64,000 nucleotides of DNA from Ophelia neglecta. Taxonomy: Eukaryota. Position numbers and translations under genes: made by a program. Location: the NCBI GenBank assembly GCA_965285935.1, contig OZ260665.1:14756001-14820000 (forward strand), read 5' to 3'. A model generated the notes under the pieces. It had not been told where the DNA came from and searched no databases. It saw nothing but the letters and a program-made list of their open reading frames with translations. Shown here piece after piece: positions 1-64,000 of the stretch (position 1 is its first letter; the number at the start of each line of letters is the position of its first letter).

Positions 1-2342
1 GTAACTATTAATTGTGAAATCAACTTCATTTATTTGGACACATTTCAACTCATTGAGGTATTTCTTTTATGCACTGCATGCTATCTTTGAAAGCTGTATT
101 CTGCCAGTTTAATACCAGACTGTCATTACCGCCTCTTATCATAAGAATATAGCCTTAAAAATATTCCAATAAAGGTTCGTTTTTAGACAATGCCAAAATA
201 TAATACACTTATGTTATATGTTATAAATTGCCTATGAGGTCGATATATACGGTCACCCTAACTTTGGTTTTATAGTATATATGGTTCTCCTTATGATGGT
301 TAATAGGATATTTTTATATGTTTATGTTCACTTAAAGATTAATTTATGTGCATATAATACGCTGCAAGATATATAGAATGATATGATATGCGATTCAAAG
401 TTTTATTTAGTTTAAACTTTTTTTTTTTTTTTTTTTTTGCTCAGTTTTCCCAATAGCTGAAAGCTAATCGGCGTGGATTCCCATTCTGAGGGGTTGTACT
501 TATATAGGTTCATGCATTTTACAATAATAACAATTCTGTAGTATCAGTGGAATATTACAACAAATAACTAACGCTTGGTATATATGGCCCCCCTGAAGCT
601 GGTTTAAAACTATCTATGGTCCCCCTAACTCTGGTTTTAAAATATATATGGTCATCCTAATTCTGGTTTTGAAGTATTTTTTTATATATATTTATGTTCA
701 TTAAAGGCTGAATTCATGTGTTTATATTACGCTGAAAGATGCATAGACAGCTTTATTCTGCACAAGCTGCAATTTACAGGTAACATATGTAGGCAATTCG
801 GTTCCTTGGTATTGTCTAGGCTGGACAATTATAACAGCCTACTTACCGAATTGCCTACATATGTTACCAGGCAATTGCCAACAATCCCGTCTAACGTCTT
901 GCTGCATCATTAGTCAGATACTGCCCTATTTGGAAGAATTTCCTCGAGTGGTAGTTAGTGGTTCATACGACCTTATCCACATGTTCCCAAACATTTGTGA
1001 AAACAGCGTCGTAAATGTTTCCAATGTTTTTGACTGAACGAATCGATATCTATGCATTAACGATAATGCAACCCACCCATTCACTTTATAATAGCCCCAG
1101 AATCATTCATGCCATCCATGACTTTCTAATTGTAGATATCAGCATTTGAATCCCAATTGGTTGTGCGTACCTTTCCGAGTATTATTAGCACATAAATTCA
1201 GCTTCAAGCGAATATGAATATCTAAAATAAACTATAAACCAGCATTAGGGGGACCATATTTACTTTAAAACCAAAGTTAGGGGGACCATGTTTGTTTTGA
1301 AACCAGCATTGGAGAACCCTATATATCGACCCAATAAGCAAAACATAATATATAAAGTTAGGTTTATTATTATATTTGGAAATTCTTTGAAAACGAATCT
1401 TTCTTATAACACTTAAACACATAGCACATAAATTCAGCTTTAAGTGGACTTGATAGAAAGATAATACTAAAAAAACGGAATTAGTGGGACCATATAGTTT
1501 AAAACAGCCTAAGGGGGACCATATATATAAGGCGAGAAAATTTTCTTGTAATATTGCACTTAAATTAAAGGTTTGTAATTATCGTAAAATGTACGAATTT
1601 ATATCAAACAACCCTTTCAGACTGGAGATCCTCGTCGATTAGCTTATAGCTATTAGGGAAACCAAACACAAATAAACAAGAATAAACTTAAAAATTATCG
1701 CACATCATTTTATTGTACTTGCAGACCATAATAAGCACATAAATTCAGTTTTAAGCGAAGATAAATACATTAAAATACTGTAAACCTGCATTAGGGGACC
1801 ATAAAAGTTTTAAAACCAGCATTAGGGGGACAATTAAAGTTTTAAAAACAGCATTAGGGGACCACAAATATCGACCGACCCCATGGGCAAAATATAATAT
1901 GTAAATTAAATTTAATTATTATATTTGGGAATCGTTTAAAAATTATTGCACTCATTCTACAAGATAGATAATAGTGTAAAATGTACGTATTTATATTGTA
2001 TCACCCTTCCAGACTGGGAAACCTCGTCGATTTGCTTATCGGGGAAATCCAGCTTAAATAAATAAGTGTAAACTAAATAAATCTGTCAATCGCACATCAT
2101 CTTACTGTACTTATTTTTTAATAGTATTAACGCATAATTTGGCTTTAATTGTTAGAAAACGTTTCTTTATTTGAATATATGTCAAAGCTATCTTAATTTG
2201 GTAAAAGGCAGCAGTGATAGTCTGGTAGTGAACTGGCAGTATGCCGCATTTAAAATATAGCATTTAATGCCTGTTATTAGGACTTCAAGGGGTTGAAACG
2301 TGTCCAAATTTTTGAAGTAAATTTGACAATCAAAAGTCATAA
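1..2342. mobile_element. Diverged foldback / large inverted-repeat element with modular internal repeats (may extend left of the window)
   Basis: 1-190 aligns by eye to the reverse complement of ~2150-2340 (e.g. TTTGGACACATTTCAAC vs GTTGAAACGTGTCCAAA; CTGCCAGTT..TACCAGACT vs AGTCTGGTAGTGAACTGGCAG). ~30-bp units GGTCCCCCTAACTCTGGTTTTAAAA occur in + orientation at 250-310 and 585-670, and in reverse orientation (AAAACCAGCATTAGGGGGACC) at 1235-1325 and 1780-1865. Confidence 0.6.
779..868. repeat. Perfect 24-bp inverted repeat with 42-bp spacer
   Basis: GGTAACATATGTAGGCAATTCGGT (779-802) and ACCGAATTGCCTACATATGTTACC (845-868). Confidence 0.9.
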
Positions 2343-2999
2343 TTCGTGAATCTGGTAGGCCTAGTGACTGATTACCCTGGTCTCAATCACTCTTACTGAC
2401 ATGACGCAAATGTCGAATATCCTAACATGATGATTGCTGTGCTCTACGCACCTCAACTTGCTCCACATCTGTAGAAAGTTATTTGCTCCACTCGCTCCTT
2501 TTAACAGTATCCAAAAGCATTGGCTTTAAATTTCTGCTTTCCACCGATGATTTAGGCCATACACAGGCTTGATGACTGGCAACGTTTTTATGCAAAGGGG
2601 ACCCGTCGTTATTTATGTTGTGAATATAAGTAGTATAATATACCTCATCAACACCAACCATGGGTGCCATTTTTTAACTTTTTTTGTTTATTTAGTTATG
2701 ATGCTCAAAATAAATGAAAATTTAACTTGAAGATAACAAAACATTATTATAAAATAATCTCACGGATATATAGGAGAATTTCACGTCTAGGAAGGCTTTT
2801 AATCGGGCGCCCTAAATATGGTTTTAAAGTTTTGACATTTATATAAATCATTTTACAGCCTAATTCAGATTTGTCCTAACGTGCTTTAAATATCCTTTCA
2901 AGTGCTGGGATTGCAATTATGTGACAATGGAAACGACCTTTCAATGATGAAAACACCAAATTACATTAGCAGGGTAAAACTGGAAGACCAGTCCTTGCT

Positions 3000-3038
3000 A
3001 AATTTTAAGGAGACCACTTTTCGGTCTCCTTAAAATTT
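3000..3038. repeat. Perfect 16-bp hairpin, 7-nt loop
   Basis: AAATTTTAAGGAGACC-acttttc-GGTCTCCTTAAAATTT, followed by a further GGTCTCCTT. Confidence 0.9.
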
Positions 3039-3095
3039 CGGTCTCCTTGATAATGGTTTCTAAGGATAAACGGTCCGCCTAATTGGTAAAGAAGG

Positions 3096-3130
<35 letters not shown>
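3096..3130. repeat. (TA)n microsatellite at the left edge of the duplicated block
   Basis: TATATA run directly precedes TGACACAATCAAACTCTCAGGTGGCACGCC. The same arrangement recurs at ~63937-64000 and, shortened by a deletion, at ~32121. Confidence 0.9.
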
Positions 3131-3529
3131 TGACACAATCAAACTCTCAGGTGGCACGCCATATTCCAGCATTTTCATTACGACACATTGAAATTATTTC
3201 CGTTCCTAACTTAAGGAGTCATGCTTGAGAGAGGAGAAATGTCCATCCCACATATAAATCTACTAAATCTGTGCGTCTTGTACTTACCCGCTTTTCAAAA
3301 CATCCACCAATAGGACTAAATGCTTGTGACTCGTGCACCTTGTTTTTTAACACGTTGCATCAGATAGCTGTGCTTTACGTTAGAGACTGCATATTCATTT
3401 AAAGCAACCACCTACGGGACTGTATGCTTGTGACTTGTGCACCGCTGCATTGGATAGCTGTGCTTTATGTGTGATGCGATGGCAGCATGCCAATTTCTGT
3501 GCTTAGTTGTCCGATAAGTTTAGGATAAA

Positions 3530-4025
3530 ATGGATACTTGTTGCGCATACAATTTTATTTACATATCAGACCAGAATACCGGGCCTAGTATCCATCAATT
3601 TCCAAAAGATGGCAAAACTTCGGAAATTATAGGAAAAGCAGGTTAATTGGACTACTCTACCGAAGAAACCTGCGCTGTGTTCCACGTATTTTGAGCGTGC
3701 GTGTTTCGCGAGGACGGTAAAATCGTGTGTGCCTGCTGTTCCCTCTCTGTATGGGCTGTTTAGTAAACCGGACAGTCGTACGGAACGCCGACGAAGGCGT
3801 GGTGGTGTACCGTGTTCTCCGGCCGTGATATTGCTTAGCCCGAGCATTTGGGCGACAGACGACTGGGGACGGTTAAGATCCGAAACCCGTCCTGATGGTT
3901 CTTGCAGGTTTGCAAGGTTCCCCAGAATGACTTCGCTTCCTTTTGGAGAATTTCGTTGGTCTTCCTTTTCCAGACAGCATCAGATTATGTTAAAAAATTA
4001 CGTCCACAAATTTGTGGGGGAGTAG
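3530..4025 (+). pseudogene. Decayed THAP (C2CH) zinc-finger domain ORF
   Basis: ATG 3530 reads MDTCCAYN..GPSIHQFPKD, then after a frameshift KLRKL*EKQVNW..PKKPALCSTYFERACF..VPAVPSLY. This matches the THAP pattern (C..FP.D..R..W..LCS.HF..AVP). The conserved W is TAG and the zinc-ligand H is TAT. Confidence 0.8.
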
Positions 4026-4369
4026 GCGACGAGAACAATGAAACATACTGCCATTCCCAATGAATATTGATTAGCTCTGTCGGGGTAACTTACTATCAAA
4101 TGAATTTTCTTAATGATCCAATAGACTCTCGTTTTTTTTTTTTGTAATTTTCCTTCATGTAAAGGAGTAAGCGCAAAATGTAGGGAGTTAGTCAGAACTA
4201 TACATTTATTGTGTGTGGGTCTTATGTATCAGACGTTATAGCTTTTGAATACAATTTAAGATGCCCACTCGAATGACCCTATTTAAATACCCCTACGTAA
4301 GGTGGTGACATATCTATCGGTGAGGGATGAAATATATATACCCTCCAGGCTCCTTCTTTAAGAAGGTCC

Positions 4370-4905
4370 CTTCCTTTGCGAAAAGAAAATACGAAACTAC
4401 TAGGCAGTCAATAATGCATGTGTAAACAATATATCTTCATTGCAACACCGACAACAGAGATGACAGTGGTAATCTGATGCACTACAGGTATGCTGCCTTG
4501 TCATCAAACCCTAGGGTACAAATCTGACTACCTACACGTGTTTTGTAGCCGACAAAGACCGGTTAAGGTTTGCTGGAGAAAGAAACCTCCAGCTGCTTCT
4601 GCCAAATGGCCGCCACGGCTCGTCGGCTGACGTTTCCCATATCAATATATTTGAAGGAATATTAAAAAAGGCCAATTGCAAGGTTAAAGTGCGAATTCGA
4701 ACATTTGTCTGACAGTGTCACGAAAAAAAAAATACAACAAATATGTAACAAATTCAGATAAAAGGACAATACAAAGTTACTGATAAGGCATTGTCCGCTA
4801 ACTAGGTCCGCATTCGTCAGCAATCATTTGCTGCATCCCACAACTTGGCGTCTACTACGGACTTCTGTTGACATGTTCTTATTGGAAGTCATTTTCAATT
4901 CAAGT
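4370..4905 (+). repeat. Unclassified interspersed repeat (diverged paralog at 28200-28875)
   Basis: CCTTTGCGAAAAGAAAA..CACCGACAACAGAG..GACAGTGGTAATCTGAT..CCTAGGGTACAAA..CCTCCAGCTGCTTCTGC..GGTCCGCATT..ATTGGAAGT is shared colinearly with 28200-28875. Unit 2 copy at ~33372-33905. Confidence 0.8.
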
Positions 4906-5540
4906 AAATAAATCCGAGTTTATTTTTCATCTTTTATAATAGTCCCATTGAACTTCCGTACTATTTTCTGTTGCAACCGTAAAAAGATAAATCATGTGAA
5001 TTGCATGTTAAAAGGGACAAAACCATCTAAGTATAATTTTGTGCCAAAGCACTGGACCACTAGTTCTAATGTGCTATGGCGAAATACCTGGGTCAAATCT
5101 AACCAAATTATTGTGCGTTATTACCTTCAATTGTCCATGTACTTGTCCAGGTGTATTTGAATTTGTATCATATATATTCAACGTTTAGATCAGACAATAT
5201 TTAAATGGCAGCATGCTAGCTTTAATGTGAGAAAGAATTCCGAAATAATTTTCCTTCGTGTTGAAATCATACACTGAACAGTATCGTCTCTTTGCTTATG
5301 CCTGTTATATCTTCTTTTCTCTGAACTTTTCTTCAAATACATCCCATAAAGGATAAATGTACCATTTATGATTACCAATTAGACCAATCAGACATATTAT
5401 ATGCATAAAATGCATGAACTATCAAGATTATTAGTAGTGTCCTTACACAAAGCTGCTCCTTGGACAATTGTCCTTTGCACTGGTTTCAAATGATCAGGGC
5501 CGTCACGCATTCCCGAATTCGTGAACTTTTCACTCCCTAA

Positions 5541-6728
5541 TGCTACAGTCACACGGCCACTTACGGAAGCTTCGGATGCTTACGGATAAAAATCCGTAAA
5601 AATCCGTATACATCCGCAAGGATCCGTATCATCCGTAAGCATCCGTATTTATCCGTAACCCATTGCGCAGTATCCGCAAACATACGCAGATCCGCAGCAG
5701 GAATTTTGACAATCTCAAAACTATGGTGCGGATGAAATATACGTAAGCATCCGCAGAATATACGTTAGCCATGCGTAAAATACGTTAGCCATACGTAAAA
5801 TACGTAACCCATACGTAAGATACGTAAAGTCATCCGCAGGATACGTAAGATACGTAACTGATCCGCATCACTATCTTCATGGGAATCTGAAGAGAAACAG
5901 ATGACAACGTTTTAAACAAAATTGTATAAAGCAGCAAGTATTAACCTGGAAGTGATATTATTCATTATAACCTGAAACATAGTGAAAATGTGACAAATAA
6001 TAAATGCTGCCATCGACCTGGGAATATGAGACCCACCCCCATCCCCCGGCCAAACCCCAAAAAAATCCCCACCCTCCAGTCCAACCCCAAAAAGTTTTAA
6101 TTTGTAGGATTATTTGACAATTTTAAGAGCCAAGCAAAGCTGAGAAAAGTTTAAATCCATTGCACTCATTTAACTCCAAAAATCACCATTTTCAAATAGG
6201 CACTTATTGGCACAAAAAAGTGGCACTAACGAAGAAGAGATGTTTTTTTTACTTCTACGCTTTCTCTTGTCCCTTGCCTTGCCATTTTGTCCACGTCCCT
6301 TGCCACGGCCATCTTTGGGGGATGGAGGTACATGATGACATGCGACTGAAGTAAGCTCCGATCCGCGTCGGTTTATATGCGGATGGTGCGGAAGCCAGTG
6401 GAAGCCGACGTGCGCAGACACAAGCGTGACTCATCTGTATCGTCCGTAAGTCATCCGTAAAATCCGTAAGTCATCCGTAAAATCCGTAAGTCATCCGTAA
6501 GTCGTCCGTGACATGTGTCAGCGGGTTGACAGCGGATGGGCTCATCCGCAGGTTTTACCCGTAATATCCGTAAGTCATACGTAACATACGCAACTAATCC
6601 GTACCGTCCGCAGATTATAGGTAACTTTTGCTCAAACTTCCGTTATTTGAGGTAAAAATTACGCATTTTCATTATCTAAATATACGCATGCATCCGCAGG
6701 TCCGTAACATGGCCGTGTGACTGTAGCA
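5541..6728. mobile_element. Non-autonomous TIR element (MITE), PIF/Harbinger-like
   Basis: 19-bp TIR TGCTACAGTCACACGGCCA...TGGCCGTGTGACTGTAGCA, 3-bp TSD TAA/TAA, and dense subterminal AT(C/A)CG(T/C)A motifs. The TWA TSD is typical of PIF/Harbinger. Confidence 0.85.
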
Positions 6729-9259
6729 TAATAGATAATTTATCTCTAAGTAATCTTTAGGCAGCGCGCCCTACATTCCTAGCCGTTCACGTGCACTAGT
6801 GGACCGCGAAGTGATACAATACTAACGACCTCCTTTCTCAGATAATGATGTGCGACAAAGGTAATAATCAGAACCGATGACAATATTAGCATGGAAGTTG
6901 ATGGAATAAATTATATGTGCTGCGAGCAACTAAAGAAATTGTGTACGAAATCAACAATAGCACGAAAATAATGTTAGAAGTTTTAGAATTATTTTATAAT
7001 TCCCTCGCGTACGTGGCGCGTACTGAGAAGGGTGGACTAAATACATTACTATTAATTTTACTGTTTTCAATCAGTATTATGTAAATTATCAGTTTTGTAT
7101 AAAAAAGAGGAAAACGTTATGTGATGAAAAACTTCATTAGGAAAAATTATTTCTGTTACCATACTATGTTCCCGCATCCAGTACTTGCACCATCCAGAGA
7201 AATATTGTTTGTGTTTTCTCTTTTTCAATTCTTGTATTTCTGACTTTAAACCCCAGTGGTAGTGTATCCCTGAGTAATTTGAACTAAGCTGCTGCTATAT
7301 TGTGAGCCACGCCTTATACAAGACAACAACATACGTATATAGGAATGGCTATTGATAATGCACAGTATATTCCAGTCAATTTTAGGCCATTTCAACTACA
7401 ATATTTTTTTTATTCGCTACAGTTCATTGCACTTTTTCATGCGCTGTGGGATTGGACTTCATAGTAATTTGAAGGCAATGTATAGTGATATGTATAATGG
7501 CATGAACCGTTTTCTAGGGAGAAGGCAAAGGTGGAATTAAATGGAGTTTACTCTCCACTGGGCTTAGCTCCTAATTGTCCTAATTGTTGCTTCTTAATGT
7601 AAACACTCCACTAGATAGATTGTTTAGTGGGTTTATCAATACGTGGAATATACCGAGACTAAAATCAATGTGAGATATTGCCCTGTTGATGACATGTCAA
7701 AGTGTTTACCTGCAACTCGTATATGGTATAGTATCAAGCCTGCTACTTGGTAGAATTCTCAGCCGCAGAGGTTATTTGGGTATTCTAGATAGTAAATGTA
7801 TTCTCTAATATAAGATTCTTACTTTAACAATGATTAGCTTGTTTCGTGGACATACTTCTAGTGACTTTGACATAAGATCCTTGACGAAGGAAGACACACA
7901 GAAAGAGAAAATATTGTCATTTACACAAGGTAACGTCATAGGGATGACTAAGCATTCATTTGAAATAATGTGGGATTGTACGTCAGGTACAGTGGCGTGT
8001 CCAGGAAATAAATAACTTATAAATAGTGATCCGGTAAACTGGTTACATCCGAAAATGGTTAAGCATTCTAAATTGCAAATGTTGGCCATATGTTTAACTA
8101 CCCCAGCTCTAAATCGCTCAGAGCCGCATTAGGTGCACACACAATATATGCGAACAAATCAGGTTTGACAAAAAATAGTTTATTCCTAGACAATATGCCA
8201 GGAACCTTTTCAATGGAGAATAGAATAGACTATTCTCCTGAAAATGATCATAGACGTCTTCTTATGACAAAGAGAAAGTGCTTATAGGAGGGCACTATGG
8301 GAGGCAATTAACTGAGGCATGCAGGCCAGGCACGATATGTTCCAAACGACCGTCCAGTCAAGCACACTTACTTTTATTTCCAACCCGCGAAGTTCAGAAG
8401 TTACGAACTGCACGAGGTAAGCAGCAGCACTATGGACCCAAGACGCGAAAGATAAGTCGATAGGGGTTTGATATTTCTATGAAAACCGTCCCCAATTTAA
8501 TCTTAAATTGTAAACTTAAATTGTACATATGGCTATTTATCATCTAATTATAATTATGGCACAATTCATGAACTTAAGTGCTTTGCTTTGGAACACACTA
8601 ACATGTTTTATTTTTATTTACAATAGTGTGTGAAAATAATTAGCTATACGCACATTATTCCAGGTGGAATCATTCCTGGATATTATTTGCCTCGAAAGAG
8701 TAAACTGTTGGTGCGCAAGACATTTTGTATTATATGCTTAATGCTGATTAAACATATATTTTAACATCATTCATCCCGCTTTAACATATGCCAATACCAT
8801 ATGCGTTACTCTTCACAGACTTAAATGCTTCTCATCGTCAAGTGTCCGAACACTATGAATAACACGGGCAGCAGCTGGGCAAGTAGTTGAGCTTTGTACA
8901 TAGTCGTTTAAATATTCAGACTCCACAGCTTTCGCCTATATAGGCCTATAGCCGAGGGGCGGCATGGGGGGGAGGGGGTTAGAGGGCCTTCCCTATGGCA
9001 AGGTTAATATACATTGGCGGCGGTATTGACCCTTTTTAAGCCAAAAGCTGTAGAGTTGTGCCCTCCATTTTTGGAATATAACATGATGTAGAGTTTTTAC
9101 CTCGTTTTGTGCAGAGATATAGCGCTTTGACCTTCCTTTCCTCTACCCATTGGAGGCGAACCATCACCAGGGCAGAGGTTGACGTCCGCTCCCTCCGTCG
9201 AGCTGGTTTTGACCCCAATAATTATAGTCTCAAAATACAATTATTTTTTCTCCTACCTG

Positions 9260-12200
9260 GTTACCGCCAATGTCTTATTATTGATAAAACCTGTTCAGAG
9301 TGGCCTGTGCCAGAGTGGTCTGTGCCTTCATTTTAATGGCATATTATAAGTTCAGCTAAAGGGTGGTGATGAGGCAAAAGCCACAGATGTCTAGCACGGT
9401 TGCTCAAGTTCGCATTCTCAAAGCGGCCACCAACGCATAGCACGACTTATCCAGACATTACAGAGAGAAGCTATCTCATTGGACTGGTTTTCATATGTGT
9501 TTCAGCGAAGCAAGCACTTTGAATGGTCTTCACAATGTCCTTCTCCACATGTCTTATCTAATGTACAGTTAATATGCCACTGGCAGTGATACAAGTACTG
9601 ATCTGCTTAGCTGCTGCCCTTAATATCAACAGCTGCTTGGCTCTAAGTATTCATGCCACTACTCTATTCAGGCGGTACCATGACGAGAAGTACCTGAAGT
9701 AGTACCGGGTCGTTATCAGGCTTACCACATGCCTGCATGACAAACATCTGGGATTTGCATTTAACCTCATTTTCATCCTCCGACAATGATTAGATGATTT
9801 CTGACTGATCTGTCCATTTGTCCTTACTGTGCCACAGAAACTCGGGTCCTCTAATCCAGCGCTCACTGCTGATAAGATCCTGGGCTGCCATGCCCCTGGA
9901 AACATCATCTGCACGGTTTAGCTCGCTCTCCTCGAACCTCCACTGAGATGGCTGTGAGGCCTGATGTGTAGTGGCAACACGGTTGGCCACAATGGTGTGG
10001 AAGCGTTTATCATGGTTCAAGATGTATTGCAGTAGGATAATGCTGTCTGTCCAAAAGTAGGACTCACCCATTGGAAAGTCCATTTGTTGCCGTAGATATT
10101 TGCTAGCCGACCAGACACATCGCCTGCTGCCTGCTCCAATAGTTGTAGCCTTCATAGCTACTAGTTTGACTTTAGACGTCAGGAGGCTACAGTGGATTTC
10201 ATTCTGAAAAGTGACCGTTCTAAGGTAGATCACAGACCCAAAACCACGCCCTGAAGCATCGGAGAAATGATGAAGTTCATACAAAACAACATGACCGGAA
10301 CTGGACGGCTTTACACAAGAAGGTAAGGAAAAGATCTCCAAAAGTGACACCGCCCTGAGCCACTGCTGCCACTAGTCGAGCTCAAGGCTTGACATTTCGT
10401 CATCCAAACCAAGTCTACACAGCTCATGTAGCAAAATATTTACCAACAGGATGAATGGACTTATGAAGCCTCAAGAGTTAAAAACTGAGCTGACCACAAT
10501 TAGCATCCCCCTACGTTTGTGTGTGGTTTGTCCTTCAAGGTGTTCCCTCACAGTCGTCCTGCGGTACTTACTCTGCAAACCCTTTGTCTATCAGCTCATG
10601 AGTACCAGATACATAGTTCTGTTTCGAAGCATGGTCCTTTTTTAACCACCTGCCCAACAGCCGTAACCTATGCTTTGTCATTGGCTTGTCATCGGGAAGA
10701 AATAGCGATGTAAATGGAATGTCCACACAGTAATGTCCATTCACCATCTTACATGAACTGTCATACACATCTGATACCTTGTGGTCATTGACAGAAAACC
10801 TATTGCCCTCAGCACCAGTGTTCACAAGTTGCCAAAGTCGTTCAACCTGAAGTTGCCGGTCATTGTCAGCACTTAGATAATAGGATGTCACATGTGAGGT
10901 TGTTGTGTTCCCTATTGGACCATTCAGTGCCCAGCCAAGCACAGATCTGGTCATGAATGGTTCTCCACTGGCGCCTTCTATCGTCTCTTTTGGTATCATA
11001 ACCTCAGGTACATCATGACCAATGAGAAGATGTACCCTGTTAGTGCCAACGACTGGCAAGTTAATATCACACAGGTGAGGCCATTTTGCAATGATCTCCA
11101 AGCTGACCAGTGTCAATTGAACTGTATTCTTCTTTTTCATTGTGGTCAATTACTCTCAAATTTCCTCAGAACAAAATGTGTGAGTAGAGCCAGAATCTAA
11201 CAATGCATTAACACTAACAAAACAACCATCTTGACCCCTGACCTTGATAGATACTACTGGTAGATACTACTGGGAGTGCCACCTTGACTGCACCGTCCCC
11301 AATCAGACTACGTGTGGCTTTGGTGTTATTTGTGCCCTCAAACTCAACATTATAGGTTTTTATACGTTAGTATTGAAATTACCATTACCTCTTGGTATGT
11401 GCAAACATTTGGTATGTTTCATACCACACCCTGGGACAGTACACGAGGTATTTTTTCACACTGGGGTGAGTAGAGTCCACCGATGCCAAACTTCTCATGT
11501 TGTTTAGTTCACCAAGGTTCCCAATTGTTTTCAAAGTTTCTACACATGTACACAGCTCATCGGTCATGTCCTGCAGTGATGACTTGTCATTTGGTTTTAT
11601 TGTAGAACGGCTTGTAATCTTCTAAATCCAAGCCTCTGCAACAGTGTACTCATTGACAACCACCCCGCGAAGCAGTCTTCTTGACTTTGCATAACATTCA
11701 GAAGCCTAACAAACACTACAGCATTGAATCACTCTCCAGTGCAATATTGCATTGTTCGGACCAACTTTGCACTGGCACTGATGGATTTCTTTTCCACAGT
11801 TGTCTCAAAAGCACAAATAAGTGACCAATACTTGATGGGGTCCCCGTCAAATGACATGAGTTCAGGCCTTGGTGGTTGTATTGCGTCCAATACTGCCTCA
11901 GTGAAGCAGTGTCACTATTTTCATAAGCACTGTTGTCAAGGTGGGGGCATACATCCCTTTTTGGTCACAAACGGATGTCTGAGGACAGGATGCATTGAAA
12001 CTGGCAACTAATCGATCCAAATATGAGTTATTCTTGGTGTCACAATTCTGCGGTTCAAGGGGAAACTTTAAACTGCATATTTGCTTGCTGCCGTTATGAG
12101 GGAGGCCTACTTGCTTGAACCTCTAAATGTCCTAAATTTTCATTAGTGTTTTTTGACATGAGTATGCATGTGTGATGATGGAGCTGCCCTACTGTATGCC

Positions 12201-13368
12201 ATTGTACATACATTTGATTTGGTATTCTTGGGATGTAAATTTATTGATGGTGCTTCAGTAGTGGACAGCCTGGGATATTTGGGGCTTTCATGAAAGAAAC
12301 ATCCTAACCCTTGGGTGGGACGTCTTCTGCTGTTTACATTTATGCGTTTTCTTGGGCTTGAGTCTTGGCTAGTTATACCTTTAACTCTAATTCCTCTCTT
12401 TCCTGTAGTAGCAAGGACTCTTCTTGTTCTCAAATCTGTCTCTCTTTAAATGAAGCCTGTTCTGCCTTAAGTGCTGCCCTCTGTGCAGCTAATCTAGCCC
12501 TAGTCCTTGACACTGGTGATTTCACAGATCTGGAACTACCTGTCCTAGAATGAGTCTTGGATTTCAATTCACTGTGAGAATCATTAAGACTGTGGTCTTC
12601 TGATTCCTCTATCCACTTCTGAATTCTATCTCGGAGATGATCTCTCACTGTTTTGACAAGACCCGTGGTAGTGGCTGACACCTTGTCAGCATCTGAGCCA
12701 CTCATGATTGATGTCAACAAACTGTCAAATTTATTCCACAGCCGTAGCTCCTTTGATGGACTAAATGTAAACTCCAAATATGTCTTTCTTAAAAAATGAC
12801 AGAATGCCCATGCCTTAGCTTTTACTCTTAAATTGGATAAGCAGGTTTTAACGTGTAATTGCACAGATTGTGCCTTCAAAATGATTTATGACTTCTGATC
12901 GAATATTTTGAATGGGTATTACCTACTACTTCTAGTGAGGAGGTAGTAACCATTACTTATATCGAGCGAATAGTTACTAGTACTTCTACTGAATGAATGT
13001 TAACCAAGAATTCCATTTTAGTTAGAAGCATCCATTGCTTTGATTGAGTGAGTAGTAACCATTGCTGGTATTAGATTAATAAAAAACAAATTGTATTAGT
13101 CTAAACGAAAATTATGATAATATTGATACAAGCAGTTTATGGTATCAGACAAGTGACTGTCTTCTTAACAGACTATAACCCTTGAAATTGTGACCTATTT
13201 TTGTCACAATAATATTGTCTTTTGAATTGAGGTTGTGTTAGACAGTTGAGATATGGCTCGTTTATCTAGAAAAGAAACTTGAGGCAGCTTGAGGGAAGCG
13301 AGGTGCAGTGAGGCAAGTGATTTTCCTAAGTACTATCGTTCACAAGTCCTAGAATCCAGGACTTAACA
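9260..13368 (-). mobile_element. Decayed BEL/Pao LTR retrotransposon (gag, protease, RNase H, start of integrase; RT largely deleted)
   Basis: Gag-like FDGDPIKYW..FE (DUF1759-type); protease-region LLIGHDVPE..RSVLGWALNGP; Pao RNase H HHFSDAS..FWTDS..NRADDVSRG..WIRGPEFL; VGGR..LLPHHHPLAELII integrase zinc-finger start. Many stops and frameshifts. Tentative LTR start TGTTAAG at 13368. Confidence 0.9.
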
Positions 13369-13837
13369 ATATCTACTCTAAGTTGCTTGGAGATACCCAT
13401 TACCCAAAATAAAAAAGCGTATGCATACATACAATTAACGTTAATTCATATGTAGGTGATTTGTAAGATTTATGTTATGGTCTCGAGATAAAATTTAGCT
13501 GAGAGATTGCGTTGTCGGGAAATGAAACCGGAGAGGTAGCTATGAATAGCACCCGCTGGAACAAATGTGTTTTCCCATCTTTGTAACTATTGGCTGAATG
13601 TGTTTGACCACCGAGCATATGCATGCGCAACGGAGACCAATAGGCATACCGGTGTAACAGTTTGGGGAGACCCCTGGAAGGAATGTCTCCCCCGACTACC
13701 GTTTAAAACCCTACCCCCAGCTCGGGAGTCCATTAGTCTTGAAAAACTAGTATTTCAGGTCCTCCGGTCTATGCATTTTACTATCTTTGGGATCCGTTTT
13801 AGAAATTCGGGTGTATTGCTTCATTCGGTTCTAAAAC

Positions 13838-14595
13838 TGTTGTGTTTTTGACTTGGGGATGTTTAGTTGTTAGATGGCGGTCTTCTGTTATAATGACTTG
13901 GAATCAGCTGTGTATGTGCGTTCGTTCTCCGCTTAGTTCTAATGGCGAACTTGCTCGTAATCACTCTGTTCCGACTGTCAGCCTTTTTAGATTATAGCAA
14001 ATCTTGTCCTTCTTGTAACTCTTTGTTTTAATAACAATGTCCATATATCTGGGTTCGTATGTCGTTGTCAGTATCTCAATGCTTGAGATAGTAAATGAAT
14101 CTTCAATCGTTCTCAATTCAATGTTTTATTGTAGTTCTGTAGTCGTCTTAATTAGTTATCTATCCTGAACCCGCACTGACTTATATACCGTTGTCATTGC
14201 GACACCCGCTATTACAAATACAGGCGTGATTCATAGACATGTTGCTAGATAGGTTTCCCCATCTCCGCTATAAAAAGGTAAAGCTCGAGCTATAAATTTC
14301 GTATAGGTCGTCTGACTACTATCTGATCGCCATTAAACCAAACTGACCCCCGACACTTTATAACCTGAGGAGAAGCCTTCTGCACCGTCTGACCCTATCG
14401 TATTGCGAAATGGGCCCAGGCTGGCTCTGGCTTCACCTCCAGCTTTATACCCTGCCGACTATATGTCGATCTCATTATTTTAAATGTGCTAGTGCACCCC
14501 TTGATCCCAGTCCTCATAACATTGATTCAAGCCAGGTTCACTGCTATCTCTTCTTTTCTGAATAAATCTCAAACATTGATAACTGACATACGACA
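13838..14595 (-). repeat. 3' LTR of the Gypsy element (~758 bp)
   Basis: Minus strand: purine-rich AGGGGCAAA then TGTCGTATG at 14595; TATATAA near 14181-14187; AATAAA near 14124-14129; ends ..CACAACA at 13838. The last ~55 bp match 25447-25499. Unit 2 copy at 46067-46824. Confidence 0.7.
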
Positions 14596-16713
14596 TTTGC
14601 CCCTGGAAATTTAAAAAAAATTACCTATAATTTTTTTTTTCTCATTGCTTCACGACTCCACACAGCTTCTTCCAACCATTACCTTCTGTAATTAATGTCT
14701 TAAATTCTTTCTTCATTAATTAAGGGCATTTCATGCATTAATATCATTATCGAATCTCAAAGCTTCTCGAACACCATGCAATATTCTAATTAGAATATAA
14801 AAATATTCCTTCACTGCTTCTAGAATGAGCCGTTATCTAAATTTACATGCAAATTAACAATCATATATGTCATATAAATGATCTCTACTAAATTTCTAAA
14901 GCTATCTTTATAAATTCTAATGCAATTTTATAATCGTATATTATCCTTTCAATATCTAACAGGCTCATTATCATTTCTTTATTATCATGCGTATATTCAT
15001 CTAAATTTATCATGCTTATAACTATTTTAACTATTTACCATTCATATGATAATCTAAATATCATCATTTATATACTATAACTACAGTATAATTATTTTAT
15101 CGCGGTTCAGTACTCAGTTTCCAGAACTAGTACTTTTTTCATTTTAATTGTTCATTATTCCATTAGTCAATTTCATAAATCCTTTATGTCGTTTTTTCCG
15201 TATTCTTTTCCAATCGTTCATGAAGCCTCTTCTAAAAGTTCCTCATGCCGCTGCTCCTGCTTGGCTTATGGTGGTAATCAGCTTCAGAAGTGCTGAAGAA
15301 CAACAACATATTATATCATGTAAACTGGTGCATAGAATATGATTGGTTTTACACGAGAACGGAACATACCTTGTGTTCACCTTAATCTAGTCATGAAATG
15401 TCGCCATCCAGGTATCTGAGCAAACACAACTGTTGTTGTATTCACTATACCCATCACTGCGATCATTTTCTAGGACATTTTAACATTGCACTATCTTTAC
15501 CCTTTTCATCTCGGATGTTCTTCTGGGAAATGATTTTATACCTAATTCAACCATAACACGACTCAACTCAATTTACTATGGAAATCAGTTATTCAGGCGA
15601 CTTTTAGATGTTGTTACTACTTACTCATTTAATCTCTAGTGTAGGTACTCTAGGTATTTGGTGTAAATTGTCCTCCAAAGTTGCTCGCCTTTTGTTCTTT
15701 GACGTACCTACTCTTTTCGGCTGTCTAGTTACTGCCAAATTTGCCATTGGTAATAAGTATTTATTAAGATTAAAGTCGGGTACTGTGTTCGGAGAGTTTA
15801 GTATTTTCCATATGCTGTCATATCATGCCCATATTCCTTGAACACAGCCTTCAAACTTTTTTTTTGAAAATTTACTCCAATATTAGACGTACCTACTACC
15901 ACTGTATAACGAAGCTTCGCCCTGGATAGTGTGGTCCCTAACCAGAAAATCTAACCGCGCATTCAGTTTTTTGCTGCCTTGTACTTGTAAGTTTTGAATG
16001 ATACTTCTGAAAGATCCGGCACATCTATTGCACAATATTCGCGACGTATCGCGCAATGTCCTGTCTAACCCTCCACGACTCTACATTCATAAGTTCGTTC
16101 TATTTTCGTTTCCGTACATTTCACTAGGCAGAATTAATTTTAGAGAACAGACTTATTTCAACAAACCATCAATACTTTGAATTTGTGTAAATTTCTAAGC
16201 TCATACCGGCTTACTTTATCTTTCCCGATATTATATCTTATTATTTGCCGTTGTACTTGATCTAATTGAACAACTACAATTAACTAATGTAGGCTTCGCT
16301 TTTCTCAATTCTATTTCCACTATTGAGTTATTTTTAGTATTCCAAGCAACATATCCATTTTTATTTACAAGGGAAATGTTGCAATATGTCCACTATTATT
16401 TTGTTTCTATGTTTCATTTTCTCCTCCTCTCTTAACCTTTTTACGATATTTGTTTTGATTAATGTTACCAACATTAATCAACTATATCCATTAAGCACTG
16501 TCGGCACTGGTCTGTTTTAATATGCTTCTACTATAAAACTTTTTCTTTTTGTTATTTTACTCGGACGGTCTCGATTGTCCATTCAATAATCTTCCCGGAT
16601 GACAATTATACTTTTGTTTTTGTTCTTTATTATTTCTACTTTATTTTTTAATACCTTTTGCTCCCCGTTTTCGTTCGATTGGAGCCAAAAATTATTTTGA
16701 CACTAATTGACAT

Positions 16714-19700
16714 TTGACACTAATGCCCCTCAGCACCAGCTGGGTCCGAGGATGAAGGCTCCGACTCTAGCTCAGATCTTCAGTGCGGCCAGATCCCACA
16801 ATCACAGTCACCAGAGGCTACCGAGAACAAAGTGGACGAGGAGCCTGAGGCCACTCCTCCTCAGGAACCTGATCCACAGCCTTCAGTTCAAACCACACCA
16901 ACAACGTCATCCCAGGAAGACGGTACTCTGGGAGACATGGGGGAGAAAAAAACAAAACTACGAACAACCAAAACTACGAGAAAATCAAATCAGACCTCAA
17001 AGCAGTACACGATGGAGGATTTTCTTACTCCAAAAACTGCTGAAAAACGAAAGGACGGTATAACACCCCCTGAGAGAGGGAATGACAAAAAAGAACGGGT
17101 AGGAGATGGATAGCAAGGAAAAACACAGTCACAGAAATGAACACCGCGGTAACGAACCCTATTTTTTGAAAAAGAAACCACAAGTTAACTAATGCTTTCT
17201 TTTGTTTCTGCTAGATCGAAAACAGCCTGAAGCTACTAACTTTAAATGTTAGAGGGCTAAAGAAGAAAATTGAAAGAAAGGCACTTTTTACAAAATTTAA
17301 AACTCTAAATGCTGATATACTATTATTGCAAGAAACACATGTTACTAAAGAAACTATTGAATTATGGAAGCTAGAGTGGGGTGGCGAAATAATTTACCTC
17401 CAAGGCACAAACAATAGTGGGGGAGAATTAATATTAATGAACAAAGACTTTAATTTTTCAAATTTAAATACAATTTATTGCGAAAACAACATTATAGCTT
17501 TATCTTTCAATCATAACTACGAACATTTTATCATTGTTAATATATATGCCCCTTCAAAAAGTAAAGAGAAGATAAGTTACTTTAAAAGAATGGAAGGAAT
17601 ATTAAATAACATTGCTGAAGCCTATCCAAACTGTCTGTTAATAGTAGGCGGAGACTTCAATTGTGTACACCAGCCACATTTAGATAATCTTGGGGGCAAA
17701 GATCACGAGTCAAAAGAGGTTCAAGCACTTTGTAATGCTACTATGTCTATAAATGATTTATGGCGATTGATGCACTACCAAGAAAAAGACTTTACTTGGC
17801 GTCATAAATCTGAGCCAATTCTGCGAAGAATTGAATACCTATTTGTTAACGACGCAGTCATGGCAATTTCTTCGGAAATTGATCATGTTGATATCTCTTT
17901 TACCGATCACAAAGCAGTAGTTTTAGTATGTGGTAACGAAACTTCCACAAGAGGAAAATCATATTGGAAGCTCAATAACGCTATCCTTAGAGAAATGGAA
18001 TATGTCAGCATGGTTAATAGTGTTATCGACAGCATTCTTTTAAAATATAAAAACACTTTGGCCGCAAATATTATATGGGAAATTGTTAAAATAGAAGTTA
18101 GAATCAATTCTCTCAATTATTGTAAAAAGAGAGCAAAAAAGAGAAGAGAAGAACTGCTAAATTTAGAAAGAAAATTATGAGAAATAAATGAACTACTTGT
18201 CCAGAAACCTGCGGAAAATATAGCTCAGTGTATAAAAAATATCAAAACAAAAATTGAAATAGTAGAAATAGAAAAAGTCAAAGGAGCCCAGCTTCGTAGC
18301 AAAGTACAGTGGATAGAACAAGGTGAAAAAAATACCAAGTTCTTTCTTTGTCTTGAAAGGGCAAAATCAGCAAAAAATGCAATAAAAATATTGCACACTG
18401 AGAGTGGGGTAAATTAAACAAGTGAATACGACATCTTGTTAGAAATACGTAAATATTACTCAACCCTGTATCAACAAAATATAATATTCGATGAGGACAA
18501 ATTAAAAAATTTTGTTGGTAATGTTAAGATTCCTCAGCTTAACTTGAGTGACAATTTATCATGTGAAGGCCGTTTAACAGTGGCCGAGTGCGCCGCGGCC
18601 CTAAAAGACATGAAAAATGATTCTAGTCCGGGAATAGACGGGATCACATCCGCCTGGTACAAAGTCTTCTGGTCAAGAATCAAGTATCTACTAACTGATG
18701 CTTTAAATAGAGGCTATGAAGCTGAAAGTTTATCAAACACCCAGCGCCAAAGTATCATAACTCTGCATTTTAAAGGCAAGGGAGCCCCTAAAGAGTATCT
18801 GGCAAATTGGCGTCCAATTAGTCTTAGCACCACAGACTATAAAATAGCTTCAAAGGCCATAGCTACGCGAATATCAAAATAATATATAAGTTGGTTTCTA
18901 AAGATCAAAATGGCTACATAAGGGGCCGGTCTGCCAGTGAAATTATAAGGGCCCTTGATGACCTCATGGAATATCTAGATACTAATGAGCTCCCGGGAAT
19001 TCTTATTGCTATCGACTTTAAAAAGGCTTTTGACAGTATTTCGCGTGAGTTTATGATGAAATGCCTAAGGAAATATAATTTTGGCCCAGACTTACAAAAC
19101 TGGGTAAAAACTCTGCTCAGCATGAATGAAGCTAGGGTTAAATTCCCTCTTAGTAGAGGCATAAGGCAAGGATGCCCTTTGTCTCCTTTAGTATTTATCT
19201 TGGCATTAGAGGTTTTTTTCGCTAGAGTTAAAAGCCGACAACCGCATTTAAGGAATAAAAATACCAAACGGAACCCCAGTTGATACAGAAATAAAGCTTT
19301 TACAGTTTGCTGATGACAGCACCGGGCTATTACAGGACTCAGACTCCTTGCAACTTTTCCTAAAACTAATTAATTTATTCTATAGTATATCTGGTCTTCA
19401 GTTGAATAAGTCGAAAACAGAAACTCTTTGGCTGGTGTGCTGGAAGTACCGTCGAAAAGAATTGTTCGGCCTTAAATGGAATATCTACCCAAAAAAACAA
19501 AGTTAAAATATTGGGAATTACAATTTGTAGTGATAAAAGGGCGAATACTCTCGAGGAAAACTGGCTACCCAAGATTGTATTATGTGAAAATTTGATAAGC
19601 CAATGGTTAAAGCGCAAACTTACGCTCCCAGGGAAAATTATTATCAAAAAAATTTTTCTTTCATCGCAATTTACATATTTAATGCAAAGCTTAATCTTAC

Positions 19701-21154
19701 CAGACCAAGTTCTGGTCAATTTAAATTCCTTACTGTATAATTTTCTTTGGTGTAAAGAGTCGGCCAAGTTAAAAAATACTACTGAACGAGTCAAACGAAA
19801 TATAGTCATCCAAGATATACATAGTGGTGGCTTATCTATGGTTGATATGCAAATTATCCAGTTACAGATGTTATTTAAATGGATTTCGCGACTTATCAAT
19901 GGGGACGGGGGAAGCTGGAGGTGTATTCCAACTAGTTATTACAATAAATTGGGGAAGGATTTTAGTGTTTTCCAAAGTAACGCAACCAGTAGAGTTTTCA
20001 AAGGTATGAAGGAAAAACCACGTTTCTGGAATGATTTGTTAATACAGTGGCTTGATATAAGTTGTAAGGTTAATCCGGGTCGGCAAAGCGAAGTTTTGTT
20101 CAACAATATCAGTATTGTATATAGACATAAACCAGTTTTCTTGTCGCGTTGGATAAAAAGTGGTATTGTATGGGCCAGCAACGTCATGGTAGAGGGTCGA
20201 TTCGCAGATGTTGTTGCGTTTAATACTTTGGGTCATACTCCTAGAACAGTCTGGGAGGCAAATATTGTTAGAAATGCTTTGTGTGCCAAAAATATTAAGT
20301 CAATAGCAGAGACTATTGGAAACAGAAATGTAATGTTATCCCATTTAAATATGTCAAAATGTACGTCGAAGGATGTAAAGCAACAGTTGATTCTGTCAAA
20401 ATATAATGCAGATGAATATCCTCAGTATTGGACGTCTAAATTTGGCGACCTAGTTTTAAAATCCTATGGTAGTGCATACAATGTAACAAATCAAGAGGCA
20501 AGATTGATTGACTTGCACTGGAAAATACTAATCTGTATATATCCTACAAATATTTTGTTATATAAGATTGGTAGGAGGGATAGTAATTTATGTGAAGCCT
20601 GTAAAGTAATTGACACCTATGAACACTTTTTTTATGACTGCAACTTAATTAGAAAGTTGTGGACCTGGGTGGAAACTGATATTGTGAACCAGTTCCATCA
20701 ACCCTGTAAGATAAACCTACAAGATGCTATATTGGGAATAATAGGCGGGCACAAACTGTCTAATAATCTTATATTAATAGCCAAGCTATGTATCTCAAAA
20801 TTTAAGTACGGCAGGCAATTTAATCCACAACTTGATTTATTATACTGTCGAGAAAAAAGGATAAGAGGTCACTATTTTTGAAATATGATGTAAATGTATA
20901 TGCATATAAAAATATGGTCACTGATGATACCCGTATTATACAGAAATGATTTTCCAGCCATTCTGTAAAAATAGAATGCAGCTCAATTGGATAGATGGTA
21001 CTATGTATGCATGTTTACATGTATATGTGTCTGGAAATGTCTAGACATGCAGGTTAATGGTCAATGGGACTTGTTCAATAGGGCTACACGATTTATTGTA
21101 TAATGTTGTGTATCAATTAAAAAAATATATATAAAAGAAAAAAACAAAAAAAAA
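16714..21154 (+). mobile_element. 5'-truncated L1/Tx1-clade LINE inserted antisense into the Gypsy element
   Basis: TSD ACTAATTGACAT (16702-16713 / 21155-21166); A-rich tail ~21119-21155; ORF1 C-terminal remnant ending 17113; ORF2 follows. Confidence 0.93.
17191..20881 (+). pseudogene. LINE ORF2 (AP endonuclease - reverse transcriptase - CCHC zinc knuckle), disrupted
   Basis: TLNVRGL, LQETH, NIYAP, GGDFN, TDH, WKLN; SPGIDG, NWRPISL, DFKKAFD, GIRQGCPLSP, QFADD; CEAC..DTYEHFFYDC. Several stops and frameshifts. Confidence 0.93.
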
Positions 21155-24100
21155 ACTAATTGACATAAATTATTATTTATTAATGCAAAAATTTCCGGTT
21201 ATATATGTGATTCCTTTAGCAGTTGACTTAAGCTGTCCTTACCAATTACTCACTTAGCAGAGTCGACCCGCTTCTATACCAGTCAGATCAAATCATCTGT
21301 TCTGAATTTAACTGGTCAGATCCAGTGCCTGTCTGTACCTTAATTGATATGTCTGCCCTATTTATTATCTACAGCTGACTTATAGCCTGACCTTACGCCA
21401 TCTATGTAGATGTTTAGCTAGCTCGTCCGGCTTAAATGGCACATTAATCATGTCATTATCGTTAGTTGGTTCTGCCTGCTCCGAAATTTTCGGTAAGCAG
21501 GTCAACTCGACTGAGATTTCGACACTCACTATTTCCCGTTCTTCTGTATAACCACTTCTTGCTTTATCTTGTTTGTGTTAGTTTTATTATGTCCCGTATT
21601 CCTGTTTTTCTTGGTTTTGTTATTAGTGTCTAACCTATCATTTTTATTTCTTGGTCTAGGTATTGGTATTGTTAATTTCTTTGATTGTGCTCTAGTCATA
21701 ACTGCTAATACCTCCTGTTTCTTTTCTTTGTTTAAAGTTCAACGTTAGTCTGCTGGTTTCTTTAAAATTTCCATTTCATTTTCTGCTGCTTGTACTGCAA
21801 ATATATCTGGAATCCCTCTATTTATTTGATTTAATTTCACTTTCTGTATTTCATTAAACTCCGGAAAATTTTCTAAATCTGTGTCAGCCTGTGTCCTGTC
21901 AAATGTAAATTCGCTTCTAGATATAATATCTTGCATTGTTAATTTACCTGTTTTTCCACTTCTATGATGAAATGTAAATCTATAATCTTGTATTGCCAAA
22001 ACATATCTCTCAAGCTGTGATTTTCCTAAATTTTTAATAGACAAAAGATATTTTAATGCCATGTGATCCGAAATGAGGTCAAAAGGTTCGCCTCGAAGAT
22101 ATTCCTTTAATTCTAATATTTTCCATACTATTATTGCAAATACATACATTGTCTTAGTTGATTGTTCTCATCATATTGGCTAACACAAGCCCCTATGGCA
22201 TTGTTACTTGCGTCTATGGCTACCACAAATCTTGCGTTATAATCAATATGTTTTAAACCTGGTGCTGTGCTCAATTTCTCTTTTATTGTTTTGAATGCTT
22301 CATCTGCTTCTTTTGTCCATTCAAATTTTGCCTTTCCGTGTACTGTTGCATTGTAAAATGGCTTTGCTATATCCGAAAATGACTGTATGTGTTTGCAATA
22401 AAAACTTGCGGCTCCTTTTATTCTTTTCACCTGTCTTTTTGATTTTGGGATAGGCATGTTACGTATTGCTGCTACTTTATCAAATTTCGGTGAGTACCTT
22501 CTTTTTCAATGAATGTCCGAGAAATACGATCTCATTGGTCGCTATTTCACATTTCCTTCTATTCAGTGTTAATCCCGCCTTGCTTTTTATTTCTAAAACT
22601 CTTTCTTAATGTTCACAATCTGTTTTTGGGCAATTGTTATATAGTTTAATATCAATATGTCAATATATGCTAATACTGATAAGTCCCTTTCATTTCGAAA
22701 TAGTTTGTCCATCATTGATTAAAATATTCGAGGACTATTTGAAAAACCTTTAGGCAATTTTGTATATTCTAAAGATCCGAATGTTTATGTCAAAAATGCT
22801 GTATACTTTCCTATCTGATGAAAAGTCTTATTCAAGTCCACACAAGTAAATATTGTTGGTTTGTTTGCCCCCACTTTTTCTATGCAATCCCCTAAATGTG
22901 GTATTCTCATTGCTAATGGTATCACCTGTGCATTCAAATGCCGTAAATCGACGCACAAACGTATTTTTCCCGGATTATCTTGTTTCCCAATTGCTATTAA
23001 TCTTGATGCCCATTCCGATGTACTTTCCTGCAAAATGCCCTCATCAATTAGCGCTTTTAGCTGTTCATCTACTTTCTCCCGCGTTTTCGGATTTAATCTA
23101 TATGGCATGTGACAAATTGGTGTAGCAGTTGGTTTTAATTCTATTTTATGTTCTGTCATTATTGTTAGACATTATTTGGGATCCTCAGATGGGAATAAAT
23201 GTTCATGTTTTAGCATCACATTTTTAAACTTGTTTTCCCATGCTTGTGTTAAATCTGAAATTTTAATTTCTGATGAAAGGATACATTTAGTATTATTATT
23301 CTACTGTGTTATGACATTTTTTTCTGTTGTTCGCTTTGTATTAGTATTGTGGTTCTTTATGTTTCCAATGTTATTGTTAGTTCTTTTTTCTACTTGTGAA
23401 ATACGATGTATACTACCTCGTACCTCATCATTTGAGTCTGTTATTGGTTGACTTATATGAATATCATCATTCCATGGTCTAAATATCCCTGTTCATTTTT
23501 CCTGATTTTCAAGTGTCTAGTTCCCGTATTCATTATACGTACAAGCATAAGTCCAGCTTTTGCCGTAACAGCTTATTTTGCTACTAGCCCACCTTTCATC
23601 ATTAGAGAGTTCCTACCCTCTATATCACCTAGTAAACCAGCCATGTTGCCATGACAACCTTTTAGCAACACTGCCCTACATATGATCTTTTTCCGAAAGT
23701 CAGCGAAATGTTTTATTTATAGAGAAAGTCAACGCCTAGAATTAAACAAATAAGATTGCCTATTTGAATACTTAATGAAATTTGTCCCATCACTTTTGCA
23801 TTTTTCCCATTGCCCACTTGCAATTTATAATCATGAAATATTCTGATCTTGTGTGTCAACCCCAACTTCTTAAAGTAAGCATATGACACTACAGAGTAAC
23901 TTGCTTCTGAATCTACCAATACTCCCCTTTTTTGTTTACATCTATAAGATAAATTGGTAACACTGGACACTTGTAATTTTTCCTATCTGTGTATTTATTT
24001 ATTCGCTAGGGGATCCCCCTCCGCAAAATTTCTGCTCAATTCTGTTATTAACACGCCTGTCTTGACTTCTATGGGTTACCATTTTATCGCCACTTGTCAA

Positions 24101-25423
24101 CCTCAGTCTACAAGCCAATTGAATATGTTTTCGTCCTTTACAGTAATGGCAAATTACGTTTACATCGTTAAATCTGCAATTATCTATGTTATGGGCTGTC
24201 GATGCAGAAGTTCTACACTGCGGCTTGGCTCGCTGCCCACTAATTGGCCCTCTACTTGAGTCCGGTCCGTAATTATGATAACCGTACCCCTGGCTAGGCC
24301 TAATCTGCTGCTGACCCGATCTGACTTATTGTTTCTGCTTATTTCAATATAATTTATCTAGAATATCTCTTAGAGAGACATTATGACTAGAAAAATTGTG
24401 AACTTGCGTGTTTTGTCCGCTCTCGCCACGTAATCTGTTGTCTATGCCTTCTTTTCTCTCTGCTCGCTTTTGCGCATCTTCTATTGTATTTAAATCTTCT
24501 TTTTCGCACACGTATACTTGCACCGAAGGTTGTAGTCCCCGTACACAGTATTTCGCGTTTGCCAATCACTCAAGACTGTTAGATGAAGACGTCTCCTCAT
24601 ATCGCCACTATATGATCCCACTGATTCGTCTCGCATCTATATTCTATCTAACAGTTCACTCTCGTTCAACATATTCCGACTTTCCGGACCATATTGTTGT
24701 AAGAATGTCCTGCTGAATTTGAGTGTGTCCTTTCTTTCTTCCGGTAAATTCCTTTACCAAGTTTTTACTTTAGGACCCAACAACCATGGAACCATCTGTA
24801 GTTTGCGTTCCTCATTCCACCTATTGAAGTCCCCATAGTCGTTCAAATTGTCGAAAAACTCCTTCGCAATTTCTAATTTTTCGCCGTTATATGGTTTGGG
24901 AGCTAACCCGGATAGCGCCGTGTCGTCGGATCTGTTCCTGTTGCTCTCCGCTATTATCTGCATATTGTCTCTGTTTCAAATAACAATTCTGCCGAAAATG
25001 TGTCATTAGTCGTATTTCTTGGTGTTTCCGTGGATTGATAGGTAAATCTTCTTGGCTGTCCTAATGGATCTAAATACATATCATCCTCCATGAATCCCTG
25101 GCCATCGGAGCTTTTCGAACTCTCTTCCCAGCCGGATGTCTGAAAGCCCTCGCCATTAAATCGTGCTCAGTAACCCAATTGGAACCCGTGTTACTCATTT
25201 TCACACAAGGGAATAAACCCTCTGATCGTTTCTTTGTCCTCCCTCAGCTGTTTAGCCAGATGCTATCGAGCCTTGCCACGGTAATTGCGGCGTATTAGCT
25301 TCCGGCGTCCCGGCGTCCCATGCCAAGGTGGTCTCCTGATGTTATCGTCCGTTCATCAACGGTTGTTTTTTTGATGTTTATATATAAAATGTACTGAGCT
25401 CGTTTTCTCCGATCCTTCTCTAC

Positions 25424-25499
25424 TCGATTCCGCAACTCCAAACATATGTTGTTGTTTTTGACTTGGGGATATTTAGTTGTTTGATGGCGGTCTTCTGTT
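25424..25499 (-). promoter_or_regulatory. Truncated 5' LTR stub plus candidate primer-binding site
   Basis: ~53-bp LTR end (25447-25499) followed on the minus strand by TGGAGTTGCGGAATCGA, resembling the complement of a tRNA-Ala 3' end. Unit 2 copy at ~57302-57377. Confidence 0.55.
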
Positions 25500-25609
25500 G
25501 TTAGTTAACCACCACTAGAATGCTGTTGCAGTACTCGCTGTATTGAGTGAGTCTAACTTAGACTCTAATTTGTGAGAGGTATGTTTACACAGTGTGTAAA
25601 CGTACAGTA

Positions 25610-27325
25610 GGCTAAACCGGAGATTACCATGGTAAGGATACCTTTATCTGAAGTTATGTTTGCCCATTTTTCCACAAAATACTCAGCCTGCCTCCTTTAA
25701 AAAAGGTAAACTTGATTTAGCATTAGCCACCAATGTACGAATCTCAGATTCATGGGAGGCAGAGGAATGAGTTTGACTTACCGATGTTAAGTTAGGCACA
25801 CACAGGGCTGGCTCAGCTATTGTTTCTTCTATTGAGGTTTGTTCCTGCCCACGTGCTGGCGCTTCTTGTCCCTGAATGGCTTTTGCCGGTGGTAACCGTT
25901 GTTGTTGTTTTGATCTTGCCAGTTATTTGGTCCTCTTCGGTTGTTTACATTGCCTTTGTCAGGATACTGTCTGGTCTTGGTTGCCGTCTTTGTTGTATTA
26001 TATGCCTGCTTGGACTCCTTGAGTTTTTTAGGCAAGTCATCCTCGAATAGCAACTCAGTGGGCTTGTTCTTTCTTGAGAACACCCGGCTGGCATTCTCCT
26101 TGAGAATATACCTAAGCCCATCTCTATTAATAAAGGAGAGTTCCAAACTGTTTTCTCCTAGCGTCGGAGATTTGGCCAATTAGTTTACCAGTATCTTCCC
26201 TACCCAAGGTTTTGTTAGTGGTGGCGACAGCAACCAAGTCGTCCGCCATCCTGGCTAGGACCGAGACAGCCCTAAGCAAATTTGTATGTGGTGTAAGGAT
26301 TCTCAAACCTTTGATTTTCGCTTTCGAGTCCATCTGGGCCCACAACTCCTCGTTGACCCTTGGGGCAACGATTAATGGACAGTTCTCAGGTCTTGGATAT
26401 TTCTCACCTATAGCCTGGGCTTCCTCCTTTTTTGAGCCCCAGAGAGAGATTTTCATCGATCATTTGATTCCGAGAAGGGGCCATGCCTTTAAGGTAGTCA
26501 CCCTCTCCCTCTTTGCTAGGATTGTTTCCTGACACACCCTCATCTTGTGACTCAGATGGTATGAGTGAGGACAGGCTACGATGCTTCTTCGCAACTTGGG
26601 TGAGGTGGGAGGCGAGGAAATTGGGTCCGTGCCCTCCTCCGGGGACTTTCCCCGGAGGAGGCATATCTTCGAACTCCACCTCGTCCTCCTCTGGCCCGCT
26701 CTCCTCTCCAGAACCGAGAGGTCCTTCTTCAAAATGTCCCTGGAACTGGCCTTGTTGTCCCTTGGACTGGCCATGCTCTGTTAACTTTTGCATGGTGTTT
26801 GCAATAACAGCCATGTTGGCCTGAAGGCCAGATAGCACATGGTTGAGGGAGCCTTGAGGGGCCTGGCCCGGATCTGAGGCCTCGATGCCGGGATCAGTTT
26901 TAACATAAGGAATAGGGGACTTACCACGGATATCGCTATCCATTGCCTGCATTTCCGCCTTCCATGTCTGGAATGATAACCCAATCCTCCATGATCCAAA
27001 CACCAAACTATCCTCCAAATGAAATCACAAAAAAATCCTATTTTCCAAAAAGTACAAGTAATCTTTTACATGAAATTGAAAGCCACACAGTAAATTAAAA
27101 ACTCATGGTCAGCCACGAGGCTACAGCCACTCACTAACACACTGTGGTCCGTCACTGACGAACGCCAAAGACACACCGAATGAGCGCGAGAAAAGACGCT
27201 TCTCATTTCACTCCGAGAGTGACATGATTTGTGGGAAGTATAATTGGTCTAGTGCTCAGTTATAATGTCAGGATTTAGTTTCGCAAGGCTCCGCGCATCT
27301 GCTTTTAATCAAAAGCCCTTTAAAG
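25610..27325 (-). mobile_element. DIRS-type (tyrosine-recombinase retrotransposon) 5' remnant: terminal region, gag-like ORF, first codons of pol
   Basis: Frameshifted ORF with KYPRPENCPLIVAPRVNEELW..ELLFEDDLPKKLKE, as in invertebrate DIRS gag proteins, followed by GGRL..EKWANITSDKGIL (typical DIRS pol start). RT and YR are absent. Confidence 0.75.
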
Positions 27326-27968
27326 CGCCCTAAATATATAAATTCAAACGCCATTTGCAAAAACACAATAACAAGTTCCGTAGATGTCCAGGTTAATATA
27401 GCCTATATAATGTATATGGCAATGTTTATTATTCGATGTCATAATCTATAGCGGGTCCTTTGAAAGACAACTGCATATGCGAATGTTTTAGAGCAGTTCC
27501 CCTATTCAACTTTTTGGAGGTCAGACTTCAGAAGTCTGGAGCAGGGATATTTTGCTTCCTGTGTGCTCTCCATCTACATGGAAAATGTGTCTTTGACGGT
27601 CGCGAGTCATATTATTAAAGGCAGGGATAGTACGCTTTTCTTCCAAATTTCTGTTTATTTCTGGAATAGCAGTAAACGCAGCGTTGAATGCGAAATATAA
27701 TGCATAGAAACATCATGATGTGTCCGTGGCTTCTACGGTGAACTCCGTAGACACCCGTAGCAGCTCACTTGGTAACCGTGGCTTTTAAATATTTTTGGGT
27801 TCTGTTTTTTTATGGCAAGTACACTGTAGTTTTATGTGCGAAAGTTGCGGCCATAGAAAGGGATGTTCAAAGAAGGCATATGGAAATTATTGTTCTACCA
27901 AATGATGTATTTGTATGCATTTGACTATATTGTTGTTGCTTACAATGAAACGCTAATCGCTGGGGCTA

Positions 27969-28046
27969 GTTTCCCAACAATGACAATGGCAATGATTTAT
28001 TGGTCTGGTTTCCCAACAATGACAATGACAATGATTTATTGGTCTA
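27969..28046. repeat. 39-bp tandem duplication
   Basis: GTTTCCCAACAATGACAATG(G/A)CAATGATTTATTGGTCT occurs twice; also at ~59837-59914. Confidence 0.85.
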
Positions 28047-28199
28047 GCAGTAAAGTACGGAACCTGTTCTACAAGAAGTAAGAGCCAAATAATACAATTG
28101 TTAACAGACATTTGCACTGTATTCCGTCACCCTTTTACGATGCCATAATCAACTTCCATTCGAAAGTCGCCCTGCCTATGCCCTCCGTAAGGAGTCTCC

Positions 28200-28875
28200 T
28201 CCCTTTGCGAAAAGAAAACACGAAACTCCTAGACAGTTATGCACGTGTAAACAATTAATCTTCATTGCACCACCGACAACAGAGAAGACAGTGGTAATCT
28301 GATCTCCCACAGGTTTTATGCCTTGTCATCAAATCCTAGGGTACAAAACTAACTACCCCTGTTATATTATGTCCTTATATATAAAGAATCCAAACATCGA
28401 CTAGATGAACTATAAAAATTTATTAACGAAAACTGGAGACACGGACCGCGCCAAACCGATTGGCTAAACGGTGAGTTCTACGTCGTAATCAAAACACGAA
28501 CCCTGGACTTATCTGGGATTTCTGGTACGTAACCTTTACTACTATAGCATGTAATAAAGTCATATTATAACAACCCCCACGTGTTTTGCAGTCGACGGAG
28601 GCCGGTTAAGGACTGCTGGAGAAATAAGTCTTTCCTCCAGCTGCTTCTGCAGCATTTAAATATTTTACGGAATGTCATAAGAGGCCAATTGCAAGTTTAA
28701 CTGCGAATTTTAAAAGGTATTCTTGAAGGTACAACTCTGTAACAAATCCAGATATAAGCACAATACAAAATTTAAAAAAAATAGACAATGTCCGTTAACT
28801 TGGTCCGCATTTCCGTGACTAGTACCACGGACAACTGTTGACATCTTCTCATTGGAAGTGATATCAATGTTAAGT
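28200..28875 (+). repeat. Unclassified interspersed repeat (paralog of 4370-4905) split by a 213-bp insert
   Basis: Colinear similarity to 4370-4905 on both sides of 28360-28572. Unit 2 copy at ~60068-60745. Confidence 0.8.
28360..28572. mobile_element. 213-bp solo-LTR-like or MITE insertion with 5-bp TSD
   Basis: ACCCC|TGTTATATTATG...CATATTATAACA|ACCCC; absent from the paralogous repeat at ~4530. Confidence 0.75.
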
Positions 28876-29379
28876 TTAAATGTGATTAATTCTGTTTTAT
28901 TTACTGGTTGATCATGCAGTAAGGTGATTGACCATTCAGCGGCCAGTATTTACCGATCATTATTACAGGGTAAAGGGTTTTGTTGATACAGCATGATATA
29001 AATTAATCAGAAAAAATCCTTTTTACCCTCTCTATAATCAGAAGGTATACGAATATATTGAGACACTGTCTCAGTTTGATACTGCTAGTGTGGGTATTCT
29101 GTCCATTCATAGCCAGGGATTATAGTCAAGACAAGAACAAAAAAATTGAATTACAGTGAAACGCGTGTATAACCTGTATAATAAGGTCACTTTATAATAG
29201 CTCCAACCCCATTTATGCCTTTGTTAACTGACCATATATTTCCTATGTATCTTTTCATGAATATCTAAGTAATGTATACAATACTGTTCTTTGATAGTCT
29301 TTAGTAGCACTGACTCAAATTGCCTTCTACACATGATTACGCACTTTTGCTAACCGCCCGCCCCCACCCCACCGCTCAA

Positions 29380-31017
29380 CTAATATCTCAATGGTTCCAG
29401 TTCATATACTTGGTTCCATCCAAGCTGGGTAAGATGTCTGTATCCTACTTTCGCTAGGTATTTAGTCGTGTCAATCAATGGTTCTTTATTATACATGGAT
29501 TCATAGATAATGAAGGCGGGCCGGTAGCCCAGTTCAATCCATTGATGAATAACCTGAGAAAAATGAAATGATAAATAACAGTGATAATTTAATGCATATT
29601 ATTAGCTTTCGAAATAAAACTAATCGGAAACATAATAAAACATTTGAAAATAGAATGAAAGCCTAAACATATGAGAATCTACATTGGGTCTAAGATTAAA
29701 AAAACACACCAAGCAAGGGTTGAGAATCAGAACTTATTAGTACCCAAGAATCTCATTGGTAAAGAAATCTTTGGACAACAACTCACCTTATCGCCCACTC
29801 CTTCTGCGTCGATTGAGAGAACAGCAAACTTGATGGGAACGTGATATTTTTCAGCCAGGGTTTTGACACTCAGACACCGAACTTTGACCTTGTTTCCAGA
29901 TACCATAGACTCAGAAGTTCCATTTCTATTTGCAAGCAAATGATTTTGCATACTGCTTACGTCTTTAGTTAAAAGGAAACTCCACAAAGCCGTCTGCCTC
30001 GCCTATCGCCGCCTGCTCGTATTGTACTTTTTGTCTTTTATCTCCATAAGGGTCAGCAAATCTGAAAGAAACAAATGGCATCAAAATCACACTGTGTGGC
30101 ACAGCTTTATACAAGAGTGAAGAGGAAAGTCTTCACAAGTTTAAACTACATCAGAACGATGTGATCATTCTGGGCGCCAGGGTGCATTACTTTTCTCATT
30201 AAAAATATGTATAAATAGGTTTTACAAGAAGTAACCAAAAAGAAGAAGTAACGCGAAAAAACGAATTTCCATATTTTCATGGTATGTAAATTATGAATTA
30301 TGTTTGCGAATAAGCGTGTGCCTATTTTCTATGAATAATAATAGTGTTCAGATTTTAAATTTGCATATGGATTCTCCTAAGGTTCACTTAAAAAGGCGTG
30401 TTTTTATGATATAAATTCTATATAGAAACGGCATTATATGTTTGATATGAAAAATTCCTGGTTCGGGTTGTTTTACTATTCACCTTTTGCCATTCTTCTT
30501 GGCCATTTCTATCTGACTTGTAAGTGGTTCTACAAGAACAGCATCCCAGCCCAACTGTATGAAGTTAAGGGAATTGCTTGAAAAGGTAACCGTCATTGGC
30601 ACCAATGTCTATAACAAGGTGGGTAAACGGGAAACTTCGCCTGGACAGTATCCGCTTGTAGATGTAGAACACTTCTCCCGAATGGGACACGTCTATTCCA
30701 ATGAAGCTGATAGTCTTTTCAACAGTTTCGTTTTTCTGATTCGGGATGGAGTGAGAAACAGAGAATAGACGACCAAGCGTTTCTTGTGCAAGGGACACAA
30801 ATCCGCCATCTTTGCCTGCAGCCACGAGATTCCTTAATTCCTCATTTTGATTGAAGAATTGATGAGACGTCCAGCCTTCCTTAATATGCAATGAGCTCAG
30901 CTTGGTCCATACTGATGAGTACAGGAACAGTGAAACAAAATCAAAAATTAAAATGTTGACAGCAAGCAACGTCCCAAGAATGATAATTAGGTAATAACTT
31001 TTGCAATGCAGCCTCAT
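29380..31017 (-). CDS. FkbM-family (Methyltransf_21) SAM-dependent methyltransferase with N-terminal membrane anchor, copy 1; exons 31017-30484, 30061-29787, 29553-29380; two +1 frameshifts as assembled
   Basis: Motifs VIDIGANDG..SSNS..GWDAVLVEP, AAIG, LSIDAEG, RPAFIIYE; hydrophobic segment at ~aa 10-33; phase-compatible GT-AG introns (AG|GTGAAT..TTTCAG; AAG|GTGAGT..TCTCAG). Extra A in runs at 30581-30584 and 29977-29979. Confidence 0.85.
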
Positions 31018-32517
31018 CTTCTTTGGTTATATTGGGAAATATATTGGGAAATAAATCTAAGACCACTCGACTTTAAGTGACTGTGTATCTTCCGGACGGT
31101 GGCTGCCCTAACTTCAGAATTCAAACAGCCTGGAACAAAATAGTAAGTATTAAAATTCAAAATAGAATATCCCGAACTAAATACTAAGGCAAATTGTGTA
31201 AAACTATTTCCATAAAGTTTGATGCGTGATTAGTTAATTAAATTCCCAGAAAACAATGTGTATCTAAAATTGGGATTTATATTATATACATCTAGAAAAA
31301 TCAGTAAACGTGAACCTAATTCGTAAATGTTATGTTTCAATGCGTTGAAATTATTGGAGATAAACTGAAATTCAAATGACAATATAAGCAATTTCCATTC
31401 CAATGTGTGATAACGTTATATCTTAAATATCGGAGAATTGCTTATGTAAAGGTCTTATGACATCAAAGATAAATATATACACATATTACTGAGGGAGTCC
31501 TTTCAAATGGGTAATGTACTTATATAATAGGGACTCACGTTGGATGGATGCTACAAAAGCAGCCCTCGCAAATTTTGGTTTAAAATATACGAATCTCATG
31601 ATGAGAAAGTGTGTTCCAGAAATGAGGGGCTGCTAAGCACGAGGGATTTCTTTCAGCGTTGACGGTTTTCCTGCGTTTCTTTATCTCTAAATATATAGCC
31701 AAATAGTGAAACAATAAGTTCACTAATCTAGGTGATTTAAGTTCGGTACACCTTCTCTCATACCAATGCAAATACCGGTCAGGCGCCTGCGTAAGTCTTT
31801 CCTCTGTGTTCATCCGGTCACAATAGACGCAATGCCAGGTAGATTAGAGCACGCCTCTCGGATTATATGTGATCAGCGAACCATGCTGTTTGTGTTAAGT
31901 GGGATTATTTCTTAAGGTGAACGTTGTCTGTCTGCTGTGTACGGCGTTCACGGTGCATAATCACGTTTACAATCTCGTGTTGGAGCTCTGTCTCACGAAT
32001 TAATAATCGTTACACCTATATGCTGACACGTCTGTGTGGCGAGGTGCACACCTTTGGCACAAGGTAAATACTACAAAGAATTACTCAGGCTCAGATATAA
32101 TTATTAAGCCACAAAACATGTATATATATCAGGTGGCATGCCATATTCCAGCATTTTCATTACGACACATTGAAATTATTTCCGTTCCTAACTTAAGGAG
32201 TCATGCTTGAGAGAGGAGAAATGTCCATCCCACATATAAATGAAAATCTACTAAATCTGTGCGTCTTGTACTTACCCGCTTTTCAAAAACTCCACCAATA
32301 GAACAAAATGCTTGTGACTCGTGCACCTTGTTTTTTAACACGTTGCATCAGATAGCTGTGCTTTACGTTAGAGACTGCATATTCATTTAAAGCAACCACC
32401 TACGGGACTGTATGCTTGTGACTTGTGCACCGCTGCATTGGATAGCTGTGCTTTATGTGTGATGCGATGGCAGCATGCCAATTTCTGTGCTTAGTTGTCC
32501 GATAAGTTTAGGATAAA

Positions 32518-33013
32518 ATGGATACTTGTTGCGCATACAATTTTATTTACAAATCAGACCAGAATACCGGGCCTAGTATCCATCAATTTCCAAAAGATGG
32601 CAAAACTTCGGAAATTATAGGAAAAGCAGGTTAATTGGACTACTCTACCGAAGAAACCTGCGCTGTGTTCCACGTATTTTGAGCGTGCGTGTTTCGCGAG
32701 GACGGTAAAATCGTGTGTGCCTGCTGTTCCCTCTCTGTATGGGCTGTTTAGTAAACCGGACAGTCGTACGGAACGCCGACGAAGGCGTGGTGGTGTACCG
32801 TGTTCTCCGGCCGTGATATTGCTTAGCCCGAGCATTTGGGCGACAGACGACTGGGGACGGTTAAGATCCGAAACCCGTCCTGATGGTTCTTGCAGGTTTG
32901 CAAGGTTCCCCAGAAGGACTTCGCTTCCTTTTGGAGAATTTCGTGGGTCTTCCTTTTCCAGACAGTATCAGATTATGTTAAAAAATTACGTCCACAAATT
33001 TGTGGGGGAGTAG
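32518..33013 (+). pseudogene. Decayed THAP zinc-finger domain ORF (unit 2 copy)
   Basis: Same motifs and same lesions as 3530-4025. Confidence 0.8.
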
Positions 33014-34540
33014 GCGACGAGAACAATGAAACATACTGCCATTCCCAATGAAAATTGATTAGCTCTGTCGGGGTAACTTACTATCAAATGAATTTTCTTA
33101 ATGATCCAATAGACTCTCGGGTTTTTTTTTGTAATTTTCCTTCATGTAAAGGAGTAAGCGCAAAATGTAGGGAGTTAGTCAGAACTATACATTTATTGTG
33201 TGTGGGTCTTATGTATCAGACGTTATAGATTTGAATACAATTTAAGATGCCCACTCGAAGACCCTATTTAAATACCCCTACGTAAGGTGGTGACATATCT
33301 ATCGGTGAGGGATGAAATATATATCCCCTCCAGGCTCCTTCTTCCGTCACTTTCATTTATATAAGAAGGTCCCTTCCTTTGCGAAAAGAAAATACGAAAC
33401 TACTAGACAGTCAATAATGCATGTGTAAACAATATATCTTCATTGCAACACCGACAACAGAGATGACAGTGGTAATCTGATGCACTACAGGTATGCTGCC
33501 TTGTCATCAAACCCTAGGGTACAAATCTGACTACCTACACGTGTTTTGTAGCCGACAAAGACCGGTTAAGGCTTGCAGCCTTAAACCTCCAGCTGCTTCT
33601 GCCAAATGGCCGCCACGGCTCGTCGGCTGACGTTTCCCATATCAATATATTTGAAGGAATATTAAAAAAGGCCAATTGCAAGGTTAAAGTGCGAATTCTA
33701 ACATTTGTCTGACAGTGTCATGAAACAAAAAATAAAACAAATATGTAAAAAATTCAGATAAAAGGACAATACAAAGTTACTGATAAGGCATTGTCCGCTA
33801 ACTAGGTCCGCATTCGTCAGCAATCATTTGCTGCATCCCACAACTTGGCGTCTACTACGGACTTCTGTTGACATGCTCTTATTGGAAGTGATTTTCAATT
33901 CAAGTAAATAAATCCGAATTTATTTTTCATCTTTTATAATAGTCCCATTGAACTTCCGTACTATTTTCTGTTGCAACCGTAAAAAGATAAATCATGTGAA
34001 TTGCATGTTAAAAGGGACAAAACCATCTAAGTATAATTTTGTGCCAAAGCACTGGACCACTAGTTCTAATGTGCTATGGCGAAATACCTGGGTCAAATCT
34101 AACCAAATTATTGTGCGTTATTAAATCCAATTGTCCATGTACTTGTCCAGGTGTATTTGAATTTGTATCATATATATTCAACGTTTAGATCAGACAATAT
34201 TTAAATGGCAGCATGCTAGCTTTAATGTGAGAAAGAATTCCGAAATAATTTTCCTTCGTGTTGAAATCATACACTGAACAGTATCGTCTCTTTGCTTATG
34301 CCTGTTATATCTTCTTTTCTCTGAACTGTTCTTCAAATACATCCCATAAAGGATAAATGTACCATTTATGATTACCAATTAGACCAGTCAGACATATTAT
34401 ATGCATAAAATGCATGAACTATCAAGATTATTAGTAGTGTCCTTACACAAAGCTGCTCCTTGGACAATTGTCCTTTGCACTGGTTTCAAATGACCAGAGC
34501 CGTCACGCATTCCCGAATTCGTGAACTTTTCACTCCCTTA

Positions 34541-35706
34541 TGCTACAGTCACACGGCCACTTACGGAAGCTTCGGATGCTTACGGATAAAAATCCGTTAA
34601 AATCCGTATACATCCGCAAGGATCCGTATCATCCGTAAGCATCCGTATTTATCCGTAACCCAATGCGCAGTATCCGCAAACATACGCAGATCCGCAGCAG
34701 GAATTTTGAAAATCTCAAAACTATGGTGCGGATGAAATATACGTAAGCATCCGCAGAATATACGTTAGCCATGCGTAAAATACGTTAGCCATACGTAAAA
34801 TACGTAACCCATACGTAAGATACGTAAAGTCATCCTCAGGATACGTAAGATACGTAACTGATCCGCATCACTATCTTCATGGGAATCTGAAAAGAAACAG
34901 ATGACAACGTTTTAAACAAAATTGTATAAAGCAGCAAGTATTAACCTGGAAGTGATATTATTCATTATAACCTGAAACATAGTGAAAATGTGACAAATAA
35001 TAAATGCTGTCATCGACCTGGGAATATGAGACCCACCCCCATCCCCCGGCCAAACCCCAAAAAAATCCCCACCCTCCAGTCCAACCCCAAAAAGTTTTTA
35101 ATTTGTAGGATTATTTGACAATTTTAAGAGCCAAGCAAAGCTGAGAAAAGTTTAAATCCATTGCACTCATTTAACTCCAAAAATCACCATTTTCAAATAG
35201 GCACTTATTGGCACAAAAAAGTGGCACTAAAGAAGAAGATGTTTTTTTACCTATACGCTTTCTCTTGTCCCTTGCCTTGCCATTTTGTCCACGTCCCTTG
35301 CCACGGCCATCTTTGGGGGATGGAGGTACATGATGACATGCGACTGAAGCAAGCTCCGATCCGCGTCGGTTTATATGCGGATGGTGCGGAAGCCAGTGGA
35401 AGCCGACGTGCGCAGACACAAGCGTAACTCATCTGTATCGTCCGTAAGTCATCCGTAAAATCCGTAAGTCATCCGTAAGTCGTCCGTGACATGTGTCAGC
35501 GGGTTGACAGCGGATGGGCTCATCCGCAGGTTTTACCCGTAATATCCGTAAGTCATACGTAACATACGCAACTAATCCGTACCGTCCGCAGATTATAGGT
35601 AACTTTTGCTCAAACTTCCGTTATTTGAGGTAAAAATTACGCATTTTCATTATCCAAATATACGCAGGCATCCGCAGGTCCGTAACATGGCCGTGTGACT
35701 GTAGCA
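34541..35706. mobile_element. PIF/Harbinger-like MITE (unit 2 copy)
   Basis: Same TIRs; flanks TTA/TAA; one internal tandem unit fewer than copy 1. Confidence 0.85.
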
Positions 35707-37689
35707 TAATAGATAATTTATCTCTAAGTAATCTTTAGGCAGTGCGCCCTACATTCCTAGCCGTTCACGTGCACTAGTGGACCGCGTAGGGATACAATAC
35801 TAACGACCTCCTTTCTCAGATAATGATGTGCGACAAAGGTAATAATCAGAACCGATGACAATATTAGCATGGAAGTTGATGGAATAAATTATATGTGCTG
35901 CGAGCAACTAAAGAAATTGTGTACGAAATCAACAGTAGTACGAAAATAATGTTAGAAGTTTTAGAATTATTTTATAATTCCCTCGCGTACGTGGCGCGTA
36001 CTGAGAAGGGTGGACAAAATACATGACTATTAATTTCACTGTTTTCAATCAGTATTATGTAAATTATCAGTTTTGTACAAAAAGAGGAAAACGTTATGTG
36101 ACGAAAAACTTCATTAGGAAAAATTATTTCTGTTACCATACTATGTTCCCGCATCCAGTACTTGTACCATCCAAAGAAATATTGTTTGTGTTTTCTCTTT
36201 TTCAATTCTTGTATTTCTGACTTTAAACCCCAGTGGTAGTGTATCCCTGAGTAATTTGAACTAAGCTGCTGCTATATTGTGAGCCACGCCTTATACAAGA
36301 CAACAACATACGTATATAGGAATGGCTATTGATAATGCACAGTATATTCCAGTCGATTTTAGGCCATTTCAACTACAATATTTTTTTTATTCGCTACAGT
36401 TCATTGCACTTTTTCATGCGCTGTGGGATTGGACTTCATAGTAATTTGAAGGCAATGTATAGTGATATGTAAACTGGCATGAACCGTTTTCTAGGGAGAA
36501 GGCAAAGGTGGAATTAAACGGAGTTTACTCTCCACTGGGCTTAGCTCCTAATTGTCCTAATTGTTGCTTCTTAATGTAAACACTACACTAGATAGATTGT
36601 TTAGTGGGTTTATCAATACGTGGAATATACCGAGACTAAAATCAATGTGAGATATTGCCCTGTTGATGACATGTCAAAGTGTTTACCTGCAACTCGTATA
36701 TGGTATAGTATCAAGCCTGCTACTTGGTAGAATTCTCAGCCGCAGAGGTTATTTGGGTATTCTAGATAGTAAATGTATTCTCTAATATAAGATTCTTACT
36801 TTAACAATGATTAGCTTGTTTCGTGGACATACTTCTAGTGACTTTGACATAAGATCCTTGACGAAGGAAGACACACAGAAAGAGAAAATATTGTCATTTA
36901 CAGTCCCGCTTGCCGGAAACCGTGGTGATATCGGAACATTATCGCGAGAATGTCGCCTTGAACTTGCGATATTTGTGCGATAAATTCACGACCTGTTTCC
37001 GATATTTGCCGGCAAAATCGCGACCCCCATCGCAACTTTATCGCGACATCCATCGCAACTTTATCGGGATTTTGCTTAGATCGAGACGGGGGGAGAAGGC
37101 TGGTCACGGCATATGCCTATCCAAATTACTACGCTGCATTCAACATCTCTGTACTTCCAGGGAGTATGTACATGTATATTTCCATTAGGCTGAACTGATT
37201 TAAGAAGATGGATGTTGATTGCAGATCGGTCCTTATGAATCTGTATAAATGTGACTGGCTGGACAGCACAACCGGGCTCCGATGCAGAAAATGTTAAAAT
37301 ATCTTTTATACTTTATTATGATTTGTAGCACGTTGGCTAGGAAATGTATTGAACCAGCCCTGTTTGATGTCATCTCGTGTTAATATCATGGGCCGATCTG
37401 AAACATTCCAATCAGCCTGGCTTGCTGAGGGCTAACACCACACGCGATCGCCCTGAATGCCGCTAAATTACTAAAAGTTATGTGTGCGTGTTACCAGGCA
37501 CCTTATAGTTTGATTGTGGCCCAGAGACCTGGGTAAATACTGCCTAATTATGTCATTGCCTAATTAAACGCTTCTCACAGTTATCGAATACAACTGGCGG
37601 GAAAGAAAATGTTTTTTTTTACTGGCTGATCAGGAGGTGTACATCTCTAGACTGACTTGCTACAAGGGACCGACTGGTTACATATAGTA

Positions 37690-39332
37690 GTGCGGCTTGT
37701 TTGATGTGTTAGTCTCCCTTGATTGGTTTAAGTTTAAGTACAAAAGCCAGCCGACACCTAACGAGCGGTATGTTTGATGTGTTAATCTCAACTAGTCTCG
37801 ACTCGACTACCTGTCTATTGTATCAAAGCCCTTATGTATTGGCCAGTTCACCGACTGGCAATAATTGCCGCTAATTCTTTGATGAAAGTAGAATTTGAAC
37901 ATTATATGAGTACATCCACTATGCAACTGTTGTGTTGTTTGTTGCAAATTGGTTGACATCGGGTGATTTCCCAATTAGGCGCCTTTTGAGGGTGGCATTC
38001 GTGTGAAAACACAATATTGATGTGCTCCTGTGGCGTGTCACTTTGTTAAATTAATGCCTACAATACCATTCTTGTGACAAGCATGCCCACATCACTTCAA
38101 TATGGTAAATCCATAAAACCCCTGCTTATTTTTCTTTGACCCATCTGCCCATTGACTACACTTTTATTGAGAGGTATTAAAGATGCCACGCCATACTATT
38201 CATACGCGCAAACATATTGTGATTAGCTACCTAGGCGGGATGATAGTAACTGAGGTCAATCGGAAAATGATTTGGGAAGGCTACAAAATCGGCCGAAAGA
38301 CGATCGCCGATACTGTCCTCAGATACTTAGAAAACGGCAGTTTGATGGACACCCCTAGGAAAGACCGCTTCCGCAAAGCAACGCAAGAGGTTCTTAGGTT
38401 CATGGAATCTGAGCTCGATAAACTCGAGAATCGACAGGTAAATATATCTTTCACTAGATGTTCCATATTTGTATGTATAGGGTACTATACATTATAGAAG
38501 TTAAGCCAGACTGTGATATGTGTAGATGTAGCTATTTTTAAATTAGGATGTGCCAGTGCAGTAGAGTGTTTCCTTAGTTTATTTGTCAAAATGGAGTATT
38601 TAATATAAATTTTTTGTGTTTTTAAAGAGAAACCAGGCTTTATTGTTTTACAGCTTCGATAATTAAATACTTTATTTTAGGTCACCTCTACTGAGATGTC
38701 CCATGCTATACGCGAGAGGTTTGGCATAGACATACCGGCAGTCAGCATTCGCCGTATTAGACAAAAGATGGGATTCCATGCCGAGAAATCTCCCTATGAT
38801 CAGTTCTCCCTATGATCAAAGACGCTCACAAGCCGAAGAGGCTCGAATTTGCTGAGATGCTGATAGAGACTGGTGAAACATTCCATAATGTCGTCTTCAC
38901 AGACGAATCCGCTTTCCAGACCCACGCCAATTACCACAAATCACTTGTGAAGGTATGTTTGTCACATTTATCTGCCTTCTCCCCATTACTAGATTGTGTA
39001 TATCCGTTGGCCTAATGGTTATGGTCGATTGTAATAAATATATATTTTAAAATCATGCTTTCCCTAAAGTAGTTGTTTTAAAATTGATAGATAATGACTA
39101 AATATTGTTCATAATGATTATTATTCTCCCCTTTGGTTGCAAACACAATCGGTCACCTACAAGCCTAGCGGTGGCTTGTTTGATGTGTTAGTCTACCTTG
39201 ATTGGTTTAAGTTCAAGTACACAAACCAGCCGACACCTAACGAGCGGTATGTTTAATGTGTTGATCTCAACTAGTCTCGACTCGACTACCTGTCTACTGT
39301 ATCAAAGCCCTTGTGTATTTGCCAGTTGACCG
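37690..39332 (+). repeat. Pair of ~165-bp direct repeats (37690-37853, 39170-39332) flanking the transposase fragment
   Basis: GGCTTGTTTGATGTGTTAGTCT..CCAGCCGACACCTAACGAGCGGTATG..GTCTCGACTCGACTACCTGTCTA..TCAAAGCCCTT occurs in both, with scattered mismatches. Confidence 0.9.
38183..38952 (+). pseudogene. Tc1-like transposase N-terminal half (HTH + first catalytic D), exons 38183-38437 and 38681-38952
   Basis: MPRH..RYLENGSLMDTPRKDRFRK..Q|VTSTEMSHAIRERFGIDI..SIRRIRQKMGF..MIKDAHKPKRLEFA..FHNVVFTDES. Phase-0 intron CAG|GTAAAT..TTTTAG; second donor AAG|GTATGT; frameshift at ~38790-38820. Confidence 0.85.
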
Positions 39333-41475
39333 GGCCATGGCTACGTTTTCTTAGTCACACAAGTTGGCGCCTACGGCGGTGAATTAAACATCATATACAA
39401 GTACTTTTCTTTTCCAGGTACTACCCAAGGTCTGTGAGGCCAAAGTAGGTTACACGGGATGCTGAAAACCAGTTCACTTTACAAAGTCTTACAGAAAAAT
39501 CTAGGCATATAATAGCATTAGTATATTTTCATAGCTTGTCATTACTTTCTATCAATTGTCATGCATCAGAAATATTTTACACACGTTCATGAAATTATAA
39601 TCTTTTCTAATAAATATTGCTAGAGTATCAAATAGTTAAGCAAATTAGTTAATTTAGTAGAGCGTTGACATTTTGGAATGGTTATAGTTAAATGGCTTAT
39701 AATGGTTATCTTCCATTCTTCACGTATTTAATTAGCCAAATAAAATGTCAGTAGCCCAATATTATATGGTTTCGGTGAGTTGTTAATAGTAATTGTTATA
39801 AAGAAAGAGGCCGTTTTTTGTGGAATGGCCTACTAGGATACACGGCGGCGGCGGTGGAAAGCATTTTTCTTTGTCACTACGTTAAAGCTCTTATACTAGA
39901 AATTAATGTTATTGAAAGGAACTATATTTTCTGTCGCGTTAATAAACACGGGTGTAAGTAGGTGAATAGGTATTGGCCTTGGGGCGATCTCGCGATAATG
40001 TTGCGACCTACGTCGAGGAAATATCGCAATAATGTCGCCAGGGTTGCCGACATTATCGGGATATTATTGCGGCATAACGGCGACATTTTTCCGACCCCAC
40101 ATCGCGATATCACCACGGTTTCCGGCAAGCGGGACTGTACACAAGGTAACGTCATAGGGATGACTAAGCATTCATTTGAAATAATGTGGGATTGTACGTC
40201 AGGTACAGTGGCGTGTCCAGGAAATAAATAACTTATAAATAGTGATCCGGTAAACTGGTTACATCCGAAACTGGTTAAGCATTCTAAATTGCAAATGTTG
40301 GCCATATGTTTAACTACCCCAGCTCTAAATCGCTCAGAGCCGCATTAGGTGCACACACAATATATGCGAACAAATCAGGTTTGACAAAAAATAGTTTATT
40401 CCTAGACAATATGCCAGGAACCTATTCAATGGAGAATAGAATAGACTATTCTCCTGAAAATGATCATAGACGTCTTCTTATGACAAAGAGAAAGTGCTTA
40501 TAGGAGGGCACTATGGGAGGCAATTAACTGAGGCATGCAGGCCAGGCACGATATGTTCCAAACGACCGTCCAGTCAAGCACACTTACTTTTATTTCCAAC
40601 CCGCGAAGTTCAGAAGTTACGAACTGCACGAGGTAAGCAGCAGCACTATGGACCCAAGACGCGAAAGATAAGTCGATAGGGGTTTGATATTTCTATGAAA
40701 ACCATCCCCAATTTAATCTTAAATTGTAAACTTAAATTGTACATATGGCTATTTATCATCTAATTATAATTATGGCACAATTCATGAACTTAAGTGCTTT
40801 GCTTTGGAACACACTAACATGTTTTATTTTTATTTACAATAGTGTGTGAAAATAATTAGCTATACGCACATTATTCCAGGTGGAATCATTCCTGGATATT
40901 ATTTGCCTGGAAAGAGTAAACTGTTGGTGCGCAAGACATTTTGTATTATATGCTTAATGCTGATTAAACATATATTTTAACATCATTCATCCCGCTTTAA
41001 CATATGCCAATACCATATGCGTTACTCTTCACAGACTTAAATGCTTCTCATCGTCAAGTGTCCGAACACTATGAATAACACGGGCAGCAGCTGGGCAAGT
41101 AGTTGAGCTTTGTACATAGTCGTTTAAATATTCAGACTCCACAGCTTTCGCCTATATAGGCCTATAGCCGAGGGGCGGCATGGGGGGGAGGGGGTTAGAG
41201 GGCCTTCCCTATGGCAAGGTTAATATACATTGGCGGCGGTATTGACCCTTTTTAAGCCAAAAGCTGTAGAGTTGTGCCCTCCATTTTTGGAATATAACAT
41301 GATGTAGAGTTTTTACCTCGTTTTGTGCAGAGATATAGCGCTTTGACCTTCCTTTCCTCTACCCATTGGAGGCGAACCATCACCAGGGCAGAGGTTGACG
41401 TCCGCTCCCTCCGTCGAGCTGGTTTTGACCCCAATAATTATAGTCTCAAAATACAATTATTTTTTCTCCTACCTG

Positions 41476-44400
41476 GTTACCGCCAATGTCTTATTATTGA
41501 TAAAACCTGTTCAGAGTGGCCTGTGCCAGAGTGGTCTGTGCCTTCATTTTAATGGCATATTATAAGTTCAGCTAAAGGGTGGTGATGAGGCAAAAGCCAC
41601 AGATGTCTAGCACGGTTGCTCAAGTTCGCATTCTCAAAGCGGCCACCACGCATAGCACGACTTATCCAGACATTACAGAGAGAAGCTATCTCATTGGACT
41701 GGTTTTCATATGTGTTTCAGCGAAGCAAGCACTTTGAATGGTCTTCACAATGTCCTTCTCCACATGTCTTATCTAATGTACAGTTAATATGCCACTGGCA
41801 GTGATACAAGTACTGATCTGCTTAGCTGCTGCCCTTAATATCAACAGCTGCTTGGCTCTAAGTATTCATGCCACTACTCTATTCAGGCGGTACCATGACG
41901 AGAAGTACCTGAAGTAGTACCGGGTCGTTATCAGGCTTACCACATGCCTGCATGACAAACATCTGGGATTTGCATTTAACCTCATTTTCATCCTCCGACA
42001 ATGATTAGATGATTTCTTTCTGACTGATCTGTCCATTTGTCCTTACTGTGCCACAGAAACTCGGGTCCTCTAATCCAGCGCTCACTGCTGATAAGATCCT
42101 GGGCTGCCATGCCCCTGGAAACATCATCTGCACGGTTTAGCTCGCTCTCCTCGAACCTCCACTGAGATGGCTGTGAGGCCTGATGTGTAGTGGCAACACG
42201 GTTGGCCACAATGGTGTGGAAGCGTTTATCATGGTTCAAGATGTATTGCAGTAGGATAATGCTGTCTGTCCAAAAGTAGGACTCACCCATTGGAAAGTCC
42301 ATTTGTTGCCGTAGATATTTGCTAGCCGACCAGACACATCGCCTGCTGCCTGCTCCAATAGTTGTAGCCTTCATAGCTACTAGTTTGACTTTAGACGTCA
42401 GGAGGCTACAGTGGATTTCATTCTGAAAAGTGACCGTTCTAAGGTAGATCACAGACCCAAAACCACGCCCTGAAGCATCGGAGAAATGATGAAGTTCATA
42501 CAAAACAACATGACCGGAACTGGACGGCTTTACACAAGAAGGTAAGGAAAAGATCTCCAAAAGTGACACCGCCCTGAGCCACTGCTGCCACTAGTCGAGC
42601 TCAAGGCTTGACATTTCGTCATCCAAACCAAGTCTACACAGCTCATGTAGCAAAATATTTACCAACAGGATGAATGGACTTATGAAGCCTCAAGAGTTAA
42701 AAACTGAGCTGACCACAATTGGCATCCCCCTACGTTTGTGTGTGGTTTGTCCTTCAAGGTGTTCCCTCACAGTCGTCCTGCGGTACTTACTCTGCAAACC
42801 CTTTGTCTATCAGCTCATGAGTACCAGATACATAGTTCTGTTTCGAAGCATGGTCCTTTTTTAACCACCTGCCCAACAGCCGTAACCTATGCTTTGTCAT
42901 TGGCTTGTCATCGGGAAGAAATAGCGATGTAAATGGAATGTCCACACAGTAATGTCCATTCACCATCTTACATGAACTGTCATACACATCTGATACCTTG
43001 TGGTCATTGACAGAAAACCTATTGCCCTCAGCACCAGTGTTCACAAGTTGCCAAAGTCGTTCAACCTGAAGTTGCCGGTCATTGTCAGCACTTAGATAAT
43101 AGGATGTCACATGTGAGGTTGTTGTGTTCCCTATTGGACCATTCAGTGCCCAGCCAAGCACAGATCTGGTCATGAATGGTTCTCCACTGGCGCCTTCTAT
43201 CGTCTCTTTTGGTATCATAACCTCAGGTACATCATGACCAATGAGAAGATGTACCCTGTTAGTGCCAACGACTGGCAAGTTAATATCACACAGGTGAGGC
43301 CATTTTGCAATGATCTCCAAGCTGACCAGTGTCAATTGAACTGTATTCTTCTTTTTCATTGTGGTCAATTACTCTCAAATTTCCTCAGAACAAAATGTGT
43401 GAGTAGAGCCAGAATCTAACAATGCATTAACACTAACAAAACAACCATCTTGACCCCTGACCTTGATAGATACTACTCGTAGATACTACTGGGAGTGCCA
43501 CCTTGACTGCACCGTCCCCAATCAGACTACGTGTGGCTTTGGTGTTATTTGTGCCCTCAAACTCAACATTATAGGTTTTTATACGTTAGTATTGAAATTA
43601 CCATTACCTCTTGGTATGTGCAAACATTTGGTATGTTTCATACCACACCCTGGGACAGTACACGAGGTATTTTTTCACACTGGGGTGAGTAGAGTCCACC
43701 GATGCCAAACTTCTCATGTTGTTTAGTTCACCAAGGTTCCCAATTGTTTTCAAAGTTTCTACACATGTACACAGCTCATCGGTCATGTCCTGCAGTGATG
43801 ACTTGTCATTTGGTTTTATTGTAGAACGGCTTGTAATCTTCTAAATCCAAGCCTCTGCAACAGTGTACTCATTGACAACCACCCCGCGAAGCAGTCTTCT
43901 TGACTTTGCATAACATTCAGAAGCCTAACAAACACTACAGCATTGAATCACTCTCCTGGCCTTGCCAGTGCAATATTGCATTGTTCGGACCAACTTTGCA
44001 CTGGCACTGATGGATTTCTTTTCCACAGTTGTCTCAAAAGCACAAATAAGTGACCAATACTTGATGGGGTCCCCGTCAAATGACATGAGTTCAGGCCTTG
44101 GTGGTTGTATTGCGTCCAATACTGCCTCAGTGAAGCAGTGTCACTATTTTCATAAGCACTGTTGTCAAGGTGGGGGCATACATCCCTTTTTGGTCACAAA
44201 CGGATGTCTGAGGACAGGATGCATTGAAACTGGCAACTAATCGATCCAAATATGAGTTATTCTTAGTGTCACAATTCTGTGGTTCAAGGGGAAACTTTAA
44301 ACTGCATATTTGCTTGCTGCCGTTATGAGGGAGGCCTACTTGCTTGAACCTCTAAATGTCCTAAATTTTCATTAGTGTTTTTTGACATGAGTATGCATGT

Positions 44401-45597
44401 GTGATGATGGAGCTGCCCTACTGTATGCCATTGTACATACATTTGATTTGGTATTCTTGGGATGTAAATTTATTGATGGTGCTTCAGTAGTGGACAGCCT
44501 GGGATATTTGGGGCTTTCATGAAAGAAACATCCTAACCCTTGGGTGGGACGTCTTCTGCTGTTTACATTTATGCGTTTTCTTGGGCTTGAGTCTTGGCTA
44601 GTTATACCTTTAACTCTAATTCCTCCCTTTCCTGTAGTAGCAAGGACTCTTGTTGTTCTCAAATCTGTCTCTCTTTAAATGAAGCCTGTTCTGCCTTAAG
44701 TGCTGCCCTCTGTGCAGCTAATCTAGCCCTAGTCCTTGACACTGGTGATTTCACAGATCTGGAACTACCTGTCCTAGAATGAGTCTTGGATTTCAATTCA
44801 CTGTGAGAATCATTAAGACTGTGGTCTTCTGATTCCTCTATCCACTTCTGAATTCTATCTCGGAGATGATCTCTCACTGTTTTGACAAGGCCCGTGGTAG
44901 TGGCTGACACCTTGTCAGCATCTGAGCCACTCATGATTGATGTCAACAAACTGTCAACTTTATTCCACAGCCGTAGCTCCTTTGATGGACTAAATGTAAA
45001 CTCCAAATATGTCTTTCTTAAAAAATGACAGAATGCCCATGCCTTAGCTTTTACTCTTAAATTGGATAAGCAGGTTTTAACGTGTAATTGCACAGATTGT
45101 GCCTTCAAAATGATTTATGACTTCTGATCGAATATTTTGAATGGGTATTACCTACTACTTCTAGTGAGGAGGTAGTAACCATTACTTATATCGAGCGAAT
45201 AGTTACTAGTACTTCTACTGAATGAATGTTAACCAAGAATTCCATTTTAGTTAGAAGCATCCATTGCTTTGATTGAGTGAGTAGTAACCATTGCTGGTAT
45301 TAGATTAATAAAAAACAAATTGTATTAGTCTAAACGAAAATTATGATAATATTGATACAAGCAGTTTATGGTATCAGACAAGTGACTGTCTTCTTAACAG
45401 ACTATAACCCTTGAAATTGTGACCTATTTTTGTCACAATAATATTGTCTTTTGAATTGAGGTTGTGTTAGACAGTTGAGATATGGCTCGTTTATCTAGAA
45501 AAGAAACTTGAGGCAGCTTGAGGGAAGCGAGGTGCAGTGAGGCAAGTGATTTTCCTAAGTACTATCGTTCACAAGTCCTAGAATCCAGGACTTAACA
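41476..45597 (-). mobile_element. Decayed BEL/Pao LTR retrotransposon (unit 2 copy)
   Basis: Near-identical to 9260-13368; ORFs 41988-42569, 42787-43368 and 43925-44119. Confidence 0.9.
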
Positions 45598-46066
45598 ATA
45601 TCTACTCTAAGTTGCTTGGAGATACCCATTACCCAAAATAAAAAAGCGTATGCATACATACAATTAACGTTAATTCATATGTAGGTGATTTGTAAGATTT
45701 ATGTTATGGTCTCGAGATAAAATTTAGCTGAGAGATTGCGTTGTCGGGAAATGAAACCGGAGAGGTAGCTATGAATAGCACCCGCTGGAACAAATGTGTT
45801 TTCCCATCTTTGTAACTATTGGCTGAATGTGTTTGACCACCGAGCATATGCATGCGCAACGGAGACCAATAGGCATACCGGTGTAACAGTTTGGGGAGAC
45901 CCCTGGAAGGAATGTCTCCCCCGACTACCGTTTAAAACCCTACCCCCAGCTCGGGAGTCCATTAGTCTTGAAAAACTAGTATTTCAGGTCCTCCGGTCTA
46001 TGCATTTTACTATCTTTGGGATCCGTTTTAGAAATTCGGGTGTATTGCTTCATTCGGTTCTAAAAC

Positions 46067-49000
46067 TGTTGTGTTTTTGACTTGGGGATGTTTAGTTGTT
46101 AGATGGCGGTCTTCTGTTATAATGACTTGGAATCAGCTGTGTATGTGCGTTCGTTCTCCGCTTAGTTCTAATGGCGAACTTGCTCGTAATCACTCTGTTC
46201 CGACTGTCAGCCTTTTTAGATTATAGCAAATCTTGTCCTTCTTGTAACTCTTTGTTTTAATAACAATGTCCATATATCTGGGTTCGTATGTCGTTGTCAG
46301 TATCTCAATGCTTGAGATAGTAAATGAATCTTCAATCGTTCTCAATTCAATGTTTTATTGTAGTTCTGTAGTCGTCTTAATTAGTTATCTATCCTGAACC
46401 CGCACTGACTTATATACCGTTGTCATTGCGACACCCGCTATTACAAATACAGGCGTGATTCATAGACATGTTGCTAGATAGGTTTCCCCATCTCCGCTAT
46501 AAAAAGGTAAAGCTCGAGCTATAAATTTCGTATAGGTCGTCTGACTACTATCTGATCGCCATTAAACCAAACTGACCCCCGACACTTTATAACCTGAGGA
46601 GAAGCCTTCTGCACCGTCTGACCCTATCGTATTGCGAAATGGGCCCAGGCTGGCTCTGGCTTCACCTCCAGCTTTATACCCTGCCGACTATATGTCGATC
46701 TCATTATTTTAAATGTGCTAGTGCACCCCTTGATCCCAGTCCTCATAACATTGATTCAAGCCAGGTTCACTGCTATCTCTTCTTTTCTGAATAAATCTCA
46801 AACATTGATAACTGACATACGACATTTGCCCCTGGGAATTTAAAAAAAATTACCTATAATTTTTTTTTTCTCATTGCTTCACGACTCCACACAGCTTCTT
46901 CCAACCATTACCTTCTGTAATTAATGTCTTAAATTCTTTCTTCATTAATTAAGGGCATTTCATGCATTAATATCATTATCGAATCTCAAAGCTTCTCGAA
47001 CACCATGCAATATTCTAATTAGAATATAAAAATATTCCTTCACTGCTTCTAGAATGAGCCGTTATCTAAATTTACATGCAAATTAACAATCATATATGTC
47101 ATATAAATGATCTCTACTAAATTTCTAAAGCTATCTTTATAAATTCTAATGCAATTTTATAATCGTATATTATCCTTTCAATATTTAACAGGCTCATTAT
47201 CATTTCTTTATTATCATGCGTATATTCATCTAAATTTATCATGCTTATAACTATTTTAACTATTTACCATTCATATGATAATCTAAATATCATCATTTAT
47301 ATACTATAACTACAGTATAATTATTTTATCGCGGTTCAGTACTCAGTTTCCAGAACTAGTACTTTTTTCATTTTAATTGTTCATTATTCCATTAGTCAAT
47401 TTCATAAATCCTTTATGTCGTTTTTTCCGTATTCTTTTCCAATCGTTCATGAAGCCTCTTCTAAAAGTTCCTCATGCCGCTGCTCCTGCTTGGCTTATGG
47501 TGGTAATCAGCTTCAGAAGTGCTGAAGAACAACAACATATTATATCATGTAAACTGGTGCATAGAATATGATTGGTTTTACACGAGAACGGAACATACCT
47601 TGTGTTCACCTTAATCTAGTCATGAAATGTCGCCATCCAGGTATCTGAGCAAACACAACTGTTGTTGTATTCACTATACCCATCACTGCGATCATTTTCT
47701 AGGACATTTTAACATTGCACTATCTTTACCCTTTTCATCTCGGATGTTCTTCTGGGAAATGATTTTATACCTAATTCAACCATAACACGACTCAACTCAA
47801 TTTACTATGGAAATCAGTTATTCAGGCGACTTTTAGATGTTGTTACTACTTACTCATTTAATCTCTAGTGTAGGTACTCTAGGTATTTGGTGTAAATTGT
47901 CCTCCAAAGTTGCTCGCCAAGTTCGTTCTATTTTCGTTTCCGTACATTTCACTAGGCAGAATTAATTTAAGAGAACAGACTTATTTCAACAAACCATCAA
48001 TACTTTGAATTTGTGTAAATTTCTAAGCTCATACCGGCTTACTTTATCTTTCCCGATATTATATCTTATTATTTGCCGTTGTACTTGATCTAATTGAACA
48101 ACTACAATTAACTAATGTAGGCTTCGCTTTTCTCAATTCTATTTCCACTATTGAGTTATTTTTAGTATTCCAAGCAACATATCCATTTTTATTTACAAGG
48201 GAAATGTTGCAATATGTCCACTATTATTTTGTTTCTATGTTTCATTTTCTCCTCCTCTCTTAACCTTTTTACGATATTTGTTTTGATTAATGTTACCAAC
48301 ATTAATCAACTATATCCATTAAGCACTGTCGGCACTGGTCTGTTTTAATATGCTTCTACTATAAAACTTTTTCTTTTTGTTATTTTACTCGGACGGTCTC
48401 GATTGTCCATTCAATAATCTTCCCGGATGACAATTATACTTTTGTTTTTGTTCTTTATTATTTCTACTTTATTTTTTAATACCTTTTGCTCCCCGTTTTC
48501 ATTCGATTGGAGCCAAAAATTATTTTGACACTAATTGACATTTGATACTAATGCCCCTCAGCACCAGCTGGGTCCGAGGATGAAGGCTCCGACTCTAGCT
48601 CAGATCTTCAGTGCGGCACGATCCCACAATCACAGTCACCAGAGGCTACCGAGAACAAAGTGGACGAGGAGCCTGAGGCCACTCCTCCTCAGGAACCTGA
48701 TCCACAGCCTTCAGTTCAAACCACACCAACAACGTCATCCCAGGAAGACGGTACTCTGGGAGACATGGGGGAGAAAAAAACAAAACTACGAACAACCAAA
48801 ACTACGAGAAAATCAAATCAGACCTCAAAGCAGTACACGATGGAGGATTTTCTTACTCCAAAAACTGCTGAAAAACGAAAGCACGGTATAACACCCCCTG
48901 AGAGAGGGAACGACAAAAAAGAACGGGTAGGAGATGGATAGCAAGGAAAAACACAGTCACAGAAATGAACACCGCGGTAACGAACCCTATTTTTTTGAAA

Positions 49001-52000
49001 AAGAAACCACAAGTTAACTAATGCTTTCTTTTGTTTCTGCTAGATCGAAAACAGCCTGAAGCTACTAACTTTAAATGTTAGAGGGCTAAAGAAGAAAATT
49101 AAAAGAAAGGCACTTTTTACAAAATTTAAAACTCTAAATGCTGATATACTATTATTGCAAGAAACACATGTTACTAAAGAAACTATTGAATTATGGAAGC
49201 TAGAGTGGGGTGGCGAAATAATTTACCTCCAAGGCACAAACAATAGTGGGGGAGAATTAATATTAATGAACAAAGACTTTAATTTTTCAAATTTAAATAC
49301 AATTTATTGCGAAAACAACATTATAGCTTTATCTTTCAATCATAACTACGAACATTTTATCATTGTTAATATATATGCCCCTTCAAAAAGTAAAGAGAAG
49401 ATAAGTTACTTTAAAAGAATGGAAGGAATATTAAATAACATTGCTGAAGCCTATCCAAACTGTCTGTTAATAGTAGGCGGAGACTTCAATTGTGTACACC
49501 AGCCACATTTAGATAATCTTGGGGGCAAAGATCACGAGTCAAAAGAGGTTCAAGCACTTTGTAATGCTACTATGTCTATAAATGATTTATGGCGATTGAT
49601 GCACTACCAAGAAAAAACTTTACTTGGCGTCATAAATCTGAGCCAATTCTGCGAAGAATTGATTACCTATTTGTTAACGACGCAGTCATGGCAATTTCTT
49701 CGGAAATTGATCATGTTGATATCTCTTTTACCGATCACAAAGCAGTAGTTTTAGTATGTGGTAACGAAACTTCCACAAGAGGAAAATCATATTGGAAGCT
49801 CAATAACGCTATCCTTAGAGAAATGGAATATGTCAGCATGGTTAATAGTGTTATCGACAGCATTCTTTTAAAATATAAAAACACTTTGGCCGCAAATATT
49901 ATATGGGAAATTGTTAAAATAGAAGTTAGAATCAATTCTCTCAATTATTGTAAAAAGAGAGCAAAAAAGAGAAGAGAAGAACTGCTAAATTTAGAAAGAA
50001 AATTATTAGAAATGAATAAACTACTTGTCCAGAAACCTGCGGAAAATATAGCTCAGTGTATAAAAAATATCAAAACAAAAATTGAAATAGTAGAAATAGA
50101 AAAAGTCAAAGGGGCCCAGCTTCGTAGCAAAGTACAGTGGATAGAACAAGGTGAAAAAAAAAACCAAGTTCTTTCTGGGTCTTGAAAGGGCAAAATCAGC
50201 AAAAAATGCAATAAAAATATTGCACACTGAGAGTGGGGTAAATTTAACAAGTGAATACGACATCTTGTTAGAAATACGTAAATATTACTCAACCCTGTAT
50301 CAACAAAATATAATATTCGATGAGGACAAATTAAAAAAAATTGTTGGTAATGTTAAGATTCCTCAGCTTAACTTGAGTGACAATTTATCATTTGAAGGCC
50401 GTTTAACAGTGGCCGAGTGCGCCGCGGCCCTAAAAGACATGAAAAATGATTCTAGTCCGGGAATAGACGGGATCACATCCGCCTGGTACAAAGTCTTCTG
50501 GTCAAGAATCAAGTATCTACTAACTGATGCTTTAAATAGAGGCTATGAAGCTGAAAGTTTATCAAACACCCAGCGCCAAAGTATCATAACTCTGCATTTT
50601 AAAGGCAAGGGAGCCCCTAAAGAGTATCTGGCAAATTGGCGTCCAATTAGTCTTAGCACCACAGACTATAAAATAGCTTCAAAGGCCATTGCTACGCGAA
50701 TATCAAAATAATATATAAGTTGGTTTCTAAAGATCAAAATGGCTACATAAGGGGCCGGTCTGCCAGTGAAATTATTAGGGCTCTTGATGACCTCATGGAA
50801 TATCTAGATACTAATGAGCTCCCGGGAATTCTTATTGCTATCGACTTTAAAAAGGCTTTTGACAGTATTTCGCGTGAGTTTATGATGAAATGCCTAAGGG
50901 AGTATAATTTTGGCCCAGACTTACAAAACTGGGTAAAAACTCTGCTCAGCATGAATGAAGCTAGGGTTAAATTCCCTCTTAGTAGAGGCATAAGGCAAGG
51001 ATGCCCTTTGTCTCCTTTAGTATTTATCTTGGCATTAGAGGTTTTTTTCGCTAGAGTTAAAAGCCGACAACCGCATTTAAGGAATAAAAATACCAAACGG
51101 AACCCCAGTTGATACAGAAATAAAGCTTTTACAGTTTGCTGATGACAGCACCGGGCTATTACAGGAATCAGACTCCTTGCAACTTTTCCTAAAACTAATT
51201 AATTTATTCTATAGTATATGTGGTCTTCAGTTGAATAAGTCGAAAACAGAAACTCTTTGGCTGGTGTGCTGGAAGTACCGTCGAAAAGAATTGTTCGGCC
51301 TTAAATGGAATATCTACCCAAAAAAACAAAGTTAAAATATTGGGAATTACAATTTGTAGTGATAAAAGGGCGAATACTCTCGAGGAAAACTGGCTACCCA
51401 AGATTGTATTATGTGAAAATTTGATAAGCCAATGGTTAAAGCGCAAACTTACGCTCCCAGGGAAAATTATTATCAAAAAACATTTTCTTTCATCGCAATT
51501 TACATATTTAATGCAAAGCTTAATCTTACCAGACCAAGTTCTGTTCAATTTAAATTCCTTGCTGTATAATTTTCTTTGGTGTAAAGAGTCGGCCAAGTTA
51601 AAAAATACTACTGAACGAGTCAAACGAAATATAGTCATCCAACATATACATAGTGGTGGCTTATCTATGGTTGATATGCAAATTATCCAGTTACAGATGT
51701 TATTTAAATGGATTTCGCGACTTATCAATGGGGACGGGGGAAGCTGGAGGTGTATTCCAACTAGTTATTACAATAAATTGGGGAAGGATTTTAGTGTTTT
51801 CCAAAGTAACGCAACCAGTAGAGTTTTCAAAGGTATGAAGGAAAAACCACGTTTCTGGAATGATTTGTTAATACAGTGGCTTGATATAAGTTGTAAGGTT
51901 AATCCGGGTCGGCAAAGCGAAGTTTTGTTCAACAATATCAGTATTGTATATAGACATAAACCAGTTTTCTTGTCGCGTTGGATAAAAAGTGGTATTGTAT

Positions 52001-55000
52001 GGGCCAGCGACGTCATGGTAGAGGGTCGATTCGCAGATGTTGTTGCGTTTAATACTTTGGGTCATACTCCTAGAACAGTCTGGGAGGCAAATATTGTTAG
52101 AAATGCTTTGTGTGCCAAAAATATTAAGTCAATAGCAGAGACTATTGGAAACAGAAATGTAATGTTATCCCATTTAAATATGTCAAAATGTACGTCGAAG
52201 GATGTAAAGCAACAGTTGATTCTGTCAAAATATAATGCAGATGAATATCCTCAGTATTGGACGTCTAAATTTGGCGACCTAGTTTTAAATCCTATGGTAT
52301 TGCATACAATGTAACAAATCAAGAGGCAAGATTGATTGACTTGCACTGGAAAATACTAATCTGTATATATCCTACAAATATTTTGTTATATAAGATTGGT
52401 AGGAGGGATAGTAATTTATGTGAAGCCTGTAAAGTAATTGACACCTATGAACACTTTTTTTATGACTGCAACTTAATTAGAAAGTTGTGGACCTGGGTGG
52501 AAACTGATATTGTGAACCAGTTCCATCAACCCTGTAAGATAAACCTACAAGATGCTATATTGGGAATAATAGGCGGGCACAAACTGTCTAATTATCTTAT
52601 ATTAATAGCCAAGCTATGTATCTCAAAATTTAAGTACGGCAGGCAATTTAATCCACAACTTGATTTATTATACTGTCGAGAAAAAAGGATAAGAGGTCAC
52701 TATTTTTGAAATATGATGTAAATGTATATGCATATAAAAATATGGTCACTGATGATACCCGTATTATACAGAAATGATTTTCCAGCCATTCTGTAAAAAT
52801 AGAATGCAGCTCAATTGGATAGATGGTACTATGTATGCATGTTTACATGTATATGTGTCTGGAAATGTCTAGACATGCAGGTTAATGGTCAATGGGACTT
52901 GTTCAATAGGGCTACACGATTTATTGTATAATGTTGTGTATCAATTAAAAATATATATATATAAAAAAAAAACAAAAAAAAAACTAATTGACATAAATTA
53001 TTATTTATTAATCCAAAAATTTCCGGTTATATATGTGATTCCTTTAGCAGTAGACTTAAGCTGTCCTTACCATTTACTCACTTAGCAGAGTCGACCCGCT
53101 TTTATACCAGTCAGATCAAATCATCTGTTCTGAATTTAACTGGTCAGATCCAGTGCCTGTCTGTACCTTAATTGATATGTCTGCCCTATTTATTATCTAC
53201 AGCTGACTTATAGCCTGACCTTACGCCATCTATGTAGATGTTTAGCTAGCTCGTCCGGCTTAAATGGCACATTAATCATGTCATTATCGTTAGTTGGTTC
53301 TGCCTGCTCCGAAATTTTCGGTAAGCAGGTCAACTCGACTGAGATTTCGACACTCGCTATTTCCCGTTCTTCGGTATTACCACTTCTTGCTTTATCTTGT
53401 TTGTGTTAGTTTTATTATGTCCCGTATTCCTGTTATTCTTGGTTTTGTATTAGTGTCTAACCTATCATTTTTATTTCTTGGTCTAGGTATTGGTATTGTT
53501 AATTTCTTTGATTGTGCTCTAGTCATAACTGCTAATACCTCCTGTTTCTTTTCTTTGTTTAAAGTTCAACGTTAGTCTGCTGGTTTCTTTAAAATTTCCA
53601 TTTCATTTTCTGCTGCTTGTACTGCAAATATATCTGGAATCCCTCTATTTATTTGATTTAATTTCACTTTCTGTATTTCATTAAACTCCGGAAAATTTTC
53701 TAAATCTGTGTCAGCCTGTGTCCTGTCAAATGTAAATTCGCTTCTAGATATAATATCTTGCATTGTTAATTTACCTGTTTTTCCACTTCTATGATGAAAT
53801 GTAAATCTATAATCTTGTATTGCCAAAACATATCTCTCAAGCTGTGATTTTCCTAAATTTTTAGTAGACAAAAGATATTTTAATGCCATGTGATCCGAAA
53901 TGAGGTCAAAAGGTTCCCTCGAAGATATTCCTTTAATTCTAATATTTTCCATACTATTATTGCAAATAATTTAAGTTTGGTTATTGGATAATTTCTTTCT
54001 GATTTTGTTAGAACTCGTCCCAAATACATACATTGTCTTAGTTGATTGTTCTCATCATATTGGCTAACACAAGCCCCTATGGCATTGTTACTTGCGTCTA
54101 TGGCTACCACAAATCTTGCGTTATAATCAATATGTTTTAAACCTGGTGCTGTGCTCAATTTCTCTTTTATTATTTTGAATGCTTCATCTGCTTCTTTTGT
54201 CCATTGAAATTTTGCCTTTCCGTGTACTGTTGCATTGTAAAATGGCTTTGCTATATCCGAAAATGACTGTATGTGTTTGCAATAAAAACTTGCGGCTCCT
54301 TTTATTCTTTTCACCTGTCTTTTTGATTTTGGGATAGGCATGTTACGTATTGCTGCTACTTTATCAAATTTCGGTGAGTACCTTCTTTTTCAATGAATGT
54401 CCGAGAAATACGATCTCATTGGTCGCTATTTCACATTTCCTTCTATTCAGTGTTAATCCCGCCTTGCTTTTTATTTCTAAAACTCTTTCTTAATGTTCAC
54501 AATCTGTTTTTGGGCAATTGTTATATAGTTTAATATCAATATGTCAATATATGCTAATACTGATAAGTCCCTTTCATTTCGAAATAGTTTGTCCATCATT
54601 GATTAAAATATTCGAGGACTATTTGAAAAACCTTTAGGCAATTTTGTATATTCTAAAGATCCGAATGTTTGTGTCAAAAATGCTGTATACTTTCCTATCT
54701 GATGAAAAGTCTTATTCAAGTCCACACAAGTAAATATTGTTGGTTTGTTTGCCCCCACTTTTTCTATGCAATCCCCTAAATGTGGTATTCTCATTGCTAA
54801 TGGTATCACCTGTGCATTCAAATGCCGTAAATCGACACACAAACGTATTTTTCCCGGATTATCTTGTTTCCCAATTGCTATTAATCTTGATGCCCATTCC
54901 GATGTACTTTCCTGCAAAATGCCCTCATCAATTAGCGCTTTTAGCTGTTCATCTACTTTCTCCCGCGTTTTCGGATTTAATCTATATGGCATGTGACAAA

Positions 55001-57377
55001 TTGGTGTAGCAGTTGGTTTTAATTCTATTTTATGTTCTGTCATTATTGTTAGACATTATTTGGGATCCTCAGATGGGAATAAATGTTCATGTTTTAGCAT
55101 CACATTTTTAAACTTGTTTTCCCATACTTGTGTTAAATCTGAAATTTTAATTTCTGATGAAAGGATACATTTAGTATTATTATTCTACTGTGTTATGACA
55201 TTTTTTTCTGTTGTTCGCTTTGTATTAGTATTGTGGTTCTTTATGTTTCCAATGTTATTGTTAGTTCTATTTTCTACTTGTGAAATACGATGTATACTAC
55301 CTCGTACCTCATCATTTGAGTCTGTTATTGGTTGACTTATATGAATATCATCATTCCATGGTCTAAATATCCCTGTTCATTTTTCCTGATTTTCAAGTGT
55401 CTAGTTCCCGTATTCATTATACGTACAAGCATAAGTCCAGCTTTTGCCGTAACAGCTTATTTTGCTACTAGCCCACCTTTCATCATTAGAGAGTTCCTAC
55501 CCTCTATATCACCTAGTAAACCAGCCATGTTGCCATGACAACCTTTTAGCAACACTGCCCTACATATGATCTTTTTCCGAAAGTCAGCGAAATGTTTTAT
55601 TTATAGAGAAAGTCAACGCCTAGAATTAAACAAATAAGATTGCCTATTTGAATACTTAATGAAATTTGTCCCATCACTTTTGCATTTTTCCCATTGCCCA
55701 CTTATAATCATGAAATATTCTGATCTTGTGTGTCAACCCCAACTTCTTAAAGTAAGCATATGACACTACAGAGTAACTTGCTTCTGAATCTACCAATACT
55801 TCCCCTTTTTTGTTTACATCTATAAGATAAATTGGTAACACTGGACACTTGTAATTTTTCCTATCTGTGTATTTATTTATTCGCTAGGGGACCCCCCTCC
55901 GCAAAATTTCTGCTCAATTCTGTTATTAACACGCCTGTCTTGACTTCTATGGGTTACCATTTTATCGCCACTTGTCAACCTCAGTCTACAAGCCAATTGA
56001 ATATGTTTTCGTCCTTTACAGTAATGGCAAATTACGTTTACATCGTTAAATCTGCAATTATCTATGTTATGGGCTGTCGATGCAGAAGTTCTACACTGCG
56101 GCTTGGCTCGCTGCCCACTAATTGGCCCTCTACTTGAGTCCGGTCCGTAATTATGATAACCGTACCCCTGGCTAGGCCTAATCTGTTGCTGACCCGATCT
56201 GACTTATTGTTTCTGCTTATTTCAATATAATTTATCTAGAATATCTCTTAGAGAGACATTATGACTAGAAAAATTGTGAACTTGCGTGTTTTGTCCGCTC
56301 TCGCCACGTAATCTGTTGTCTATGCCTTCTTTTCTCTCTGCTCGCTTTTGCGCATCTTCTATTGTATTTAAATCTTCTTTTTCGCACACGTATACTTGCA
56401 CCGAAGGTTGTAGTCCCCGTACACAGTATTTCGCGTTTGCCAATCACTCAAGACTGTTAGATGAAGACGTCTCCTCATATCGCCACTATATGATCCCACT
56501 GATTCGTCTCGCATCTATATTCTATCTAACAGTTCACTCTCGTCCAACATATTCCGACTTTCCGGACCATATTGTTGTAAGAATGTCCTGCTGAATTTGA
56601 GTGTGTCCTTTCTTTCTTCCGGTAAATTCCTTTACCAAGTTTTTACTTTAGGACCCAACAACCATGGAACCATCTGTAGTTTGCGTTCCTCATTCCACCT
56701 ATTGAAGTCCCCATAGTCGTTCAAATTGTCGAAAAACTCCTTCGCAATTTCTAATTTTTCGCCTTTATATGGTTTGGGAGCTAACCCGGATAGCGCCGTG
56801 TCGTCGGACCTGTTCCTGTTGCTCTCCGCTATTATCTGCATATTGTCTCTGTTCCAAATAACAATTCTGCCGAAAATGTGTCATTAGTCGTATTTCTTGG
56901 TGTTTCCGTGGATTGATAGGTAAATCTTCTTGGCTGTCCTAATGGATCTAAATACATATCATCCTCCATGAATCCCTGGCCATCGGAGCTTTTCGAACTC
57001 TCTTCCCAGCCGGATGTCTGAAAGCCCTCGCCATTAAATCGTGCTCAGTAACCCAATTTGAACCCGTGTTACTCATTTTCACACAAGGGAATAAACCCTC
57101 TGATCGTTTCTTTGTCCTCCCTCAGCTGTTTAGCCAGATGCTATCGAGCCTTGCCACGGTAATTGCGGCGTATTAGCTTCCGGCGTCCCGGCGTCCCATG
57201 CCAAGGTGGTCTCCTGATGTTATCGTCCGTTCATCAACGGTTGTTTTTTTGATGTTTATATATAAAATGTACTGAGCTCGTTTTCTCCGATCCTTCTCTA
57301 CTCGATTCCGCAACTCCAAACATATGTTGTTGTTTTTGACTTGGGGATATTTAGTTGTTTGGTGGCGGTCTTCTGTT
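46067..57377 (-). mobile_element. Decayed Ty3/Gypsy element (unit 2 copy)
   Basis: Same domains (RT 54603-55043; RNase H 53572-54341 including ERNYPITKLKL). Confidence 0.9.
48542..52982 (+). mobile_element. L1/Tx1-clade LINE (unit 2 copy), ORF2 ~49020-52709 disrupted
   Basis: TSD ACTAATTGACAT 48530-48541 / 52983-52994; same motifs with a partly different set of frameshifts. Confidence 0.93.
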
Positions 57378-57487
57378 GTTAGTTAACCACCACTAGAATG
57401 CTGTTGCAGTACTCGCTGTATTGAGTGAGTCTAACTTAGACTCTAATTTGTGAGAGGTATGTTTACACAGTATGTAAACGTACAGTA

Positions 57488-59197
57488 GGCTAAACCGGAG
57501 ATTACCATGGTAAGGATACCTTTATCTGAAGTTATGTTTGCCCATTTTTCCACAAAATACTCAGCCTGCCTCCTTTAAAAAAGGTAAACTTGATTAAGCA
57601 TTAGCCACCAATGTACGAATCTCAGATTCATGGGAGGCAGAGGAATGAGTTTGACTTACCGATGTTAAGTTAGGCACACACAGGGCTGGCTCAGCTATTG
57701 TTTCTTCTATTGAGGTTTGTTCCTGCCCACGTGCTGGCGCTTCTTGTCCCTGAATGGCTTTTGCCGGTGGTAACCGTTGTTGTTGTTTTGATCTTGCCAG
57801 TTATTTGGTCCTCTTCGGTTGTTTACATTGCCTTTGTCAGGATACTGTCTTGTCTTGGTTGCCGTCTTTGTTGTATTATATGCCTGCTTGGACTCCTTAA
57901 GTTTTTTTAGGCAAGTCATCCTCGAATAGCAACTCAGTGGGCTTGTTCTTTCTTGAGAACACCCGGCTGGCTTGAGAATATACCTAAGCCCATCTCTCCT
58001 AATAAAGGAGAGTTCCAAACTGTTTTCTCCTAGCGTCGGAGATTTGGCCAATTAGTTTACCAGTATCTTCCCTACCCAAGGTTTTGTTAGTGGTGGCGAC
58101 AGCAACCAAGTCGTCCGCCATCCTGGCTAGGACCGAGACAGCCCTAAGCAAATTTGTATGTGGTGTAAAGATTCTCAAACCTTTCATTTTCGCTTTCGAG
58201 TCCATCTGGGCCCACAACTCCTCGTTGACCCTTGGGGCAACGATTAATGGACAGTTCTCAGGTCTTGGATATTTCTCACCTATAGCCTGGGCTTCCTCCT
58301 TTTTTGAGCCCCAGAGAGAGATTTTCATCGATCATTTGATTCCGAGAAGGGGCCATGCCTTTAAGGTAGTCACCCTCTCCCTCTTTGCTAGGATTGTTTC
58401 CTGACACACCCTCATCTTGTGACTCAGATGGTATGAGTGAGGACAGGCTACGATGCTTCTTCGCAACTTGGGTGAGGTGGGAGGCGAGGAAATTGGGTCC
58501 GTGCCCTCCTCCGGGGACTTTCCCCGGAGGAGGCATATCTTCGAACTCCACCTCGTCCTCCTCTGGCCCGCTCTCCTCTCCAGAACCGAAAGGTCCTTCT
58601 TCAAAATGTCCCTGGAACTGGCCTTGTTGTCCCTTGGACTGGCCATGCTCTGTTAACTTTTGCATGGTGTTTGCAATAACAGCCATGTTGGCCTGAAGGC
58701 CAGAGAGCACATGGTTGAGGGAGCCTTGAGGAGCCTGGCCCGGATCTGAGGCCTCGATGCCGGGATCAGTTTTAACATAAGGAATAGGGGACTTACCACG
58801 GATATCGCTATCCATTGCCTGCATTTCCGCCTTCCATGTCTGGAATGATAACCCAATCCTCCATGATCCAAACACCAAACTATCCTCCAAATGAAATCAC
58901 AAAAAAATCCTATTTTCCAAAAAGTACAAGTAATCTTTTACATGAAATTGAAAGCCACACAGTAAATTAAAAACTCATGGTCAGCCACGAGGCTACAGCC
59001 ACTCACTAACACACTGTGGTCCGTCACTGACGAACGCCAAAGACACACCGAATGAGCGCGAGAAAAGACGCTTCTCATTTCACTCCGAGAGTGACTTGAT
59101 TTGTGGGAAGTATAATTGGTCTAGTGCTCAGTTATAATGTCAGGATTTAGTTTCGCAAGGCTCCGCGCATCTGCTTTTAATCAAAAGCCCTTTAAAG
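57488..59197 (-). mobile_element. DIRS-type remnant (unit 2 copy)
   Basis: ORFs 57707-58051, 57999-58328 and 58276-58890 mirror unit 1. Confidence 0.75.
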
Positions 59198-60227
59198 CGC
59201 CCTAAATATATAAATTCAAACGCCATTTGCAAAAACACAATAACAAGTTCCGTAGATGTCCAGGTTAATATAGCCTATATAATGTATATGGCAATGTTTA
59301 TTATTCGATGTCATAATCTATAGTGGGTCCTTTGAAAGACACCTGCATATGCGAATGTTTTAAAGCAGTTCCCCTATTCAACTTTTTGGAGGTCAGACTT
59401 CAGAAGTCTGGAGCAGGGATATTTTGCTTCCTGTGTGCTCTCCATCTACATGGAAAATGTGTCTTTGACGGTCGCGAGTCAGATTATTAAAGGCAGGGAT
59501 AGTACGCTTTTCTTCCAAATTTCTGTTTCTGGAATAGCAGTAAACGCAGCGTTGAATGCGAAATATAATGCATAGAAACATCATGATGTGTCCGTGGCTT
59601 CTACGGTGAACTCCGTAGACACCCGTGGCAGCTCACTTGTTAACCGTGGCTTTTAAATATTTTTGGGTTCTGTTTTTTTATGGCAAGTACACTGTAGTTT
59701 TATGTGCGAAAGTTGCGGCCATAGAAAGGGATGTTCAAAGAAGGCATATGGAAATTATTGTTCTACCAAATGATGTATTTGTATGCATTTGACTATATTG
59801 TTGTTGCTTACAATGAAACGCTAATCGCTGGGGCTAGTTTCCCAACAATGACAATGGCAATGATTTATTGGTCTGGTTTCCCAACAATGACAATGACAAT
59901 GATTTATTGGTCTAGCAGTAAAGTACGGAACCTGTTCTACAAGAAGTAAGAGCCAAATAATACAATTGTTAACAGACATTTGCACTGTATTCCGTCACCC
60001 TTTCACGATGCCATAATCAACTTCCATTCGAAAGTCGCCCTGCCTATGCCCTCCGTAAGGAGTCTCCTCCCTTTGCGAAAAGAAAACACGAAACTCCTAG
60101 ACAGTTATGCACGTGTAAACAATTAATTTTCATTGCACCACCGACAACAGAGAAGACAGTGGTAATCTGATCTCCCACAGGTTTTATGCCTTGTCATAAA
60201 ATCCTAGGGTACAAAACTAACTACCCC

Positions 60228-60440
60228 TGTTATATTATGTCCTTATATATAAAGAATCCAAACATCGACTAGATGAACTATAAAAATTTATTAACGAAAA
60301 CTGGAGACACGGACCGCGCCAAACCGATTGGCTAAACGGTGAGTTCTACGTCGTAATCAAAACACGAACCCTGGACTTATCTGGGATTTCTGGTACGTAA
60401 CCTTTACTACTATAGCATGTAATAAAGTCATATTATAACA
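60228..60440. mobile_element. 213-bp solo-LTR-like insertion (unit 2 copy)
   Basis: Same termini and ACCCC TSD. Confidence 0.75.
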
Positions 60441-61253
60441 ACCCCCACGTGTTTTGCAGTCGACGGAGGCCGGTTAAGGACTGCTGGAGAAATAAGTCTT
60501 TCCTCCAGCTGCTTCTGCCGCATTAAAATATTTTACGGAATGTCATAAAAGTCCAATTGCAAGTTTAACTGCGAATTTTAATAGGTATTCTTGAAGGTAC
60601 AACAACTCTGTAACAAATCCAGATATAAGCACAACACAAAGTTTAAAAAAAATAGACAATATCCGTTAACTTGGTCCGCATTTCCGTGACTAGTACCACG
60701 GACAGCTGTTGACATCTTCTCATTGGAAGTGATATCAATGTTAAGTTTAAATGTGATTAATTCTGTTTAATTTACTGGTTGATCATGCAGTAAGGTGATT
60801 GACCATTCAGCGGCCAGTATTTACCGATCATTATTACAGGGTAAAGGGTTTTGTTGATACAGCATGATATAAATTAATCAGAAAAAATCCTTTTTACCCT
60901 CTCTATAATCAGAAGGTATACGAATATATTGACACACTGTCTCAGTTTGATACTGCTAGTGTGGGTATTCTGTCCATTCATAGCCAGGGATTATAGTCAA
61001 GACAATAATAAATATTTGAATTACAGCGAAACGCGTGTATAACCTGTATAATAAGGTCACTTAATAATAGCTCCAACCCCATTTATGCCTTTGTTAACTG
61101 ACCATATATTTCCTATGTATCTTTTAATGAATATCTAAGTAATGTACACAATACTGTTCTTTGATAGTCTTTGATAGCACTGACTCAAAGTCCCTTCTAC
61201 ACATGATCAACAATGCACTTTTGCTAACACCCCGCCCCCACCCCACCGCTCAA

Positions 61254-62894
61254 CTAATATCTTAATGGTTCCAGTTCATATATTTGGTTCCATCCAAGCT
61301 GGGTAAGATGTCTGTACCCTACTTTCGCTAGGTATTTGGTCGTGTCAATCAATGGTTCTTTATTATACATGGATTCATAGATAATGAAGGCGGGCCGGTA
61401 GCCCAGTTAAATCCATTGATGAATAACCTAAGAAAAATGAAATGATAAATAACAGTGATAATTTAATGCATATTATTAGCTTTCGAAATAAAACTAATCG
61501 GAAACATAATAAAACATTTGAAAATAGAATAAAAGCCTAAACATATGAGAATCTACATTGGGTCTAAGATTGAAAAAACACACCAAGCAAGGGTTGAGAA
61601 TCAGAACTTATTAGTACCCAAGAATCTCATTGGTAAAGAAATCTTTGGACAACAACTCACCTTATCGCCCACTCCTTCTGCGTCGATTGAGAGAACAGCA
61701 AACTTGATGGAAACGTGATATTTTTCAGCCAGGGTTTTGACACTCAGACACCGAACTTTGACCTTGTTTCCAGATACCATAGACTCAGAAGTTCCATTTC
61801 TATTTGCAAGCAAATGATTTTGCATACTGCTTACGTCTTTAGTTAAAAGGAACTCCACAAAGCCGTCTGCCTCGCCTATCGCCGCCTGCTCGTACTGTAC
61901 TTTTTGTCTTTTATCTCCATAAGGGTCAGCAAATCTGAAAGAAACAAATGGCATCAAAATCACACTGTGTGGCACGGCTTTATACAAGAGTGAAGAGGAA
62001 AGTCTTCACAAGTTTAAACTACATCAGAACGATGTGATCATTCTGGGCGCCAGGGTGCATTACTTTTCTCATTAAAAATATGTATAAATATGTTTTACAA
62101 GAAGTAACCGAAAAGAAGAAGTAACGCGAAAAAAACGAATTTCCGTATTTTCATGCTATGTAAATTATGAATAATGTTAGCCAATAAGCGTGTGCCTATT
62201 TTCTATGAATAATAATAGTGTTCAGATTTTTAATTTGCATATAAATGGATTATCCTAAGGTTCACTTAAAAAGGCGTGTTTTTATGATATATATTCTTTA
62301 TAGAAACGGCATTATATGTTTGATATGAAAAATTCCTTGTTCGGGTTGTTTTACTATTCACCTTTTGCCATTCTTCTTGGCCATTTCTATCTGACTTGTA
62401 AGTGGTTCTACGAGAACAGCGTCCCAGCCCAACTGTATAAAGTTAAGGGAATTGCTTGAAAGGTAACCGTCATTGGCCCCAATGTCTATAACAAGGTGGG
62501 TAAACGGGAAGCTTCGCCTGGACAGTATCCGCTTGTAGATGTAGAACACTTCTCCCGAATGGGACACGTCTATTCCAATGAAGCTGATAGTCTTTTCAAG
62601 AGTTTCGTTTTTCTGATTCGGGATGGACTGAGAAACAGAAAATAGACGACCAAGCGTTTCTTGTGCAAGGGACACAAATCCGCCATCTTTGCCTGCAGCC
62701 ACGAGATTCCTTAATTCCTCATTTTGATTGAAGAATTGATGAGACGTCCAGCCTTCCTTAATATGCAATGAGCTCAGCTTGGTCCATACTGATGAGTACA
62801 GAAACAGTGAAACAAAATCAAAAATTAAAATGTTGACAGCAAGCAACGTCCCAAGAATGATAATTAGGTTATAACTTTTGCAATGCAGCCTCAT
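61254..62894 (-). CDS. FkbM-family methyltransferase, copy 2; exons 62894-62362, 61934-61661, 61427-61254; premature TAA in last exon
   Basis: Exons of 533+274+174 nt give a 326-codon frame. GAA>TAA at 61407-61409 removes the last ~51 aa. Confidence 0.85.
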
Positions 62895-63940
62895 CTTCTT
62901 TGGTTATATTGGGAAATAAATCTAACACCACTCGACTTTAAGTGACTGTGTATCTTCCGGGCGGTGGCTGGCCTAACTTCAAACAGCCTGGAACAAAATA
63001 GTAAGTATTAAAATTCAAAATAGAATATCCCGAACTAAATATTAAGGCAAATTGTGTAAAACTATTTCCATAAAGTTTGATGCGTGATTAGTTAATTAAA
63101 TTTCCAGAAAACAATGTGTATCTAAAATTGGGATTTATATTATATACATCTAGAAAAATCAGTAAACGTGAACCTAATTCGTAAATTTTATGTTTCAATG
63201 CGTTGAAATAATTGGAGATAAACTGAAATTCAAATAACAATATAAGCAATCAAGAATGGTAGTAAGTTGAATTTCCATTCCAATGTGTGATAACGTTATA
63301 TCTTAAATATCGGAGAATTGCTTATGTAAAGGTCTAATGACATCAAAGATAAATATATACGCATATTACTGAGGGAGTCCTTTCAAATGGGTAATGTACT
63401 TTAATAATATGGACTCACGTTGGAAGGATGCTACCTCGCAAATTTTGGTTTAAATTTTACGAATCTCATGATCAGAAAGTGTGTTCCAGAAATGAGGGGC
63501 CGCTAAGCACGAGGGATTTCTTTCAGCGTTGACGGTTTTCCTGCGTTTCTTTATCTCTAAATATATAGCCAAATAGTAAAACAATAAGTTCACTAATCTA
63601 GGTGATTTAAGTTCGGTACACCTTCTCTCACAGCATAGCAAATACCGGTCAGGCGCCTGCGTAAGTCTTTCCTCTGTGTTCATGTGATCAGCGAACCATG
63701 CCGTTTGAGTTAAATGGGATACTTTTTTAAGGGGAACGTTGTATGTCTGTTGTGTACGGTGTTCACTGTGCATAATCACATTTACAAACTCGTGTTGGAG
63801 CTCTGTCTCACGAATTAATAATCGTTACACCTATCTGCTGACACGTCTGTGTGGCGGGGTGCACACCTTTGGCACAGGGGAAAATACTGTAAATAATTAC
63901 TCAGACTCAGATATAATTATTAAGCCACATAACATGTATA

Positions 63941-64000
63941 TATATATATATATAAATATATTGACACAATCAAACTCTCAGGTGGCACGCCATATTCCAG
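63941..64000 (+). repeat. Start of a third tandem unit
   Basis: TATA..TTGACACAATCAAACTCTCAGGTGGCACGCCATATTCCAG is identical to 3130-3169. Confidence 0.85.

Follow-up and report, generated by a model that had tools for sequence, protein, structure and literature searches.

A (TA)n-bounded tandem repeat with two disrupted copies of an FkbM-family methyltransferase gene in Ophelia neglecta

Anatomy of the repeat

The analysed stretch of the Ophelia neglecta genome assembly, a 64-kb segment called the window below, contains two head-to-tail repeat units of 29.0 and 31.8 kb and the opening 39 bp of a third, and all of them are bounded by (TA)n. In a self-BLAST of the window, positions 3147-32129 match 32129-63945 in four blocks at 97-99.6% identity, which bears out, as assembled, the ~30-kb tandem repeat of the preliminary description. 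The unit-start motif occurs at 3131 and 63962, and the middle unit begins at 32129, where the first 16 bp of the motif are missing. The features of the repeat and its mobile elements are as follows.

3096..3130, no strand: (TA)n array, left boundary of unit A (junction motifs)
3131..32128, no strand: repeat unit A, 28,998 bp (self-BLAST, junction motifs, length)
32121..32128, no strand: (TA)4 at the A/B junction (junction motifs)
32129..63961, no strand: repeat unit B, 31,833 bp, without the initial 16 bp of the start motif (self-BLAST, junction motifs)
63937..63961, no strand: (TA)n array at the junction of B and the third unit (junction motifs)
63962..64000, no strand: 39 bp that begin either a third unit or a dispersed copy of the unit's left end, truncated by the window edge (39/39 bases equal to the unit A start, 0 mismatches)
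5540..6731 (B copy 34538-35709), no strand: MITE-like element with ~50-bp inverted repeats (inverted-repeat listing)
9790..12885 (B copy ~41988-45114), minus strand: decayed BEL/Pao retrotransposon pieces (PF05380, E 4.8e-12; ORFs)
17215..20881 (B copy ~49044-52709), plus strand: decayed non-LTR retrotransposon with endonuclease, RT and zf-RVT (domain matches)
21745..24325 (B copy ~53572-56203), minus strand: decayed Gypsy-type pieces with protease, RT and RNase H (class inferred from domain order)
36899..40139, plus strand, unit B only: Tc1/mariner-like DNA transposon with perfect 35-bp inverted repeats, a TA duplication and decayed helix-turn-helix pieces

Apart from one conserved gene of three exons, each unit consists largely of transposon debris. 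We take the element at 36899..40139 to be of the Tc1/mariner class because of its ends, and its helix-turn-helix matches are weak (E 0.11-0.13). In A the site of this transposon is cleanly empty, so the two units have separate histories.

The gene of each full unit lies on the minus strand, comprises 326 codons with GT..AG introns and belongs to the Methyltransf_21 (FkbM) family. Its outer coding bases, 29380 (end of copy A) and 62894 (start of copy B), delimit exactly the span first described. The splice sites of both copies are backed by their GT-AG ends and by homology.

30484..31017, minus strand: copy A exon 1, with anchor, stem, DIGANDG and VEP; one extra base (+1) within a run of T at ~30581
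29787..30061, minus strand: copy A exon 2, with SIDAEG; one extra base (+1) within a run of T at ~29977
29380..29553, minus strand: copy A exon 3, open in itself
62362..62894, minus strand: copy B exon 1, open (TIGR01444, E 0.014)
61661..61934, minus strand: copy B exon 2, open (PF05050, E 0.0074; TIGR01444, E 1.1e-4)
61254..61427, minus strand: copy B exon 3, premature stop at codon 276 (61409)

The gene had been considered the only host gene of the unit. No convincing host family was found among the 136 stop-to-stop frames of at least 55 aa outside the main retroelement ORFs; the same scan also missed the methyltransferase exons in copy A, and small exons of other genes may therefore be present.

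Disruption and divergence of the two copies

Both copies are disrupted as assembled, and neither has an uninterrupted frame after splicing. In copy A, the extra base at ~30581 in exon 1 leads to a stop at codon 151. In copy B, the nonsense codon 276 removes the last three predicted strands; the residue at this position is Glu in copy A and Asp in the orthologues P0004 and P0005. The 17 AG dinucleotides that lie downstream of the intron-2 donor of B and before its regular stop were considered as alternative acceptors, and none yields a product with the conserved GYRP strand. The last SAM-binding motif (hhhE) comes after the stop in copy B, and in copy A after the frameshifts. Thus, of the spliced ~326-aa protein that had been reported once per unit, the codon number, the three exons and the motifs stand, and the intact product does not; the proposed copy-number expansion of a working enzyme is not supported at this locus, because both visible copies carry lesions.

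The coding sequences of A and B differ by 11 synonymous changes in 215 sites and five non-synonymous changes in 760 sites, which gives a ratio of 0.13 with a binomial P of 8.6e-5. This shows purifying selection while the copies were diverging, either as paralogues or as two alleles later placed in tandem. Because of this selection, the lesions look recent.

The same strong selection could also mean that a functional gene is being amplified and that the three lesions are errors of the assembly. We regard this explanation as unlikely. Insertions of one base in T runs are the usual error of long reads, and both frameshifts of copy A are of this type. One-base homopolymer differences between A and B number one in the 7,766 bp of the least diverged block and 16 across the whole unit, and two of them in one 981-bp coding sequence would arise as background with a P of 0.007-0.10. 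An independent read sample provides further evidence; its contigs derive from three runs of unrecorded kind, the sample may not be one animal, and summed contig depth is not equivalent to copy number. At 30581, the entire contig depth lacks the extra base, and an exon 1 free of the frameshift therefore exists in that sample. The nonsense site is absent from the best-supported 40 of 188 variants, even though the sample resembles B at 29389 and 29409. At single places, up to 4-6 contigs per variant provide a weak hint of several copies. However, the explanation by errors requires three separate mistakes within 2 kb, one of which is a substitution, in units that agree to 0-0.6% over 7.8 kb. Moreover, in each of the three runs just 55-61% of the summed depth at 29977 is free of the extra base, and approximately 40% gives no sign of its loss; this is an indirect hint that a sample other than the assembled one carries the form with the frameshift.

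Divergence between the units is a mosaic, with 0-0.6% at 8-16 kb and 2.4-3.9% at 29-32 kb, and it does not fit one recent duplication of the whole unit without conversion or inter-allelic exchange. It fits two haplotypes of one locus equally well, and the assembler could have joined these falsely at a (TA)n run. Divergence of 0-4%, presence/absence indels of 3.2 kb, 401 bp and 52 bp, and a pN/pS of 0.13 are typical of alleles in polymorphic invertebrates. Furthermore, no contig of the three runs of the independent sample bridges a unit junction: on either side of 32129 contigs run out in TA, those at the unit end pass into TA repeats, and the unit start is preceded by such repeats (runs X2 and X3). 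With no junction bridged, the tandem order and the copy number rest on one assembly. Nevertheless, we consider a false duplication improbable. The window contains no N gap, its two end-to-start junctions differ from each other, one of them having a 16-bp deletion not seen in the other, a third unit start is present as well, and the animal would have to carry two different null alleles of a gene that is conserved across phyla.

The fall of A-B divergence at ~7.9 kb, from 1-1.9% to <0.6%, could also be explained if the left end of the unit were a mobile element inserted in (TA)n at several sites. The duplication would then have arisen by exchange between two such elements, no more than two units would exist, and the start at 63962 would be the original right-hand element. 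Motifs recognised by eye at ~3530-3760, which we presume to be THAP-like remnants, would suit such an element. However, Pfam yields no THAP match there even at E 10, the 25 longest inverted repeats listed include none in which the unit start is one of the arms, and the third start is visible for 39 bp only. We therefore rate this scenario as very improbable.

We believe, with somewhat better than even confidence, that a microsatellite-mediated tandem duplication was followed by birth-and-death decay of redundant copies, with no amplification of working enzymes. A single-copy segment between (TA)n arrays would have been the starting point. Template switching or unequal exchange between these arrays would have duplicated it head to tail; the anatomy is directly visible, and the mechanism is what the anatomy suggests. 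The copies diverged under purifying selection, as paralogues or as alleles brought into tandem, and each would subsequently have decayed, A by two frameshifts and B by a nonsense codon. Because both visible copies carry loss-of-function changes, a working copy presumably lies elsewhere, for example in the third unit or on the other chromosome. The locus is accordingly an ordinary microsatellite-bounded duplication with decaying copies.

The encoded protein and its candidate function

The exons encode DIGANDG, VEP and SIDAEG, which represent SAM-binding motif I and acidic residues, and an alignment of 32 rows shows at least 90% conservation of D136, G138, A139, D141, E162, P163, D261 and E263. 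Scanned singly, the window exons reach 16.9 and 12.2 bits against PF05050 (cut-off 22.7) and 15.9 and 22.6 bits against TIGR01444 (cut-off 37.7). Of the full-length relatives, 12/12 exceed the PF05050 cut-off and 2/4 that of TIGR01444. The read-through of copy B reaches 311 bits with a profile built from 106 homologues, and the Owenia orthologue (P0024) is 45% identical over 336 columns (E 9e-100). The original family assignment is thus upheld by full-length orthology to proteins that pass the PF05050 cut-off.

The fold was taken from the model of P0024 (pLDDT 91.3, helix 8-42) rather than from the window product. The top rows of a fold search with this model are methyltransferases (Z 12-14.8), including FkbM 2py6 (Z 12.2, rmsd 2.9, 164 aligned), and the model matches PF05050 clusters in the Atlas with a TM of 0.81. 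As modelled, the intact protein is predicted to have a SAM-dependent methyltransferase domain with the class I Rossmann fold, as a member of the Methyltransf_21/FkbM family. Because RNA and small-molecule methyltransferases rank at or above FkbM, the fold says nothing on the substrate.

The hydrophobic anchor noted earlier is a single stretch at residues ~10-37, with a best 19-residue Kyte-Doolittle mean of 2.59. By hydropathy and charge count, 20/24 proteins, that of the window among them, carry a single hydrophobic segment near the N-terminus, and the flank that precedes it is more positively charged than the one that follows; in the window protein this asymmetry is slight (+2 vs +1). From its N-terminus, the intact protein is predicted to consist of a short basic segment, a single signal-anchor helix, a stem and the methyltransferase domain, and a type II, lumen-facing topology is probable. 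N-glycosylation sequons occur at residues 96 and 224 of the window product and in 8/11 orthologues, a weak sign of a lumenal location.

We tentatively propose that the most likely job of the intact protein is SAM-dependent O-methylation of a sugar hydroxyl of glycoconjugates in the ER/Golgi, although our confidence in this candidate function falls short of even. Drosophila Star is a type II protein with a non-catalytic trafficking or chaperone role. A non-glycan substrate, or a trafficking role like that of Star, is likewise possible for the intact protein, whatever the reading of the locus, and we would not put it at even odds. In the fold search, the best matches are enzymes that methylate RNA, proteins or small molecules, and Star belongs to the Pfam family of the window protein according to Table 2 of PMC12403961. 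Against this, the conservation of the SAM-binding residues argues for catalysis, and a lumenal domain would be expected to meet mostly glycoconjugates. Methylated N-glycans have been reported from molluscs, planaria and nematodes (excerpt of PMC6935376), and the C. elegans methyltransferases responsible were described as unidentified as of 2023 (excerpt of PMC7614267).

Glycan O-methylation is a reasonable candidate at the level of the subfamily, and the evidence is circumstantial: type II-like topology, distribution in molluscs, and glycosyltransferase fusion in a distant relative. Of 20 longer relatives scanned, one is fused to GT2 and GT1/GT4 domains, and a neighbour cluster in the Atlas shows a GT9 fusion. 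The idea is independent of the repeat, and the locus adds nothing to it. A broader reading, which we consider speculative and rather doubtful, is that the anchor-bearing subfamily (DVSHSGE / SSNSFNF; molluscs, annelids, a nemertean, green algae and heteroloboseans) is the ER/Golgi glycan O-methyltransferase of invertebrates and that repeated rounds of local duplication and loss alter its copy number in several lineages, as would be expected of surface-glycan genes under recognition pressure; the locus would be a snapshot of this process. The conserved anchor-bearing FkbM-type subfamily of molluscs and annelids is a concrete candidate set that can be assayed from intact orthologues; the window copies are a poor source for assays because both visible ones are broken.

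Comparison with known systems

NoeI, of the FkbM family, is a bacterial sugar O-methyltransferase. The terminal sugar of the O-antigen is methylated by WbeT, as stated in an excerpt on WbeT/RfbT, and a protist relative has a weak RfbT match (E 0.0037). In contrast to the window protein, WbeT/RfbT and NoeI are bacterial and lack the secretory-pathway anchor, and their similarity to it is distant; their substrates are not transferable. The family members defined by PF05050, TIGR01444 and 2py6 have the class I fold and DIGAN.G, VEP and SIDxEG in common with the window protein. Differences are that the window gene is spliced, comes from an animal, and encodes an anchor, a stem and the subfamily signature DVSHSGE / SSNSFNF; identity to 2py6 is only 15%, and a PDB sequence search gave no match.

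Drosophila Star (PTHR34009) is compared here by its family label in Table 2 of PMC12403961, and there are no arthropods among the named matches. In the annelid Alvinella, the Star family is listed in the same source with 16 members as over-represented, beside carbohydrate-modifying families; expansion of animal Methyltransf_21 genes is thus already in print.

Microsatellite template switching (MMIR), a route to segmental duplication in yeast (excerpt of PMC2518615), leaves a microsatellite at each junction of a direct tandem duplication, as in the window. The yeast mechanism has been described as such, whereas ours is read from the junction sequence and could also involve unequal exchange.

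Orthologues are present in bivalves, gastropods, annelids, a nemertean and protists. Owenia CAH1792367.1, Pinctada KAK3102070.1, Lineus XP_064622927.1, Aplysia XP_005106555.1 and Ylistrum XP_060076054.1 are 39-47% identical to the window protein over almost the full length. Near-identical duplicates occur in Mya arenaria (three loci, 96-97.5%) and Dreissena polymorpha (two loci, 99.4%); each set lies on a contig of a single length, and these duplicates could themselves be assembly duplications. The lophotrochozoan proteins annotated as "Methyltransferase FkbM domain-containing" share the anchor, related ORF fragments share the position of the first intron, and a quick tree places the window protein with them in one clade (20 rows, SH-aLRT 92). 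The lophotrochozoan records are intact, whereas the window copies are disrupted and lie inside a 29-32 kb (TA)n-bounded tandem unit.

Architecture of the repeat array

The preliminary description placed the methyltransferase gene in a tandemly amplified unit, and self-comparison of the window upholds the tandem repeat: positions 3147-32129 pair with 32129-63945 in four blocks of 97.1-99.6% identity. A 16-bp motif opens the unit at 3131 and again at 63962, and the middle unit begins at 32129 without those 16 bp. According to the junction motifs, unit A is 28,998 bp long and unit B 31,833 bp, and the 39 visible bases of the third unit repeat the start of unit A without a mismatch. A (TA)n run is present at every junction. 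The difference in length between the two units is mostly due to a 3.2-kb element that is exclusive to B.

Features of the repeat units (window positions)
3096-3130, (TA)n run at a unit boundary
32121-32128, (TA)n run at a unit boundary
63937-63961, (TA)n run at a unit boundary
36899-40139, inserted element found in unit B but not in unit A
15689-16090, stretch present only in unit A, 401 bp, target duplication not evident
53969-54020, stretch present only in unit B, 52 bp, flanked by 5-bp microhomology
4369-4814, 28198-28650, 33372-33535 and 60066-60682, copies of a dispersed repeat

Each unit has two copies of the dispersed repeat (~160-450 bp, 64-86% identity), oriented alike, one near either unit end. 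Outside the array, the left flank (1-2340) consists of nested inverted repeats (70-84% complementary) and 32-bp tandem units and is foldback- or MITE-like.

Divergence between A and B, counted per kb, lies at 0-0.6% for 8-16 kb and at 0.2-1.4% for 16-28 kb; it is 1.1-1.9% for 3-8 kb and reaches 2.4-3.9% for 29-32 kb, surrounding the gene. The transposon-rich interior (8000-28000) is thus approximately ten times less diverged between the units than the gene region (28000-32128), a contrast not accounted for by one recent duplication of the whole unit. The mosaic may have come from conversion or from the joining of two diverged alleles. The duplication itself would have proceeded by template switching or by unequal exchange between the TA arrays; template switching at microsatellites is a described route to duplication in yeast (PMC2518615). 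Another account, in which only two units exist and the duplication passed through a dispersed element at the left end of the unit, is very improbable.

Profile matches, together with inverted-repeat and frame scans, indicate that the unit interior is decayed mobile DNA. It contains a Pao peptidase remnant (E 4.8e-12) and decayed versions of a LINE with endonuclease-RT, a retroelement with protease-RT-RNase H and a MITE-like element. Perfect 35-bp inverted repeats and a TA duplication mark the B-only element, whose empty site in unit A is clean; it is a recent insertion, later than the A/B split. Its transposase pieces (38186-38955) are decayed and apparently intron-split, and it holds an internal direct repeat of 160 bp (37694-37853 and 39173-39332, 94%).

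Several other readings of the unit found no support. By eye, 3530-3760 (and ~32520-32750) resembles a THAP-like remnant (CC..., HQFPKD, CSTYF and VPSL, in two frames with one stop), and Pfam gave no match to 3530-3760 even at E 10. The broken minus-strand frames at 25829-27024 (and 57707-58896), which resemble a DIRS-type gag, were likewise without a Pfam match at 25.8-27.0 kb. The idea that the whole unit is one giant transposon is not supported, as a terminal inverted repeat is absent among the longest 25 of 434 pairs. No further host gene family appeared in 136 additional frames of the window, in a scan that also overlooked the methyltransferase exons, so that the methyltransferase can be called the sole host gene of the unit only tentatively.

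Gene model and lesions of the two copies

Each full unit carries one three-exon copy of the gene.

Exons of the methyltransferase copies (minus strand, GT..AG introns)
31017-30484, 30061-29787 and 29553-29380, copy A exons 1 to 3
62894-62362, 61934-61661 and 61427-61254, copy B exons 1 to 3

Homology upholds this splice model, since two full-length relatives aligned by tblastn break off at identical points. In the cluster of a relative, genomic ORFs depart from the spliced sequence directly past the residue equivalent to the end of exon 1. Among 148 representative matches, 25 stop within residues 172-184 and 6 begin there, and 6 exon-2-like matches end at 265-274. No contig joined across either intron in three runs of one sample, where the two listed joints match other indels; these runs are silent on expression.

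As first described, the gene encodes a hydrophobic N-terminus and the DIGANDG, VEP and SIDAEG motifs. The claim of an intact protein in each unit fails for the sequence as assembled, because both copies are disrupted. Exon 1 of copy A has an extra base at ~30581 that leads to a stop at codon 151, and exon 2 has a second at ~29977; both are +1, so the two do not compensate for each other. In copy B, codon 276 is a stop (61409); the residue at this place is Glu in A and Asp in two orthologues. On the orthologue model this position is the end of helix 273-282, and the stop would therefore remove three core strands and one helix. None of 17 candidate alternative splice acceptors in copy B retains the conserved GYRP strand.

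Lesions aside, 11 synonymous and 5 non-synonymous changes separate the copies (pN/pS 0.13, P 8.6e-5). Purifying selection thus acted on working copies as they diverged, and the lesions came late. The account that we favor, with some reserve, is real pseudogenisation within a real tandem array, in which redundant copies would have been lost and a working copy would remain elsewhere.

One competing account is that the lesions are assembly errors in working copies. Both frameshifts of copy A are +1 within T runs, which is the usual type of long-read error, and the extra base in exon 1 is missing at full depth in the read sample. However, one-base homopolymer differences between the units are rare (1 in 7,766 bp of the least diverged block, 7 in ~20 kb and 16 in the whole unit), and two within one CDS would arise by chance with P 0.007, 0.047 or 0.10, according to the background rate used. 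We consider assembly errors an unlikely explanation.

Read evidence comes from the contigs of three runs, all of a single sample in one study, and the runs contain 52-63% of the window words; no RNA run was among those listed for the window. We take this sample to be another individual, which cannot certify the lesions of the assembly, because its full depth agrees with neither copy at several sites, such as 28743, 29764 and 29776. Among the 40 of 188 variants listed, 17 match neither copy and 23 are B-like; the nonsense site 61409 lies outside these 40. In each of the three runs, the extra base in exon 2 is missing in just 55-61% of the summed depth, a hint that exon 2 may also occur in its frameshifted form in the sample.

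At the unit end contigs continue into TA repeats, and at the unit start they come out of TA repeats; no contig of the three runs bridges a unit junction. A single site variant is carried by up to six contigs, a faint hint of more than two unit copies, given that depth is not a measure of copy number and the sample is possibly pooled. That two haplotypes were joined as a false tandem seems to us as improbable as assembly error, and pseudogenisation within a real array remains our preferred reading.

Fold, topology and relatives

The structure model is of the Owenia orthologue, standing in for the window product (pLDDT 91.3, pTM 0.84), and it has a long helix at 8-42, then a stem and an alpha/beta domain. 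Class I SAM-dependent methyltransferases head its fold matches (best Z 14.8). FkbM 2py6 matches at Z 12.2 (rmsd 2.9, 164 residues aligned) and takes rank 14 in a separate Foldseek comparison, and the Atlas puts the domain among PF05050 clusters (0.97 by features, TM 0.81). When the alignment was compared with PDB sequences, no close solved relative emerged, and the three matches returned were chance ones to receptors (E 0.27-0.75). The SAM-binding residues are conserved, and the orthologue model has the fold of a methyltransferase.

A single N-terminal hydrophobic segment with greater positive charge before than after it was found in 20/24 proteins. None of the 24 has a second segment after the DIGA motif, the window protein being represented by exon 1 alone; its own charge margin is +2 vs +1 in a crude test. 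These patterns fit a type II topology, and the catalytic domain would probably be lumenal.

Exon 2 alone scored below the cut-off of PF05050 (E 0.0074), as did exons 1 and 2 singly against TIGR01444 (E 0.014 and 1.1e-4). All 12 full-length relatives scanned are above the PF05050 cut-off, and copy B, read through with X, scored 311 bits against a profile of 106 homologue sequences. The closest named relative is that of Owenia (45% over 336 columns); others are from Pinctada (two, 62% alike), Lineus, Potamilus, Aplysia, Mactra, Ylistrum, Nucella, Mya, Dreissena and Dimorphilus, and more distant ones from Pycnococcus, Naegleria, Willaertia and Gefionella. An intact Ophelia neglecta protein was not among the exon-1 homologue matches (2/750 and 6/91 candidates; best identity 62%).

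In a quick tree, the window protein falls in a 20-row clade with all named animals (SH-aLRT 92), nested in a 28-row clade with a green-algal group (SH-aLRT 98). The two introns, the shared position of the first and the nesting among animal orthologues speak against recent bacterial horizontal transfer, and by these sequence comparisons the subfamily is an old eukaryotic one; the relationships also suggest a lophotrochozoan source for the window. Three loci in Mya are 96-97.5% identical (P0028, P0172 and P0173) and two in Dreissena 99.4% (P0034 and P0174), the loci of each species lying on a contig of a single length. Recent local duplication may recur in the subfamily, unless these sets are assembly duplicates.

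Predicted function and comparison with known systems

The acceptor is possibly a sugar hydroxyl, on circumstantial support. Methylated N-glycans are reported from molluscs, planaria and nematodes (PMC6935376), and the bacterial enzyme WbeT is described as methylating an O-antigen sugar. The glycan methyltransferases of C. elegans are given as still unidentified in 2023 (PMC7614267) and the benefit of methylation to the invertebrate as unclear (PMC6272458). In one distant relative (P0149, 856 aa) the FkbM domain is joined to glycosyltransferase domains of the GT2 and GT1/GT4 types, the only such fusion among 20 longer relatives scanned.

Within an incomplete coverage of the literature, we found neither a published characterisation of the subfamily nor a named invertebrate glycan O-methyltransferase. 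The boldest reading, in which the subfamily supplies the missing glycan O-methyltransferase of invertebrates and its copies turn over repeatedly, is rather unlikely. Expanded animal Methyltransf_21 (Star-family) genes are already tabulated for Alvinella (PMC12403961, section 18). The window protein adds a member to a subfamily that is annotated and uncharacterised, and the locus amounts to an ordinary duplication between microsatellites whose copies are decaying.
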